Source: an uncultured delta proteobacterium (GTDB lineage: Bacteria > Desulfobacterota > Syntrophobacteria > BM002). From it: DNA of 64,000 nt. Location of the stretch: contig CAVQGX010000012.1 of the NCBI GenBank assembly GCA_963712115.1, forward strand, positions 1 through 64,000. The letters run 5' to 3'. Every line of letters begins with the position of its first letter. The stretch's first letter is position 1. The notes under the pieces are model-generated. The model ran no database searches. It was not told the origin of the DNA and saw nothing but the letters and a program-made list of their open reading frames with translations. Below are positions 1 through 64,000 of the stretch, piece after piece. The translations under genes were made by a program, and so were the position numbers.

Positions 1-86
1 GTGCCGGAGGCGAGAGTCGAACTCGCACGGGCGCAAGGCCCACTGGATTTTGAGTCCAGCGCGTCTACCAGTTTCACCACTCCGGC
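1..86 (-). tRNA. tRNA-Leu(CAA); last bases of the 3' end lie outside the window
   Basis: Reverse complement GCCGGAGTGGTGAAACTGGTAGACGCGCTGGACTCAAAATCCAGTGGGCCTTGCGCCCGTGCGAGTTCGACTCTCGCCTCCGGCAC: acceptor stem, D-loop, CAA anticodon, long variable arm, TTCGA T-loop. Confidence 0.97.
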
Positions 87-1229
87 TTATTTCATTATTT
101 TAATAACTTGCGCCGCTTCGTCAACCTCATTTTCTTCCTGATTTTGGCCGACTTTGCCCGAAACTTTGCCCGCGACGGTTTCAAAGTACGCTTGCTGCTT
201 GCGCGCAGCGTCCTCCAGGTCTCGATCGTCCGTAATGTTGTAGCGGTCAAAGACAGACCGTGTTTTGTGACCTGATATCTTCATGGCAACCTGCTCTGAA
301 ATACCCGCCCTGACGCTGTTCCTAACCCCTGTACGGCGCAAATCGTGAAATAGTTTACCCTGCAAGCCGGTATCTGTGCAAGCCTTTTTCCAGGCCCCTC
401 TGAAGTCCTTTATCCGTTTGCCGTTCCGGGTAAACACATAGTTGCAATCCAGGTTCTTTCGCTTGTTCCACAGTTGGCGTAGTAATGCCTTTAGCTCATC
501 GATCAATACAAGGTTTCTCGCTCTGTCGTTCTTTGTCTCCCCTGTCTCCAGCCTTACCGTTCCCACCTTCAGGTTCACCCGGTCCCAGGTAAGGTTGAGG
601 ATTTCCCCTCTTCGCCATCCGGTATGGTAAGCAAAGGTCAAGACAGGCTGCAAGTAAGAGGGCAAGGCATCATGCAGCTTCTTGTAGCTCTCGTGCTCCA
701 GAAATCCCTTTCTGACGTTGTTCTCTTTGAATTTTTCTGCATGGGGAATGCTGCCCACCTTGCCGTACTTTGCCCCCAAAGAAAACATTCGCTTTAGAGC
801 AGAAAGGTCGCGGTTGATGGTGGCAGCGGAGGCGCCCTCTTTTTTTCGCTCGTTTACAAACTGCTGAATCTCTGAAGGCGTGATGTTTACCACCCTCCAG
901 CCTTCAAAAAACCGCTCCAGGTGAGCTATGCTGATTTCCACTCTCCACTTGGATTTTCTGTTATTCAACTCGTAGTCGGTGAGAAGGTCTTTTTTCAAAT
1001 CCTCAAAGGTTACCCGGTCCAGGTGGATGCCCGGCGGCTTGCCGTGAGCTATATTCCCTTCCCTTCTCTTCAGCAGGTTTCTAGCATCCGAAAGTTTTTC
1101 ACTCTTGGCAGACTCCCGGTAAGGTTTGCCGTTCCTGTAATACTTGATCCAGTAAACCTTGCTCGCCCGGACATTGCCGTCCTTGTCCTTGTACTTGGGT
1201 CTGTAGATCATACCCATCGAAAACCCCAC
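87..1229 (-). CDS. tyrosine recombinase/phage integrase
   Basis: Catalytic set present: TGWRRGE (R), ETKN (K), FHDLRRT (HxxR), SGHKT (H), DRYNI (Y); N-terminal arm-binding-like region; adjacent to tRNA. Confidence 0.95.
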   Translation of the reverse strand: MGFSMGMIYRPKYKDKDGNVRASKVYWIKYYRNGKPYRESAKSEKLSDARNLLKRREGNIAHGKPPGIHLDRVTFEDLKKDLLTDYELNNRKSKWRVEISIAHLERFFEGWRVVNITPSEIQQFVNERKKEGASAATINRDLSALKRMFSLGAKYGKVGSIPHAEKFKENNVRKGFLEHESYKKLHDALPSYLQPVLTFAYHTGWRRGEILNLTWDRVNLKVGTVRLETGETKNDRARNLVLIDELKALLRQLWNKRKNLDCNYVFTRNGKRIKDFRGAWKKACTDTGLQGKLFHDLRRTGVRNSVRAGISEQVAMKISGHKTRSVFDRYNITDDRDLEDAARKQQAYFETVAGKVSGKVGQNQEENEVDEAAQVIKIMK

Positions 1230-1381
1230 TTTCTCCCTAGTAAGCTAGCCACGGGCAGGGAATCAGGGTCATTCCTTTTCAGCGCCGGCTGCCTAGCCCG
1301 TGAGGGTATTCTTGAAAAAACGACCTTCAAATTACCTCCATAATCGACGATCTCGCCTCGACTTACCCATTCCCCCTTTTA

Positions 1382-2311
1382 TCAATTGAGGGAAATCCCA
1401 TGCTTCCTCAACACCTCAGACAGGATTCTGTGAGCAGTCTCGCTTGTTTTCAGTTGACCGGCGAGATCTCTTGACCGTCCTGAAACCCACGTAAGGGTAG
1501 AGTAGAGGTCCCACACGGTTGCTGCAGGAGTATTTACTCCGGGCACCTGAACCTTTCGGTAGATACCTTGCGTCCAGGCTTGATTGATTTCCTCGGCCTC
1601 ACGTCTGCCCCAGGTTTTACTGATCTGATTGAGCAGATCCCTGGTGAAACCTTTAGGTATTTCCGTCGCAACCATAGCCTCAAATGATTTGCCGCTACCC
1701 TGGAGATGCTTCAACCCTTCCCTCACGGCCTGGTCAATCATCAGTTGATCCAGCCTACCCTTGAGGTGGACTTCGAGTAAATCGACACTGCTTTCCCACA
1801 TTCTGAGGCCATTGCTGCAGACCAATCGGAAATGGTCCATATTGAGCCTAAAAGGTATCGTCCGGTCCACTGAATTTAAAATTTGCAGTCGGCCAGCCAC
1901 GGGATGACCGTCACCGGGATCACAGACAATATCAGATAGGACGATACGGAGACTGAACTTGGAGCCGCCATCGCCGATGTAAATCTCTACCGGATAGATG
2001 CTAATGTCTCTCCCCGTTTGTTTTAAGGCTTCGGTCAGAGAATTAACCACGTCACAGTGATCGATGAGCGCATAGGATTTTGTAACAATGCTGAGGGGGA
2101 GCCCTTTATCATTGCAGACCATGTGGTAGAGGGGATTCACTATTCCTACGTGCTGAAATGGCATCAGTGCAAACTTACCGGGGATGTGTTTGGACATCTC
2201 CTTGAAGATGCCACGATACCACCTGTGGCTGTGAATCGTCTTTCTGGTGGCTGTTTTGACGTAATTACTGGTACTGTTTTGGAAGATTTCAGTTGGATCG
2301 AAGAGATTCAT
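1382..2311 (-). CDS. DUF932/DUF945-family mobile-element protein
   Basis: Motifs IVTKSYALIDH and ILNSVDR...FRLVCSNGL typical of the family; upstream of integrase. Confidence 0.8.
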   Translation of the reverse strand: MNLFDPTEIFQNSTSNYVKTATRKTIHSHRWYRGIFKEMSKHIPGKFALMPFQHVGIVNPLYHMVCNDKGLPLSIVTKSYALIDHCDVVNSLTEALKQTGRDISIYPVEIYIGDGGSKFSLRIVLSDIVCDPGDGHPVAGRLQILNSVDRTIPFRLNMDHFRLVCSNGLRMWESSVDLLEVHLKGRLDQLMIDQAVREGLKHLQGSGKSFEAMVATEIPKGFTRDLLNQISKTWGRREAEEINQAWTQGIYRKVQVPGVNTPAATVWDLYSTLTWVSGRSRDLAGQLKTSETAHRILSEVLRKHGISLN

Positions 2312-2401
2312 AGTATCACCCCCTTTCTGTTGGAATCGTTTCAGCCTTCCATGCTGCCCACCTACCGGATCCGCGCAGATGAGCAGGAGCAGGGTTGAAT
2401 T

Positions 2402-2551
2402 AGTAATTATCTTTCACCACATCAATCGTACTGTCCAGGACTGTCATTGCCGCCAAAGTTGCATTGGTCCAATTTTCTGGTGTTGCCCCCTCACAAAGTT
2501 CCCTGATGTATGAAAGGGAATTAATGATTGCACTCTTGACATTCTGATCCA
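2402..2551 (-). CDS. small hypothetical protein (~49 aa, MDQNVKSAIINSLSYIRELCEG...)
   Basis: Read manually; AAGGAG-type RBS upstream; co-oriented with DUF932; below ORF-track cutoff. Confidence 0.5.
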
Positions 2552-2757
2552 TTTATCCGTCACTCCTTTCACTCAAAAAAAAGGACTCGTCATTTAATAC
2601 AAAGCTGATAAGCGGAACAACAAAAAATCCCGGATCTCTCCACGCGGGGCCACCGCGCCCTGGGCCTTGCGGGTATCAGGAATCCGGGAAATATGTATAA
2701 ACTGCCTCTTCATGGCCCTACTTTGGAGCGTTACAACCTGCTTTATATATTGACATT

Positions 2758-2786
2758 AGTATAGCAACTATAATAAATATTATCAA
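2758..2786 (-). promoter_or_regulatory. sigma70 promoter driving the DUF932-integrase arm
   Basis: Minus strand TTGATA-N17-TATACT with extended -10 TG. Confidence 0.6.
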
Positions 2787-2835
2787 TAATATTTACCATT
2801 GCAACGCAGATACTTTTATGGGAAAAGTGCAAAAT

Positions 2836-3000
2836 ATGGCAAAAGATGCGTATATAGGTGTCCGGACCACACAGGAAGTCAGAAAGATACTTGAGCGGCT
2901 GGCTGAGGAAGGCTACAGGACTCTTTCGCAGCAGGCAGAGATGGCCATTATTGAGTGGCTCAAGGAGCAGGGGCATTTGAAGAAAAAACCCAACAAGTAG
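2836..3000 (+). CDS. ribbon-helix-helix (Arc/CopG-like) regulator
   Basis: YIGVRT beta-strand then two helices (RTLSQQAEMAI); divergent from the integrase arm. Confidence 0.7.
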   Translation: MAKDAYIGVRTTQEVRKILERLAEEGYRTLSQQAEMAIIEWLKEQGHLKKKPNK

Positions 3001-3091
3001 CTAATATGGCAGATCGGGGCAACTTATTGTTTCACCTTCAGCTTATCTTGTTATCTTGTGCCTTATTTGTAAAACGAGGGATTCAAAGAAA

Positions 3092-3424
3092 ATGATATGG
3101 ACTGCCTGGAACAATGGTGGGCACCATAGATCAGGAGCAGGCTACGGTTTCAAGGTCACGGTCCACGACCGCAACAGATACTTTGACCGCTCTTGGAAAT
3201 ATATAAAGCTGGATCTTCCCTCAGGCTCCGGTAGCGATACCATTATGGTCAACGTCGATAAGCCTTCCTTTTGGGATAAGACTTGTCGCGAACTCATCAG
3301 TAAAGAGATCGGTCAATGGCTCATCAAGCATCAATTGGCACCCTGGGTGAAGCGTAAACCACCCAAGTTTAGAGTCTCAGTAGTGGGCCAAGGACATTTT
3401 GAATTGCAGGGCCTTAGCAATTAA
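3092..3424 (+). CDS. hypothetical protein
   Basis: Clean 110-aa ORF (MIWTAWNNG...) with upstream GAGGG. Confidence 0.65.
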   Translation: MIWTAWNNGGHHRSGAGYGFKVTVHDRNRYFDRSWKYIKLDLPSGSGSDTIMVNVDKPSFWDKTCRELISKEIGQWLIKHQLAPWVKRKPPKFRVSVVGQGHFELQGLSN

Positions 3425-4144
3425 TAGCCTGCAGGCGCGCTCCCACGGGTAAACCGCTACACTATCTTGATCCACACTAATCTGTATTTTTTCATCAGAC
3501 TTGGCGGGGCTGAGAGAATTTGAATCTCCGATCCCCTGAATTCTATCTGTCGGAGACAAAATTCATTTCTGTTGAAATAGGTGCAATCCTGGTGCAGGCA
3601 GAAAAGAACGATAATATTCTAGCACCTTGGAGATGATTAGCGGAGGCAGCATCCGTGAGTCATGTACAATGATTCATCGGGGAAAGGATGTGGCGTGTAG
3701 TTTACATATGCTTTTCATATAGCAAAAACTGCAGAAGTTCACATCTTGGCAAGCTATGTTTAGTCTAGCACCGGAAGGATTAACACCAAAATCCTGAAAC
3801 AAGGCAAATGTCCATATCACTTTTGTTGATGGCCAGTAGAGTCAAATTACCCTACCTCTCTGAAAACCTGCCTCCACAAGTGGTATATAAGAATTTTAAT
3901 GAGCGAATAGTTTTGAACAAAGCCAATTTTAGTAATTGTGAGGCGCACTTGGATGGTGGACCAGTTAAGCGTCTCAGTAAGAAATGCCGCAGAACGTTTC
4001 CATGATTTTTATCAGCCTCTTCTTTATACCGCTTGGAACCAAATACATTAAAACCATGTAGTGCTCCACCGTAAGTAATCGTTTCTTGTGAAATAGCTTT
4101 TTCGTCCAACTCAATGGCAAGCTTGCCAATTGATTATATTTTGC

Positions 4145-5421
4145 CACTGCTGTCCGGTTAAGAAAGTAGAATAGGCCCGAATCCAGGCTTTCGTGTTATA
4201 GTGCGGTTACCGCTAACCCACTGACGCGAAAGGAGATTCAGGCCATGGCACATTCTAACACAATCTTCCATCAGTTGCTTGATCTTCTTAACAGACATGA
4301 TTTTCGACAGATCGAGAAAAACGGCTTTCGACCCAAGCGTAAGTATCGCACCCTGGACCGCTGGAGCCAGTTTGTGGTCATGATGTTTGCTCAGATCACT
4401 GGTAGAGCCAGCTTGCGTGATATTGTTCAGCATTTCAAATTCAATGGGGCCAAGCTTTACCATCTGGGAGTGAATAGTGTGAAGCGGACCACTCTTGCCG
4501 ATGCCAATAACAAAAGGCCAGCCGAGTTCTTTGAAGCTCTCTTTTCCCACCAGTACGCCAAATGTGCGGCCCATGCGCCGAGAAAGAAGTTTCGGTTTAA
4601 AAACAAGCTGTACTCATTTGATGCTACCGTGATAGATCTCTGTCTTTCGCTTTTCCCGTGGGCCGCCTTTCGCACCACCAAAGGCGGCATCAAAGTGCAT
4701 ACCCTCTTGGACCATGACGGCTACATCCCCGCATTTATCAAAGTCACCACTGCCAAAGTAGCTGACAATACAGTGGCCAAACTGCTGAGGCTTCCTGCCT
4801 TGTCCATGGTGGTTATGGATAGAGCTTTTCTGGACTTTGCTTGGTTGCATAAGCTTACCGGCAAAAAGGTCTTGTTCGTCACCCGGCTAAAAAAAGGGAT
4901 CAACTACAGGGTTGTTAAGCGTCGCAAGGTCATCAAGGCAAAGGGCCTGACCTCGGATCAGACCATCGAGCTTACGGGTGCCAAAGCTAAGGATTGCCCC
5001 CTCCAACTCAGGAGGGTCGGCTATCGAGATCCAGAAACCGGACAGCACTATGTGTTTCTCACCAATATCTTTCATCTTTCAGCTCGGACCATTGCCGATA
5101 TCTACCGAGAGAGGTGGCAGGTGGAGCTCTTTTTCAAGTGGATCAAGCAAAACTTGAAGATAAAGAGCTTCCTTGGCACCAGTAAGAATGCCGTGATGAC
5201 ACAAATTTGGATTGCCATCGTCACGCTGCTTCTGCTTGCCTACTACAAATTCCGGGCAAAACTGACTTATGGCCTCTCTCAGATCCTTAAATTACTGCAG
5301 TTGAACCTTTTTAGTCGGCGAAATATATGGCAACTCTTTGACCCAGGACCAACAAAACACATGTTGCCAAACTGTGATCAATTATCATTGAATTTTAACT
5401 ACTTATAACCGGACAGCAGTG
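4145..5421 (+). mobile_element. IS4-family insertion sequence (1277 bp)
   Basis: Perfect 16-bp terminal inverted repeats CACTGCTGTCCGGTTA (4145-4160) / TAACCGGACAGCAGTG (5406-5421); 9-bp target duplication ATATTTTGC at 4136-4144 and 5422-5430. Confidence 0.95.
4245..5408 (+). CDS. IS4-family DDE transposase
   Basis: DUF4372-like N-terminus; DAT, MDRAF and YRERWQVELFFKWIKQ (YREK) motifs. Confidence 0.95.
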   Translation: MAHSNTIFHQLLDLLNRHDFRQIEKNGFRPKRKYRTLDRWSQFVVMMFAQITGRASLRDIVQHFKFNGAKLYHLGVNSVKRTTLADANNKRPAEFFEALFSHQYAKCAAHAPRKKFRFKNKLYSFDATVIDLCLSLFPWAAFRTTKGGIKVHTLLDHDGYIPAFIKVTTAKVADNTVAKLLRLPALSMVVMDRAFLDFAWLHKLTGKKVLFVTRLKKGINYRVVKRRKVIKAKGLTSDQTIELTGAKAKDCPLQLRRVGYRDPETGQHYVFLTNIFHLSARTIADIYRERWQVELFFKWIKQNLKIKSFLGTSKNAVMTQIWIAIVTLLLLAYYKFRAKLTYGLSQILKLLQLNLFSRRNIWQLFDPGPTKHMLPNCDQLSLNFNYL

Positions 5422-5840
5422 ATATTTTGCATTGACACAACTTTGGGCCTAATGATACTATTCTCACAGATTTGCAACTTCCGGATTTAACTTCCCAAAT
5501 ATTGATTGGATGAATTAAGTCTCAAGGATTCAATTCCTTTAACGCAAACACACTCCAGTAACAAATCTCTATTTTCATCTTGGAGTATAATTTAATTTCT
5601 CTATTATTCGAGCTTTCACATCGAATTTACTGCTGCCTCATTTTCTTACTACTGGACTCTACGGCATCCCTGAGTGCCAAATGAAGAGTGGCTCTGTAAA
5701 TTCGGCATCAGATCTTCCCAAATACCTGGGTATAACTCTGATAATAAAAGAAAATTGAAGGTTTAGGAGATCATTTGCCCTGCCCTATTGAACGCTAGAA
5801 CACGTAACCTTTGCTACGGCAGCAAAGAGGAGGGGTAATC

Positions 5841-8800
5841 ATGAACGGCTCAGTTAGAGCCTTGCTTTTCTCAATTATCGCAACATCTATAGTTCTGCTT
5901 TTCGGGTTAACCTCCGCAGCACAAGAGCTTGAGGTGTGGACCAATCTCGGCCTCTACGGCGGACAAATGTATGACATAGCCATTGACCCTGCCAACCCAG
6001 AGAAGATGTTTGCCGGCGCCTATCTGGGAGACGGTCTCTTCGTAACCACGAACGGTGGAAGTATATGGCAAGCTGTGGTAGCTGCAGAGCAAGTAGAAGG
6101 AGAAGACACCTTCAAAAATCATGCGGTATGGGCCGTGAAGATAGCACCAAGCAATAGCAGTGTGATTTGGGCGTCACATAATTACTGGGTCGAAAAAAGC
6201 GTAGACGGAGGTGAGACCTGGGCCCACATCTGGAACGGCGAGATGCAGTCTCCAAACTATGGCACCTGCTCCAATTGTCCCGAATGGGATCAGTATAGAT
6301 GGTGCCGTTCTTTGGCAGTAGATCCTTCTGATGCCGGAGAGAATACGGTTTTTGTGGGGACGAGCGGTCGCTATTCAAACTGGACACCTTACGGCGCGAT
6401 CTATATGACCGAAGATGGCGGCGATACTTGGAGGAAATTGAAAGGACCGGTGCAAGATGAACCTGGCCCTTGGACGGATCCCGATGATCCAGGGAACTTC
6501 GACTATGATGTAGTTGACCTTGCCCTTGACACAAGTTCTCCCGATGTCATTGTCTTATGGGCGGTTACACAGAATCAGGGCCTTTTTGTGGAAAAGGCTG
6601 GGCCGGAGGATGTAGTTAGTCAAGGTACGCTTTATCGCGGTGAGATCAATAGATCAACCGGGGCTGAGACCTGGATCGAAGTGTTTTCGATGGATGGGGG
6701 GAAGTTCTACGATGTTGAGGTTAAACCAAATGATCCCAACTCGATCTTTACTGCCAACGACTGGGGGATCTTCAGGCATTATTTTGAAGAAGGTGAGTGG
6801 AAGTACCAGCGGATTTTAAATTTAAAAGAAGAGCCACCTCCGCCAGGCGCAGTCTTCGCTCGAAATGTTCAGGCAATGGCCTTTGACCCCAAAAATCCGG
6901 ACATTCTCTACGCAGCCTGGAAAAACTCAATTAGCCAATGGGAAAATGTTGATACTAGTCCAAAGATTGCAAGGGGTACCCCGCCTTATGAGGACGCCGA
7001 CTGGGAGATTCATAGTGTCGACAGCCTCTTTTTGGCCCTTGCCATTCACCCTGTAAGCAGTGAAACGATCTTTGGCGGCGACACAAGCTTGGGCCTATAC
7101 AAAAGCCAAGATCACGGCCAAACCTGGACACCCATTAACAACGGCATTAATGCCATCATTATTCGTGATCTCAGAATCAACCCCAACGATTCGACACATT
7201 TACTGGCAGGGACTGTGTCGGGTGTCTTCGAGAAAAAGGGTGAAGGATCCTGGTCTCGCCTTCTCTCAAAAACAAGCTTGTCAGTGCAGTTCCATCCGAC
7301 GGATAGCAGAATCTTTTACGCCGGTGGAGATGGTTGGCTGGCCAAGACAAAAGACGGCGGAAGCTCTTGGAGCTACACTGAGGATCTTGTATCCAATGTC
7401 TTTGATATTGCTCTAAAACCTACGGATCCGGACATACTGTATTTAGCTCTCAACCATGTGGGGGCGGGAAAGGGACGGATTTTAAAGAGCACGGACGGAG
7501 GAGTTACTTTTAAGAAGGTTTTGGATGGAGTAAACCAGTCAGAGGAGGGACATGATTTCAATGTCATAGTCATCGACCCTAATGATCCGAATCACTTATT
7601 TGCCGGGGGCGGAAATTATTTCGATACCCTTATCAATGGAAACCTTTATGAGAGTAAGGCTGGCGGCGATGAAGGTACGTGGCAACTGACCGGGCTCACC
7701 GATGTAATTGTCAATGACTTGCTGATTGATCCTCGTGACTCAAAGGTTATGTATGCAGGATGTGGATACAGCGGCGGCACAAGTGACCCTGTGTTCAAGA
7801 GCTCTGACGGCGGTCTCACCTGGACTCAATCCTTCGAAGGAATTCTCGGCTTGGTGGATCCTTTGAGAGGTATATGGGGGACTTCCGCAACGAATGTTTT
7901 TGTTGTCGGGCTAACAGCAGTGCAAGCAGTTGCCTCCTCCATCTGGCAATACGATGGAAGCGCCTGGACCAGAATGGACAGTGGCACAGCAGAGGGGCTT
8001 TATGGGGTTTGGGGGAGTACTTCGGACAATTTTTTTGCCGTAGGTAATAACGGCACCATTTTACATTATAACGGTAGCGGTTGGACTACAATGAGCAGCG
8101 ACACTGGAGAACTTCTCTACGATGTCTGGGGGAGTTCTGCGACAGACGTCTTTGCCGTGGGGGCCTCGGGTGCGATCGTTCATTATGACGGTAACACCTG
8201 GTCTGCCATGAGCAGCGGTGCCACAGAGAAGCTGGAAGGTATATGGGGGAATTCTGCCACAGATGTCTTCGCTGTAGGTGATAAGGGTACTATTCTTCAT
8301 TATGAAGGCAACAGCTGGACCAGAATGGACAGTGGCACTACTGAAGACCTTTGGGGGGTGTGGGGGAGTTCTGCCACAGATGTCTTTGCCGTGGGGGCCT
8401 CGGGTGCGATCGTTCATTATGACGGTAACATCTGGTCTGCTATGAGCAGCGGTGCAACAGAGGACCTGGAATATATTTGGGGGAGTTCTGCGACAGATGT
8501 CTTCGCTGTAGGTGCTAAGGGTACTATTCTTCATTATGACGGCAGCAGCTGGACTAGCATGGACAGTGGCATTACTGATTATATTATGAGTGTCTGGGGT
8601 AGTTCGGAGGTGGATGTCTTTGCCGTGAGCGGTTATGGCACAATCCTTCATTACAATGGGAGCGATTGGGCCATCACGAAACTAGGAGGAGCGAACTATA
8701 ATTCGGTGACTGACATGGAATTTCACCGACAGAACAAGGATATCATCTATGCCGGCACCACCGCTCAGGGAGTATATGTTTCACCCAACCAGGCTGGAAA

Positions 8801-10103
8801 ATGGGCGAATCTGGGAAAACCAGAATATAATGTACACGCGATATCGACCTCATCTCTCTACGCCGCGACAGATGCAGGCTTGTTCCAGTGCACGGGTAGC
8901 GGTATCATTGCAGGCAAGGTCGCGAACGCCCTTACTGGCACTGGTATTGATCAAGCGAAAGTATGGAGTGACTTTGGGGTCAAAACCATCAGTGTCATGG
9001 GTGAGTACATGATGTCCCATCCTACAGGCATCTTTGATGTTTTCGCTGATGCAGAGAAGTATTTCGACTCAACAATAAGTGGTGTGACTGTCCTAGGGGG
9101 AGATGTGACATGGACTAACATCCCGATGCAGCCAGTTTTTCGTGTAACGGAAGTCCTTCCACACGACAAAGCCGGCATCGAAGACAATACTCGCGTCTCC
9201 AGTGATAGCTCATTTGCGGTTTTGATCACATCTCCTGACGGAGTGGACATCACAGATCAAAATAGTATCAAGTTCTCTATTGATGATGGTGTAAATGAGC
9301 CATACACGAGAAATTTGGGTCACTCGTCAGTGAGGACCATCAAGGTGAACCCCGATGAGGAAGACACCAAAGTAACCAAGCTCTGGGCGGTTTACGACAG
9401 AGCCAAAGATGCCCCTTATGACAATGAGTACGCATTCGACAGTAAAGTAGATATGCAAGTGGAGGCCACTGATAAAGCAGGCATGCAAACAAGCAAGCGG
9501 GCTAGTTTCAAAACTGAAACACAAGAAGAGCATGATGATGAACTCGCAAGTCTCCCAGATACAGAACCTGTAGATCCTACTGATCCTGCTCTTGTTGGGC
9601 TGCACAATGCAGGTACTCAGGTGAGCAGTGGTGATCTGCAGGGTGCCAAGATTGTCTACAACAGCAGCGAGCCGGTGCTGCCCAGGTTTGGGCCACTGAA
9701 TGAATTACCGGCAATGGACATGGAAGGATCAGAAGCCGTTGGCGTGCCCCTCAATCTACAACCCCACACGGTGTTTGAGACACCAGTAAAGATTTTCATT
9801 CCCTGTCCGGGCTGGTCAGATGTAAGCAGTCTCAACGTCTACGTCTTCAAAGAAGACAACTGGGCATTAGGCTGCGATTCTGACGGCCAGGTATTGTCGG
9901 GCGGTGATGGATGGATGGTGCCCGGCTCACGGGTCAATCATAACAATGGGAGTCCGTCAACAATAGAAATCCAAGTCTATCGCTTCTCGGGTGCTCAGGC
10001 AGCCGGCTCCACATCGGATGTCCGTTCGAATGGTTCAAGTAGCGGTGGAGGAGGATGTTTCATTGACACAGCGGCTTGCGGTCTCGTTTGGCCGAAGAGG
10101 TAG
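5841..10103 (+). CDS. large secreted BNR/Asp-box beta-propeller surface protein with CFI-box-type C-terminus (anchor frameshifted)
   Basis: Signal peptide; many S/T-x-DGG-x-TW Asp boxes; 7 WGxSxxDVFAVG repeats; carboxypeptidase-regulatory-like segment; SSSGGGGCFIDTAAC near end; start chosen from RBS GAGGAGG. Confidence 0.85.
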   Translation: MNGSVRALLFSIIATSIVLLFGLTSAAQELEVWTNLGLYGGQMYDIAIDPANPEKMFAGAYLGDGLFVTTNGGSIWQAVVAAEQVEGEDTFKNHAVWAVKIAPSNSSVIWASHNYWVEKSVDGGETWAHIWNGEMQSPNYGTCSNCPEWDQYRWCRSLAVDPSDAGENTVFVGTSGRYSNWTPYGAIYMTEDGGDTWRKLKGPVQDEPGPWTDPDDPGNFDYDVVDLALDTSSPDVIVLWAVTQNQGLFVEKAGPEDVVSQGTLYRGEINRSTGAETWIEVFSMDGGKFYDVEVKPNDPNSIFTANDWGIFRHYFEEGEWKYQRILNLKEEPPPPGAVFARNVQAMAFDPKNPDILYAAWKNSISQWENVDTSPKIARGTPPYEDADWEIHSVDSLFLALAIHPVSSETIFGGDTSLGLYKSQDHGQTWTPINNGINAIIIRDLRINPNDSTHLLAGTVSGVFEKKGEGSWSRLLSKTSLSVQFHPTDSRIFYAGGDGWLAKTKDGGSSWSYTEDLVSNVFDIALKPTDPDILYLALNHVGAGKGRILKSTDGGVTFKKVLDGVNQSEEGHDFNVIVIDPNDPNHLFAGGGNYFDTLINGNLYESKAGGDEGTWQLTGLTDVIVNDLLIDPRDSKVMYAGCGYSGGTSDPVFKSSDGGLTWTQSFEGILGLVDPLRGIWGTSATNVFVVGLTAVQAVASSIWQYDGSAWTRMDSGTAEGLYGVWGSTSDNFFAVGNNGTILHYNGSGWTTMSSDTGELLYDVWGSSATDVFAVGASGAIVHYDGNTWSAMSSGATEKLEGIWGNSATDVFAVGDKGTILHYEGNSWTRMDSGTTEDLWGVWGSSATDVFAVGASGAIVHYDGNIWSAMSSGATEDLEYIWGSSATDVFAVGAKGTILHYDGSSWTSMDSGITDYIMSVWGSSEVDVFAVSGYGTILHYNGSDWAITKLGGANYNSVTDMEFHRQNKDIIYAGTTAQGVYVSPNQAGKWANLGKPEYNVHAISTSSLYAATDAGLFQCTGSGIIAGKVANALTGTGIDQAKVWSDFGVKTISVMGEYMMSHPTGIFDVFADAEKYFDSTISGVTVLGGDVTWTNIPMQPVFRVTEVLPHDKAGIEDNTRVSSDSSFAVLITSPDGVDITDQNSIKFSIDDGVNEPYTRNLGHSSVRTIKVNPDEEDTKVTKLWAVYDRAKDAPYDNEYAFDSKVDMQVEATDKAGMQTSKRASFKTETQEEHDDELASLPDTEPVDPTDPALVGLHNAGTQVSSGDLQGAKIVYNSSEPVLPRFGPLNELPAMDMEGSEAVGVPLNLQPHTVFETPVKIFIPCPGWSDVSSLNVYVFKEDNWALGCDSDGQVLSGGDGWMVPGSRVNHNNGSPSTIEIQVYRFSGAQAAGSTSDVRSNGSSSGGGGCFIDTAACGLVWPKR
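7863..8680 (+). repeat. seven ~39-aa intragenic tandem repeats
   Basis: xxGVWGSSATDVFAVGxxGxIxHYDGxxWxxMxSG repeated 7 times; units 3-4 and 5-6 near-identical in DNA (234-bp period). Confidence 0.9.
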
Positions 10104-10378
10104 AGCTCCTGAGCACGTTAAGGGACGATTATCTGCTCTCCTTCACCTTCGGCCAACATATAAACTCATTTTATTACAGAAATGGAGAACCCATCGCTGG
10201 ATACATTGAGGTTCATCCTTGGTTAAAGCGACCATTAGGGATTGCACTTTATCCGGCAGTTGATGTGGTATGTCTGATTGTCTTGACGGGTATCATTACC
10301 AAGGTGTTCTTTTTTGTGCTTGCCATGACAAGCTGTCTAATTGCAGCTCTAAAAACTACAGCGAAAAGGGAACACTAA
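10076..10378 (+). pseudogene. out-of-frame C-terminal CFI-box/membrane-anchor part of the upstream surface protein
   Basis: SRLAEEVELLSTLRDDYLL...GQHINSFYY...PIAGYI...WLK...ALYP plus TM helix and basic tail is the usual continuation after GCFIxTAA. Confidence 0.8.
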
Positions 10379-10394
10379 AGAGCCAGGGTGAAGA

Positions 10395-11738
10395 ATGGTT
10401 GCGAGACATAAAATCTTCATCTTATCCGGTCTGCTTTTTCTATTCGTTTTTTCAACCAATCAGCTCAAAGCACAAACGCTCTTCCAGCAGGTAGGGATTG
10501 CCTCATCGCCCAATCCTGGAGGTTCGGGAGCAAGAGCGGTGGGCATGGGAGGTGCCTTTATTGGGGTGGCAGACGACGCCACCGCAGCCTCTTGGAATCC
10601 AGCCGGGCTCATCCAACTAGAAAGACCAGAGATGTCTGTAGTGGGTGAGTATTTCTACCGAAAAGAGGAGTTTTCCTCTGACGACCGTCCAGAGATAAAA
10701 AACACTGGCACGGTTGATGGCTCTGACCTCAACTACCTAAGTGCCACGTATCCCTTCCATTTCTACAAAAATATCGTGGTGTCCATGAACTACCAAAAAC
10801 TTTACGACTTCAAGCGTGATTTTAGTCACCGCCTTGATTTTTCCTCAGTTGGCTTGGATCTTGTACAAAAAAGGAGCTTTGATCAGGATGGTTACCTAGG
10901 CGCTTTTGGAATAGCATGCGCAGTTGAGATCACACCTAAACTCTCTTTTGGTGTAACTTTTAATATTTGGCCGGGTGATTTGATATGGGACAATGGCTGG
11001 GACGAAAAATTCACGGAACGCGGCGTTGGGACTCTGGCAGGAAATCCTGTAACAATTGACACCAAAGTTACCGATAAATACTCTGATTTCACTGGATTCA
11101 ATGCAAACATCGGCCTGCTGTGGGATATAAGCAAACACTTTACCTTCGGAGCCGTTGTAAAGACACCTTTTACCGCAAAGGCTGACCACACATTCAACTT
11201 CATACAAGTTCAGACCTTTGGCCCACCTCTTAACACGACGATCACAAGCCAGCAGAAAGTTACGGAAAACGTAGATATCGACATACCGCTCTCTTACGGT
11301 TTCGGACTTGCCTACAGAGCTTCAGATACACTTACCTTCGATTTAGATGTTTATAGAACCGACTGGAGCGACTTCACTATAACTGACAGTCAGGGTAACA
11401 AATTCAGTCCTATCGACGGACGCCCGGCCAGTAAGTCCCACGTGGAGGCTACAACCCAGGTCCGGCTTGGCGGAGAATATCTTTTTATTTTGGAAGCAAA
11501 AGAGATTGTCGTGCCCGTTAGGGCTGGAGTCTTTTACGATCCAGAGCCAGCAGAGGACGGTGTGAAAGACTTCTTCGGTTTTTCCGTAGGATCAGGCATA
11601 GTGTACAAGTGGTTCATTTTTGATGTGGCATACCAGTTCAGATGGGGAAACGATGTAGATACAGGGAACTTGATTGCCACCTCCGAGGCTGATGTTTATC
11701 AGCACAAAATCCTTGCTTCAGTAATCACCCATTTTTAG
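10395..11738 (+). CDS. FadL/OmpP1/PorV-like outer-membrane beta-barrel
   Basis: Signal peptide; GARAVGMGGAFIGVADDATAASWNPAGL; amphipathic strands; C-terminal Phe. Confidence 0.85.
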   Translation: MVARHKIFILSGLLFLFVFSTNQLKAQTLFQQVGIASSPNPGGSGARAVGMGGAFIGVADDATAASWNPAGLIQLERPEMSVVGEYFYRKEEFSSDDRPEIKNTGTVDGSDLNYLSATYPFHFYKNIVVSMNYQKLYDFKRDFSHRLDFSSVGLDLVQKRSFDQDGYLGAFGIACAVEITPKLSFGVTFNIWPGDLIWDNGWDEKFTERGVGTLAGNPVTIDTKVTDKYSDFTGFNANIGLLWDISKHFTFGAVVKTPFTAKADHTFNFIQVQTFGPPLNTTITSQQKVTENVDIDIPLSYGFGLAYRASDTLTFDLDVYRTDWSDFTITDSQGNKFSPIDGRPASKSHVEATTQVRLGGEYLFILEAKEIVVPVRAGVFYDPEPAEDGVKDFFGFSVGSGIVYKWFIFDVAYQFRWGNDVDTGNLIATSEADVYQHKILASVITHF

Positions 11739-11756
11739 GTTTGCGATAATGCCCTC

Positions 11757-13781
11757 ATGAAAAAAGCGACGCATGCAATCACGTACTTAATCACCATTGG
11801 ACTGGTGCTAGCGGTTTGGAGTTGTGTCCAGAAACCTTCAGGACCCGTTTATGCAAAAAATGGTAAGGAATATGGCAAGACCCAGGCGGCTTTCTTCAGG
11901 CACCGGTGGTGGAACTACTACGAGCGGGGGATTTCTTATGCAGAAGGGGAGTTTTATCAGGAGGCTCTTTCAGACTTCAAAGAAGCTTTAGGGCAGCGAG
12001 AGGAAGATCAGCGCATGGCCCGCACCTACGGGATGCACTTTATTGATTACTTTCCCCACAGAGAGTTAGGCATCATCCATTATCACATGGGAAATTTCCA
12101 GGAAGCCGGAAAAGAATTGGAGATTTCTCTAAGTCAATACCCTTCCGCCAAGGCTCGCTATTATTTGGACCGCGTTCGTAAAGCCTTGATCGAAGAAGTT
12201 GTCCAAGAAGTGTCTCCCCCAAGGCTTACTCTGAGTTTTAGAGCTGAAGAGATCTGGACACGAGAACACCCTGTGCGAGTCTCTGGCGTTGCGGAAGACG
12301 AAAATTATGTGGCTGCAATTACTATCCGTGGGACACCCCTCTTTCTTGAGGGATCAGAGAAACGCATCCCTTTCGATAAGCCTCTGGCTCTTTCCCAAGG
12401 CCGGCATGTTATTGATGTGGAGGCAAAGAACCTTCTCGGCAAAACGGCTCAGCGGAGCGTGATCATCAATGTTGATCGAGAAGGCCCCATCACTACTTTG
12501 GACGAACTGCAAGTTGATGACGCTGCCACACCTAGGGAGGTTAGAGTTTCCGGCTCGATTTACGATGAAGCCGGTGTATCTGAATTGATTATCAACGGCC
12601 AAAACATCTCTATTAAGAAAGGCGCGGAAGTTCTCTTTACCGCTAAACTCTCTCTAGACACAGCCAGTCTAGAAATTGTAACGGTCGACACTCTAGGTAA
12701 CCAAACCTCTGCGCAAATTCCACTATCTGCCGGTTTGCTCAGCGAGACGCCCGTGCTGGTGGCATGGGTGGATACCAACGTTGGGCCTTCTTTCGAATCA
12801 GCCGGTCTTTTTGGCGCCAAGGACACCAACCCTCCCAGAATTCGGCTCAAGGGTTGGTCTGACAGCCAGACCGTTTTCCTGGAAAAGGTATATATCGAAG
12901 GCCAGGTAAGCGACGAGAGCAAAATTGAGAGTCTCACCATCAATGGCATTCCCATCCTGCGTCGCCAGAGTCTTTACATTTTCTTTAGTCACCTGGCTGA
13001 GCTTAGCGAAGGAGAAAACACTCTAACTGTAGAAGCCATCGATGAGGAGGGCAATAGTTCGAGGAAAACCATCGCCATCGTGCGTAGGATCCCTAAAGCC
13101 CTTCAGTTAGGTGAAAGGTTGAGCCTTACAGCATTTCCGTTTGAGCAGAAGGGAGAGGTTACAGAAGCAAGTCTTGCTTTTCAAGACAACCTTATTGATG
13201 CCCTGGTAAATCAGAACCGCTTTCAGGTAATCGAAAGGGACAAATTGAATTTGGTCCTTCGGGAACAAAAACTGAGCCGGACCAAGTTGTTTGACAAAGG
13301 GACGGCTTTGAAGCTGGGAGGTCTAGTGGCCGCCAAGTCAATCATCATGGGCAGTATTATCGAGAGCCGTATCGGCATTGAAGTTGTGGCCCGAATGATC
13401 GATACGGAAACATCAGAGATTTTGGCTGCTCAGGACGTCTACGATGAACTGAAAGATCTTCCTGCTTTAAGGTCTCTGGCCGAAGGAATGGCCATAAAGT
13501 TCCATCGAGACTTCCCATTGGTGGACGGCTTTATTCTCGAGTGCAAGGGCGAGGACATATTCACCGATCTCGGTGAGGATGTGATTAAGTTGCGTCGGAG
13601 GCTCATAGTCTACCGCGAAGAACCGATAAAACACCCGATCAGTGGTAAGGTGCTCGGCGCAGATAACATAATCATGGGACATGCCCGCGTAAATCAAGTT
13701 ATGCTCAACATGTCTAAAGCGAAACTGACGGATGTCAAGACTGAGAAAGTCAAATCGTTTGATAGGGTTATCACCGAATGA
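11757..13781 (+). CDS. lipoprotein with TPR, Ig-like repeats and CsgG/FlgO-like domain
   Basis: Lipobox VWS-C; TPR helices; repeated PPR/GP...V-S-G-x-DE Ig units; FQVIERDKLNLVLREQKL...ALKLGGLVAA CsgG-like motif. Confidence 0.8.
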   Translation: MKKATHAITYLITIGLVLAVWSCVQKPSGPVYAKNGKEYGKTQAAFFRHRWWNYYERGISYAEGEFYQEALSDFKEALGQREEDQRMARTYGMHFIDYFPHRELGIIHYHMGNFQEAGKELEISLSQYPSAKARYYLDRVRKALIEEVVQEVSPPRLTLSFRAEEIWTREHPVRVSGVAEDENYVAAITIRGTPLFLEGSEKRIPFDKPLALSQGRHVIDVEAKNLLGKTAQRSVIINVDREGPITTLDELQVDDAATPREVRVSGSIYDEAGVSELIINGQNISIKKGAEVLFTAKLSLDTASLEIVTVDTLGNQTSAQIPLSAGLLSETPVLVAWVDTNVGPSFESAGLFGAKDTNPPRIRLKGWSDSQTVFLEKVYIEGQVSDESKIESLTINGIPILRRQSLYIFFSHLAELSEGENTLTVEAIDEEGNSSRKTIAIVRRIPKALQLGERLSLTAFPFEQKGEVTEASLAFQDNLIDALVNQNRFQVIERDKLNLVLREQKLSRTKLFDKGTALKLGGLVAAKSIIMGSIIESRIGIEVVARMIDTETSEILAAQDVYDELKDLPALRSLAEGMAIKFHRDFPLVDGFILECKGEDIFTDLGEDVIKLRRRLIVYREEPIKHPISGKVLGADNIIMGHARVNQVMLNMSKAKLTDVKTEKVKSFDRVITE

Positions 13782-14395
13782 AGCGTTCTTTGAAGAGGGA
13801 CCGAAAGCTCCTGTCGAGTTGTTTATCAGGAAATAGAAAAGCAGCAGAAACCCTGGTTCGCCGATTTTCAGATCTGGTCTACTGGTCTGTCCAGCATGCC
13901 CTGATAGTCAAAAACGTTTCTTTCAATAGATACGATCTGGAAGATCTTCACAATACAGTTTTTCTAAGGCTCTTTGAAAAGAAATGCAAGAAACTCAGGC
14001 AATATCGCGGGAAAAACGGCTGCAGTCTAGCCTCGTGGATCAGGATGATTGCGGTCCGAACTGTGCTTGATCATCTCCGAAAAAAGGGCATAGATGCAAT
14101 TGCCTTCCAGAAAGACCGTATACCTCTTGATAAGTTGCCCGAACTTAAGGCTGAAGGGGTCGATTTCGTAAACCTCAAGGAGCAAGTGGAATGTGAACGG
14201 TTACTTCAGCTTGGCATGAGAAGACTACCACCGCGCGATCGACTGTTTTTGAGACTCCATTTTGATCAGGGGCTTTCCATTGCAGAAGTTGCCAATGCCA
14301 TGCAGATTACTGTAGAAAATGCCTATACCATCAAACACCGGGCAATTCAGAGACTGAAATTTCATGTGGCTTCCTCTCAGGGTATTAACCGCTAG
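13778..14395 (+). CDS. ECF sigma-70 factor
   Basis: Region 2 (EDLHNTVFLRL...LASWIRMIA) and region 4 (GLSIAEVANAM...KHRAIQRL); ATGA overlap with upstream gene. Confidence 0.9.
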   Translation: MKRSLKRDRKLLSSCLSGNRKAAETLVRRFSDLVYWSVQHALIVKNVSFNRYDLEDLHNTVFLRLFEKKCKKLRQYRGKNGCSLASWIRMIAVRTVLDHLRKKGIDAIAFQKDRIPLDKLPELKAEGVDFVNLKEQVECERLLQLGMRRLPPRDRLFLRLHFDQGLSIAEVANAMQITVENAYTIKHRAIQRLKFHVASSQGINR

Positions 14396-14622
14396 CGTAA
14401 GATGAATTTAATTCCTCTTATTTGAACTATTACTATCAGTTTTACTCTCGTTACAGCTATTGTCGAAGCAGTGATTTTTCTGTGACTTTTTCTGATCTAT
14501 TCTGAGCGATGATAAGATACTAACTGGATGTCTAATACTCTTAAGTCGTTGTTGTCTTAACTGATTTTGTTACACAACATTTATGGGTTTCTCAATATGG
14601 TTCAGGCTTGTCGAAGTTCGGT

Positions 14623-14649
14623 GCAAGGTTTTCCAGATTTTTTCGTCTA
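14623..14649 (+). promoter_or_regulatory. possible ECF-type promoter ahead of the anti-sigma/CHAT genes
   Basis: GCAAGG-N15-CGTCTA, with a T-rich spacer and ECF-like -10. Confidence 0.35.
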
Positions 14650-14706
14650 TGTGTATAGGAAGGAAAAACTTTTTGAACCAGTCCCTGCAGCAATGGACGT
14701 AATGAG

Positions 14707-15384
14707 ATGGAGCTCACGATGACGACGACATGCCCTGTAGAAGAAAAGCTTGCTGACTATCATGAAGGTCATCTCGCGGAGGAAGACCGGTTGGAGATGG
14801 AAGAACACCTGTCGGACTGTCCAGTGTGTTTGGACGCACTTGTGGTGACGAGCACTCTGGTTCGAGGCGAAGACAAGTTAGAGCTGGAGTCGGTGCCAGT
14901 AAGGGTTACAGAATCAGCTATAGATCTGATAACCAAACGCTATCTCTTTTCACATTATTCTTGGATAGAAAAACTCAAGCAATCAGTCGAAGCCTTGGGT
15001 TCGAAGATATCGGATTCATTGGGGTTGACGCCATGGCGAAGATGGGATTATGGGACGGTCCGAAGTTCCGAGCGGGTCACACTGATAGATAATCTGGTTT
15101 CTTTGAAAGTGCCATTCAAAGACATTGAAACTGAAATTGAGATGGAAAAAACAGGACCCGGCATGGCCACTATTCGTGTCAAGCTGTCCCAAGCTCGCAA
15201 ATCCATGAAAGCTGTGAGAGTTACCCTAAAAACGGACAAACGAGAGATTGCCTCATATCTCTTGGATGATAACTCTGTAATATTTGAAGCCATACCTTTC
15301 GGTCACTACGGTATTTCTTTGGCCGAAAACGGTGTGGGGCTTGGAACATACCATTTTAAGATCAAGGAAACTCATAATGGCTGA
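14707..15384 (+). CDS. zinc-finger (zf-HC2/ZAS) anti-sigma factor, soluble
   Basis: CP...HLSDCPVC (HxxxCxxC); no TM helix; beta-rich C-terminal domain; follows ECF sigma. Confidence 0.85.
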   Translation: MELTMTTTCPVEEKLADYHEGHLAEEDRLEMEEHLSDCPVCLDALVVTSTLVRGEDKLELESVPVRVTESAIDLITKRYLFSHYSWIEKLKQSVEALGSKISDSLGLTPWRRWDYGTVRSSERVTLIDNLVSLKVPFKDIETEIEMEKTGPGMATIRVKLSQARKSMKAVRVTLKTDKREIASYLLDDNSVIFEAIPFGHYGISLAENGVGLGTYHFKIKETHNG

Positions 15385-18300
15385 AGACAAGACAAGAAGA
15401 GCAGAACCCACGTCAAGCAATATCGAAGAAATCTTGCGGCAGCGTGAACGTCTCGATCAGATACTTCGAGAAAAGTACAAAAAAGAGGTGACCATCCTCT
15501 TCACCGATATATGCGGATTTACCGAGTATATAGATAGCAGGGGGGATATTAATGGGCGAGCTTTGCTCATGAAGCACAACAGTATTGTCTTGCCCATAAT
15601 CGAAAATCACGAAGGCAGAGTTATTGAGATCGTTGGAGATGCAGTTATGGCGGCTTTTGCAGCTCCCTTACCTGCGGTCAAGGCATCTATAGCTATTCAG
15701 AAAGCTCTGGCTGAGTATAACCTTAACACGAAAGAGATAGACAGTATTCGAGTCAAGATCGGAATCAACCTTGGTGAGGCTCTGGTGGACGAGGCTGCAG
15801 TCTATCAGGGCTTTAGTGGGGACGTGGCCAATGTGGCCTCACGCGTACAAGCTCAAGCCAGGCCGAATCAGATTCTTATTTCCAAAAATGTCTATCACCA
15901 GGTTAGTGACTGTGAGGATATTCTCTGCAGATTTCACGGAGAAGTGCAGGTAAAGGGGAAAGCGTTATCCCTCAAAATCTACAGGGTAGTCTGGCGGGAC
16001 GAGGATGCTTTTGTGAGCATGGAACCGCAGGTTCAACTCTGTGAGCATCCCGCAGAGAAAAGAGCCAGAAAACCTGTGCGGCTTTTCCAGCTTGATATAA
16101 ACAGGGAGAGGGACCGCCTGAAGATCAGTGCTCGCGAATACACCACGGGTGAAGAGGACACCATTCGTCACTACGAGGACATACGGGTTTCCATGGAATG
16201 GATTAAGACCCGGTGCCATGAGATGGTGGAAACGTTAAACAAAGTCAATCGTAGAGGCCGCATTGATCGTGAGGTCCTAATAAAACTCAAAGAAGTCGGC
16301 CAGGTCCTGTACGATGAATTGTTCCCGCTGAGCGTAAAAGAGAAATTAAGAAAAACCACCATTAAATACCTCAGCCTTACCATTGATGATCAATTGGTCC
16401 ACATTCCATGGGAACTTTTAAATGATGGCCAACAGTTTCTTTGCCAGCGTTTCAATATGGGCCGACTCGTCAAGACTCGTCAAACTATTTCAGTCACAAA
16501 GCCGCGACCATTAGCCCGGCCCCTAAGGATGCTGATTTTGGCTGATCCAGAGGGTAATTTGAAGGGTGCCTACGCCGAAGGTATTCAGATCAGGGACTTT
16601 ATGGATCGGGATGAAGATCTGATCAATGTTTCCTTGCGCTCCGGGAATATTACCCTCGATTCCATTAAAGAAAAAATAAGGAATTTTGATTTTGTTCACT
16701 TTGCCGGTCATGCAGAATACGATTCCCACAATCCGGCAGAAAGTGGATGGCGGCTAACCGAAGGCAGCCTCCGAGCCCGAGACATTAGAAAAATGTCAGG
16801 TACAGGAAACATGCCTGCCCTCATCTTTGCCAATGCTTGCCAGTCAGCGCGAACCGAAGAATGGACGCTAAGAGATCAATTCCAGGATAAGATTTTTGGA
16901 CTTGCAAATGGTTTTCTTCTCGCGGGAGTAAGACACTATGTGGGCACCTTCTGGGAGGTATTGGATGAACCAAGCAGTCGTTTCGCTCTGGAGTTTTACA
17001 GAAATCTCTTGTCTGATAGAGATATCGGTGAAGCCATAAGGTTGGCACGGTTGGAGCTGATCAAAAAATACGGTGAGGAGAACATAGTCTGGGCGAGCTA
17101 CATACTTTATGGAGATCCCACTTTTAATTACATTGATCAAGCCGAGGGGGCAGAAGTACGGGTAGAGTCTGAGCATGCCTATGAAACGCTCGAAAGCCCG
17201 GAAGTCAGGGCTCGTGAAGAGGTCATTGACTTTGCTGACCGGGGGATCCGGAAAAAAAGACGGATTTTGTGGGCCCTGGTTGCCGGAATTATTGCTGCTC
17301 TGGGAATAGCGCTCTGGGGCTACCCGCTCCTTTCAAACAAGCAGATCGCCCGTTATGAAAAGAGGGCTCTAGCCCACTACCAGAACGGGAACTTCGAGGA
17401 GGCTTTGGATGCCTGTGGCAAGCTTGAAGCAAAAAGCCCTGATGCTTGTTTGACCTATCTTATCCAGGGAAACATCCATTTTAGAAAAGGAAACCTGGAC
17501 AAAGCTGAAGCTGCCTATCGCAATGCCCTACAAGCCACTAAGGGGACTAATCTGCAGAAAGCGGAAGCACTGGTGGGTTTGGGCCGCATTGCCTCTCTTA
17601 GAAAACAACCCTTAGAGGGCCTTAGTTATTATCAACAGGCTACCGAATTAGCCCCGCAGAGCAGGACGGGATACTTGTCTCAGGCTCTCATGCTTGAGGA
17701 TAGAGGCAATTACGGCGAAGCTCTGGATCTTCTCAAAAAAGCTCAGGAGCTTACTCCAGATGACCGGGCGCTTGCGGCTCTAATTAATGACGTCCAAAAG
17801 AAGGTGGCTTTTGCCCAAGACAAGGAAAAGCAGGAACGTATAGATCAAATGGTCAAAGAACTTTTGGATTCAATGAAATCACCTTCCTGGGCTTTACCGT
17901 GGGACGGCTGGACATCACTTCCTTTGACTATGTGGGTTATGGATTTTCAGGCGCGGGGGTATTCTTTGCGCGAAGCGGAAGACCGTCTCCTTGTCTCCGG
18001 CATTGTAGATCATTTGCTCGGGTACGACCGGCTTCAGGTGGTCGAGCGTGAACTCCTGGATAGATTGCTCAAGGAATTGGAGTTGGGAAGTTCCAAACTG
18101 ATTGATCGCAACACTGCGCTGGCCGTCGGAAAGCTCGTCGCTGCGAGGCTAATACTCTCAGGCCAATTAGTCTATTCCGAACCGCTAACTCAGATCTCCA
18201 TGCGCTTGATAGAAACAGAAACTGGCCGTATTACCGCAGCAGTGAACGAATCCTTTGGGAGCGCTGTCCCCCCATCAGATCTGGCGGACGCGCTCTCAGA

Positions 18301-18541
18301 GAAGCTCCTGGAAAAACTGAAACAACTCTATCCCCTTCGTGGAAAAATCTCAAAAGTGAACGGTGAAAACATCGAGCTCAATATTGGACTAGTAGTAGGG
18401 GTCAGGGCCGGCCAACAATTCAAGACCATAGAGGGTGATATTACTCTGGTAGTTACCTCCACTAATCAAAACACCAGCTTAACCAAGGTTGCAAAAGGTG
18501 AGGGCCCTGTGGTTGAAGGTCTACGCGTAGAAGGCATCTAG
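15377..18541 (+). CDS. class III nucleotide cyclase - CHAT protease - TM - TPR - CsgG-like fusion
   Basis: LFTDICGFT, EIVGDAVM, GDVANVASR (cyclase); VHFAGHA and FANACQS (CHAT His/Cys); one TM after RKKRR; TPRs; LQVVERELLDRLLKEL CsgG-like. Confidence 0.9.
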   Translation: MAEDKTRRAEPTSSNIEEILRQRERLDQILREKYKKEVTILFTDICGFTEYIDSRGDINGRALLMKHNSIVLPIIENHEGRVIEIVGDAVMAAFAAPLPAVKASIAIQKALAEYNLNTKEIDSIRVKIGINLGEALVDEAAVYQGFSGDVANVASRVQAQARPNQILISKNVYHQVSDCEDILCRFHGEVQVKGKALSLKIYRVVWRDEDAFVSMEPQVQLCEHPAEKRARKPVRLFQLDINRERDRLKISAREYTTGEEDTIRHYEDIRVSMEWIKTRCHEMVETLNKVNRRGRIDREVLIKLKEVGQVLYDELFPLSVKEKLRKTTIKYLSLTIDDQLVHIPWELLNDGQQFLCQRFNMGRLVKTRQTISVTKPRPLARPLRMLILADPEGNLKGAYAEGIQIRDFMDRDEDLINVSLRSGNITLDSIKEKIRNFDFVHFAGHAEYDSHNPAESGWRLTEGSLRARDIRKMSGTGNMPALIFANACQSARTEEWTLRDQFQDKIFGLANGFLLAGVRHYVGTFWEVLDEPSSRFALEFYRNLLSDRDIGEAIRLARLELIKKYGEENIVWASYILYGDPTFNYIDQAEGAEVRVESEHAYETLESPEVRAREEVIDFADRGIRKKRRILWALVAGIIAALGIALWGYPLLSNKQIARYEKRALAHYQNGNFEEALDACGKLEAKSPDACLTYLIQGNIHFRKGNLDKAEAAYRNALQATKGTNLQKAEALVGLGRIASLRKQPLEGLSYYQQATELAPQSRTGYLSQALMLEDRGNYGEALDLLKKAQELTPDDRALAALINDVQKKVAFAQDKEKQERIDQMVKELLDSMKSPSWALPWDGWTSLPLTMWVMDFQARGYSLREAEDRLLVSGIVDHLLGYDRLQVVERELLDRLLKELELGSSKLIDRNTALAVGKLVAARLILSGQLVYSEPLTQISMRLIETETGRITAAVNESFGSAVPPSDLADALSEKLLEKLKQLYPLRGKISKVNGENIELNIGLVVGVRAGQQFKTIEGDITLVVTSTNQNTSLTKVAKGEGPVVEGLRVEGI

Positions 18542-18642
18542 GATTTTCTATAATGGATATGACAGCATTTTTTCGGACTCAATTTAAAATCACTAATACT
18601 TATAGCAAATAACGACTACTCAAGAACCTGGCAAAGAATGAC

Positions 18643-19812
18643 ATGGAATTTATATCAGCAAAAAATGCTTCTAGAACTGAACTGACGGATCTAAATGTAT
18701 CTATTTTAGAACAGGCGCAGTTATTGATGAATTTATCGGAAATGATAACTGAGCGCAACGTGAAAAATCAATGTGAAATAATAGCAAACTGGTTTAAGCA
18801 ATTATATCGGCTGAAAGAAATTGCCTTCTTGATCCAGGACATAAGATTAGATCGCACGCTTTTTTATGGCGAGGCTTCTCTTGAAAATGCGCTTCGACAC
18901 ATGCTGAAAACCTCGTCAGAGCGCTCTCCGGCAAGAAAAGTAGGAAATGGGTCGACGGTTCATGGTTGTAAAGAATGTAATTTGATTACAGTGGATGATA
19001 CGAGACGCTTTGGGTCCCCAGAGCTCAGGATTCTTGCCGCTCCCTTGACCGCTGGGGAACACCACATTGGAGGTATGGCACTGGTTGCAGAAGAAGAAAA
19101 AATCCAGGCTTTACTAAGTGAAAGCCCCACCTCATGCTGGTTTGGTCCCTTTATATCCAACTTGTTGGATAATGCGATCTGCCACGAAAAAAAAGATCGA
19201 AAAATACGCATGCTCAACTTTTACCAAACAGTTAGCTCATCACTAACACACGTGGAAGACTTGCATGAGCTGTTGACCACGATCATGATCATTGTTACCA
19301 CGGAACTCTCATGTGAAGAAGGCTCCGTTCTGCTGTACGATGAGGAGACCAATGAATTCGAATTCTTCATTGCCGTTGGCGAGACGGGTGATGAGCTTAC
19401 AACGCTGCGCTTTCCGGCTGATAAAGGAATAGCAGGGAGGGCCCTAAGAGAAAGGAAGACATTTATAGTTAATGATGTGCAGAGTTCCCCGGACTTTTAC
19501 GGTTCAATCGATGAGCAACACGACTTCAAAACCACGTCACTTCTTGCAGCCCCTCTTGCATCAGGCAACGAGGTTGTTGGGGTCATTGAAGCCGTAAACA
19601 AAATAGGCGATAGGGGTTTTACCAAAGAAGATGAACAGATCCTTTCGGCAATCGCGGATGAGGTTGCTCTTGCAGTTAAGAATGCGAGGCTCTTCGACTA
19701 CGTCGTTGATAGCTACTGCAAGCTAAGACAAGGCCAAAATAGCTGTAAGGGCTGCCAAAGACCCCTCAAATCGTGGACGCCATGTGCATTACAAATCGGA
19801 AAGCTTCACTAG
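18643..19812 (+). CDS. GAF-domain protein with Cys-rich C-terminal tail, no output domain
   Basis: GIAGRAL...VNDV...AVNKIGDRGFTKEDE (NKFDE motif); degenerate N-terminal GAF; ends YCKLRQGQNSCKGCQRPLKSWTPC. Confidence 0.85.
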   Translation: MEFISAKNASRTELTDLNVSILEQAQLLMNLSEMITERNVKNQCEIIANWFKQLYRLKEIAFLIQDIRLDRTLFYGEASLENALRHMLKTSSERSPARKVGNGSTVHGCKECNLITVDDTRRFGSPELRILAAPLTAGEHHIGGMALVAEEEKIQALLSESPTSCWFGPFISNLLDNAICHEKKDRKIRMLNFYQTVSSSLTHVEDLHELLTTIMIIVTTELSCEEGSVLLYDEETNEFEFFIAVGETGDELTTLRFPADKGIAGRALRERKTFIVNDVQSSPDFYGSIDEQHDFKTTSLLAAPLASGNEVVGVIEAVNKIGDRGFTKEDEQILSAIADEVALAVKNARLFDYVVDSYCKLRQGQNSCKGCQRPLKSWTPCALQIGKLH

Positions 19813-19904
19813 AAATGTCTCCGTAACAAAGACTCACTTGATCCTGTTCGACGAACAACGCAGACGACGATGTTGGTCGTGAATAGGGCAAGGAGGTAAT
19901 TCAC

Positions 19905-20204
19905 ATGCGAAAAACAGAAAAGATCTTTGGGAAAGACTTAGAATACGTCCGGAAGTACTGCCTTGCCGGTTCATTTCCCGCTAGCGATGACCGCTGTCCT
20001 TATTCAAAGGCAAAAGTCAGGGCTGCTTTAGCCAGAAGCCCCAAAGGTGAATGTGATTTTGAAGAAGTTGATACGATGTTTCTGTGTCGATACCCCGATG
20101 AGAAAATGCCATTACATGAAGCGCTCTTAGTCTCAGAGCTGAACAGATATCCCAATAAAGAGAGAAGAGAAATGATTGATGCGTTTTATAGGGGAGAAGT
20201 CTAA
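19905..20204 (+). CDS. hypothetical protein (99 aa, 4 Cys)
   Basis: Strong RBS AAGGAGG; intact ORF. Confidence 0.7.
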   Translation: MRKTEKIFGKDLEYVRKYCLAGSFPASDDRCPYSKAKVRAALARSPKGECDFEEVDTMFLCRYPDEKMPLHEALLVSELNRYPNKERREMIDAFYRGEV

Positions 20205-20294
20205 CTCTGATTGTGTTCTGATTATTTCCTTGGCCTTTGCAAGTTTATATCATCAAGAAACCATGTCACTGCTTCCTAGTAGGATAAAAAATTA

Positions 20295-20650
20295 ATGCAA
20301 TTGAACAGAAGGAGATTCGTTAGACACCATCTTGAATGTCCTGTTACAGTGGCAACATCTCAAGGCACCATAGTCAGTACAAGCAAGAAACCTGAGTGGA
20401 GATGGTGCTCTAATCTATTGCCAGCAGCCACTAAACCCAAGGAAAGCCTTTAATTTAACAATCGAAATTTCTGATGGGTTCTCTCTGGAAGTGCCTTCTG
20501 AAGTTGTGTGATCCTATAGGAATAATGCAATTGATGAGAAGAGATTGTAAACGATGTGTGTTCGCTTTCTACGGTGAGAGCAATGGGGCGAGCAGTCTTG
20601 AGCAGAGCATCCATCCTCAGGCCCTCCTTAAGTCGCAACCGCAGCTAAGA
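20295..20650 (+). pseudogene. PilZ-domain pseudogene
   Basis: MQLNRRRFVRHHL (RxxxR) then frameshift to NLSGDGALIYC (N/DxSxxG); internal stops; end approximate. Confidence 0.65.
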
Positions 20651-21240
20651 CTTTCATTCCACAAACGCTTAGACTTTCGTCCAATTACTTTTCCTTATGT
20701 TGTATTAGAGACGTTTGGCTCAGGAGTTCACAGTTCTGCTATTTATGTTGAATCTCGGTTAGTTTCAAATATTTAACATATGCTCAACATACTTGAATGA
20801 TCCGAGTGAAAACTTAGGCGTGCTGATCTGAAGTCCAAACTGGTCCCCTGGACTGTGGATTACATACTTTAATCCCCACTTTAGCTCTTAAGATCCAGCT
20901 ACCATATCTAGGCTTAAACCAAGGATGGGAAGCTACCCGCCTTTTGGGATCTATCCCAGCCATAGGAAAGCCAACTACTTTGATTGAATTGAAAATCGGT
21001 TCATTGAGTGGATACTCGCCTGCAGTATTGGGGGAAGTTTTTTTGCTCGAAAGATAATCAGTCTTGACAGAGGATGAGGTCGTCAGGTAGTTTCTCCCGA
21101 CCTTTGGCCTTTCTGAGCGCAATTTATATCCTCGCCTTTCAGAAGGCTGAGAAGACCTCAAGATCGCAAAGTTTTGTCTGAAATAATGGAGAAAGTTTTC
21201 TAACAATTGAAAGGATAGACTTCTAAGTGAGGAATCTCAT

Positions 21241-22374
21241 ATGCTGCTGAAGAGACTAACATTGCTTCTAAAGCAATCGACTTACTCCTGGTTCCTGCCC
21301 TCATCAACTAAGCCTATATTAACCTATATTGTGCCTGGCGCACTTTTCTTGTTCTTGGGGGTGGTGGGATTTTCAGGGTGTTTTGGAGTTATACACTAGC
21401 GGGACTATATGCGGTTGAAGGCCGAGAACGCTTATTTGCACCAGAAAAAGATGGAATTAGATGAACTGCAACTGACCCTCGAGAGCATCGGAAAGGACGA
21501 AGATGCAATCCGAAATTTTCTTGCATTAGACGGGCCTAGGAGTGTGTCGGACTAGCTAGCTCTCAATGGAAAAATAGGGACGCAAGGTTCAGTCGCACTG
21601 GCATTCTGACTAACGTTGACCACTCCATTCGCCGTTTTGGGGTCCCATTAGGGCCACGATGACCACCAAGTGTCCAATAAAGAGGTACTCCGACAGACTC
21701 CTAGCCTAATGGAGCATAATCAAGGTAAAGGAGGTAACTCTTTCTCTTACCCTATCCCCGTAACCTACCCAGATCACACAAACAACCCGATTCCATCCTC
21801 CACCCAACAAGACTCTGGTTCCACCTTGGACGAAGCCAAGTCTCTTCAAGAAAGGATGATGGAACTAGTCGAAATCATCCGCGAAAAACGGGAGTTCATA
21901 GATAGAGTTCCTACCATCTTGCCAGTGGATGCGGAAAAATACTGGTTTTCATCGAGATTTGGGTGGAGACGAAGCCCATTCGCAGATAATAAGGAGTTCC
22001 ATGGTGGTCTGGATATAAGTGGTAAGAAGGGCAGGCCCATCATCGCGCCTGCCAAGGGCAGGATAATTGCGAAGGGATACGACCCCCTCCAAGGACACTA
22101 TTTGCGAATCGACCACGGTTGGGGATGTGTAACCACATTTGCACATCTTGTCAGTGATGTTGTGACTTTGGATCAAGAAGTAGAGCGGGGTGAGTTGATC
22201 GCTTTCATGGGCAGCACAGGTCGATCGACCGGTCCCCACTTACACTACCAGATTGAGGTCAACGGTAAAGTTGTGGATCCATCTGACTACATCATTAACG
22301 CAAAAGACAATCCGCCTCTGGATTTAGCTTTGCAGATCTTGGCTATCCCTCATGAATCACAAATGAGAGATTGA
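21241..22374 (+). pseudogene. M23 metallopeptidase with nonsense codons in the N-terminal half; catalytic domain (21670-22374) open
   Basis: HGGLD and GPHLHY zinc motifs; in-frame upstream TM and coiled coil interrupted by TAG 21397, TAG 21553, TGA 21607, TAG 21649. Confidence 0.75.
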
Positions 22375-22601
22375 TATTTAAGGCATCCCTTGTCTTATTT
22401 GTTCGATTAGCACACAATTTCCATGCACCGTGCCACTTGGCATGTCAGCCAGTACGCCACCAAGCATTTTGATATAATCGAAACCATCTATTCGAATTAC
22501 CATATCTCTCCAGTCTCTGAGTATTTCTTTCGGGGAATATTTAGGAAGAGTCATGGCGCTAAAAGCCTGAACTTGTTTATTTTATTGATAAAAATAGAAT
22601 C

Positions 22602-22617
22602 TGGCATGATTACTGCT
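22602..22617 (+). promoter_or_regulatory. sigma54 -24/-12 promoter
   Basis: TGGCATGATTACTGCT (GG-N10-GC) with AT-rich upstream tract, ahead of ORF 22711. Confidence 0.55.
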
Positions 22618-22710
22618 TGAATACTGAGATGTTTGAGGACGAATCGTTCTGGTTAGCTATTTGTCAATATCGTCTTTCAACAATAATTATTTTCAGGAGA
22701 TAGTGTATTT

Positions 22711-22995
22711 ATGCCTGAACTGCAAGGTAAATCAATGCCACAGCAAGCGCCGTCGAGACCAGAAGAGGGAGTACGTGCTTCTGAAAAATATGAAACTTGG
22801 TTCAATTCTCTGTCACCGCTGCAGCAGGCCACACATCTCTTGATGGAGAAAATCTGCGCTTTAAACATGGGTGTCACGGAAGCGTTAATTGGATTGGATT
22901 CTCCAGATACTCTGCGTATAGTTGCAGAAGATTTGAAACTGCATATTGAGAGATTTTTGTCTGCATTCAACGAGAATGTGAGTGGTGGGAGTTGA
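22711..22995 (+). CDS. small helical hypothetical protein
   Basis: AGGAG RBS; follows sigma54-like promoter. Confidence 0.55.
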   Translation: MPELQGKSMPQQAPSRPEEGVRASEKYETWFNSLSPLQQATHLLMEKICALNMGVTEALIGLDSPDTLRIVAEDLKLHIERFLSAFNENVSGGS

Positions 22996-23060
22996 CGACA
23001 CATAGCTTTTTGCATGTTGCACATTGGCATCCTTTTTAAATAGACTGAGGGAATCCAGAG

Positions 23061-23537
23061 TTGAATGTCTTCATCAGCCATGTTTCAGAAGAGACCCCCA
23101 TTGCAGAGGTACTAAAAGACTGGATTGAATCCACTTTCCTGGGTCAATGCGAGGTATTCGCCAGTAGCGATAGAGAAAACCTGCCTGCAGGAAACAATTG
23201 GATTGGTGAAATTGACCAAACTTTGGACTCAGCAGTGGCATTTCTAGTCCTTTGCAGTCCAGCTTCGCTAATGAGACCATGGATCAATTTTCAAACTGGA
23301 TGGGGGTGGATCAAGGGGCTTCCGGTTATCCCTATTTGTCATTCAGGGCTGAAGATGGATGACCTGCCGCCGCAAATCTCATCTTTTCAAGCTATTGAGA
23401 TTGACTCCGATAGTTTTGTGTCTGACTTGCTGAGCAGGCTCGCGAAACACCTTGGCTTTGAGAAGTTTCCACGTGTCGACCAAAGTGCAATGGTGCACGA
23501 ACTGATTTCTGCGACCCGTGCTATATCTGGAAGTTAA
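23061..23537 (+). CDS. stand-alone TIR-domain protein (Gln at catalytic Glu position)
   Basis: VFISH, VFASSD, LCSPASLMRPWINFQTG, VIPICH motifs of TIR_2-like domains. Confidence 0.85.
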   Translation: MNVFISHVSEETPIAEVLKDWIESTFLGQCEVFASSDRENLPAGNNWIGEIDQTLDSAVAFLVLCSPASLMRPWINFQTGWGWIKGLPVIPICHSGLKMDDLPPQISSFQAIEIDSDSFVSDLLSRLAKHLGFEKFPRVDQSAMVHELISATRAISGS

Positions 23538-23642
23538 GCAGGCTTCGCATTTATTATATTATCTGGGACTTCACATCTCATACTTTAATCTCCACTTTCC
23601 CTCTCGAGATCCCGCCACCATATATAGCCCTCTGTCTTTATA

Positions 23643-24839
23643 CTAGAGCGTCCTTACTGCCTCTCGCATGAGTTTGCCAATGGCCATTTTTTGGGGACAC
23701 TTTTGCTCCGCTATGGTGTAGTCCAGATTAGCCATCTCAACCCGAATCCTCTGGGGGATTCTATTAAAGAACCCGGCAGCACGATCGCGGTCGCCGTGAC
23801 TGTGAGCGTACATCAGATAGCGCATTACGTCACCAATGGGAGCAATGGAGTTGGTAGCCGACTCGCATAGGTCAGTACAGCCGGCGCAGTAATCTGAACG
23901 GGTTTCTTGGGCGTATTTATGCAACATTTTTTTATCATGTGAGGAAAGTTTGGTTCGATTAATGGCGGCGGCCACATTAGACATGAGGATGGTAATGTTC
24001 GGCATCTCAGTGCAGATGCAGGCAATATGCGGATTTTCCCAAACCGCCTTGAGCTTGGCTTGCCCGTCGGTAAATCCCTTCTGCAAGAATCGTCCGGCGA
24101 GCTCTAGCTCGGTTTCACTGCTGGTTCTCACCGAGCCTCCACCCTGGGTTTTCATGGCAGTAAGGCCGATGCCCGCTTTTGCACATGCATCCACCGCTCT
24201 TTTCATCCGATCGCTATTCATCAGTCGGAAATTGTATGACATCATAATGCCGTCAATCCAGCCAAGTTTCGCCGCCCCAAGCATGCATTCTTCCATGTTA
24301 CTGTGAGTACTGAAGCCGAAAAACCTGATTTTACCCCCAGCTTTGGTCCTTTCACTCCATGCCTTTATATCGCCATCCAATTCATTGATACTCCTGACAG
24401 AATGAACGAAGAACAGATCAACATAGTCGGTTTTCATTCTCTCTAAAGATTTGTTGAGATCCCCTGTCAGGCCGGCAACAGTCCAGGCATGAGACTTCGT
24501 GACTATAAAGATGTTCTTGCGATCTTCAGGATATTTGCCCAGGTATTTGCCAATGCGCTTCTCGCTATTGCCGCCCATGTAGGAACTGGCTGTATCCCAA
24601 TAGGTTACTCCCCATTTGGCGGCCTGTCTGAGCATCAGCTGCTCTAAGTCCAAACTTCCTCCAAAACCAAGGATGGGCACCCTTACACCGGTTCCACCAA
24701 ATGGGCGGGTAGGCATGGCCACCGATTCATTAGAAGATTGGGCCAGACGGTCGATGGGAGCAATTATTGACCCCAAACCGGCAGCACCGGCGGCTCGCAA
24801 AAAATCCCTTCGGGACCAGTTGTGGTTTTTGCTGGGCAT
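23643..24839 (-). CDS. aldo/keto reductase with Tat-like signal and C-terminal Fe-S cysteines
   Basis: SRRDFLRAAGAAG; YWDTASSY, IVTK, FFVH, GFSTH; YCAGCTDLC...CP. Confidence 0.85.
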   Translation of the reverse strand: MPSKNHNWSRRDFLRAAGAAGLGSIIAPIDRLAQSSNESVAMPTRPFGGTGVRVPILGFGGSLDLEQLMLRQAAKWGVTYWDTASSYMGGNSEKRIGKYLGKYPEDRKNIFIVTKSHAWTVAGLTGDLNKSLERMKTDYVDLFFVHSVRSINELDGDIKAWSERTKAGGKIRFFGFSTHSNMEECMLGAAKLGWIDGIMMSYNFRLMNSDRMKRAVDACAKAGIGLTAMKTQGGGSVRTSSETELELAGRFLQKGFTDGQAKLKAVWENPHIACICTEMPNITILMSNVAAAINRTKLSSHDKKMLHKYAQETRSDYCAGCTDLCESATNSIAPIGDVMRYLMYAHSHGDRDRAAGFFNRIPQRIRVEMANLDYTIAEQKCPQKMAIGKLMREAVRTL

Positions 24840-24990
24840 TGTGTTTTCCCAAGGGCGAGAATGCCCTACTATCTGTGGAATCACACTGAATGTATTTAAG
24901 AACGTTAAGCCACCCGGCCGACCCGGTCAATTTTTTTGCCACAAGATTTCAGAGCACAAAGGTAAGAAATGGCCTCCCGAGCAGGTTGGC

Positions 24991-26832
24991 TCAGGCGACC
25001 GCCTTTCTCTCCGCTGCCGCATTTAGGTGCCGCTGTTTCGCCGAAAGGACCGCCTTTCGTAACCTTAGGGATTTGGGCGTCACCTCGATTATCTCGCCTT
25101 CCTTTATGAAATGGATCGCCCGCTCCAGGGTCATGATCCTGGGTGGTGTCAGAATGACGTTATCGTCCCTGCCGGCGGCGCGCATATTGGTGAGCTTCTT
25201 CTCCTTGCAGGGGTTTACATTGATATCGCTCTCCCGGTTGTGCTCGCCGACAATCATGCCTTCGTACACGGGTGTGCCCGGGACGATGAAAAGCTGCCCT
25301 CGCGGCTCGAGGTTGAAAAGGGCGTAGGCAACAGCCTTTCCCTGCCTGTCGGCCACTATGGAGCCGGTGTACCGTGTTGGAAAACCACCTCTGTACAGAT
25401 CATACCCCGCATAGGAGCGATTCATGATACCCGTGCCCTTGGTGTCGGTGAGGAACTCCTCCCGATAGCCGATGAGGGCCCGGGCCGGGATGCTGAATTC
25501 AACGCGCACCCTGCCGCTGCCCTTGTTTACTAGGTTGATCATCTGTCCTTTACGGGAGGATAGCTTCTCTGTCACGATCCCAATAAAATTCTCCTTGCAG
25601 TCCACGAACAGGTGCTCCATGGGCTCGTATGTCTCGCCCTTCCGGTGCCTGTAGATGACCTCGGGACGACCAACGCAGAATTCGAAGCCCTCGCGTCTCA
25701 TGGTTTCGATGAGAATGGCCATTTGGAACTCGCCTCTGCCCTTGACCACGAAGCTTTCTCTGTCTTCGCCGTCCTCCACCTGTATGGCGACGTTTCTCAG
25801 CGTTTCCTTGAAAAGCCGCTCTCCAACCTTACTCGCCTGAACGTATTTCCCCTCTTTGCCAGCAAAGGGCGAGGTGTTGATGGTGAAGCGCATGGAGACG
25901 GTGGGCTCCTCTACATTGATCCGCTTCAGGGGCTTCGGCGAGTCATGGGTGCAAATGGTGTCGCCTATTTTGACTGCCGCGACCCCAGCGAGCACGACGA
26001 TATCACCGGGCTCCGCACACTCCGTCTCCTGGAGCTTCAACCCCTCGTAGACCTGAAGTTTTGAGACCTTGAGGGAAACCTGCCGGTCCAGCGCGTCGAG
26101 GCAGACCAGGGAATCATTGCTTCTCGCCCAACCGTTGACCACCCTGCCTATGGCCAGCCTGCCCAGATAGTCGGAGTAACCAAGGTCGGCCACCAACATC
26201 TGAAAGGGTTCGTCTGGGTCATAGGAGGGCGGGGGTATCTGCTCCACGATGGTGTCGAAGAGCGGCTGCAAATCCTCACCCCTCTGCTCCAGTCCCTTCT
26301 GAGCAATGCCCTCACGCCCTATGGCATAGAGGAGAGGAAACTCGAGCTGCTCCTCGGTAGCGTCCAGATCTATGAAGAGATCGTATATCTCGTTTAGGAC
26401 CTCATTAGGGCGGGCATCTTGGCGGTCAATTTTGTTGATCACCACGATGACCTTCAGCCCAGCCTCCAGGGTTTTTTTGAGCACGAAGCGGGTTTGAGGC
26501 AGGGGCCCCTCCGAGGCATCTACCAGGAGCAAGGCACCGTCAACCATGGCGAGGGCCCGTTCCACCTCGCCGCCGAAATCGGCATGGCCGGGCGTATCGA
26601 TGATGTTTATCTTCGTGCCTTTCCAGTTAACCGCACAATTCTTCGCCGCGATGGTTATGCCTCTCTCACGTTCCAGCTCCAGGCTGTCCATGATCCTGTC
26701 ATCGATTTCCTGTCCCGCCCGGATAAGACCGCTTTGTCTGAACATGGCGTCGACAAGCGTGGTCTTTCCGTGGTCCACGTGGGCAATAATGGCGATGTTA
26801 CGCATCCGGGTGTTTCTCACAAGAGCACTCAT
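24991..26832 (-). CDS. typA: translational GTPase TypA/BipA
   Basis: RNIAIIAHVDHGKTTLVD, ERERGITI, GRGEFQMAILIETMRREG, EVTPKSLRLRK. Confidence 0.97.
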   Translation of the reverse strand: MSALVRNTRMRNIAIIAHVDHGKTTLVDAMFRQSGLIRAGQEIDDRIMDSLELERERGITIAAKNCAVNWKGTKINIIDTPGHADFGGEVERALAMVDGALLLVDASEGPLPQTRFVLKKTLEAGLKVIVVINKIDRQDARPNEVLNEIYDLFIDLDATEEQLEFPLLYAIGREGIAQKGLEQRGEDLQPLFDTIVEQIPPPSYDPDEPFQMLVADLGYSDYLGRLAIGRVVNGWARSNDSLVCLDALDRQVSLKVSKLQVYEGLKLQETECAEPGDIVVLAGVAAVKIGDTICTHDSPKPLKRINVEEPTVSMRFTINTSPFAGKEGKYVQASKVGERLFKETLRNVAIQVEDGEDRESFVVKGRGEFQMAILIETMRREGFEFCVGRPEVIYRHRKGETYEPMEHLFVDCKENFIGIVTEKLSSRKGQMINLVNKGSGRVRVEFSIPARALIGYREEFLTDTKGTGIMNRSYAGYDLYRGGFPTRYTGSIVADRQGKAVAYALFNLEPRGQLFIVPGTPVYEGMIVGEHNRESDINVNPCKEKKLTNMRAAGRDDNVILTPPRIMTLERAIHFIKEGEIIEVTPKSLRLRKAVLSAKQRHLNAAAERKAVA

Positions 26833-26914
26833 TCCTCAATATCCCTCCTAAAGGCAGCAAGCAAGTGGATTGTGGAGTATAGTCTTTTTTAAAGGGAATG
26901 CAAGGGTCTTGTAT

Positions 26915-27185
26915 TTGGGGAGGCATGGAGCAGAGGGTTGGAGGTTAGAGGAGCGCTGCGCTTGAGGTTGGAGGCAGGTCATTCTGGATTGCGGATTGAA
27001 GAGAGGCACAATGCTCAGGGCCCAAGGCCATTTGGGTCATTCGGCTTCGCCGTCATTAGGTCACTACGCTACTCTGTCATTTGTTGTAATAGGGAAGGGC
27101 ATGGTGCAATTTGGGATTTCGGATTTCGGATTTGGGATAGGAGTCAGGCAAAACCGGCCAAACTGGCATAAACGGCAAACCGGCA
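26915..27185 (+). repeat. mosaic short-repeat intergenic spacer (representative of ~15 in 27-61 kb)
   Basis: ~70-bp block shared with 49749-49820; GTCATT/CTGTCATTTGTTGTAA block shared with 43760-43825 and 60355-60418; GATTTCG heptamers; AAACCGGC units. Confidence 0.8.
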
Positions 27186-27325
27186 TTACCTTCCGGGTAA
27201 TCACCCCTGGACTACCTTTGTCAAATGAGTATACAATAGCAATTGTATGCTCAGACCACTTGTCTCGCTTATCTCGCGACAATAATTCGTGAAACATACG
27301 GGCTAGAAAACTAGGAGGCGGCTGG

Positions 27326-27637
27326 ATGGACGAAAAAGACAAACTGTCAGAAATCGAAAACTACCTCAAAGAGTTGTTTCCCGGATTTGTTATTGAGAAC
27401 ATGTGGAATTCAAAATCTCACCGACATGTGTTTAGTGTTGATGCACCCACTGGTGAAACAAAACATACTATAGCTGTCTCCAGTGAATTCGTCAGCGACA
27501 ACGAACCGGACGATATCGTCATTTGTCTTAAATTATATAATCTTAAGGGATATCTCGAAATATTTGGAAACAAAGAGGTTTTGGTAACCAACGATGGCAT
27601 AAATCCGGATGGGATACGCCCTTCAATTTTGGCATAG
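27326..27637 (+). CDS. hypothetical protein
   Basis: AGGAGG RBS; intact 103-aa ORF. Confidence 0.65.
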   Translation: MDEKDKLSEIENYLKELFPGFVIENMWNSKSHRHVFSVDAPTGETKHTIAVSSEFVSDNEPDDIVICLKLYNLKGYLEIFGNKEVLVTNDGINPDGIRPSILA

Positions 27638-27732
27638 GGCATAGGGTAGATTGCGGATTTGGGATGTGCCAACCATTCGCCTAGCTCATTGCGTCAAACA
27701 GATAGCTTGCTACACACCTGCCCAGACGACCT

Positions 27733-27793
27733 ACCATAATTTTACCAGTAAGCCCTCGCCGATGGTGGTACCCTGGTCGGTAGGGGCTTTTTT
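27733..27793 (+). terminator. 61-bp repeated hairpin/terminator element, copy 1
   Basis: AAGCCCTCGCCG...CGGTAGGGGCTTTTTT; near-identical copy at 32288-32347. Confidence 0.65.
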
Positions 27794-27895
27794 GCGATTC
27801 ATTTGATGAAACAGAATAAGAGGTGTGATAACTTGGAAATCAACCGGTCTTGCGGGTTGGCATTGGCAATCTGGTAAGCAAAAACAGGGGAATAG

Positions 27896-30157
27896 ATGAA
27901 AGAAAAACATATCGTTAAGATCGCTGAGGAACTCGAGATTAAGCCGCAACAGGTTCTGGCTACTGCGGCGCTGCTCGATGAAGGGGCCACTGTCCCATTT
28001 GTTGCCCGCTATCGTAAAGAGGTGACTGATTCCCTGGATGAGGTGGCTATAACAACAATCCGCGACCGACTCCATCAACTGCGGGAGCTTGACAAAAGGA
28101 GAGAGGCCATACTGAAGTCTCTCCAAGAGCGGGAGCTTCTCACCGATGAGCTGAAAGATAAAGTCCTGGCCGCAGAGACCCTTGCCTTCCTGGAGGACAT
28201 TTATCTGCCTTACCGACCGAAACGGCGCACCCGTGCAACCGTTGCTAGGGAGCGAGGGTTGGAACCGCTTGCCTTGAAACTTTTTGCCCAGGAACAGACC
28301 ACAGACCCTCATGGTGAGGCTGAAGCCTTTGTCGAACCTGAGAAAGGAGTGGAGACGATCGAAGATGCCCTGGCCGGCGCGCGGGACATTATCGCCGAGC
28401 TGGTGAACGAGGATCAGGCAGCCCGCGCGAAAATGAGGGCTCTCTACGCTGAAAAGGGAATATTCCAGGCCAGGGTGGTTCCGGGCAAGGAGGACGAGGG
28501 GAACAAGTACAGGGACTATTTCGACTGGCAGGAGCCCGCATCAAAGGCACCTTCTCATAGAATTCTGGCCATGCGGCGAGGCGAAAAAGAAGGTGTACTG
28601 ACACTCCGTGTCCATCCCCCGGAGGCTGAAGCCCTGACCCTTCTGGAAACCCTTTTTGTCAAGGGAGATGGGGCTGCTGCCCAGCAGGTAAAGACCGCCG
28701 TGCAAGACAGCTACAAGCGGCTCCTGGCTCAGTCAATGGAAACGGAGATCCGCAAAGCCACCAAAGAGCGAGCCGATGCAGAGGCTATCCGTGTTTTTGC
28801 GGACAATCTCCGTCAGCTACTTTTAGCGCCGCCCCTTGGGAGGAAAAACGTCCTGGCCATAGATCCGGGACTCCGCACTGGCTGCAAAGTAGTTTGTTTG
28901 GATCGGCAGGGAAAACTGCTCCAAACAGATACGATCTATCCCTTCACCTCCGAAAAGAGCAAGTTGGAGTCAGTGGCAATACTCGGAAAATTGTGCGAGA
29001 GCTACCATGTTGAGGCCATAGCAGTGGGCAACGGCACCGGCGGAAGGGAAACAGAGGCTTTGGTGAGGGGTATGGACCTTCCGGGCAACATACTGGTGGT
29101 GATGGTCAACGAGAGCGGCGCCTCGGTTTATTCTGCTTCCCAAGTGGCTAGAGAGGAGTTTCCAGACCTTAATGTGTCGGTTCGTGGTGCGGTTTCCATT
29201 GGTAGACGACTTGTGGATCCCTTGGCGGAACTGGTGAAAATTGACCCCAAATCCATTGGAGTGGGCCAATATCAGCACGATGTGGATCAGCAAGCCTTGA
29301 AGAGCAGTCTGGATGACGTGGTCATCAGCTGTGTGAATGGTGTGGGCGTGGAGGTCAACACAGCCAGCGAGCAGTTGCTCACCTATGTCTCCGGACTGGG
29401 GCCGCAATTGGCAAAAAGCATTATCAAGTATCGAAATGAACACGGCCCGTTTCTGTCCAGAGAGGATTTGAAGAAAGTATCCCGCCTGGGCCCCAAGGCA
29501 TTTGAACAGGCAGCGGGTTTCCTGCGTATCAGAGATGGGAGAAATCCTCTAGATGCCACAGCTGTTCACCCTGAATCCTACCAAGTTGTGGAAGCCATGG
29601 CCAGTGATCTAGGCTGTTCAATAAAGGAGCTTCTTAGTGACGAGGAACTTAGAGACCGAATCGATCTGTCCAAATACGTGACTGAAACGGCGGGCATACC
29701 TACTCTCACTGACATTGTTGCAGAACTTGCCAAGCCTGGCCGTGACCCGCGCCAGCGATTCGAGGTTTTTACCTTTTCCGGGGAAGTGCAGAAGATAGAT
29801 GACTTGCAGCCGGGCATGAGGTTGCCCGGGATCATTACCAATGTCACTGCCTTTGGGGCATTTGTCGACGTCGGAGTGCATCAGGATGGCCTGGTTCACG
29901 TGAGCCAACTTGCTGACCGTTTTGTCAAAGACCCCCGCGATATAGTCAAGGCTCAGCAACAAGTGACGGTCACGGTTTTGGAAGTGGACCTTGAAAGAAA
30001 AAGGATTTCTCTGTCGATGAAAACGAATCCTGCTAAATCAGCAAAAGGGGTAAAAGGAGAGCCAAAGCATGAAAGCAAGAGCAAGGTGAAACGGACAAAA
30101 CAGGGGAAGGGTCCTGGGCCTTTCAATAACCCATTCGCCGACGCTCTCAAGAAATAG
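27896..30157 (+). CDS. tex: Tex-family RNA-binding transcription accessory protein
   Basis: GATVPFVARYRKE, AIDPGLRTGCK, IDPKSIGVGQYQHDV, C-terminal S1 domain. Confidence 0.96.
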   Translation: MKEKHIVKIAEELEIKPQQVLATAALLDEGATVPFVARYRKEVTDSLDEVAITTIRDRLHQLRELDKRREAILKSLQERELLTDELKDKVLAAETLAFLEDIYLPYRPKRRTRATVARERGLEPLALKLFAQEQTTDPHGEAEAFVEPEKGVETIEDALAGARDIIAELVNEDQAARAKMRALYAEKGIFQARVVPGKEDEGNKYRDYFDWQEPASKAPSHRILAMRRGEKEGVLTLRVHPPEAEALTLLETLFVKGDGAAAQQVKTAVQDSYKRLLAQSMETEIRKATKERADAEAIRVFADNLRQLLLAPPLGRKNVLAIDPGLRTGCKVVCLDRQGKLLQTDTIYPFTSEKSKLESVAILGKLCESYHVEAIAVGNGTGGRETEALVRGMDLPGNILVVMVNESGASVYSASQVAREEFPDLNVSVRGAVSIGRRLVDPLAELVKIDPKSIGVGQYQHDVDQQALKSSLDDVVISCVNGVGVEVNTASEQLLTYVSGLGPQLAKSIIKYRNEHGPFLSREDLKKVSRLGPKAFEQAAGFLRIRDGRNPLDATAVHPESYQVVEAMASDLGCSIKELLSDEELRDRIDLSKYVTETAGIPTLTDIVAELAKPGRDPRQRFEVFTFSGEVQKIDDLQPGMRLPGIITNVTAFGAFVDVGVHQDGLVHVSQLADRFVKDPRDIVKAQQQVTVTVLEVDLERKRISLSMKTNPAKSAKGVKGEPKHESKSKVKRTKQGKGPGPFNNPFADALKK

Positions 30158-30265
30158 TGTAAAAGAGGCAAGTTCTTGTTTTTTTCCCACTAGCATAGAG
30201 TGAGGAGTCAGTAGTCGGTAGTCAGTAGCCAGAATCCAGCAGACAGCAAATTCAACCTACCTAGT

Positions 30266-30313
30266 AAAAAATCCATCCGAATGACCTAATCTGTCACAGC
30301 CCAATGGTAAGTT
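30266..30313 (+). promoter_or_regulatory. repeated promoter/operator motif copy 1
   Basis: AAAAAATCCATCCGAATGAC-N7-GTCA; TGTCAC-N10-TAAGTT. Confidence 0.6.
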
Positions 30314-30415
30314 CCAAGCGAAGGTGGTTTTAAAGTTTGACCGATTTTTCTGCGGGTAACCACTTTTGGAGTACTGGAGTAATGGAATGCTGGAGTAATG
30401 GAATGAGGGAAAGGG

Positions 30416-30514
30416 AGGCGGAAATGAGATTGATAATTGCATTAATCTTATTACTCTATTTCGGAAGGCGGGAAATGAGATTGATAATTGCATTAATCTT
30501 ATTACTCTATTTCG
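30416..30514 (+). repeat. direct tandem duplication (~50 bp x2)
   Basis: GAAATGAGATTGATAATTGCATTAATCTTATTACTCTATTTCG twice, encoding MRLIIALILLLYF. Confidence 0.85.
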
Positions 30515-30968
30515 TTTCCTTTGAGGGGGTAAAGATGAAAAAATCTGCCTCGTTTTAATTACGCTAACGGTTATTTGGTGCGTTACAGGGCAAAAGGAGT
30601 GGAGGGAGGACCACCAGGGTTTTTCGGGTGGGGATACCAGGGATTCTTACACTGTTTCAGCAGAACCTAAATTTTCGGATGATCCACTGCTGGATAGTAT
30701 CTACCGGGCTCGGTACCTTGGTGTCTCGAAAGATGCGGCAAGTGTGAAAAGTAGGTTTCAGAGGTCAGATTGCTGATTTGGAATTTCGAATTTGGGATTT
30801 TTTAACTGATCGCTGATGGCTGAAAGCCTGTCCTGAGCGGAGTCGAAGGGCTGAAACCGTACTGGTAAAAGCCAAAAAAAAAGCTAATCTCCACCGGCAA
30901 AAACGGCTCAACAGGCCAACCGGTCAAACAGGCCACAGGCAGCAATAAACCATTTTAACCTACCTCGC

Positions 30969-31017
30969 AAAAAAATCCTTCCAATTGACCGGATGTGTCA
31001 AACCACAGTGCTATTGT
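30969..31017 (+). promoter_or_regulatory. repeated promoter/operator motif copy 2, upstream of ARPP-1-like gene
   Basis: AAAAAATCCTTCCAATTGAC-N7-GTCA; TGTCAA-N10-TATTGT. Confidence 0.65.
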
Positions 31018-31042
31018 GTAATCAAAGACAATAGAAAGGGGT

Positions 31043-32056
31043 GTGATATCTGTGCAAACAGTCATACAAAACTATCTGAATGAGGCCAAGATTGGGCGGA
31101 AGCAGTCGCACCGAAATCTGGCTATATTTCCGCTCTTGTCCAGCTACGCAGTGGGGTTGGAGTACATCACCCTGGACGAGGCTCTCTCGGAAGGTCTCAT
31201 CGAGGTGATGGAGAGAGATGAGGCGGGCTCCGTACCTGAACTGAAGGTGGTTAACAAATCTCCCTGCATGATCCTGATCCTGGATGGAGAGGAGTTGGTA
31301 GGGGCAAAGCAGAACCGGATCGTAAACACCACCATTTTGATCCAGGGCAAGACCAGCACGGTGATTCCGGTGAGCTGTGTGGAGCAGGGTAGGTGGGCGT
31401 ATGAGAGCCGGGCATTCAAGAGCGAGGAACGGCTAATGGCGGCACAGCTCAGGGCTAAAAAGTCCGAGCAGGTGCACAGATCCATTCGGAGATCTGATGG
31501 ATTTAGATCGGATCAGTCGGCAATTTGGAATGAGATCTCCAGCAAGGCGGCAAGGATGGAGGCTGACTCGCCCACCATGGCAATGTCGGAAATATATAGA
31601 AAAAAAAGGTCGTTACTTGCAGATTACGTCGAGCACTTCCGGCTAGTGGAGATGCAGGTTGGGGCTCTTTTTATGATTAACGGAAGAGTGGTGGGGTTGG
31701 ACACTTTTGGGAGAACTGAGACTTTCGGCAAAGTATTCAGGAAACTGATCGAGAGTTACGCTCTGGATGCTATTGATTGGTCAGAGCGGGAAAGTTCGGG
31801 GAGAACTCTCAAGAGCAACGTTACCAAGTTCCTGTGGGCGGCGAGCAATGCCACAGTGGAAAGCCACCGATCCGTCGGCCTAGGAACCGATATAAGGCTG
31901 GAGTCCAGGACACTCACAGGCTTTGCCCTGGCACACGAGGAGCAAATTCTTCACCTTTCCGTTTTTGCCAGGTGCAATGGGAGCAGTGTAGAGCGCTACA
32001 CTGCGAGGATGCAGAGATTTTCTAGCAGAAGGAGAGGCCGCCGCAGCGGCCAGTAG
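31043..32056 (+). CDS. ARPP-1/DUF6569-family protein
   Basis: LDGEELVGAKQNRIVNTTIL, IPVSCVEQGRW, DQSAIW motifs. Confidence 0.85.
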   Translation: MISVQTVIQNYLNEAKIGRKQSHRNLAIFPLLSSYAVGLEYITLDEALSEGLIEVMERDEAGSVPELKVVNKSPCMILILDGEELVGAKQNRIVNTTILIQGKTSTVIPVSCVEQGRWAYESRAFKSEERLMAAQLRAKKSEQVHRSIRRSDGFRSDQSAIWNEISSKAARMEADSPTMAMSEIYRKKRSLLADYVEHFRLVEMQVGALFMINGRVVGLDTFGRTETFGKVFRKLIESYALDAIDWSERESSGRTLKSNVTKFLWAASNATVESHRSVGLGTDIRLESRTLTGFALAHEEQILHLSVFARCNGSSVERYTARMQRFSSRRRGRRSGQ

Positions 32057-32287
32057 GCACTGGGCACCGAGTCCGCATAGCGCATGGCGCATCCTTCGAC
32101 AGGCTCAGGACAAGTAGGGCAGAGCGAAAGAACATGGAGCATGGGGCATAGGGTCAGAGGTCAGAAGTCAGAAATCAGAGGTCGGATTGTGGAATTGTTA
32201 GCGACAGCTGATCGCAGACGGCTGAATGAAACAGGCAAAACCGGCTCAACTGGCTAACCGGCTAAACAGTTAAAGGGCATGGGGCCC

Positions 32288-32347
32288 ACCATAACTTTGC
32301 CAGTAAGCCCTCGCCGATGGTGGTGCCCCGGACGGTGGGGGTTTTTT
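32288..32347 (+). terminator. 61-bp repeated hairpin/terminator element, copy 2
   Basis: Matches 27733-27793 with few substitutions; ends in T-run. Confidence 0.65.
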
Positions 32348-32434
32348 GTCTACTAATCCGCATGCATTCTGCTAAGATAGGGTTGTGATAAGTTGCAAAT
32401 AAACAGTTGGAACATAGATGCCGGACAGCAAATT

Positions 32435-32773
32435 ATGAGTCGAACGAAAGCATTTCTTATACATTTTTTCTCTGTATATACTTTCGCCATTGCATTATAT
32501 GTTTTTACATATTTTTCAATCGGTAAACTAGGTAGATTTTTTACGATTTATTTTTTAGATCTACCTAGGTTTTCTTATTTTTATCTTTCAAATATCATTC
32601 ATGGTCGTCCTATTTATTCACATTATTATATCTCGCTAACGCTGATCATATATTATTATCTCATTACCATACCGATATATTTTACTATTCGCCTTAAAAA
32701 AACTAGTTATCTTTGGCTTCAGTTGGCCATTTTTCTCCTACATTTCCTTGTTACCATTTTTATTTGGTATTAA
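32435..32773 (+). CDS. AT-rich membrane protein
   Basis: Three hydrophobic segments; markedly AT-rich codons. Confidence 0.5.
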   Translation: MSRTKAFLIHFFSVYTFAIALYVFTYFSIGKLGRFFTIYFLDLPRFSYFYLSNIIHGRPIYSHYYISLTLIIYYYLITIPIYFTIRLKKTSYLWLQLAIFLLHFLVTIFIWY

Positions 32774-32866
32774 CGAGGGAAGGGCTTTCAGCAGGCAGTT
32801 CTTCGAACAGGGGATTAGAGAATTAGAAAGTTAGCTCCAAGCATTCCACCACATAAGCCTGCACCA

Positions 32867-33220
32867 CTACACTTCTGCATCATCTGCTGGCAGACTTTTT
32901 TGTTTTTTCTTCTTTTTAGCTTTTTCTGGATCCGCTGATGCTTGTTTTCGTTTTTTTGAATCGGATTCTTCAGAGGCCATTTTTCTCTCGCGCTCCAGTT
33001 TCTGATGCTTTGCTTTCTCCCTCAATTTTAGGGTGGTATTTATCGTAGCAATTGCCCTTCTCGTCCTTTTCAGTTCAGCCCGCAAATGTTGAATGACCTT
33101 GTCATTTTCAATGCTTTTTTGCTCCAGGCCCTTCTCTAGCAATAATGTCTTTCTGGCAGCCAGTTGCTCTTTGAATTCCTGCTGCTGTCGCTCCTTAGTC
33201 TGTTTTTGTTTTGAGCCCAT
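32867..33220 (-). CDS. Lys-rich coiled-coil hypothetical protein
   Basis: AAGGAG RBS; intact ORF. Confidence 0.7.
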   Translation of the reverse strand: MGSKQKQTKERQQQEFKEQLAARKTLLLEKGLEQKSIENDKVIQHLRAELKRTRRAIATINTTLKLREKAKHQKLERERKMASEESDSKKRKQASADPEKAKKKKKQKSLPADDAEV

Positions 33221-33825
33221 TTGCTTCTGTACTCCTTTAATTCAGGTCCGACTGATTTGATCTTGTTAAGTTTGACCACGTTGCAGGTCATAGACTAAAG
33301 CAACTATTTCTCAGTTGACTGTTTCGCCCAGTTTTCCTGCCTATCAAGGCTGGCTTTTTCCATTTCACCTGGTTCGATCTTTAAGCTTTCAGGGAGTTCA
33401 AGTTCTTGCTCGGAGTGAGAAGAAGTGGTTGGTGTGCCGAAGCAGTCGGACAAGGGATAATCCTTGTCACATAGCCAACAGTGGGCCACGTTCTCGGCAG
33501 CGAACCAGGATATCTGTCGATGTCCCTGGGGACACTTCAAAGGATGTTGGAATAAGCTTCTGCTTCTCATGGGATCACTTTTCCTCTTTGGCCAGTGCTC
33601 ATAGGCGCAGATTTATCGGCAAAGATAATCCTACCTTCAATCTGGGTCAATCCTGGAAGTATCTCATAAACGCCTAAAAAACCTTAAAAAGACCATTTTT
33701 ACCGTCCTTAGCCGATGATCTTTTGGTGTCTCATTTCCGGGCAAAATCGTTCTCAAAAAAGCATCGATTTTTATAACAGGCTCCCACCTGAGATAATCAT
33801 CTCTCAATATTCATCCCTTGGACTC

Positions 33826-33841
33826 TGGTTCGATTTTTGCA
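33826..33841 (+). promoter_or_regulatory. sigma54 -24/-12 promoter
   Basis: TGGTTCGATTTTTGCA upstream of the MinD/FlhG-like ATPase. Confidence 0.5.
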
Positions 33842-33975
33842 TTTATTTTGGCGTTCCTTGGATGATTTCAATGAAAATAGGGTCAAATCTGAAGCGTTAG
33901 ATTTCCGTGGTTAAATGGCCAACAGTAAGAACTCTATCGAATCCTACAATGCACAGACCAACTTGTGAAAACCAG

Positions 33976-34911
33976 ATGAACAATAATAGCCGTATATATG
34001 CCGTCGGTGGAGGAAAGGGGGGAACTGGCAAGAGTTTCATAACGGCAAGTCTTGGCACGGTCCTGGCGCAACAGGGTAAAAAGGTGCTGCTGGTAGATTT
34101 AGATTTGGGGGCTTCGAACCTTCATACTTTTTTGGCCCTTGGCAAGCCTCAGATGAGCCTAAAGCAATATTTAAATAAGGAAGTTCATGATATTAACGAT
34201 ATTGTGATGCAGACAACTCAAGCAAATCTGTCAGTTATAAGTTCGTCTGGATGTTCACTGGAGATTGCTAATCTGTATTATGCCCAAAAAGCAAAACTGA
34301 TAAGGGCAATAAAAAAATTATCTTATGATTATCTTTTCATCGATTTAGGATCAGGGACTCATTATAATACGTTAGATTTTTATCTAATATCTAATGAAGG
34401 AATAATTATTACAACACCGGAGCCGATATCAGTCGAAAATATGTTTCGCTTTATGAAATCTATTTATCTAAGGAAAATTAAAGCAGTTCTTAAAAATAAT
34501 GGCCTAAATATAATTTGTCGAGAGTACCTCAATAGCGTTAACGATTCACAAATAAAATCATTCTCAGACATAATGAATTTTATAAGACAATATGATGCAG
34601 AAAATAGTGCAGATATAGAAAACTGTATTAAAGATCAAAAGATTGGATTAATCCTGAACCAGTTCAGATGGCAAGTAAATAAGAATTTCGGGCATGAGCT
34701 TACAAAGATCTGTAATAAACACCTGTATTTTAACTACCACTTCTTGGGAAATGTATCCTCAGATCACAAGATTGGTGATGCAACCATGAAGGATAGAGTA
34801 TTCGTCAATGAGTATGGTTATGCCAAGACAGCCAAAGAAATATTCAATATCGCCAGAGCAATAGTCGATGAAACTGACGAACCTGAATTGTCTTTGCCTT
34901 TAGTGTCATGA
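33976..34911 (+). CDS. MinD/FlhG-like P-loop ATPase
   Basis: GGGKGGTGKS, LLVDLDLGASNL, FIDLGSG, TTPEPIS. Confidence 0.88.
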   Translation: MNNNSRIYAVGGGKGGTGKSFITASLGTVLAQQGKKVLLVDLDLGASNLHTFLALGKPQMSLKQYLNKEVHDINDIVMQTTQANLSVISSSGCSLEIANLYYAQKAKLIRAIKKLSYDYLFIDLGSGTHYNTLDFYLISNEGIIITTPEPISVENMFRFMKSIYLRKIKAVLKNNGLNIICREYLNSVNDSQIKSFSDIMNFIRQYDAENSADIENCIKDQKIGLILNQFRWQVNKNFGHELTKICNKHLYFNYHFLGNVSSDHKIGDATMKDRVFVNEYGYAKTAKEIFNIARAIVDETDEPELSLPLVS

Positions 34912-35177
34912 GAAATTTTGAAGAGTTGAACTTTTACGAAATTTTAGAAATAACCATGGACGCATCTCCATTCAAAATCAAGAGGGCATACAAAAATGCT
35001 CTCGAGGTCTACGGTAAGGAGTCCTTGCTAACATATTCTCTCTTCAGTGAGGAGGAGAGGATCGATATTCTTAGAAGGATGGAGGATGCCTACAATACTT
35101 TAATCGATAGAAACAAGAGGACAGCATACGATGCATCATTGGGTGATAAATCTAGGGGCATAGAGCATGGAGCATAG
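34908..35177 (+). CDS. J-domain-like protein, probably truncated
   Basis: NFYEILEI...IKRAY...EDAYNTLID...RTAYD; no HPD; stop codon lies inside GGGCATAG repeats. Confidence 0.65.
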   Translation: MRNFEELNFYEILEITMDASPFKIKRAYKNALEVYGKESLLTYSLFSEEERIDILRRMEDAYNTLIDRNKRTAYDASLGDKSRGIEHGA

Positions 35178-35403
35178 AGCATGGGGTTTTGTCAATTAGT
35201 TGATTGGTTGATTAGAGAATTAGTTAATTCGTTAAAGTCGTTAAAATCGTTGAAGTCGTTCAAATCGTTCATACGAGTCACCGCTCACCGTTTACCGCTT
35301 ACTGCTGACTGCTTGCTTGTCCTGAGCGGAGTCGAAGGGCTGCTCGCTGTCAGCTGTCAGCTGCCGGCTGTCTTTTACCCTCTGCCCTATGCCCCATGCA
35401 CAG

Positions 35404-35640
35404 TTATCGGTACATGCTAAGAGATTCATTGAGTCTTTTTTCAATCTCTTTCAGTTTCTTCTTGAGCACATCTACCTTGGCTTTTAAATTCTCGTTTTCA
35501 GGATCAGATATACGGGCAGACTCAGCTTCCTGTAATTCTTTGCGGAACTCGAGATGCACCACTTCCAGGCGATGAATGTAATCTTTGATGATTTTATATT
35601 CCGGCCAATCATCAGTATCATCATAAAAGTACATTGACAT
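35404..35640 (-). CDS. small coiled-coil hypothetical protein
   Basis: Intact ORF; start uncertain. Confidence 0.55.
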   Translation of the reverse strand: MSMYFYDDTDDWPEYKIIKDYIHRLEVVHLEFRKELQEAESARISDPENENLKAKVDVLKKKLKEIEKRLNESLSMYR

Positions 35641-35896
35641 GACAGGCCCCTGTAGTCTTTTTGGTTTATCCTCTACTTCAGATAACTTAATCAAACAAAT
35701 ACCTTTGTCAACCAAGCTCCCAAAAACATTTGTGGACGTTCAGCAGGGTGAACGGCGGTTCGGTGGGGGCTTTTTTCTTCAATAAAAGGAGAGTTTCGTG
35801 GGTAGAGACCTAATCGTTAGTGGCAGGCTTTTCCGCTGGGCAATTCATGAAATATCCAGGCTAAGGCACTACAGTGCAATTTCTGCAACTGAAGAA

Positions 35897-36745
35897 ATGA
35901 GTTTAGAAGAAGATCTAAGAAGAGCGGCTGAAATTATCGGCAGTGCCGGTGCCCTACTCATCTGTGCCGGTGCAGGCATGGGCGTTGACTCGGGTCTGCC
36001 CGACTTTAGGGGAAATGAGGGGTTTTGGAGGGCATACCCGCCTATAGCGAGGTTGGGGAAATCTTTTGTTGAAATGGCGAATCCGGTGTGGTTCCAGCAC
36101 AACCCGAAGTTGGCATGGGCATTCTATGGGCACCGGTTGAATCTCTATCGAAGGACCACACCTCACAAAGGTTTTCGGCAATTACTGCAAATCGGCGAAC
36201 AGAAGCCAGGGGGATACTTCGTCTTCACTTCAAACGTGGACGGTCAGTTTCAAAAAGGAGGATACAGTACGAGTCAAATTGAGGAATGCCATGGGTCTAT
36301 TAACTACTTTCAATGTGTGCGGCCATGCAGCGACAACATTTGGGACGCCCGCGACATCGATGTTTTCGTAGATGAAGATCGTTTCGAAGCTTTGGAACCG
36401 CTGCCTAGATGCGAAAACTGCGGTAATGTGGCTCGCCCCAATATTCTGATGTTCGGTGATTGGGCATGGGTTGCAGCACGGACCTTGTTGCAGAGGAAGA
36501 GCCTGTCTACCTGGCTGGGAACCACATCTTTCAACAACCATCCATTGGCAGTGGTGGAAGTCGGTGCGGGCGAGGCAGTTGCCACTGTTCGTAACCAGGC
36601 GGAGCAGGTGGTAAGAAAATATAAGGCTCGGCTCATACGAATCAATCCACGGGATTACCAGGTTTCAGACAAAACACACGTCTCGCTTCCTTTGGGTGGC
36701 GCTGAGGCGTTGGAAGGGATTTCTCAACGACTCCAAGGGGAGTAG
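35897..36745 (+). CDS. Sir2-family NAD-dependent deacylase
   Basis: GAGMGVDSGLPDFRG, TSNVDG, ECHGS, zinc cysteines, RPNILMFGD, RINP. Confidence 0.92.
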   Translation: MSLEEDLRRAAEIIGSAGALLICAGAGMGVDSGLPDFRGNEGFWRAYPPIARLGKSFVEMANPVWFQHNPKLAWAFYGHRLNLYRRTTPHKGFRQLLQIGEQKPGGYFVFTSNVDGQFQKGGYSTSQIEECHGSINYFQCVRPCSDNIWDARDIDVFVDEDRFEALEPLPRCENCGNVARPNILMFGDWAWVAARTLLQRKSLSTWLGTTSFNNHPLAVVEVGAGEAVATVRNQAEQVVRKYKARLIRINPRDYQVSDKTHVSLPLGGAEALEGISQRLQGE

Positions 36746-36777
36746 GAGCAGCAAACTCGATTCAGCAAAGGGTTAGT

Positions 36778-37746
36778 ATGAAGAACAAATTTATGCCACG
36801 GCCGAAAATTATGCTGTCCTTTTTCGCTACCTTCTGCGCCATAGCCGTTACTTTTATTTCTCTTTGTTCACCATGTGGAGCCGAAGAATCAGACACTGCA
36901 GGGGATGAACCTAGTGAGGCAGTTTCGACACAGGAAGACACCTCAGGAGAGGAGAAAGAGTCTGCCATTAGACGGGGGGAAAGAAAGGAGAAAAGGATAG
37001 GAGATGGCGTCTTTTCATTGAGCAGCCATCGGCAAAATTATTTTCTTCCTCTTACCTATAACAGCAATCCGAACAGGGACACCTATGATGCTGCTGGTGA
37101 AAATAAGCCAGGTAATATTGAGGTGAAATTTCAGCTCAGCTTCAAGGTGCTGCTGTGGGAGAAAATATTCTGGGACAAAGGTGACCTATTTTTCGGTTAT
37201 ACGCAGCTTTCTTTCTGGCAGCTTTACGATAAGAAATTGTCTTCACCTTTTAGAGAGACCAACTACGAACCGGAGGTATTTTTCAAATTTGATACGGATT
37301 TCAATGTTTTTGGACTCACAAACCGGTTCATTACCGTCGGACTTAACCACGAATCAAACGGAAAGAGTGGAGATCTTTCACGAAGCTGGAACCGCATATT
37401 TGCCGTCATTGCCGCCGACCGAGGAAACTTTGCCATCGCACTAAAACCCTGGTACCGGATTCCTGAGGATGATGATGACGATGACAATCCAAATATTGAA
37501 AAGTATATGGGATACGGTGAACTCTTTGGCGCATATCGGCTGAAAGGGCACGTTTTTTCGTTCATGCTGCGAAACAATCTGCGGCAAAATAATAGGGGAG
37601 CTGTGGAGGTCGGATGGAGCTATCCAATTACGTCTAACCTGAGGCTATACGGCCAGTACTTTAACGGCTATGGAGAGAGTCTGGTCGACTACGATCACAG
37701 CATAAATCGTATCGGTGTTGGTGTGATGCTGAACGACTGGCTTTAA
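36778..37746 (+). CDS. pldA: outer-membrane phospholipase A1
   Basis: EVKFQLSFK, PFRETNYEPE, HESNG...SRSWNR, YFNGYGESLVDY. Confidence 0.92.
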   Translation: MKNKFMPRPKIMLSFFATFCAIAVTFISLCSPCGAEESDTAGDEPSEAVSTQEDTSGEEKESAIRRGERKEKRIGDGVFSLSSHRQNYFLPLTYNSNPNRDTYDAAGENKPGNIEVKFQLSFKVLLWEKIFWDKGDLFFGYTQLSFWQLYDKKLSSPFRETNYEPEVFFKFDTDFNVFGLTNRFITVGLNHESNGKSGDLSRSWNRIFAVIAADRGNFAIALKPWYRIPEDDDDDDNPNIEKYMGYGELFGAYRLKGHVFSFMLRNNLRQNNRGAVEVGWSYPITSNLRLYGQYFNGYGESLVDYDHSINRIGVGVMLNDWL

Positions 37747-37927
37747 CCCGGATGTTTCATGAATCGCTCGCTGCGACCCTGGATATGGCCGTCCTTCCAG
37801 GCGTCCTCGGGTGTCGACTCCTGCGACGTACCGTTCAGGTACGCCTCGGAACCAACACCCTGTGGTTCCCCGGTGGCACGCCCATCTTCACGGTCTCGCA
37901 ACAGCAATTCATGAAACATCCGGGTTA
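37744..37927. mobile_element. MITE-like palindromic element (184 bp)
   Basis: Perfect 21-bp terminal inverted repeats TAACCCGGATGTTTCATGAAT / ATTCATGAAACATCCGGGTTA; internal nested stems. Confidence 0.7.
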
Positions 37928-38397
37928 GAGATTTTTTGATTTTGGATTTCGGATTTTTTAGCTGATCGCTCAGGGCAGGCCATTCGGCAAGCTCCCGGCG
38001 CCTAGGCGTGGGACAGATCTTCCGCTAGCCCTGTTGAATTCCGCTCCGCGGACCCACCGAAGGTGGGATTCAACAGGGCAGGTCACTCAGAAGAGACATC
38101 AGCAAAGGCCAAAAGGGGAGGCTGCGAAACAATGAGCATCTGAGCAACCTATCCTTACGAATCTCAGCCTCGAAAGGGTTTGCATGAAGATGTGGTGCTT
38201 GCTCAACAGGAACTCTGCCAATAAATGGCGCGAATATGATCATTGTGGAGTAGCTTTCCCGTGGCCTATGTCACAAGAATATTTTTGGGAAAACTCCTGG
38301 TTTCATCCTGATTGACTTCCTCGCCTGAATAAGATAGATGATCAGATTCCCCCGCGATCGATGCCGTCCGATCTTCGGGGGTGGAAGATGGAGAACT

Positions 38398-40203
38398 ATG
38401 ATCCAGACCCGCAACTTCAGCATCATCGCCCACATCGATCACGGCAAGTCCACCCTGGCCGATCGCTTCATCCAGTACGCCGGCCTGGTAAGCGACAGGG
38501 ACTTCCGGGACCAGGTCCTGGACACTATGGATCTAGAGCGTGAACGGGGCATTACCATCAAGAGCCACACTATCACCCTGCCATACACCAGCCGGGCCGG
38601 GCAAGACTTCGAGCTCAACCTGATCGACACCCCCGGACACGTGGACTTCTCCTATGAAGTGTCCCGGGCCCTGACCTCCTGCGAGGGAGTGCTCTTGCTG
38701 GTGGACGCATCCCAGGGGGTGGAGGCCCAGACCGTGGCCAACGCCTACCTGGCCATGGAACAAGACCTCACCATCATCCCGGTGATCAACAAGATCGATT
38801 TACCCTCCGCTGACGTAGAGCGAGCCAAGCTAGAGATAGACAGGGAACTCGGCCTTGACCCGGAAGAGGCCGTCCTCTGCTCCGCCAAGGAAGGGTTGGG
38901 CATCGAGGAGATCCTCGAGGCCATCGTGAACCGGATCCCGCCCCCGAAGGGCAGCGTGGACAAGCCGCTCTCTGCAATCATCTTTGACGCCAGCTACGAC
39001 CCCTTCCGGGGAGCGGTCATCAGCTGCCGCGTCTTTGACGGCACGGTGAGGGTGGGAGACACCATCCGGCTCATGTCCAACAAGGCAACGTACAGGGTTG
39101 AAGAGGTGGGTATCTTTCGCCTGCGGCGGGAGCCGCGGCGCGAACTTCCAGCAGGCACGGCGGGCTACATCATCTGCGGAATCAAGACGGTGAGCGCCAC
39201 CCGCATTGGCGACACCATCACCCTCGACGCCGACCCGGCTCCTGAACCCCTGCCCGGGTTCAGGCGGGTGAAGCCGGTGGTCTTTTCCTCCCTGTACCCC
39301 ATCTCCTCGGACGACTACCATGGGCTCGCCGAGGCGCTGGAGAAATACGTGCTCAACGATGCCGCCCTGGTCTACCAGAAGGACTCCTCAGCGGCCATGG
39401 GGCAGGGTTTCCGCTGCGGCTTCCTGGGATTGCTCCACCTGGAGATCGTCCAGCAAAGGCTTGAACGGGAGTACGATCAGGCCATTATCATGACCGTGCC
39501 CAGTGTGGAGTACCGTTTCACCCTCAGGGGAGGCGCGACGGTCACTGTGGACAACCCGCAGTACTACCCGGATCCGTCCATGATCGAACGGGCCGAGGAA
39601 CCCTACATCAAGGCGAGCATCTTTACCCCCGAGCAATACATGGGCGCGGTGATGCAACTCTGCACGGAGCGGAGGGGCCTGAATCCCCGGTTCAGTTACC
39701 CCGCACCGGGGAAAATGGAGATCACCTTTGAGGTACCTCTTGCCGAGGTGATCTACGACTTTTACGATCGACTGAAGACCGTCACCCGGGGGTACGGATC
39801 TTTTGACTACGAGCTCATCGGCTACCGGGAGAGCCAGTTGGTGAAGCTGGACATCCTGGTGAACGGCGAGAAGGTGGACGCACTCGCCGGTATAGTCTAC
39901 CATGAACGTGCCCGGAAGTTGGCGGTGCAGCTGTGCGATCGGCTCAAGGAGGAGATCCCCAGACACCAGTTCAAAATCGCCATACAGGGGGCCGTCGGCG
40001 GCAAGATCATCGCCCGCTCGACCGTCAACGCCTTCCGTAAGGACGTGACTGCCAAGCTCTACGGCGGCGACGTCACCCGCAAGCGCAAACTTCTGGAGAA
40101 GCAGAAGAAGGGCAAGAAGCGCATGAAGATGGTGGGCGCCGTAATGATTCCGCAGCAAGCCTTTGTGGCGGTTCTGAAGTCAGACAAAGACTGCGGATTT
40201 TAG
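38398..40203 (+). CDS. lepA: translation elongation factor 4
   Basis: RNFSIIAHIDHGKSTLADR, GFRCGFLGLLH, RKDVTAKLYGGDVTRKRKLLEKQK. Confidence 0.97.
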   Translation: MIQTRNFSIIAHIDHGKSTLADRFIQYAGLVSDRDFRDQVLDTMDLERERGITIKSHTITLPYTSRAGQDFELNLIDTPGHVDFSYEVSRALTSCEGVLLLVDASQGVEAQTVANAYLAMEQDLTIIPVINKIDLPSADVERAKLEIDRELGLDPEEAVLCSAKEGLGIEEILEAIVNRIPPPKGSVDKPLSAIIFDASYDPFRGAVISCRVFDGTVRVGDTIRLMSNKATYRVEEVGIFRLRREPRRELPAGTAGYIICGIKTVSATRIGDTITLDADPAPEPLPGFRRVKPVVFSSLYPISSDDYHGLAEALEKYVLNDAALVYQKDSSAAMGQGFRCGFLGLLHLEIVQQRLEREYDQAIIMTVPSVEYRFTLRGGATVTVDNPQYYPDPSMIERAEEPYIKASIFTPEQYMGAVMQLCTERRGLNPRFSYPAPGKMEITFEVPLAEVIYDFYDRLKTVTRGYGSFDYELIGYRESQLVKLDILVNGEKVDALAGIVYHERARKLAVQLCDRLKEEIPRHQFKIAIQGAVGGKIIARSTVNAFRKDVTAKLYGGDVTRKRKLLEKQKKGKKRMKMVGAVMIPQQAFVAVLKSDKDCGF

Positions 40204-40249
40204 ATGCAGATTCAGTCGCCCGCTCCACCATGTAGCTTTATACTAACTA

Positions 40250-41593
40250 TTAGAAAGGGACTCTAAGGATACCTTTGAGGGCAGAGCCAGCACCTGGGAG
40301 CTTTCTGGAGAATTTTCCGGAAAAGCCCTTACTGCCTCCGGGGAGGCCACCAGAAAAATTTCGCCCGCCTGTAGAAGGTTGGCTGGAAGACCTCCCTTCG
40401 CTTATCCCAGGAGCTCTGAAGACCCTTGTGGAGTCTCTACGGGCTCTCTGAACTTCCTGACCAGGAGAAGTCTTAGCCCTTACCCCGGTACGACCATTAA
40501 AAGTCGGTAGCTGTCGAGCTGTTTCAGAGGAATCTCTCCCGCGCGAAGTAGGAGGGCCTAGGGATCTCCCTTGGTTTTTCCCGAGAGCGGTAAAAGGGTT
40601 TGCAGAGTCTCTGTGAGCTCTTTGAATGTTCTGTCGAGGAGAAGTCTTAGCCCTTACTGAAGTACGACCATTGAAAGGTGGCATCTGTCGAGCAGTTTCA
40701 GTTCTGGAAATTCCCGCAGAGCCGATGGGCGACTTTAAAACGGCCGAATTTCTATCTCCTGGTCCTGCCGAAAACCTCATCCGGTCATGGCTGCGTTGTA
40801 AGATGGACCGAGCTCCTTTTCGAGCCTCAGCTGTAAAAACCGGTCTTCCATTAGTCCTCCTCGCCACCGCTCTCAATGACCTTCCCCCTCGTCGTTTTAC
40901 AGGATCAACCCTAAAAAACCTGCGATGACCACGGTGAAAGAAGTGATTGCTGACAACGACTACCCGCTTGTGAATAATGGACACTTTATGGAAGTCATGG
41001 AGGATGAAGAATCCAGAGAAGAAAAACCTAGAGCACCAGAAAGGATAAGGAACCCAGGCATAGAGGTAGAGGTAATCTGGGGGCGGAGGATAGTAAGTAA
41101 CCACCGGTGGGCCTTCCCTGTAGTAATAATTGTTAATCACCGTCGGTTGGGTGTACTGAGGAGTTGCCGGCGGTGGAGCTTCGGCGTACCCTCCAGACGT
41201 ACGGGCCACCACAGATAAACCAAGGTCGGCTGCAACGCTTGCTAATGCCTCCAAAGCTTCATTCTTGTCCATGGACAGTCTGTTCGAATCAGCTGCGGCA
41301 GCCACAGCATCCTCTAACTCCCCGAGAATGTCCGGTGTCACCGGATAATCGGAGATCCAGCCGTTTTTCGGGGCGATTCCGGCTGAGGCCAGCATGGTTT
41401 CTGCTTCTGTCTCATTTTCAGCTGTGCCTATCTCAAGACCGCTAACCAGCCTAACGGCAAAATCGCCTTCACGGACAAGATCAGGTGCCACTGGGGGAGG
41501 GGTATTGGTTGTCTGCCTTGCTTGCGGGTAAGCTGCGGGCGACGACATGAGGAATAAAGCAAGTGCCATCGCTATAGCTGATAATTTCTTCAT
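40250..41593 (-). CDS. secreted protein with Tyr/Pro-rich core and basic repetitive disordered tail
   Basis: Signal peptide; PPVVTYYPPPPDYLYLY; two 58-aa repeats starting ETARQ. Confidence 0.75.
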   Translation of the reverse strand: MKKLSAIAMALALFLMSSPAAYPQARQTTNTPPPVAPDLVREGDFAVRLVSGLEIGTAENETEAETMLASAGIAPKNGWISDYPVTPDILGELEDAVAAAADSNRLSMDKNEALEALASVAADLGLSVVARTSGGYAEAPPPATPQYTQPTVINNYYYREGPPVVTYYPPPPDYLYLYAWVPYPFWCSRFFFSGFFILHDFHKVSIIHKRVVVVSNHFFHRGHRRFFRVDPVKRRGGRSLRAVARRTNGRPVFTAEARKGARSILQRSHDRMRFSAGPGDRNSAVLKSPIGSAGISRTETARQMPPFNGRTSVRAKTSPRQNIQRAHRDSANPFTALGKNQGRSLGPPTSRGRDSSETARQLPTFNGRTGVRAKTSPGQEVQRARRDSTRVFRAPGISEGRSSSQPSTGGRNFSGGLPGGSKGFSGKFSRKLPGAGSALKGILRVPF

Positions 41594-41663
41594 TTTTTTC
41601 CCTCCCTTCCAAAATTCAAATGGGCCGTACTCCAACAGCGGTTTAAGAGAGGAGACCCAATGA

Positions 41664-42071
41664 TTATTTGCGGAAGCGTTTTGGGTCTCTCTCTCCTCTG
41701 CGCCTGTGAAACTTCTCTCTTAAACCATCCAGTTTTTTCTTTTGATCTTCGTTAAGTTCCTCTCTAATCTGGGCGAAACCTTGATCCATTATTGCCTTAA
41801 TTTCTGGACGGTTTTTAAGATAATACTCGCGTCGTTTTTCAAGCATTTGTTCAACGATCGGATCTATTTTGGTCTTTTGATCCGAGGTCAAATTTAACTC
41901 TTTTGAAAGATTTTTCATAATGAAAGTCTTCCTGGCTCTGGGCTCCTTTATTAGCGGGGCAAGCCTATGCTTTAAGTAGAATCCTGTGCCCAGTGAACCA
42001 GCCAGAATCCCAAGGACAAACACCAGTAATAAGCCCGAAATTAGCTTCCATCTAATAACTTTTGCACTCAT
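41664..42071 (-). CDS. periplasmic helical (Spy/heavy-metal-sensor-like) accessory protein
   Basis: N-terminal TM (VFVLGILAG); ELNLTSDQK, LNEDQKKK motifs. Confidence 0.75.
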   Translation of the reverse strand: MSAKVIRWKLISGLLLVFVLGILAGSLGTGFYLKHRLAPLIKEPRARKTFIMKNLSKELNLTSDQKTKIDPIVEQMLEKRREYYLKNRPEIKAIMDQGFAQIREELNEDQKKKLDGLREKFHRRRGERDPKRFRK

Positions 42072-42080
42072 TGTTTCACC

Positions 42081-42404
42081 CTAGAGTCCAAAGAACTGGT
42101 TAAGAGTAATTTCCTCTGTACTGTTCACAAGTAACTGAATAACGTCGTCGGCCGAAATGAAATCGAAGGAAGACAATAGCAAGGTCAACCCAAGTATCAA
42201 TAGACAGGTAACCGGGGCAAGCCGCCATACAAGTTGCTCGAACATCACAAGAGAGCTTGGTCTCGCCTCGATTTCACCGAGCTCGCGAATGCGACGCATG
42301 ACCTCTTCCTGCCACTGGTCGCCTACTTCGACGTTTTCCCTCTCCTGATAGGCTCGCCGAAGTATTGCTCTCAGCGCTTCATGTTCATGTTTGTTTGGAC
42401 TCAT
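42081..42404 (-). CDS. putative membrane anti-sigma factor
   Basis: EEVMRRI motif then single TM; directly after ECF sigma. Confidence 0.7.
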   Translation of the reverse strand: MSPNKHEHEALRAILRRAYQERENVEVGDQWQEEVMRRIRELGEIEARPSSLVMFEQLVWRLAPVTCLLILGLTLLLSSFDFISADDVIQLLVNSTEEITLNQFFGL

Positions 42405-42422
42405 CCTTCACTCCCTCCGCCC

Positions 42423-43007
42423 TTAAGACATTTCCTTTATTAGCTTATGAAGTTTTTTGCGTGCGCGAAATGACCTCACCTTCACGTTGACAGTGCTCCA
42501 GCCTAAAAGATTGGCGGCCTCCTTTATCGAATAACCTTCCAGGTAGACCAGCTCCAGCACCATCCTGTCCTCAGGAGATAACTTGTCCAAAGCCCAATCC
42601 AATATTTCTCTTGCTTCTTTTTGTGAATCTCTCTCGTAAAAAGATTGACTTGAGCTGTTGGATGTGGCCTCTTCGAGCCAAACCTGATGTTTCTCAGAGA
42701 GAGAACTCAGTGGTATCTCGCGATATCTATAATGCTTTCTCCAGAAGTCATAACAAGTTCTTATAGTTATGGTTGACAGCCACTGTTTAAAGCCATCATC
42801 TCCCTTAAATGTCGGTAAAGATTGATAGGTCCTGACAAACACGTCCTGCGCGACCTCTTCTACCTTATCAAATGGAATATGCTTTCTAACTATTCTCACA
42901 ACATGAGCCTGATATCTCTTCAATAGGCGTTCAAAGGCGTTCACGTCGCCTGAGACAACCTGATTAACTATTTCAGTATCAGCAGAACTGTGAGAATCAG
43001 TATCCAT
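42423..43007 (-). CDS. ECF sigma-70 factor
   Basis: GDVNAFERL, EEVAQDVF, FKQWL, GYSIKEAA...VKVRSFRAR. Confidence 0.92.
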   Translation of the reverse strand: MDTDSHSSADTEIVNQVVSGDVNAFERLLKRYQAHVVRIVRKHIPFDKVEEVAQDVFVRTYQSLPTFKGDDGFKQWLSTITIRTCYDFWRKHYRYREIPLSSLSEKHQVWLEEATSNSSSQSFYERDSQKEAREILDWALDKLSPEDRMVLELVYLEGYSIKEAANLLGWSTVNVKVRSFRARKKLHKLIKEMS

Positions 43008-43120
43008 TAGACCTATCAGCGGGATTTTAGTTTTTAGAGAATCTCACTCAGCGACCGAACACTATTGGTCACAGAGGTGAGGAAACTACATCTGTTTCCT
43101 CACCTCTGCCCGGACGAATT

Positions 43121-43606
43121 CTAGTTACTGGTATCTTCTGGCACTGGACCGCTCCGAGCTTTCAGCCTTTCGATTCTATGGGCTTTACCTTCTTGTAATA
43201 ATTGCAGTTGTTCGGGAGTGAGCACTGTTTTCAATTCGGCCATCATTTTCACTCTCATAACCAAGAGTTCTTCTCTGATTGGTGCCGCCCGGCGAAGAGC
43301 ATTTCTGATTGCATCTTCATCAGGGTGTTCGGTCTCCAAAACTCTGGCGAGGTCTCTTCTTGCCTCTCTAAGGCTCTCTTTAAGGCTTTCCCTTTCATTC
43401 TCATATTTTTCTGTGATGCTCAATATCTTAGATTGCTGAGAATCCGAGAGGTCAAGTTGAATCATGGTTTGCAGGCCATGAAATCCGGGCCCCATGATGC
43501 CGGGAGGCCTATGATGCCGCCCAAAACGGCCGGCTTCCACCGCAACAGCACCTGCAAAAAAAATTGTTAAGAACAGTACGCCGACCAAAGCTTTGTTGAA
43601 TTTCAT
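43121..43606 (-). CDS. Spy/CpxP-family periplasmic chaperone
   Basis: Signal peptide; LDLSDSQ and VLTPEQ (LTxxQ) motifs. Confidence 0.85.
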   Translation of the reverse strand: MKFNKALVGVLFLTIFFAGAVAVEAGRFGRHHRPPGIMGPGFHGLQTMIQLDLSDSQQSKILSITEKYENERESLKESLREARRDLARVLETEHPDEDAIRNALRRAAPIREELLVMRVKMMAELKTVLTPEQLQLLQEGKAHRIERLKARSGPVPEDTSN

Positions 43607-43670
43607 TTTGCCCTCCTGCCATTGCAAGATTAATTATAGGTCATCTGACGAATTACGCCTTTACTTATTA

Positions 43671-43698
43671 TTATCGCTGGGCCTGGCGAAAAGGTTAC
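43671..43698 (-). promoter_or_regulatory. ECF-type promoter of the spy-sigma operon
   Basis: Minus strand GTAACC-N16-CGATAA. Confidence 0.5.
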
Positions 43699-44132
43699 AA
43701 ACTTGGAGAAATTTTGGATTGCGGAAAGGCACAAGGCTCAGGGCGCAAGGCTATTTATGTCACTTGGCTGCGCCGTCATATGCCTTCGGCGTCACTGCGC
43801 TGCGCTGTCATTTGTTGTAATAGGAAGGAGCCTTCAAATCGCATGCGGAGCTTTGGCTCCGTTTTCTTATTGTTCATCAAGGTGAATAAGAAAAATACCT
43901 AGGTAGTTTTTCTCGAGAAAATACTGCCTTTACCTTATTGCATAAGCTGCCCGGTTGTCCATATCATCTATACAGTGGAACGAATTGTGAATTCACCTCT
44001 TGTCTTGAAACTCTTTACCCCTTTCCTCACCGGGTCAATGGCCCGAGCCGGGGAGGAATTTTTTTGTTTGTCATCCACAAAAATAAAGCCAGCGTTCCTT
44101 CCCCCCATCCCCAGTAAGTAGGAGGGACAATC

Positions 44133-44372
44133 ATGAAGCAAGATGGCTCAATCAGCAGTGACCATGAGATGAAAGACAGAATGATGATTGAGGTATTCAG
44201 GAAGAAGATTCAGGAAAAGAGACTTGATCCTAATCTGTTGAGAGGCTCTTGGGATGAGGCTAGTGAGCTTTTAGTAGCCCATTTTGGTCAACTCAGCAGT
44301 ATAATGGAAATCAACAAGTACAAACTTCTCGCCCTTTATCAGTTCTCAATAATGGAACTGCAAGTCGGCTAG
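44133..44372 (+). CDS. small hypothetical protein
   Basis: AGGAGG RBS; intact ORF. Confidence 0.6.
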   Translation: MKQDGSISSDHEMKDRMMIEVFRKKIQEKRLDPNLLRGSWDEASELLVAHFGQLSSIMEINKYKLLALYQFSIMELQVG

Positions 44373-44719
44373 GCTAGTTTTAACTCCACCCCTTGGTGCT
44401 GAAAAGTGGAGCACTTTTCGGCTCGCAGCCCTTCAACTCCGCTCAGGACAAGCTTACAGCAGGCAGCAAAAAGATAGCCTGTCTGCAGAATTATTGCTGC
44501 TTGCTGCGAGCTGACCGCTGCCTGCTTATAAGAACGGCCAAACTGGCATAACCGGCTAAACAGATTGACACCTCTGAGTATCTTGTGCCAGGGTAAATTT
44601 TAAACAAGTTTAAATGTAGAGGTTTTATGTGAGGGTTCCCAAAGGCTGGGAAGGACTTCACATAACTTAGACATTTCTAAAGCAATACATACCTGCGGGT
44701 TTGTTGAGAGGAAATAATT

Positions 44720-45271
44720 ATGAAGTTATTGCGAGACTATTTTCTCAGAGGTCTTCTCATCTTTGTGCCTGGGGCGCTGACGATTTTTGCCGTTGTTTGG
44801 GCCTTTACCATGTTGGATGGCCTTTTTAGAAATCTACTTGGGGTAAAGATACCTGGGGTAGGTGTGGTCATAACTATATCCCTTATTACGGGTATAGGTT
44901 TCTTGGCATCAAATATATTAGGAAAAAAGATCTTCGACTGGTTTGAAAGCATTTTTACCAAGGTGCCTTTGATGAAGCTGCTCTATTCTGCCAGCAAAGA
45001 TATGATCGGGGCATTTGCCGGAGAAAAGAAAAGTTTTGACAAACCGGTACTCGTCGAGCTTGTCATGGGCGGGCCCATGGCAATGGGTTTTATGACGAAG
45101 GAGAGTCTTGGGTTTCTAGGGCTTACTGATTGTGTCGCGGTTTATTTGCCTCAGTCTTATAACTTTGCCGGAGCGGTTCTCATATTCCCTGCAAAACAAG
45201 TCAAACCGCTGGAAATAGGAAGTTCAGATGCGATGGCGTTCATCGTTTCAGGCGGGGTGTCAGGCAAATAG
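44720..45271 (+). CDS. DUF502 membrane protein
   Basis: YFLRGLL, KVPLMKLLY, VAVYLPQSYNFAG, FIVSGG. Confidence 0.85.
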   Translation: MKLLRDYFLRGLLIFVPGALTIFAVVWAFTMLDGLFRNLLGVKIPGVGVVITISLITGIGFLASNILGKKIFDWFESIFTKVPLMKLLYSASKDMIGAFAGEKKSFDKPVLVELVMGGPMAMGFMTKESLGFLGLTDCVAVYLPQSYNFAGAVLIFPAKQVKPLEIGSSDAMAFIVSGGVSGK

Positions 45272-45340
45272 GTGATTGAGTGGAAGAGTTAAAAAATTGG
45301 GTCCGACCGCAGGAAATAACAAGTAGCGAATCACCCATTA

Positions 45341-47560
45341 TCACTCAACTGACTCAAATTTCGGTTTGAAAATCATTGTAGAAAGTGGCGGAATTTTCAA
45401 CTTGAGCGAATACGGTTGATTATGCCAGGCAATTTTATCGCTCCACAAGCCGCCATAATTGCCTTTATTGCTGCCCCAATAAATTTCAGAATCGCTATTT
45501 AAAAGCTCTTCATATTCGCAGTGAAAAGGCACTCCCACGCGATAGTCCTCGCGGTACACCGGCGTGAAATTACAGAGGAAGACCAACACGTCTTTGTAAT
45601 CGCTCGCTCTGCGCATGAAGGTAATGATGCTGTTATCAGAATCCATGAAATCTATCCACTCAAAGCCAGTGTAATCGAAATCAACTTCGTATAAGGCTGG
45701 TTCGTTTCTATACAATCTATTCAAGTCTGCTAAGAAACGCTGCAGCTTTTGATGTGGTTCGTATTGCAGCAAATGCCAATCCAAACTGTGGGCCTCTTCC
45801 CATTCATCCCACTGGCCAATTTCTGTGCCCATGAACAACAATTTCTTGCCTGGATGACCAAACATGAAACCAAGTAAGGCCCTAAGGTTTGCAAACTTTT
45901 GCCACATATCGCCAGGCATCTTGTTCAATAGAGCACGTTTGCCATGCACCACTTCGTCATGGGAAAGGACCAGCATAAAATTTTCGTGAAATGCGTACAA
46001 CAGGGCAAAGGTAATCATGTTGTGATGGTACTTCCGATGGACCGGGTCTTTGGAAAAATAGGTCAAGAAATCGTTCATCCACCCCATATTCCACTTCAGG
46101 TTAAAACCGAGACCACCAAGATAGGTTGGCCGCGAAACACCCGGCCAGGCTGTGGACTCTTCAGCGACAGAGAGTACGCCAGGGTGGTAACTGAAGATTA
46201 TTTCATTCAGCCGCTTCAGGAAGTCTATGGCTCCTAAATTCTCGCGCCCACCAAATTGGTTGGGAATCCACTCCCCTTCCTTTCTCGAATAATCCAGGTA
46301 AATCATGGAGGCCACTGCGTCCACCCGGATTCCGTCAATGTGGTAGTTTTCGAACCAAAACAGAGCGTTGGCGATGAGGAAGTTGCGCACTTCGTTGCGC
46401 TCGAAATTATAGACCATTGTACCCCAGTCTTGATGTGCTCCCTTACGTGGATCAGCGTGCTCGTAAAGGTGCGTGCCATCGAAATATGCCAATCCGTGGG
46501 CATCACGGGGAAAATGTGCCGGCACCCAATCGACGATGACACCGATATCGTTCTGGTGAAAGTAATCGACAAAGTACTGAAAATCCTCCGGCGTCCCAAA
46601 ACGCGACGTGGGAGCAAAGTAGCCCAAAACTTGATAGCCCCACGAAGCATCAAATGGGTGCTCTGCCACAGGTAAAAGTTGAATATGGGTGTAGCCCATC
46701 TTTTTCACATGTGCCACCAGTTGATGGGCCAGTTCGCGGTAGGTTAGGAAGCGATTGCCCTCTGCTGGCACCCGCATCCACGAACCGAGATGCACTTCAT
46801 AGACTGAGATTGGCTGTCTTAAAGGGTCCGTACTCCGACGTCTGTCCATCCATTCCTGATCAGCCCATTGGTGTTTGTTTATGTCAGCGACAATTGAACC
46901 CGTGTTGGGACGAACCTCGAACTGGTAACCATAGGGATCCGACTTTTCAAAGATATTCCCAGATTTATCCTTAACCTCGTATTTGTAAACTTCTCCCACG
47001 CCGATGTCGGGTACAAAAAGTTCCCAAACCCCGGAGGAACCCAGGACTCGCATCTGGTGTTTGCCACCGTGCCAGACATTAAAGTTGCCAATCACACTCA
47101 CATTGCGCGCATTAGGCGCCCAAACTGCAAAATATACCCCTTTTACACCGTTGACCTCCATGGGGTGCGCACCAAGCTTTTCGTAAATCTTATGATGATT
47201 GCCCTGTCCGAAAAGATAAAGGTCCAACTCGCCCATCTGTGGCAAAAAGAAATAAGGATCGTGCACAAAGCGCTCATGACCATTCATGGCCACGATTCGA
47301 TACTGATACATGAAAATTTCTTTATGCCCAGGCAAAACCACTTCGAAAAAATGCTGGTTATGTGTAGACCGCATGGGGTATTCTTCGCCAGTCCCGGGAT
47401 TGAATAGGTATACTTCAGTAGAGTCCGGCACAAAGGCACGGACCACCCAGTTTTTGCTACCATTGACTTCAATTTCATGGGGTCCCAAAATTTGGAATGG
47501 ATCATGATGAAGATTCCGTATGACGGATTCCACTTGTTCTGCGGATATTGTTGGTTTCAT
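45341..47560 (-). CDS. glgB: 1,4-alpha-glucan branching enzyme
   Basis: [52 protein letters not shown]. Confidence 0.97.
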
Positions 47561-47789
47561 ATCTTGACTGTCCTTTTGTTGAAAAACTAAATGCTAGTGG
47601 GAAAATCAAATATTTTACATGAACAAATTGCAAAGACGGGTTAACTAACGCAGTGTTGAGTTACTTTGTTACAAACTATATTATTACTCGATAATAATTG
47701 AAGTCAAGGCAACATGAAAAACTTATCCATACCCATCTCCCATAATCTATTGCCCATAACCCATAACCTATGATCAATTACTTTTTTTC

Positions 47790-48211
47790 CTATTTATCAA
47801 AACCCTTGCACCCTGTATCCTTGCCACGTTTTTTGGACCGCGGATACTGTCTGCAATGGTTGGGTTTCACCTGGTGAATTCTGCATACGTACTTTTCTTA
47901 TTTGGTAGCTTTCTCAACCAGGGACATCTTTCGACCTCCTCTCCGGTGATTGGGCTAGTCCAGGGGTCATATACTGGCGAACCGGCTGTAGGAATAATAT
48001 CGACCCAGGCCAATATGTCATCTCTGCCTAATTTTGTCCAAAGTTCTATGTCCTGGGGATGACCGTAGGTACTATAGGCGTCAAGGAGATTCAGGCAACA
48101 ATTTCCGCATTGTTTACAGACAAAGTCTTTTGGTGGCAAGTCAATTCTCCATAAAGTGGAAGGGTGTTGTTTCTCTGGATTTTTTATAGCATAGAGCTGT
48201 GATAGAGTCAT
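47790..48211 (-). pseudogene. YkgJ-family (CxxCxxCC) cysteine-cluster protein with 1-nt frameshift
   Basis: FVCKQCGNCC...CPWL; shifting frame at the A4 run near 47893 restores YVCRIHQVKPNHCRQYP. Confidence 0.75.
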
Positions 48212-48250
48212 AAAAATAACCTTCTGTATGTTCCTGTGGGGAGGAATGCG

Positions 48251-48754
48251 ATGAATGGAGTGATCGAAGTTATCAAGAAACGAAGGAGTGTCCGCAGATT
48301 TGAGCCCAAGTTGGTGGACAAAGAAGTGATCAAGGAGATTTTGGATTGTGCGCGGCTTGCGCCTACTGCAATAAATATTCAACCTTGGGTCTTCGGTGCG
48401 GTGACCGATAATGATCTAAAACGGCAGATTGCGGATATGACCGACCATGGAAAATTCATCAAAGATTGCGCGGTGTGTTTTGCAGTATTTGCCGACTCCA
48501 GCCAGAAGTATTTTCTGGAAGATGGCTGTGCCGCCACAGAGAACATCTTGTTGGCTTGCACTGCATACGGAATTGGCAGTTGCTGGGTGGCGGGTCACAA
48601 GAAAGCCTATGTGGATTCCATCAGAAAACTTCTGAATGTTCCAGAACCTTATACACTTATTGCCCTAATTGCAGCTGGATATTCAAATGAAAAAGCATCG
48701 CCCAACAAGAAATCTTTCCATGAGGTGACCTTTTTCAACAAATTCAGCGGATGA
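48251..48754 (+). CDS. nitroreductase family protein
   Basis: RRSVRRF, LAPTAINIQPW, GIGSCWV. Confidence 0.92.
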   Translation: MNGVIEVIKKRRSVRRFEPKLVDKEVIKEILDCARLAPTAINIQPWVFGAVTDNDLKRQIADMTDHGKFIKDCAVCFAVFADSSQKYFLEDGCAATENILLACTAYGIGSCWVAGHKKAYVDSIRKLLNVPEPYTLIALIAAGYSNEKASPNKKSFHEVTFFNKFSG

Positions 48755-49204
48755 GAAATATCTGGACGCTAATAAGTTGATTAGATAATTAGTTAATTCG
48801 TTGAAATCGTAGAAACCGTTCAAGTGGTTGAAGTCGTTATTGTCGTGAACGGTAAACGGTGAACAGTAGAAACATCTCTTCTTCGACTGAAGTCGTTAAT
48901 GAAGTCGTTGAAGTCGTCCAGTCTAGAGATCAGAGGTCAGAAGTCGGAGATCAGAGGGATTTTGGGAGTGGCGCCGGAATATAATCAGCTAGTGAAACAA
49001 AAACCCAAGCTAATCGTCTAATGGTATGTAGGGTTAATTCCTAACTAGATGTTCAGAATCCTCCTTGTCTTGACCCTACACATTGCCCTAGCCCCATCGG
49101 CTTCAGGTGCAGACCAAATCTAGCCGATGGGGATTCTTTTTTGTAATTAAGCCCTGCTTTCTGTGGCATGACGGACAATCTCTCAGTAAGCTCGATTCCG
49201 CCTC

Positions 49205-49513
49205 CTACGGGAAAATTATGTGAAGAACCCAAATTAACGCTAACAGCGAAGTAACACCAAAGATCGCTGACTCGACTATGACATAATCTTTAAGGGGTCG
49301 ATAACTGTCCGCAAGACTCCATCTCCAGGCATTCCACCACTTCAGCCCCTGGTGCTCTTCGGCTTGCACGTGATACTCGGGTAGGTCTTTGTTGTTCCTG
49401 TAATAAAGAAGTCCGATAATAAACCACACCCAGCAAACAAACCCCAATATCACCAAGATCCCTAAGGCCAATTCTGCCAGAAAACGGGCGGAATTTTCTA
49501 TCAGGCTCCACAT
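49205..49513 (-). CDS. small two-TM membrane protein
   Basis: AGGAGG RBS; two hydrophobic segments. Confidence 0.6.
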   Translation of the reverse strand: MWSLIENSARFLAELALGILVILGFVCWVWFIIGLLYYRNNKDLPEYHVQAEEHQGLKWWNAWRWSLADSYRPLKDYVIVESAIFGVTSLLALIWVLHIIFP

Positions 49514-50046
49514 GAGGCTTCCTCCTTCTGTCGTAAAAATTCATGTCCCACCTGTCCAAGGATCTCTCGCGGTCAGGGTCGGTGGTGCCGTCTTGTAACA
49601 ATCCGAGAATGTACCTCCAACCCTATCACCGCTGGGAGACTGCTAGAGGTCTTTGGCAGGCACCACACAGAACTCGCTCTTATGCAGGAAATAAGCCAAG
49701 TATGGGGCACAGGGCATAGAGCATGGGGCATAGAGCATAGGGCATAGAGTTGGAGTTTAGAGGAGCGCTACGCTTGAGGTTGGAGGCAGGTCTCTGGGGA
49801 TTGCGGATTGAAGAGAGGCAGAGGGCGGAGAGTAATGAGTCAGGAGTCAGAATTCAGAGGTCAGAAGCCAGGTATAGTAATTTCGAGTTTCGAAATGTTT
49901 AGGCTCCATGCTAAGTTCTAATTGAGCTTTTCTGCTTGCCATTTCCGTCTTGCTTTCGGTAATCTTGTACAAGTTTGATACCCTGCTGAGAATTACGAGA
50001 AAAAATCCTTTCAGAGATAGCTTCTGAATATGGCAGAGTGATAATT

Positions 50047-50271
50047 ATGAGAAAACTCGTGATACTGCTAAATGTGCTTTTGATAGCTTTTGTAATCCAA
50101 ATCCCCAAGGATTCCTCATCACAGTCAACAACGTGTGAGTCACGGTGCAGAAATGCATACGCTGATTGCGTATCTGATTGTCAGAAACTACGTGCGGGGT
50201 GGTCTGCCATAGATTCCTGTGTCAACGAATGCACCCAAAGATGGATTCAGTGCAACCGACAGTGTCAGTAA
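50047..50271 (+). CDS. small secreted Cys-rich protein
   Basis: Signal peptide then two CX3CX6CX3C motifs. Confidence 0.65.
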   Translation: MRKLVILLNVLLIAFVIQIPKDSSSQSTTCESRCRNAYADCVSDCQKLRAGWSAIDSCVNECTQRWIQCNRQCQ

Positions 50272-50736
50272 GAGGGTAAGATCGGAGATCAGAGGACAGA
50301 GCGTCACTAGGCACTAGGCACCGAGTTCGCAAAGCGCATAGCGTTTTGTTGATTGATTGATTAGAGAATTAGAAAATTCTTTAAGGTCGTTGAAATCGTT
50401 GAAGTCGTTCAAATCGCAAGCGGAGCTTTGGCTCCGTTTTTTTTGTGTCCCTATCACACCCTAATTTTCTACTTGGTTGTCCTAGCCCGGCGGCAGGGTT
50501 CAGAAAAAGTCTCCAAGCTCTGAGCAGTTTCTCCAGTGGATTGAGATTTTGAAGGTTACTGTCCTTCAAATTTAGGTTCTGCACAATCCCTCTTGACTGT
50601 TTGCCGGCCACAAGATCTTCCTGGCACGTCCATTGCATTTGTATTCTAGCCCGTATTGTTGAGTGAGAGTCTACTTTAGCAGCAGAAATCACCGTCCTTG
50701 TCTCCGAGGGGGACGGGGGCTTCCAAGGAAGGTCCC

Positions 50737-51879
50737 ATGGAGTGTCCTAAATGCGGTCACGAGCAGGACAATACCTTCGAATGCGAATCTTGCGGAATCG
50801 TCTTTGAGAAATATGAGCAGATTCAAGCGAGACTCAGAGTTCAAGAAACTTCCAAACCGATTGAGATCAGCAGACGGATGGGGTCTCCTAAAAGCAAGAG
50901 TCCGTATTACGGCTTGCTGGGTGTGGCATTCGGAATTATTGCCTGCTTGGTTCTCTACCGACTTTTTTTATACTCAGATAATAAACAAACCAAGAATGAA
51001 GAACTAGCAAAGCGAAGACCTGCGCAGGAAGAAACCATCAAAGGGGAGAAGAATATTGAGGTAGTCAAATTAGCTCCCTATACCTCGAGATCTACCAGTG
51101 ACTATATCGCAAGAGCTGCCAATGCTACCGTCTTTGTTGAAACCGCATGGGGATCCGGCTCGGGATTCTTTGTTGATGATGGTTGTCAAGTTGTCACCAA
51201 TCGTCATGTAGTTCATCTTGACCCTCGAAGTGTTGAATCTATGGAGGCACAACAAAACCGCTTGAAGCAGATCATTGACTATGAAGAGCAGGAAATTGCC
51301 AGAGCAGAAGATGGAGTGAGACATATCTCCGACAGGGGCAATCGAGAAGAAGTCGAAAAGTTCATAAGGATTAAAAAGGAGCGGCTCGAAGAATTGAAGA
51401 TGAGACATCAAGCTTTTACTTCGACTTTGGAGAGCATTAAATACGGATCAGGGCTATCTGAGTTAAACGTAATCTTAATCGATGGGAGCCAGTACACTGC
51501 CAGTATTGCCCAGCTGAGTGAACGTTACGATCTTGCTTTGCTGGTCCTGCCCGAGTCGAATTGTCAGTTCATTGAGCCTGGCAAAACAAACCGTTTAAGG
51601 CAAGGTGATCCTGTGTATACCGTTGGTCATCCAGTTGGACTGAGACATAGCGTAACATCTGGCATTATCTCTGGTTTTCGAGAACACGCAGGTGTGCGAT
51701 ACATTCAGACTGATGCACCCATCAATCCGGGTAATAGCGGGGGTCCATTAATTGACCTCAATGGAGAAGTAGTAGGTGTAAACACCATGATACTCGCCGA
51801 TACAGAAGGTATTGGGTTCGCAATCCCCATAGAAGTTGTTCTTGATGAGTTTCAGCTGGGAAGGGATTTCGAGCGGTAG
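50737..51879 (+). CDS. membrane-anchored trypsin-like serine protease with N-terminal zinc ribbon
   Basis: CPKC...CESC, TM, GSGF, TNRHV, DLALL, INPGNSGGPL; coiled-coil insertion; no PDZ. Confidence 0.9.
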   Translation: MECPKCGHEQDNTFECESCGIVFEKYEQIQARLRVQETSKPIEISRRMGSPKSKSPYYGLLGVAFGIIACLVLYRLFLYSDNKQTKNEELAKRRPAQEETIKGEKNIEVVKLAPYTSRSTSDYIARAANATVFVETAWGSGSGFFVDDGCQVVTNRHVVHLDPRSVESMEAQQNRLKQIIDYEEQEIARAEDGVRHISDRGNREEVEKFIRIKKERLEELKMRHQAFTSTLESIKYGSGLSELNVILIDGSQYTASIAQLSERYDLALLVLPESNCQFIEPGKTNRLRQGDPVYTVGHPVGLRHSVTSGIISGFREHAGVRYIQTDAPINPGNSGGPLIDLNGEVVGVNTMILADTEGIGFAIPIEVVLDEFQLGRDFER

Positions 51880-51979
51880 CACAGGAGGATTTGGGATTTC
51901 TACTTTGAGATGTGCGATGAGGAACATGAGATTTCGAATTTAGGATTGCGAAACCGGGAACCCACCCGGAGGTCGGACC

Positions 51980-52555
51980 TTAGGACCCTGGCTTTTGAAT
52001 CAGATCTTTGAAAAAAAAGAAAACTTCTGGAGTAGCCCAATTTATTGGGCCAATGATTTTCTCGACAAGAATCCCTTGTTTGTCGATGATAAAGCTTTCT
52101 GGAACTCCGGTTATCCCATAGAGAGACCTGATGGTTTCTCCTGGATCCAGAAGTGCGGGGAAGGTCAAATTCATTTTTCGCATAAAAGGGGCCACTGCTG
52201 CACGCCCCTCAGAGTCAATACTAACCGCCAGGATTTCGAAGTTCTCACCTTTGAATTTTTCATAAAGGCTCTGCATGGAAGGCATTTCTTGCCTACACGG
52301 GGGGCACCAAGTGGCCCACACATTGACAAGAACCACCTTGCCTCTGTGGTCAGAAAGACTAACCTCTCTGCCATTGATATCGGGAAAGGTAAAGTTGGGC
52401 ATTTCGAGTCCCGGTTGAATCGGTTCTGTGGTTTTTAAGGTTGAATCTCGCTCCTCCCGTAAAAAAACTATCAAAAATACACAGGCAATAAAAACAAAGA
52501 GTATTGTCAATAAGAGTTGAGTGTTTTTTCTTGGTTGGGTCTCCTGAGTATTCAC
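51980..52555 (-). CDS. TlpA/ResA-like thiol-disulfide oxidoreductase
   Basis: TM anchor; NVWATWCPPCRQEMP; GVPES. Confidence 0.92.
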   Translation of the reverse strand: MNTQETQPRKNTQLLLTILFVFIACVFLIVFLREERDSTLKTTEPIQPGLEMPNFTFPDINGREVSLSDHRGKVVLVNVWATWCPPCRQEMPSMQSLYEKFKGENFEILAVSIDSEGRAAVAPFMRKMNLTFPALLDPGETIRSLYGITGVPESFIIDKQGILVEKIIGPINWATPEVFFFFKDLIQKPGS

Positions 52556-52701
52556 TTTTACTACCTCAGACGATTTGGTTAAGGCTCTTCACTTTACAGT
52601 TTAGATATGGCAAAGTCAAAATTTCTCTGCTTTCCCGGGCTGCAAACAAAAAGTGAAAAGGGTTCACCCCTATAGCTCTGCTGTTTTGAGTTTTACTTAA
52701 C

Positions 52702-53226
52702 TTGAATGAGGACCAAATGCATCTTCACCGATACAGCAAAAAAAGGATGGTGGATGGGCTAGGCGTTCTAAGGTTTGCTGTAGCCTTACTCCTAATGACA
52801 GCCTGTGGTTCCGGGGAGGTTCCACTGCCTCAGTCAATTGGAGTACTACGGCTGGAGAAACTTCAAGCCGGCGGAGAGGCAAGGCGAGAAATTGATCGGC
52901 TGCACGGAAAACAGATCGGCTTCGAGCGTGGTTATATAGGTTTTTATGTGGCTGAAAACGGCAGTGCCCAGCTTTGGCTTTCGGAGCATAGCTCTGATAG
53001 GGAGGCAGCCGAGGCGGTGGAGAAGATGGCAGGCAGCATGACGCAAGGGAAGCAACAGAGTTTCTGGCATTTTCGCCAAATGGTAATCGAGGAGCGGACA
53101 GTGTATTTCGCCGTCGGGATGGGTCAGGTACACTATTTTTTTCAAAAAGGGGCCAAGGTAATCTGGCTTGCTGTTGATCCTCCACTGGCCAAGGAAACCA
53201 TTAGGGACGCTGTGGGGAAGTTTTAA
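52702..53226 (+). CDS. hypothetical lipoprotein
   Basis: Lipobox MTA-C; start uncertain. Confidence 0.65.
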   Translation: MNEDQMHLHRYSKKRMVDGLGVLRFAVALLLMTACGSGEVPLPQSIGVLRLEKLQAGGEARREIDRLHGKQIGFERGYIGFYVAENGSAQLWLSEHSSDREAAEAVEKMAGSMTQGKQQSFWHFRQMVIEERTVYFAVGMGQVHYFFQKGAKVIWLAVDPPLAKETIRDAVGKF

Positions 53227-54313
53227 AGATGCCGGCTTCGAACCTTGCCAGGAGCAGCTCACCTGCATAGAGTTCGAGAACTTGGCCATGAATTTCGTAG
53301 CGGCCAGCGCCTTCGAGCGCATTAAGAAATATCTGTTCCTGGTCCATGCCCGATGGGCAGGCCATGCGCGTTGAGCCCAGCGCCGAGAACCGGAGTGTAT
53401 TTCTGTCACTTTGAAAGCCGCCGAAAAAGCGATTGCATCCGGCAAAACCATGTGCGCGGCTGCCTTCAGACGCCAATACCATATGTACCTCCCGCTCTTG
53501 CTCCACGGGCTTCAGGGGCCGGCCCTGCAGCTCTAAAACCTTCCAATAAGTGTCGGTCAGGCTAGCTTCCGATTTTGATAGACAAGTATCACCTGGCCAG
53601 ACCTTTCCGAACTTATCGACAACCACCATCTCTGCTTCACCATCGCCCTCCATTTTTGGACGCATGGCTGTGTGTCCGGTGATCGTTACCAAAACCTCCG
53701 CGCCGGGCTCCGGTCGGGCAGCAAGGTAGGCGCTTTCCAAGGTGGCGTTGTCGCCTTCCTGGGCTACGAAGAAACTTTTCCTAGTATGGCATTCGACAAA
53801 AAGGCCCGCGTCGGCCATGTACCTGTAAATACCGCGCAGTCGCATGGGCTCCGATATTAGATCAATTTGCCTGGTGCGGTTCAGTTCGTAGTTGAGCTCC
53901 GAGCCAATGGGCTCGCCCTCGCTGGTTAGCATATTCAGGGCTTCAGGGGACTTCAAGGCGAAACGCTGGGGCGCTTCGGTGCCGCCAAAAAGTACTAGCA
54001 TCCGCCCCTCGTTCGTTAGCGCCCAGCGTCCAAGATCGTGGAACGTATCGTCCTCACCGTCTTTAGCGCCAACATAGGTCTGTCTTAGCCTGAAGGTGTG
54101 GTCTGGCATCAAGGTCAGTGTCATACGGATGCCAGGACAAGAAGCACAGGGGATGGTACCGGCAAAGGAGACAGGCGGCTCAATTGTTTTCGACAACTCT
54201 GCATTAGTCGAAATCTTGGTTGCTAGCTGTTCATTGGTGCTCCCATTTCCCATGGCGCAACCAATAGTTAGCGCAATAATTGGGATGAGAGCTGCAAGGG
54301 TCAAGGTTCGCAT
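53201..54313 (-). CDS. NlpE N-terminal / OB / META-domain lipoprotein
   Basis: Lipobox TIG-C; GTIPCASCPGI; YMADAG; GFAGCNRFFG...STRMAC. Confidence 0.85.
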   Translation of the reverse strand: MRTLTLAALIPIIALTIGCAMGNGSTNEQLATKISTNAELSKTIEPPVSFAGTIPCASCPGIRMTLTLMPDHTFRLRQTYVGAKDGEDDTFHDLGRWALTNEGRMLVLFGGTEAPQRFALKSPEALNMLTSEGEPIGSELNYELNRTRQIDLISEPMRLRGIYRYMADAGLFVECHTRKSFFVAQEGDNATLESAYLAARPEPGAEVLVTITGHTAMRPKMEGDGEAEMVVVDKFGKVWPGDTCLSKSEASLTDTYWKVLELQGRPLKPVEQEREVHMVLASEGSRAHGFAGCNRFFGGFQSDRNTLRFSALGSTRMACPSGMDQEQIFLNALEGAGRYEIHGQVLELYAGELLLARFEAGIFKTSPQRP

Positions 54314-54521
54314 CTACTAAACCCTCCTTTTTGTCTGATCCGCGGTTGGACGAAGCTAATATCCCTCTCCCACTGATAAGACATTCCCCATTTTTGTCAA
54401 TATGGCATTTTTATTGCTTAGTTAATTAAGGGCGAGATATGGCGAAGAATTAAAGAAGTTCAAAAGTAAATAAGAAACTGATTATTTCGTTCTGTCCGTG
54501 GAGAGAGGTTCTGGCTCTGAT

Positions 54522-54899
54522 ATGGAAAAGAAACACAATGATCAGACAGGAAACCTACCCATGAAAGACTGCTTCCTGTTCTTAACCAAGGGTTCGAGCC
54601 CCAGCACAGGCTATCCTTTGCTGGACGAAATAACCATTGGTAGCAGTCCAGAAAACACAATCTGTCTTCCTGAGGAAAATGTATCGCCTAACCACGCCAG
54701 GGTTAGCTTCCAGGAAGGAGGCTGGACTGTGGAGGATCTGGGCAGCGCCAGTGGCATTATCTTCAAGGGAGAGCGAGTGAGTAAAGTGGTTCTAGCCTCC
54801 GAGGATACCTTCCAGATAGGTGATTTTACTTTTCGCTTCACCGAGGCGGACATTCCTGAAGCAAGAGATCAATTTTTTGAGACCATAACAATTTTGTAA
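54522..54899 (+). CDS. FHA-domain protein
   Basis: ITIGS...VSPNHA...VEDLGSASG; lacks the conserved Arg and Asn of phospho-Thr binding. Confidence 0.75.
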   Translation: MEKKHNDQTGNLPMKDCFLFLTKGSSPSTGYPLLDEITIGSSPENTICLPEENVSPNHARVSFQEGGWTVEDLGSASGIIFKGERVSKVVLASEDTFQIGDFTFRFTEADIPEARDQFFETITIL

Positions 54900-54985
54900 G
54901 ACTAAATGTGAGGCCGAATTTGAACCTTTGTGCCTGAATCAAGGGTAAAATCAAAAAAGGGCACTGGTTCCCTCGTAAGGCTAAT

Positions 54986-55393
54986 CTATTTCTTGGGGTC
55001 GAGTTGAACCAGGAGGGTGAGCCCTCGGATTCCATGTACCCTAACACGTTGTCCACGCCTGATTGGGGGGTTACCTTCAATCACCTCTGCCTGCCATCTT
55101 TCGGCCCCAATCTCGACATAACCCGAAGGGTGCAAGTCGTTAATTGCAATGCCCCGCGCTCCCTCCATCGTGTTTGTCAGTGCCGGACTATCCGGGTCAT
55201 AGGCCCGCCAGACAAAGGGGAACAGAACTATGTCTTTTATTACCAGGAATGCGACCAGACCACAGATGAACCAGATAGGGAGATCCACCCATTTTCGCAC
55301 CCAGATCAAGACAACAATTACCAAGGCTGTGAAGGGCACCTGCAGCAGCGCGTAGCGCAGCACAACTCTAGCTGACCAGCCTTTTCTTTCCAT
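54986..55393 (-). CDS. NfeD-like C-terminal OB-fold membrane protein
   Basis: Two TMs; GYVEIGAERWQA...RVRVHGIRGLTLLV. Confidence 0.85.
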   Translation of the reverse strand: MERKGWSARVVLRYALLQVPFTALVIVVLIWVRKWVDLPIWFICGLVAFLVIKDIVLFPFVWRAYDPDSPALTNTMEGARGIAINDLHPSGYVEIGAERWQAEVIEGNPPIRRGQRVRVHGIRGLTLLVQLDPKK

Positions 55394-55880
55394 GCTCTAA
55401 AGCCTCTTCTTCTTTTCATAGCCCTTTTTAATTAATCCCTGTGACCAGGTCAATATCAATATATCAGAAAAGAAGTAGTTAGGAGTCAGAATCCAGTAGT
55501 CAGTGGTAAACGGTAAACCGTAAGCGGTAAGCCGTGTGAACCATTTCAACGACTTTAACGAATTCTCTAATTCTCTAATCAACCAATCAACAAAACGCTA
55601 TGCGCTATGCGAATGGTTGACACATCCCCAATCTGAAATCTGCAATCTAAAATCTAAAATCCCTTCCCGGTAAGCACCATGTAAGGTGGTAATTCCCTTC
55701 CAATATGTTACCTTTATTTCCCAATTACTAAATTGCGGTTTTCAGCTTTAAATTCAATAAATATTCGAAATTATATATAAATTTTTATTATTGCCCTTTG
55801 GCATGATCTTTGTTTAACAAGGCCTCATCAGTCATTTCCACTATTGTTTTAGCCGCAGAGGAATAGTGCTAGAGAGGCTT

Positions 55881-56870
55881 ATGAAAACAAACAAAGCAAG
55901 AAGGCTTTCAGTGCGTGTTCCGGCCATAGGATGGGAAGCTTGCATATCGAATGAAAGATTGGAAAAAACCACAGCGAAAATTAGCAACGTTAGCGCGGAC
56001 GGGGCTTACCTCATAACTAAAGAACAATATGAGCCTGAGTCAAGGGTCACTCTGTCGATTAAGTCGCCCTTAATCTGCTTTTCCGTCACCGGATTGGTAG
56101 TTCGTAAAGATCCCTTCGGCCTGGCGGTTCGTTTCCTCGATCACAGTGAATCTACCAGAAGTTCGCTGTTGAGCATTATCTCTGAATTTCTAGCAGAAAA
56201 AAGGTCAAAACTATCATTGATAGGGGAGACTCCAGTATGTCGTGAGAGTCAACCGAGGCGAAATTTTGATTTAGAGCAAGAATGTTTTTACAGCAGTGCA
56301 CTGTTGGACACTGCACCGTGCAACGAAAACTCAAGTTTGGCAGAGAGCAATAGCAATAGGACAAAGGACGGCAGGCTTATGATTAGCCTAGCTCAGACTG
56401 AAAGCAAGGAATCATTGAAGGTATTCTTAAGTGACAGCGGAAAAACTACAGTAAAGTGCCCTTTCTGCGCAAAGTGCCATCACACCAATGTCCCTAAACA
56501 TTTTCACAACAAACCGGTTCGGGGAAAATGTAACTGTGGGGAGTCTTTTTCTGTTCTTTTCGACAGTCGCAAATATTACCGCAAAGAGGTGCGGTTACCT
56601 GGGGAGTACTGGAACACCTTTGGCGAGAAGTATCTGATGACTGTGACAACGCTATCTTTTACCGGTGCGGGGTTCGAAGCAGGACGGCTAAATCTTTCTA
56701 TAAACTCCGGCGAAACTATCCGCTTAAACTTTTTGCTCAAAAACCACGATAAGATCTGGATTAGATCAAGTGCTCTGGTCAGACGAGTTAATGGTAATCA
56801 GATAGGTGTTGATTTCATGGGGATGGATGAGCACCAACAAAAGTGTCTTGGATTTTATCTGATGCCATGA
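55881..56870 (+). CDS. PilZ - zinc ribbon - PilZ protein
   Basis: NVSADGA; CPFC...CNC; RKYYRK...LSFTGAGF; sigma54-like TGGCATGATCTTTGTT at 55799. Confidence 0.8.
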   Translation: MKTNKARRLSVRVPAIGWEACISNERLEKTTAKISNVSADGAYLITKEQYEPESRVTLSIKSPLICFSVTGLVVRKDPFGLAVRFLDHSESTRSSLLSIISEFLAEKRSKLSLIGETPVCRESQPRRNFDLEQECFYSSALLDTAPCNENSSLAESNSNRTKDGRLMISLAQTESKESLKVFLSDSGKTTVKCPFCAKCHHTNVPKHFHNKPVRGKCNCGESFSVLFDSRKYYRKEVRLPGEYWNTFGEKYLMTVTTLSFTGAGFEAGRLNLSINSGETIRLNFLLKNHDKIWIRSSALVRRVNGNQIGVDFMGMDEHQQKCLGFYLMP

Positions 56871-57259
56871 GAGGGTAGGGGTTAAAAGGCAGCAGACAGC
56901 TAGAAGACAGAGGTCGGAGGTCAGAGGGCGGATTTGACTCCTCCTTGTTCTCCTAGTTGACAGACCGACGTAGATGGGAATTTCAAATTACAAATCACAA
57001 ATAACAAACAAATCACAATCACCCAAATTCAAAATTCCAAACCTTTACATCCTTCTTAAGAAAAAAAATCCAAACATGTTTGGGTCATTAAGTATTGGAA
57101 TTTGGTATTTATTTGTAATTTGATGCTTGAGATTTGGGATTTTTTGGCTGATCGTCGATTGCTGAAAGCTAATCTCCACCGGCTCAACAGGCTAACGGGC
57201 TCAACTGACTAACTAGCTTAATCCTGTCAAATCCTGAAATAAATCCAGCCAACTGCAAG

Positions 57260-57306
57260 AAAAATCCATCCAATTGACCTAATTTGTCAAACTTCCATGG
57301 TAGGTT
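57260..57306 (+). promoter_or_regulatory. repeated promoter/operator motif copy 3
   Basis: AAAAATCCATCCAATTGAC-N7-GTCA; TGTCAA-N10-TAGGTT. Confidence 0.6.
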
Positions 57307-57421
57307 GACATCAGTTAGCAAAGATAGGTGATTTTAGAGCTTGCACGGCAACTCTAGTCGAAACCACTTTTGGAGTAATGGAGTGGTGGTTCCAAGTAGA
57401 CGGGTAGAAAGGAAATGAAAG

Positions 57422-57748
57422 ATGATGAAGGTAATCACCGTAATCTTATTCGTATCAATGCTGTCTTTGTCAGCTTTTGCTGGAGAGACGGTGCGGGTGT
57501 ATGACAACAAATATCAGCTCAAGTATATCTATGATGTGGAGAAAGGGCGGGTATACGACACAAGGTATCAGCTGCAGTACATAGTCGAGGACAACCGTGT
57601 GTACGACTATAAATATCAGCCCAAGTACATTTATGATGCTGAGAAGGGACGAATTTACGACTACGGCTACAACTTGCAGTACACGATCCAGGGTGACCGT
57701 GTGTATGATATAAGATATTATCCGTTATATTACCTTGAAAGAAAGTAG
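57422..57748 (+). CDS. secreted Tyr-rich five-repeat protein
   Basis: Signal peptide (AFA); R-V/I-Y-D-x-x-Y repeated five times. Confidence 0.75.
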   Translation: MMKVITVILFVSMLSLSAFAGETVRVYDNKYQLKYIYDVEKGRVYDTRYQLQYIVEDNRVYDYKYQPKYIYDAEKGRIYDYGYNLQYTIQGDRVYDIRYYPLYYLERK

Positions 57749-57836
57749 GGCTTAAGGTGAAAAGCTCAGGGTTCTTGCTCCTCGTGGGGGTAGGTATCCT
57801 GGCCTTCTCGGTTGGGCTGTTGAAATAAAGGATAAG

Positions 57837-58217
57837 ATGGCGGAATTGAGCAACACTCAGATTGAAGCCCTGCTTCAGAGCTATCTCGAACAAATCTTGG
57901 AACAGGATGAAAGAGAGAGGGCTCTGGAGCGAAAAAGTTGGAAAGGGAAGGTAGAGTTGGGTGAGCATGTTGATGCTATGGCCTATTTACAACATGACTG
58001 TCGCAGGGAACTGGCCATAGGCAACTATAGCCGGGGGGCCGGTGCTGTCGATCGCTTGCTGAAAGAAAAAGGAATAGAGTTGGATCGAGACGGTGTCAGC
58101 TATAAGAAGCTGTGCAGTGGTATGATGAAGCTTATGATAAATCATCTGGAAATCGACATTAGGCGCACCCGACTTGACTATTCTCTGGACAACCTGCCAT
58201 TTCCCGAGCTCTTATGA
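57837..58217 (+). CDS. hypothetical protein, possibly an integrase-associated N-terminal fragment
   Basis: Intact 126-aa helical ORF; family resemblance is impression only. Confidence 0.45.
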   Translation: MAELSNTQIEALLQSYLEQILEQDERERALERKSWKGKVELGEHVDAMAYLQHDCRRELAIGNYSRGAGAVDRLLKEKGIELDRDGVSYKKLCSGMMKLMINHLEIDIRRTRLDYSLDNLPFPELL

Positions 58218-58474
58218 AAGGTGAAGTCCTTTAAAAACCTGTGATGTTTTCTTAACCTCTTCCAGAGCGGAACGAGATTTGAATCTCCCCAAGGGTCCCG
58301 CTGTACATCATCTTTTATCTTGCCAGCTTGATCTACATTTCCTATTCTATAACTTATATGTTCTGTCATAGTACCGTCCGCGCTTTCTTGTTGTTCGATG
58401 CTCCCTAAGCGCTGAGGTCTTCCCATACAGGCTCCGATTCGATACCGGAAAGAAGAGCAGTAATCCCGAAAAAG

Positions 58475-60310
58475 ATGCAAAACACCGATAAGACTAAAGA
58501 GCAGCTGATTCAGGAGATAGAGAAATTGCGGCAGAGGATTGCCGAATTAGAGGTCTCGCAAGAACACCGTAAGCAGGCTGAGAAAGCACTGAGAGAGAGT
58601 GAAGAACTGTTTCGCATGGTGGCTGATTTTACCTATGACTGGGAGTATTGGCTCTCTCCGGATGGCAAATACGTTTATGTATCGCCGGCTTGCCAGCGCA
58701 TTACCGGTTACTCGGTCAATGAATTCCACAGGGATCCAAAATTTCTAAGCACAATAATACATCCAGAAGACCGCGACACAGTTTGTAGACACATGGAAGA
58801 CAGTTTGGAAAGTGACAAGGTGCTACATATTGACTTTCGCATAATTAACCGGAGCGGTGAAGAGCGTTGGATCAGTCACATTTGCCAGCCGGTTTACGGC
58901 AAGGATGAGCGCTATCTGGGAAGACGGGCCAGCAACCGCGACATCACCAGGCGCAAACAGCTGGAAGAGGAGTTAAGGAGGGCTAATAGATCCCTGAAGA
59001 TGCTGAGTGCCTGCAACCATGCTCTGATTCATGCCGAGAACGAGGCGAGCCTACTAAATAGTGTATGCCAGATCATCGTGGAGGAAGGTGGATACAAGCT
59101 GGCATGGGTTGGATTCAAAGAAAAAGACAAAAAGAAAACCGTGCGTCCGGTGGCGCAGGCAGGATATGAGGAGGGCTATCTCGAGAGCCTGCACATAACC
59201 TGGGCTAATCGTGAACGGGGTCGCGGTCCTACGGGTAGGGCTATACGTAGTGGTGAACCGACCATTGCCAAGGATATTCTGAATGATCCCAGTTTTGCTC
59301 CCTGGAGAGCTGAAGCACTAAAACGTGGCTATGCCTCATCCGTTGCCCTCCCTCTGGCGATCCGGGGGGAAACATTTGGGGCCTTGAACATATACGGTTC
59401 GGAGGCAGATGCCTTTGATACGGAAGAGGTCAATCTTCTCCGAGAACTGGCCGGCGATCTGTCTTTTGGAATAAATGCCCTAAGAGCGCGGGTCGAGCAA
59501 GAAAGAGCGGAGGCGGCTCTGCGAAGGGCCCATAGGGAGTTGGAAAGGAGAGTTAAAGAGCGTACACGGGAACTTGTGGAGGCCAACGAGAGGCTCAAAT
59601 ACGAGATAGAAGAGCGCAGGAGGCTAGAGAAGATCCTTACCCAGAAAGAGAAACTCGAGACTCTGGGAGCCATTGCAGCTGAGGTGGCCCACGAGATTCG
59701 CAATCCCCTAGTCTCTATCGGCGGTTTTGCCAGGCGTCTGATACTAAAATTCCCGGATCTAAATGAATGCGAGATTATCCTTCGCGAAGCGGAACGGTTG
59801 GAGAGGATTCTGTCCCGCATAGGGGATTACTTAAAACCGGTGGAAGTGCGCTTTCAGGAGTGTTCAATTAATAGTATTGTCGGCGAGTGTAAAGATCTTC
59901 TGTCTACTGAATTAGAAAGAAGGAAAGTGATCTGCCGATTAGATCTTGATCCAGAACTTTCAGAGGCTCGCGCGGACCCGGATATATTGAAGCAGGTCTT
60001 TATCAACTTGATTCGTAACGCGGCGGAGTCCATGGACAAGGGGGGCAATATAGTTATAAAGACCTGGGAAACGGAGCAAGATATTCTCATAGAGTTTGGT
60101 AACCAAGCGCCAGGACTTCGGGTCAAACATCCCGAACAGCTCTTTATGCCTTTTGCTGACGAAGGTGAAAGTATCGGACTGCCGCTCTCTTATCGCTTGC
60201 TCAAAGACATGGGCGGTCTTCTTTCTTTTTCACAGGCTAAGGACTGCATAGTCTTCACAGTAACTCTACCCAAAAATCTTCTTATCCAGCATCCGGGGGA
60301 AACCAGCTAG
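58475..60310 (+). CDS. PAS-GAF sensor histidine kinase
   Basis: PAS (IHPEDR, DIT), GAF, AHEIRNP H-box, QVFINLIRNA N-box; degenerate G boxes. Confidence 0.9.
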   Translation: MQNTDKTKEQLIQEIEKLRQRIAELEVSQEHRKQAEKALRESEELFRMVADFTYDWEYWLSPDGKYVYVSPACQRITGYSVNEFHRDPKFLSTIIHPEDRDTVCRHMEDSLESDKVLHIDFRIINRSGEERWISHICQPVYGKDERYLGRRASNRDITRRKQLEEELRRANRSLKMLSACNHALIHAENEASLLNSVCQIIVEEGGYKLAWVGFKEKDKKKTVRPVAQAGYEEGYLESLHITWANRERGRGPTGRAIRSGEPTIAKDILNDPSFAPWRAEALKRGYASSVALPLAIRGETFGALNIYGSEADAFDTEEVNLLRELAGDLSFGINALRARVEQERAEAALRRAHRELERRVKERTRELVEANERLKYEIEERRRLEKILTQKEKLETLGAIAAEVAHEIRNPLVSIGGFARRLILKFPDLNECEIILREAERLERILSRIGDYLKPVEVRFQECSINSIVGECKDLLSTELERRKVICRLDLDPELSEARADPDILKQVFINLIRNAAESMDKGGNIVIKTWETEQDILIEFGNQAPGLRVKHPEQLFMPFADEGESIGLPLSYRLLKDMGGLLSFSQAKDCIVFTVTLPKNLLIQHPGETS

Positions 60311-60628
60311 AGCCCTTCGACCCTTCGACGGGCTCATGGCAAGCTGGCAGCTAGCGTTGCGCTGTCATTCGCCTTCGGCGTCATTAGGTCAGTACGCTTC
60401 GCTGTCATTTGTTGTAAGAGGTAGGTGTCGGGATTCAGAGGGCAGGCAGCCAGAAGACAGAAGTTAGAATCCAGAATTCAGGTTTCAGCCTTTGTTTCTT
60501 CTTACTGACACCTGAAACCTGACACCTGCGTCCTCAACATTGACACCTGACACCCTGAGATTTGTTGCTTTGGATTTGTCCTTCGGACTGCCACCCTTCG
60601 GGCGGGTTCCCGGTTTTGGATCGCGGAG

Positions 60629-61015
60629 CTACGAGGCGGGTCCATCCTCACTGCCAAGCCAGTTGTTTGCTTCCTCCAGGTTGGTGAAAACCTTTATCTC
60701 AAAAGGAAGAGACATCGTATCTGTGATTAGTTGGTACATCTTGGCCAGTCCGAAGGACTTGCCCTTTTGAGCCACAAAAGCTGTCTTGCCACCTCTCCGG
60801 GTAGAGAGGTTGAGGGAGCTTACGGAGCGTGCAAGATTCCATATCTCTTCATCGGTCAACCGTACATTTCCCTTGCGGAAGTCCCATAAAGCATGGAGTG
60901 TGATCTCACCTGCATAGAAGGTGCGGATGGCAGTAGCGAACTCACGGGCGGTTACTTTTCCACTTACGGTGAAAGTAGTGAGTTTCCTCGATCTATCAAC
61001 CTGTGACTCGATCAT
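60629..61015 (-). CDS. SpoIIAA/STAS-like hypothetical protein
   Basis: LWDFR, KTAFVA, FGLAKMY, VFTNLEEANNWL. Confidence 0.7.
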   Translation of the reverse strand: MIESQVDRSRKLTTFTVSGKVTAREFATAIRTFYAGEITLHALWDFRKGNVRLTDEEIWNLARSVSSLNLSTRRGGKTAFVAQKGKSFGLAKMYQLITDTMSLPFEIKVFTNLEEANNWLGSEDGPAS

Positions 61016-61246
61016 AAATTAATTCTAGCAACTTTGTGAAGATGATGAAAGGGGTACGTTGTTGTTTTGTTGCGTAATTGGGAAAGATTTTGTAGGATTT
61101 TGGATGTGAGATGTCGGATTTCGAATTTCGAATTGACTCAAAGCTTAATCGAGCTGCTTGCTGCGAGCTGTCTGCTGCCTGCTGATAAGACCCGTTAAAC
61201 AGGCAGAGGGCAAGGAGTCTTCAGGGCGTTGATTTGAAAATCGGGG

Positions 61247-61672
61247 GTGATGTCAGTGATGTATAAGACAGTGGACCAGGGAGGAGACCGACATGTAATA
61301 ATCGATGGAGAATCCCGTGTGGATGAGATGAGGGTCACCCCTAATTTAGCCAACGATCAATTCAAAATTGAGCTGCTCATAGCAGATGATTGTCCAATTA
61401 GGACAAGTTGCGTTCGCATTGAAGAGGGAGTCAACTCGATTTGTAATCATTTGGGTTATGACAGTGTGGATCTCAAAGAATTGCTCTGTCAATATGGGGC
61501 GTCATCAAAGACTCGAGTTGTCAATGAATTATGGGTTGAGGGATGCCCGTTGGGAAAAAACTGTGCTAAATGCAAAGATCTTAGAAGCATAAGCATACCT
61601 CCATCGTTCCAACCGGAAAAATCCCACGCCTATATTACCTGTAAAACAAGGCATAGAAAAAAAGGGAGTTGA
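61247..61672 (+). CDS. Cys-containing hypothetical protein
   Basis: Intact 141-aa ORF. Confidence 0.55.
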   Translation: MMSVMYKTVDQGGDRHVIIDGESRVDEMRVTPNLANDQFKIELLIADDCPIRTSCVRIEEGVNSICNHLGYDSVDLKELLCQYGASSKTRVVNELWVEGCPLGKNCAKCKDLRSISIPPSFQPEKSHAYITCKTRHRKKGS

Positions 61673-61715
61673 GCACCTACTGATTTGCTTGAGTGAGACT
61701 GTCGGAGAATAAAGC

Positions 61716-64000
61716 ATGAAAAGAAAACTGCGAGGACTCAAGCGTAGGGAAACTCAACTGGACCTCAGCCTTTACCGGGTTGACGTGCCCATTGGGGGAT
61801 TGTCCGGCATGAAACTGAGCGTCGTGGATCTCTGGCCGGAGCGGGCCGAGAAGACTATTGTGTTCGTACACGGCTACGCCGGCTGCGCCGAGACATGGGA
61901 ATATCAGATTAACCATTTTGCCCGTGATTATCGTGTTATTGCACCCGACCTCCGAGGCCACGGTCAGAGTGATGCCCCTTTCAGCGAATACACTATGTCT
62001 GAGTTTGTCGATGACATCAACAACATTGCGGCAGTGCTCGAGCTACCGAAGAAGTTCGTTCTGGTCGGTCATTCCTTCGGCGGCTCCATCTGCGTTGAAT
62101 ACGCCCATGCACACCCGCAAAGTTTGGAAAAATTGGTTCTCATTGCTACTGCCGGCGAATACCCCCTGCCGCGTGGAGCCTCCCTTCTGTCTCACGTGCC
62201 GACAGCTGTTTTTCGGCCGTGGTGGAAGTACCGCCCGCGCTGGAATGCCGAGATCCACGTGATGAAACGCATGATGTTAAACAATATGCGCAAGTGGCAG
62301 GGTTGGTCGCTGCTAAAGAATATCCAAACGGACACTCTGATTATTACGGGCGAGCGTGACCGCTACTTTCCTCGCCGAGTTTTTGATGAGGTGAGCAAGA
62401 TGATGCCGGCAGCTGAAGTCATTGACGTTGGCGTCTCAAAGCACAAGGTCCAACTCGAGCGCCACAGGGCGGTCAACCGTGCCATTGAGCGCTTCATTTC
62501 TAAAGGTATTGAGGGACGTCGCATATCCTGGCGCGAGCAATCCGGTCAACCGAAGCTGGAGGAGAGTCGCCCCTGGCTCAATAGTTACGGTACATACACG
62601 CCTCATACAATTCCTATCCCCCGCCAGCCGTTGCCCAGATTCCTCGAAGCAGCGGCGGACAATGTACCGAGGAGAGCAGCGACTATATTCTACGGGGGCA
62701 AGCTGACCTACCAGCAACTCGAATGGCAAGTCAACCAGTTCGGTCATGCCCTGCATGGGCTCGGTGTTCAGCCTAAAGATAGGGTCATGGTGGTGTTACC
62801 CAACATGCCGCAGATGATTGTCGCCTACTACGCAACGCTCAAGGTCGGCGGTGTGGTGGTGCTGCCCAACCCTGACGCTGACGGGCCGGGTATCGTCAGG
62901 CAGATCAAAGAGACCGGTGCGAAGGTACTGGTTACCCTGAGAGAGTTCGGCAGTTTGGCGAGGAGAGTGCAAGAGCAGATCCCAATCACTGTTGTTTTCG
63001 CCGACTTGAGCAGCGCTGTTTCGACAGGTATCCACAAGCAACTACTGGCCCGGTGGAAAGCTGCTGGGCTGGGTGAACAGGAGATGGTCGACGGGGATTA
63101 CGGTGGACACCTAATGGGTGAACTGACAATGGATGCCCCGCGGACGCCGCCAGAGATAGAAGTTTCCACCGAGGATCTGGCCGCCATTCTCTATACCAGT
63201 GGAACCACTGACGAGCCCAAGGGAGTTTGCCTGAGCCACGGAAATCTGGTGGCCAATGCACTCCAGACCCGCCACTGGATTCCCGATCTACATTACGGCC
63301 AGGAGACCTTTCTTTCGGTTATTCCACTGACGCACAGCTACGGGATGAGCACCGCGATGAATATCCCCATTGCTATGGGCGCGACCATTCTGTTGCTCCC
63401 AGTTTTCGAACTGGAGCAGGTACTGGAGCACATCAAGCAATATAAGCCGACTATTCTTCCCGGTGTCCCTTCCATATATATGGCCATCAATCAAGCACCG
63501 GATGTCTACGGTTATGGCCTGTCATCCATAAAGGCATGCGTCAGCGGTGCGGCTCCCCTACCTGTGGAGGTGCAAGAGGCATTTGAGAAGCTCACCAAGG
63601 GCCGTTTGGTTGAAGGTTATGGCTTGACAGAAGCCTCCCCGGTAACACACGTCAATCCCCTTGAGGGACTAAGAAAGGTGGGCTCCATAGGCGTTCCCAT
63701 CCCTAACACGGACGCCAAAATCGTGGACCTGGTGACTAGGGAGGATCTCCCCGCCGGGAAGATCGGCGAGTTGGTGGTCAAAGGGCCTCAGGTCATGCAG
63801 GGTTACTGGAACCCCACCGACGAGGAAGATGGTGAGTCAGTTGTACAAGATGGCTGGCTGTTCACCGGCGACGTGGCCGTGATGGACCCTGACGGTTTTG
63901 CCCAAATCATCAGCCGAAAGCGAGATACCATCCTGGCCGGTGATTACAGCGTCTATCCACGGGACGTGGAAGAGGTGCTCTACGAGAACAGCAAAGTCAT
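61716..64000 (+). CDS. alpha/beta hydrolase - long-chain acyl-CoA ligase fusion (runs off window end; absent from ORF track)
   Basis: Manual translation: FVHGYAG, DLRGHG, GHSFGG, then in frame LYTSGTTDEPKG, EGYGLTE, WLFTGD. Confidence 0.88.
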   Translation, partial: MKRKLRGLKRRETQLDLSLYRVDVPIGGLSGMKLSVVDLWPERAEKTIVFVHGYAGCAETWEYQINHFARDYRVIAPDLRGHGQSDAPFSEYTMSEFVDDINNIAAVLELPKKFVLVGHSFGGSICVEYAHAHPQSLEKLVLIATAGEYPLPRGASLLSHVPTAVFRPWWKYRPRWNAEIHVMKRMMLNNMRKWQGWSLLKNIQTDTLIITGERDRYFPRRVFDEVSKMMPAAEVIDVGVSKHKVQLERHRAVNRAIERFISKGIEGRRISWREQSGQPKLEESRPWLNSYGTYTPHTIPIPRQPLPRFLEAAADNVPRRAATIFYGGKLTYQQLEWQVNQFGHALHGLGVQPKDRVMVVLPNMPQMIVAYYATLKVGGVVVLPNPDADGPGIVRQIKETGAKVLVTLREFGSLARRVQEQIPITVVFADLSSAVSTGIHKQLLARWKAAGLGEQEMVDGDYGGHLMGELTMDAPRTPPEIEVSTEDLAAILYTSGTTDEPKGVCLSHGNLVANALQTRHWIPDLHYGQETFLSVIPLTHSYGMSTAMNIPIAMGATILLLPVFELEQVLEHIKQYKPTILPGVPSIYMAINQAPDVYGYGLSSIKACVSGAAPLPVEVQEAFEKLTKGRLVEGYGLTEASPVTHVNPLEGLRKVGSIGVPIPNTDAKIVDLVTREDLPAGKIGELVVKGPQVMQGYWNPTDEEDGESVVQDGWLFTGDVAVMDPDGFAQIISRKRDTILAGDYSVYPRDVEEVLYENSKV

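What the first reader, a model, noticed from the sequence alone, without database searches (positions are those of the whole stretch)
5841..20204. Candidate trans-envelope signalling system: OM barrel + TPR-CsgG lipoprotein + cyclase-CHAT protease receptor + ECF sigma/soluble ZAS anti-sigma + GAF sensor + surface propeller protein
Seen: eight co-oriented genes with tight coupling (lipoprotein/sigma ATGA overlap; anti-sigma/CHAT 8-nt overlap). The fusion protein has a single TM placing cyclase and an intact CHAT dyad (FAGH, NACQS) inside and TPR-CsgG outside, mirroring the TPR...CsgG architecture of the lipoprotein. The anti-sigma has no TM, so it cannot sense the periplasm itself. Established: CHAT proteases are caspase/separase-related; in type III-E CRISPR the TPR-CHAT Csx29 cleaves Csx30, which binds a sigma factor. 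Inference: a CRISPR-independent analogue, in which an envelope signal relayed via barrel and lipoprotein oligomerises the receptor, activates CHAT, cleaves the anti-sigma and releases the ECF sigma, with a parallel cNMP output to the GAF protein. I know of no functional description of this combination.
Basis: partly seen in the sequence, partly recalled or inferred. Interest (0 to 1): 0.88.

Follow-up and report, generated by a model that had tools for sequence, protein, structure and literature searches.

The report
Membrane caspase-like receptor controlling a sigma factor
A conserved gene set of sulfate-reducing bacteria pairs a membrane receptor carrying a caspase-like protease with a soluble inhibitor of a sigma factor, which suggests an undescribed way of passing an envelope signal to gene expression.

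Summary
In detail: all eight co-oriented genes, both overlaps, every named domain, the single TM helix and the His/Cys dyad are there.

Five genes form a conserved core: FadL-like barrel, TPR/LpoB-like lipoprotein, ECF sigma, soluble zinc anti-sigma and a CHAT receptor. They recur in about 25 loci of Desulfobacterota, in two different gene orders.

In 22 of 24 informative loci found through the anti-sigma, the CHAT gene lies directly downstream. A complex prediction docks the anti-sigma's C-terminal beta domain on an edge strand of CHAT (ipSAE 0.75, best control 0.01).

One arginine (P-[V/I]-R-[G/S]) in the disordered linker is kept in 241 of 243 relatives. It is a candidate cleavage site.

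A promoter, GTAAGA-N15-CGTCTA, precedes the anti-sigma/CHAT operon in 15 loci, including window 14623-14649.

No locus lacks both outputs: 17 have cyclase and sigma, 5 have sigma only, 5 have cyclase only.

GAF and orf99 are not conserved. "CsgG" is only a partial domain match. Cleavage is untested.

Closest known are type III-E craspase and DdvA. I rate this a new variant of a known kind.

The parts
5841..10103 (+). Secreted beta-propeller protein (Sortilin/BNR N-terminal part, six 117-nt coding repeats at 8010-8686). It is a semi-conserved accessory of the module.
   Evidence: Pfam; signal-peptide-like hydrophobic N-terminus; repeats; orthologues (44-56% identity) in L031, L035, L040, L042, L043, L058, and related repeats in L033 and L066
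10076..10378 (+). Out-of-frame remainder of the propeller's CFI-box-CTERM sorting domain. The frameshift lies within about 10076-10103.
   Evidence: NCBIfam NF041770, 41.3 bits (cut-off 40), model positions 9-68 of 69. The CFI box itself ends the 1430-aa frame.
10395..11738 (+). FadL/TodX-superfamily outer-membrane barrel with a signal peptide
   Evidence: PF03349, 59.4 bits. BamG, PorV and FadL equivalogs are all below their cut-offs. Co-conserved in most loci.
11757..13781 (+). Lipoprotein: TPR, Ig-like domains, LpoB/CsgG/FlgO-like alpha/beta domain and a C-terminal beta domain. Its C-terminal half is homologous to the receptor ectodomain.
   Evidence: Pfam; hydrophobic N-terminus ending in ...WSC; 34% identity to receptor residues 876-1004; co-conserved
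13778..14395 (+). ECF (group IV) sigma factor. Its start overlaps the lipoprotein stop (ATGA).
   Evidence: Sigma70_r2 + r4; TIGR02937, 71.6 bits; overlap read
14623..14649 (+). Conserved ECF-type promoter candidate (GCAAGG-N15-CGTCTA here; family consensus GTAAGA-N15-CGTCTA), 58 nt upstream of the anti-sigma start
   Evidence: The same element lies between sigma and anti-sigma (or before the anti-sigma operon) in 15 loci. It is the only credible copy in the own genome.
14707..15384 (+). Soluble zinc (ZAS, C9/H34/C38/C41) anti-sigma: helical N-domain, disordered linker and an Ig-like C-terminal docking domain
   Evidence: zf-HC2; no TM segment; AF2 model; family alignments
15061..15063 (+). 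Codon of Arg119 in the motif P-[V/I]-R-[G/S]. It is the candidate scissile or pseudo-substrate residue at the end of the disordered linker.
   Evidence: R in 241 of 243 family members while positions 110-116 vary; invariant in A1; pLDDT below 50 for residues 54-121
15070..15366 (+). Anti-sigma C-terminal beta-sandwich (residues 122-220), the predicted CHAT-docking domain
   Evidence: pLDDT about 90; interface residues 168-187, 194-197, 208-209; R171 and S183 each kept in 241 of 243; occurs alone, without ZAS domain or sigma, next to CHAT in L040 and L042
15377..18541 (+). Receptor: class III cyclase (33-196), separase/craspase-type CHAT (about 240-585), TM helix (628-653), periplasmic TPR (660-800), LpoB/CsgG-like domain (870-955) and a beta domain
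16625..16648 (+). CHAT edge strand (residues 417-424), predicted to pair with anti-sigma strand 179-185. The neighbouring helix carries Y399, R406, D407 and D410.
   Evidence: D410 is kept in 23 of 23 anti-sigma-associated CHATs and is N, K or T in the 3 homologues without an anti-sigma.
16709..16840 (+). Stretch from the catalytic His445 codon (16709-16711) to the catalytic Cys488 codon (16838-16840)
   Evidence: Invariant in A2 (14 of 14) and A3 (23 of 23)
18643..19812 (+). GAF-domain protein. It is co-oriented but not part of the conserved module.
   Evidence: GAF_2, 72.6 bits; no homologue in any of the 31 other loci compared
19905..20204 (+). orf99, with no family match and not conserved. 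There is no evidence that it belongs to the module.
   Evidence: no families; no hits

Best explanation
This is a conserved trans-envelope signalling module with five core genes.

Shown by comparison:
- The five genes are an outer-membrane FadL-like barrel, an outer-membrane lipoprotein, an ECF sigma, a soluble zinc anti-sigma and an inner-membrane receptor.
- The receptor's periplasmic TPR/LpoB-like part is homologous to the lipoprotein.
- Its cytoplasmic part carries a class III cyclase and a separase/craspase-type CHAT protease.

Predicted:
- The anti-sigma holds the sigma with its N-terminal zinc domain.
- Its C-terminal Ig-like domain docks by strand pairing on the edge strand of the CHAT domain. 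This tethers the sigma/anti-sigma pair to the receptor.

Inferred:
- A change in the envelope, sensed by the receptor ectodomain together with the lipoprotein and barrel, alters the receptor's oligomeric state. This switches on the dimer-dependent cyclase and the CHAT protease.
- CHAT then cuts the anti-sigma in its disordered linker, most likely after the near-invariant Arg119 (P-[V/I]-R | G/S).
- The freed N-terminal fragment is degraded and the sigma is released.

Shown as a conserved motif, function inferred:
- The sigma transcribes from GTAAGA-N15-CGTCTA promoters. These sit before the anti-sigma/CHAT operon and, in several genomes, before barrel-lipoprotein-sigma, which gives feedback.

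cNMP synthesis is a second, separable output. Its reader is not a fixed gene of the module.
For: Co-conservation:
- The anti-sigma-based scan gave 15 loci. 13 have a CHAT orthologue directly downstream, one (L035) has only its first ~20 codons, and one contig ends.
- In a 401-genome phylum sample, 12 genomes carry the anti-sigma. All 12 also carry the CHAT orthologue: it is adjacent in 10, at a contig start in G297, and unlinked in G409, where it lies with lipoprotein and barrel.
- Six distant loci (anti-sigma 28-33% identical) keep all five genes in another order, sigma-anti-CHAT-barrel-lipoprotein, or lipoprotein-barrel in L066.
- In L063 the ectodomain is swapped to DUF4384 and the partner gene is a DUF4384 protein. 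The anti-sigma/CHAT pair is kept.
- In L040 and L042, sigma and the zinc domain are lost, but a 133-aa protein consisting of Arg motif plus beta domain stays next to CHAT.

Docking:
- Complex prediction gave ipSAE 0.75 (median of 3 runs) with best control 0.01. That mark was reached by 58 of 80 solved complexes and 2 of 110 mismatched pairs.
- Runs agree in at least 92% of contacts. Partner pLDDT is at least 57. My own alignments were used.
- Interface residues are the family's most conserved: R171 and S183 (241 of 243 each), L174, R179 and E180.
- CHAT D410, paired with R171, is kept in 23 of 23 anti-sigma-associated CHATs but is N, K or T in the 3 without.

Protease and cleavage site:
- His445 and Cys488 are invariant.
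- The fold matches separase (E 8e-11), Csx29 (1e-10) and DdvA (1e-7).
- Arg119 is kept in 241 of 243 relatives within a variable linker of pLDDT below 50.

Promoter. The motif is absent from the sigma-less loci L040 and L042.

Outputs: 17 loci have cyclase plus sigma, 5 have sigma only, 5 have cyclase only and 0 have neither.
Against: - No experiment exists and no RNA data were found. Binding and cleavage are predictions.
- The confident interface is an exosite. No confident contact places Arg119 in the active site.
- Arg119 lies only about 4 residues before the first strand of the beta domain, so it could be structural.
- CHAT-lipoprotein-barrel sets exist without any sigma or anti-sigma (L026, L029; also L028, CHAT alone). 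Beta-domain-only partners exist without a sigma (L040, L042). The CHAT protease must therefore have a role that does not need a sigma.
- In this genome the only credible sigma-type promoter precedes anti-sigma/CHAT. None was found before the propeller or barrel.
- The own-genome pattern count is barely above control, 7 against 4.
- The ZAS motif is equally compatible with redox control.
- Loci are related to each other, and the two sets were ascertained through the anti-sigma or the CHAT gene. The counts are not independent trials.
Confidence: 0.6

Rival explanations
1. Tethering or partner switch without cleavage. The anti-sigma docks on the CHAT domain and a conformational change of the receptor releases or captures it. 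The beta domain (with its Arg motif) would act as a securin-like pseudo-substrate or regulatory subunit of the protease. The protease's real substrates lie elsewhere.
For: - The confident predicted interface is an exosite on the edge strand, not the catalytic cleft.
- Beta-domain-only proteins that keep the Arg motif sit next to CHAT where there is no sigma (L040, L042).
- CHAT-lipoprotein-barrel sets occur without an anti-sigma.
Against: - The catalytic dyad is invariant in all anti-sigma-associated orthologues.
- A near-invariant Arg in a disordered linker is what a clan CD protease site would look like. Separase, the closest fold match, cuts after Arg according to a passage of PMC11506125.
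- Both known CHAT/sigma systems are read as proteolytic (PMC10028731, PMC11506125).
Confidence: 0.17
2. The anti-sigma is an RsrA-like redox (zinc/thiol) switch. The CHAT receptor, barrel and lipoprotein would simply be the regulon of the sigma, for example an envelope-repair or cell-fate effector set. In that case adjacency reflects co-transcription, not signalling.
For: - The C-x24-H-x3-C-x2-C zinc ligands are kept in 223 to 240 of 243 relatives.
- The conserved promoter drives the anti-sigma/CHAT operon and often the barrel operon.
- The protein is soluble.
Against: - This does not explain the conserved extra C-terminal domain, its predicted docking on CHAT, or the correlated D410/R171 conservation.
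- It does not explain why the beta domain stays with CHAT when the zinc domain and the sigma are lost.
- It does not explain the complementarity of cyclase and sigma outputs.
Confidence: 0.08
3. An anti-phage or conflict system. The receptor would sense phage attack at the envelope and trigger a caspase-like protease and a cyclic-nucleotide signal, as in craspase, DdvA-controlled CBASS/CRISPR or Pycsar. The sigma would switch on defence genes.
For: - Both characterised CHAT/ECF systems serve defence (PMC10028731, PMC11506125).
- There are weak PADLOC hits of the cyclase to PycC (best E 1.6e-10) and of CHAT to BovA.
- The distribution is patchy: 0 of 17 congeners, 2 of 122 in the class.
- An integrase, a DUF932 gene and an IS4 transposase lie just upstream.
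Against: - No defence effector, cas gene or CRISPR-like array lies in the cluster or window.
- The detectable promoter targets are the module's own genes.
- In one family (six genera) the module sits at a fixed chromosomal place after the same upstream gene, which looks like housekeeping signalling.
- The PycC hits are what any class III cyclase would give.
Confidence: 0.1

Closest known systems
Type III-E CRISPR craspase: Cas7-11/gRAMP with TPR-CHAT Csx29, Csx30 and the ECF sigma CASP-sigma (PMC10028731; passages read)
   Same: A separase-type CHAT protease acts on a soluble inhibitor of an ECF sigma, and the sigma autoregulates its locus. The window's CHAT model matches Csx29 chains at Foldseek E 1e-10.
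   Different: - There is no Cas7-11, crRNA or CRISPR array.
- Activation would come from a membrane receptor, not from target RNA.
- The TPR lies on the far side of a TM helix and C-terminal to CHAT.
- The inhibitor is a classical ZAS anti-sigma with an Ig-like docking domain. No sequence relation to Csx30 was tested.
- The protease is fused to a nucleotide cyclase.
DdvA/DdvS of Myxococcus xanthus (PMC11506125; abstract and passages read)
   Same: A CHCC zinc anti-sigma domain, an ECF sigma and a TPR-CHAT module work in one signalling unit across the inner membrane. The window's CHAT model matches DdvA at Foldseek E 1e-7.
   Different: - DdvA is one polypeptide with CHAT in the periplasm. Its active site is described as incomplete, and it is proposed to cut itself before RseP acts.
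- Here anti-sigma and CHAT are separate proteins. CHAT is cytoplasmic with an invariant dyad, the anti-sigma has no TM segment, and no site-2 protease step is needed.
[quoted passage not shown]
Cell-surface signalling and regulated proteolysis of anti-sigmas (FecA-FecR-FecI; DegS/RseP-RseA-RpoE), named from my own knowledge and from passages of PMC10028731
   Same: An outer-membrane protein, an inner-membrane transducer and an ECF sigma are linked. Sigma is released by proteolysis of the anti-sigma, and the sensing components are autoregulated.
   Different: - There is no TonB-dependent transducer, no FecR-like or RseA-like TM anti-sigma, and no PDZ or site-2 protease.
- The protease is caspase-like and is part of the receptor.
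- The anti-sigma is soluble.
ECF54 genomic context (PMC8999054; one passage read)
   Same: Regulation of an ECF sigma by neighbouring proteases, including CHAT-domain proteins, was proposed from gene neighbourhoods.
   Different: That proposal is for sigmas without an anti-sigma. I did not test whether the window's sigma belongs to ECF54. The supplements of the ECF classification (PMC7826278) could not be seen and may list this neighbourhood.
RsrA-SigR type soluble ZAS anti-sigmas (recalled)
   Same: A soluble anti-sigma with a C...H-x3-C-x2-C zinc site.
   Different: The family here has an added disordered linker with an invariant Arg and a conserved docking domain, and it is tied to a CHAT receptor.

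Membership tests
CHAT / clan CD separase-craspase type protease (PF12770) | Profile match above the curated cut-off | tested here: met
   135.1 bits against cut-off 24, residues 306-580; 138.9 bits in the genome search
CHAT / clan CD separase-craspase type protease (PF12770) | Catalytic His-Cys dyad | tested here: met
   H445 and C488 are invariant in 14 of 14 and 23 of 23 orthologues
CHAT / clan CD separase-craspase type protease (PF12770) | Caspase-hemoglobinase fold like separase and Csx29 | tested here: met
   AF2 model with pLDDT 73 and pTM 0.77. Foldseek: separase 8.3e-11, Csx29 9.9e-11, DdvA 9.7e-8; 36 hits at E <= 0.001, all separase, Csx29/TPR-CHAT or DdvA chains or three axonemal-complex chains.
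CHAT / clan CD separase-craspase type protease (PF12770) | Peptidase activity | not testable with these tools
   Needs an enzyme assay
Type III-E craspase system | Cas7-11/gRAMP effector and CRISPR array in the locus | tested here: not met
   No array-like direct repeats in the 64-kb window. No Cas model hit among the 8 cluster proteins in PADLOC. Only these 8 proteins were scanned.
Type III-E craspase system | N-terminal TPR fused directly to CHAT in a soluble protein | tested here: not met
   The TPR is C-terminal to CHAT and beyond a TM helix
DdvA-type transmembrane anti-sigma | Zinc anti-sigma domain, TM helix and periplasmic TPR-CHAT in one polypeptide | tested here: not met
   They are two separate genes. 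The anti-sigma has no hydrophobic segment, and CHAT is on the cyclase side of the TM helix. No fused form was found among longer proteins, which is weak evidence.
ECF (group IV) sigma factor | Sigma-2 and sigma-4 regions only, about 200 aa | tested here: met
   Sigma70_r2 and r4; TIGR02937, 71.6 bits against 42.9; 205 aa
ECF (group IV) sigma factor | Assignment to a numbered ECF group (for example ECF54) | not tested
   No ECF-group profiles are on hand. NCBIfam subfamily and equivalog models all score below their cut-offs.
Class I / ZAS anti-sigma factor | zf-HC2 profile and H-x3-C-x2-C with an upstream Cys | tested here: met
   23.7 bits against cut-off 22.2. H34, C38 and C41 are kept in 239-240 of 243, and C9 in 223 of 243.
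Class I / ZAS anti-sigma factor | Binds and inhibits its sigma | not tested
   Only adjacency in all sigma-bearing loci and one natural sigma/anti-sigma fusion ORF in L035, which may be an assembly artefact
Class III nucleotidyl cyclase (PF00211) | Profile match and metal-binding Asp pair plus Asn/Arg of the catalytic core | tested here: met
   71.7 bits against 21.9. The best solved relatives are mycobacterial cyclases. D44, D88, N152 and R156 are present and conserved in cyclase-bearing orthologues. The roles of these positions are recalled, not tested.
Class III nucleotidyl cyclase (PF00211) | Lys/Asp pair that specifies ATP | tested here: not met
   The window has E84 where L033, L034 and L036 have Lys, and a 4-residue insertion with Ala where those three have Asp. 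The product nucleotide is therefore open. Assignment of the positions is recalled.
CsgG curli secretion channel | Full-length CsgG profile including the barrel-forming part | tested here: not met
   Matches cover profile positions 37-99 (lipoprotein) and 45-99 (receptor) of 210. LpoB and FlgO score similarly.
FadL/TodX outer-membrane transporters (PF03349) | Profile match over most of the barrel | tested here: met
   59.4 bits against 29.7, profile positions 22-348 of 421
BamG / PorV / FadL equivalogs (NCBIfam) | Score above the equivalog cut-off | tested here: not met
   BamG 80.9 against 250; PorV family 50.7 against 90; FadL 22 against 585

The most novel reading that the evidence does not exclude
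A fourth route from the envelope to an ECF sigma: an inner-membrane receptor whose cytoplasmic caspase-like (CHAT) domain is itself the site-1 protease. The receptor recruits a soluble zinc anti-sigma through a dedicated Ig-like docking domain and cuts it after an invariant Arg when its periplasmic TPR/LpoB-like domain, coupled to a homologous outer-membrane lipoprotein and a FadL-like barrel, reports an envelope change. The same receptor emits a cyclic nucleotide. Sigma and cyclase would be interchangeable output modules of one sensor family. It would be a CRISPR-independent relative of the craspase logic, and it is widespread in sulfate reducers, including partners of methane- and alkane-oxidising archaea.
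Probability: 0.4. Interest if true: 0.85.

Novelty: new variant of a known kind. Interest (0 to 1): 0.75.

Why it matters
Bacterial caspase-like CHAT proteases have only two worked examples of what they do to gene expression, craspase and DdvA, and both are in antiviral defence. This module would show the same protease logic wired to a trans-envelope receptor, with no CRISPR and no intramembrane protease.

It would give a function to a family of at least 162 clusters at 50% identity with E <= 1e-30 (702 at E <= 1e-10). The sources that name any of them call them only 'hypothetical protein' or 'zf-HC2 domain-containing protein'.

The predictions are sharp and cheap to test: a docking interface (D410-R171, strand 417-424 with strand 179-185), a candidate cleavage site (Arg119) and a promoter motif.

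It also offers a natural case of modular outputs (sigma release or cNMP) on one sensor. The barrel/lipoprotein/receptor trio may be a new kind of envelope sensor in Desulfobacterota. One cultured carrier, Desulfonema magnum 4be13, is available for genetics.

Tried and rejected
- Fused forms: a search for anti-sigma relatives among longer proteins (395-2000 aa) gave none at E <= 0.001 among 1246 candidates. The tool itself calls this weak evidence.
- Fold of the anti-sigma: Foldseek against PDB gave no hit at E <= 0.001, only generic Ig/FN3 sandwiches. The docking domain has no informative solved relative.
- Sequence search of the receptor against PDB found only TPR and cyclase chains, no CHAT chain. 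The CHAT relation needed the fold search.
- PADLOC: no hits for 7 of the 8 proteins. The weak PycC, BovA and TPR hits of the receptor are read as shared-domain hits.
- Expression: the look-up of sequencing runs listed no RNA holder, and no run held half or more of the words (best share 0.11). Read laying was therefore not used. No evidence either way.
- Promoter before propeller or barrel in this window: not found with the strict pattern, with 3 mismatches, or with loosened regular expressions.
- No shared promoter was seen by eye upstream of sigma in the six distant loci.
- The idea that L067/L068 (anti-sigma-like genes without a neighbouring CHAT) contradict the link was rejected. Both genomes hold a 45-47% identical CHAT orthologue elsewhere. 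G409's lies with lipoprotein and barrel and keeps Y399, R406, D407 and D410. G297's begins 65 nt from a contig start, while one of its anti-sigma contigs ends 139 nt after the gene.
- G018's apparently truncated CHAT and lipoprotein genes are due to withheld (N) stretches, not to real truncation.
- BamG identity of the barrel was rejected: 80.9 bits against cut-off 250. For the BamG papers I saw only the search listing.
- Literature: four searches found no description of this gene combination. The terms were CHAT domain + ECF sigma + anti-sigma; extracytoplasmic function + classification + CHAT + genetic neighborhood; CHAT domain + adenylate cyclase + bacteria; and caspase-like + anti-sigma factor + cleavage + Desulfobacter. 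The library lacks most subscription journals and supplements were closed. The ECF-group tables of PMC7826278 may list this neighbourhood.

Full report
**1. What is in the window**

The region 5841-20204 holds eight co-oriented ORFs exactly as described.
- The lipoprotein stop and the sigma start share ATGA at 13778-13781.
- The anti-sigma stop and the receptor start overlap by 8 nt at 15377-15384, with an AAGGAA ribosome-binding motif just upstream.
- Hydropathy gives signal-type N-termini for propeller, barrel and lipoprotein. It finds no hydrophobic segment in sigma, anti-sigma, GAF or orf99, and one TM helix (628-653) in the receptor. Cyclase and CHAT therefore lie on the cytoplasmic side, and TPR with the LpoB-like domain on the periplasmic side.
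- The C-terminal half of the lipoprotein and the receptor ectodomain are homologous: 34% identity over 130 residues, E 2e-15.

Two corrections apply.
- The 'CsgG' hits cover only profile positions 37-99 of 210 and are matched equally by LpoB and FlgO. This is a small periplasmic alpha/beta domain, not a CsgG channel.
- The 100-aa ORF 10076-10378 is the out-of-frame rest of a CFI-box-CTERM sorting domain whose first residues end the propeller frame.

**2. Is the set conserved?**

The own genus lacks it: 0 of 17 congeners have the anti-sigma or a full-length receptor orthologue. In the class, 2 of 122 genomes have the anti-sigma. In an even sample of the phylum, 12 of 401 have it.

The anti-sigma nevertheless belongs to a sizeable family.
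- It has 108 clusters at 90% identity in the word-indexed search.
- A profile of 28 members finds 162 representatives at E <= 1e-30 and 702 at E <= 1e-10 among 1.84 billion.
- Sources name them only 'hypothetical' or 'zf-HC2 domain-containing'.

A pattern scan of species-representative genomes with the family alignment returned 15 loci. They come from Desulfobacterales MAGs, Desulfobacula, Desulfotignum, the complete genome of Desulfonema magnum, and MAGs labelled SeepSRB2 and EthSRB1.
- tblastn with the window's proteins shows barrel-lipoprotein-sigma-anti-sigma-receptor in the same order, at 43-75% identity.
- A receptor gene starts at or within about 70 nt of the anti-sigma stop in 13 of the 15.
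- L038 ends 106 nt after the anti-sigma.
- L035 keeps only the first ~20 codons of the receptor before unrelated sequence.

The phylum sample added 12 further loci.
- L058 and L059 resemble the window.
- Six loci of another family (anti-sigma only 28-33% identical) keep all five genes but in the order sigma, anti-sigma, receptor, then barrel and lipoprotein (lipoprotein before barrel in L066).
- Retention of the whole set through a rearrangement is the strongest comparative evidence that the five genes work together.
- GAF and orf99 have no counterpart in any of the 31 other loci.
- The propeller orthologue is found in about 8 loci. Two others carry different giant propeller proteins with a Peptidase_C13 domain.

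**3. Informative variants**

- (a) L040 and L042 have no sigma and no zinc domain. A 133-aa protein made of the Arg motif plus the C-terminal beta domain still sits between lipoprotein and receptor. These loci also lack the promoter motif.
- (b) L063 keeps sigma, anti-sigma and a 49% identical CHAT domain. Its ectodomain is DUF4384, and the gene before the anti-sigma encodes a DUF4384 protein. The rule 'receptor ectodomain mirrors a partner protein' survives a domain swap.
- (c) The cyclase is missing from the receptor in L027, L037, L041, L043 and L063, all of which have the anti-sigma. The sigma/anti-sigma pair is missing in L026, L028, L029, L040 and L042, all of which have the cyclase. 17 loci have both and none has neither. 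Cyclase and sigma thus behave as two separable outputs of one sensor.
- (d) L067 and L068 are anti-sigma-like genes without a neighbouring CHAT, but both genomes have the orthologous CHAT elsewhere.
  - In G409 it lies with lipoprotein and barrel and keeps the docking residues.
  - In G297 it starts 65 nt from a contig start.
- (e) Receptor homologues at 31-39% identity in G047 and G036 come with lipoprotein and barrel but without any anti-sigma.

**4. The anti-sigma and its contact with CHAT**

The AF2 model has mean pLDDT 67.5. It shows zinc-domain helices (12-52), a stretch of pLDDT below 50 (54-121), and a confident beta sandwich (122-220, pLDDT about 90). The sandwich has no informative solved relative.

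In 243 family members the best-kept positions fall into three groups:
- the zinc ligands, H34, C38 and C41 (239-240 of 243);
- Arg119 (241 of 243) in P-[V/I]-R-[G/S], at the end of an otherwise variable linker;
- R171, L174, R179, E180 and S183 in the beta domain.

- ipSAE was 0.73, 0.75 and 0.75 in three runs; the best of three controls was 0.01.
- That mark was reached by 58 of 80 solved complexes and 2 of 110 mismatched pairs. The counts hold only roughly, because my own alignments were used.
- Runs agree in at least 92% of contacts. Partner pLDDT is at least 57.
- The confident interface pairs CHAT strand 417-424 with anti-sigma strand 179-185, and CHAT D410 with anti-sigma R171.
- No like complex is known to me, so a pass from memory seems unlikely. 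It remains a model, not a measurement.

Independent of the model, D410 is kept in 23 of 23 anti-sigma-associated CHAT domains and is N, K or T in the three homologues that lack an anti-sigma. The three are also the most distant, so this is suggestive only.

**5. The protease**

- H445 and C488 are invariant.
- The domain model (pLDDT 73, pTM 0.77) finds separase (8e-11), Csx29 of craspase (1e-10) and DdvA (1e-7).
- Sequence search alone found no solved CHAT.
- An invariant acidic residue, D390, ends the first strand. In clan CD enzymes that position helps to set P1 preference, and an acidic residue there would suit a basic P1. This point is recalled and not tested.

**6. The promoter**

The element proposed at 14623-14649 is real as a conserved motif. 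G[TC]AAG[AG]-N15-[CT][GA]TCTA lies between sigma and anti-sigma in 11 of 13 sigma-bearing loci scanned, the window included. It also lies before the anti-sigma or its operon in L059, L063, L064 and L067.
- It occurs once in the window against 0.06 expected.
- A second copy precedes the barrel gene in L031, L033, L034 and L036, and the lipoprotein gene in L038.
- In the own genome the pattern has 7 hits against 4 for the reversed control. Only 14623 has the T-rich spacer and a fitting place.
- In this genome the visible regulon is therefore the anti-sigma/receptor operon itself.

**7. The cyclase**

The catalytic Asp pair and the Asn/Arg are present.
- The position that is Lys in ATP-specific enzymes is Glu in the window's subgroup and Lys in L033, L034 and L036.
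- The subgroup also has a 4-residue insertion where the partner Asp would be (the roles of these positions are recalled).
- The product is therefore open.
- A PilZ/cNMP-binding/Ser-Thr kinase follows the receptor in L030 and L031, and a GAF protein follows it here. Readers of a cyclic nucleotide thus appear next to the receptor in 3 loci, but as different, non-orthologous genes.

**8. Setting**

- Upstream lie an integrase, a DUF932 gene and an IS4 transposase. Downstream lie an M23 peptidase and housekeeping genes (BipA, Tex).
- With the patchy distribution, this fits acquisition by transfer in this lineage.
- In the distant family, most of the upstream flanks printed (five of the six loci, as I read them) share a coding 3' end before sigma, which suggests a stable chromosomal place. 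I did not identify that gene.

**9. Reading**

The best-supported explanation is a trans-envelope module in which the receptor's CHAT domain recruits the anti-sigma by its docking domain and, on activation, inactivates it, most likely by cutting after Arg119. This releases an autoregulating ECF sigma, with cNMP as a second output.
- Shown: anatomy, co-conservation, motif conservation, fold.
- Predicted: docking.
- Inferred: cleavage, its site, the input through lipoprotein and barrel, and activation by oligomerisation.

The main rival keeps the docking but drops cleavage of the anti-sigma. The sigma-less variants show that CHAT has some sigma-independent role.

**10. Comparison and novelty**

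The logic matches craspase (PMC10028731) and DdvA (PMC11506125), and CHAT-linked control was proposed for ECF54 (PMC8999054). The system fails the defining features of each:
- no Cas7-11 or CRISPR array;
- no fusion of anti-sigma and CHAT;
- CHAT is cytoplasmic.

Four literature searches found no description of this combination. I rate it a new variant of a known kind, with sharp testable predictions.

Noticed in passing
window 10040-10378: The propeller gene's C-terminal CFI-box-CTERM sorting domain is split between two reading frames. The CFI box ends the 1430-aa frame, and model positions 9-68 continue in ORF 10076-10378. This is either a real frameshift or an assembly error.
   Followed up: partly
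window 8010-8686: Six tandem 117-nt coding repeats (61-100% identity to the reference copy) encode the WG...DVFAVG...G.ILHY.G..W blades of the propeller protein.
   Followed up: no
window 87-5408: A phage-type integrase (87-1229, - strand), a DUF932 gene (1382-2311, - strand) and an IS4 transposase (4245-5408) lie directly upstream of the cluster. The window starts at base 1 of its contig. Together with absence from 17 congeners, this suggests horizontal acquisition.
   Followed up: partly
window 30420-30514: Two exact 44-nt direct copies lie 51 nt apart, downstream of the Tex-like gene. Unexplained.
   Followed up: no
L035 7258-8560: One 421-aa ORF joins the sigma to the anti-sigma, which lacks its first ~13 residues. 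Only the first ~20 codons of the receptor gene follow. This is either a decayed locus or a faulty MAG assembly.
   Followed up: partly
L063 6239-17962: A variant locus reads sigma, a 171-aa ORF, a DUF4384 protein, anti-sigma and a CHAT-DUF4384 receptor, followed by two large TPR-CHAT paralogues. Two promoter copies lie at 6809 and 7220.
   Followed up: partly
L031 8745-13212 and L030 4583-6154: A PilZ + cNMP-binding + Ser/Thr kinase protein lies directly after the cyclase-CHAT receptor. In L031 it is followed by a QueC/Asn-synthase-like gene and a YcaO-TPR gene.
   Followed up: no
L036 117-5594 and L039 15916-20664: Giant secreted propeller proteins of other types (LVIVD or NHL repeats), each with a Peptidase_C13 (legumain-like) domain, flank the module where this window has the BNR/Sortilin propeller.
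   Followed up: no
L060-L066, 260 nt upstream of the sigma gene: Most of the distant loci share a conserved coding 3' end just upstream of sigma, so the module sits at a fixed chromosomal place in that family. The gene was not identified.
   Followed up: no
window 15377-15964 (receptor residues 1-196): The cyclase has Glu where ATP-specific class III cyclases have Lys, plus a 4-residue insertion at the partner position. Orthologues in L033, L034 and L036 have the Lys/Asp form. There are weak PADLOC hits to Pycsar cyclases.
   Followed up: partly
protein P0214 (3350 aa): A giant protein has 21 stretches matching profile positions 151-199 of the anti-sigma's beta domain. The docking-domain fold therefore also occurs as a repeat unit elsewhere.
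   Followed up: no
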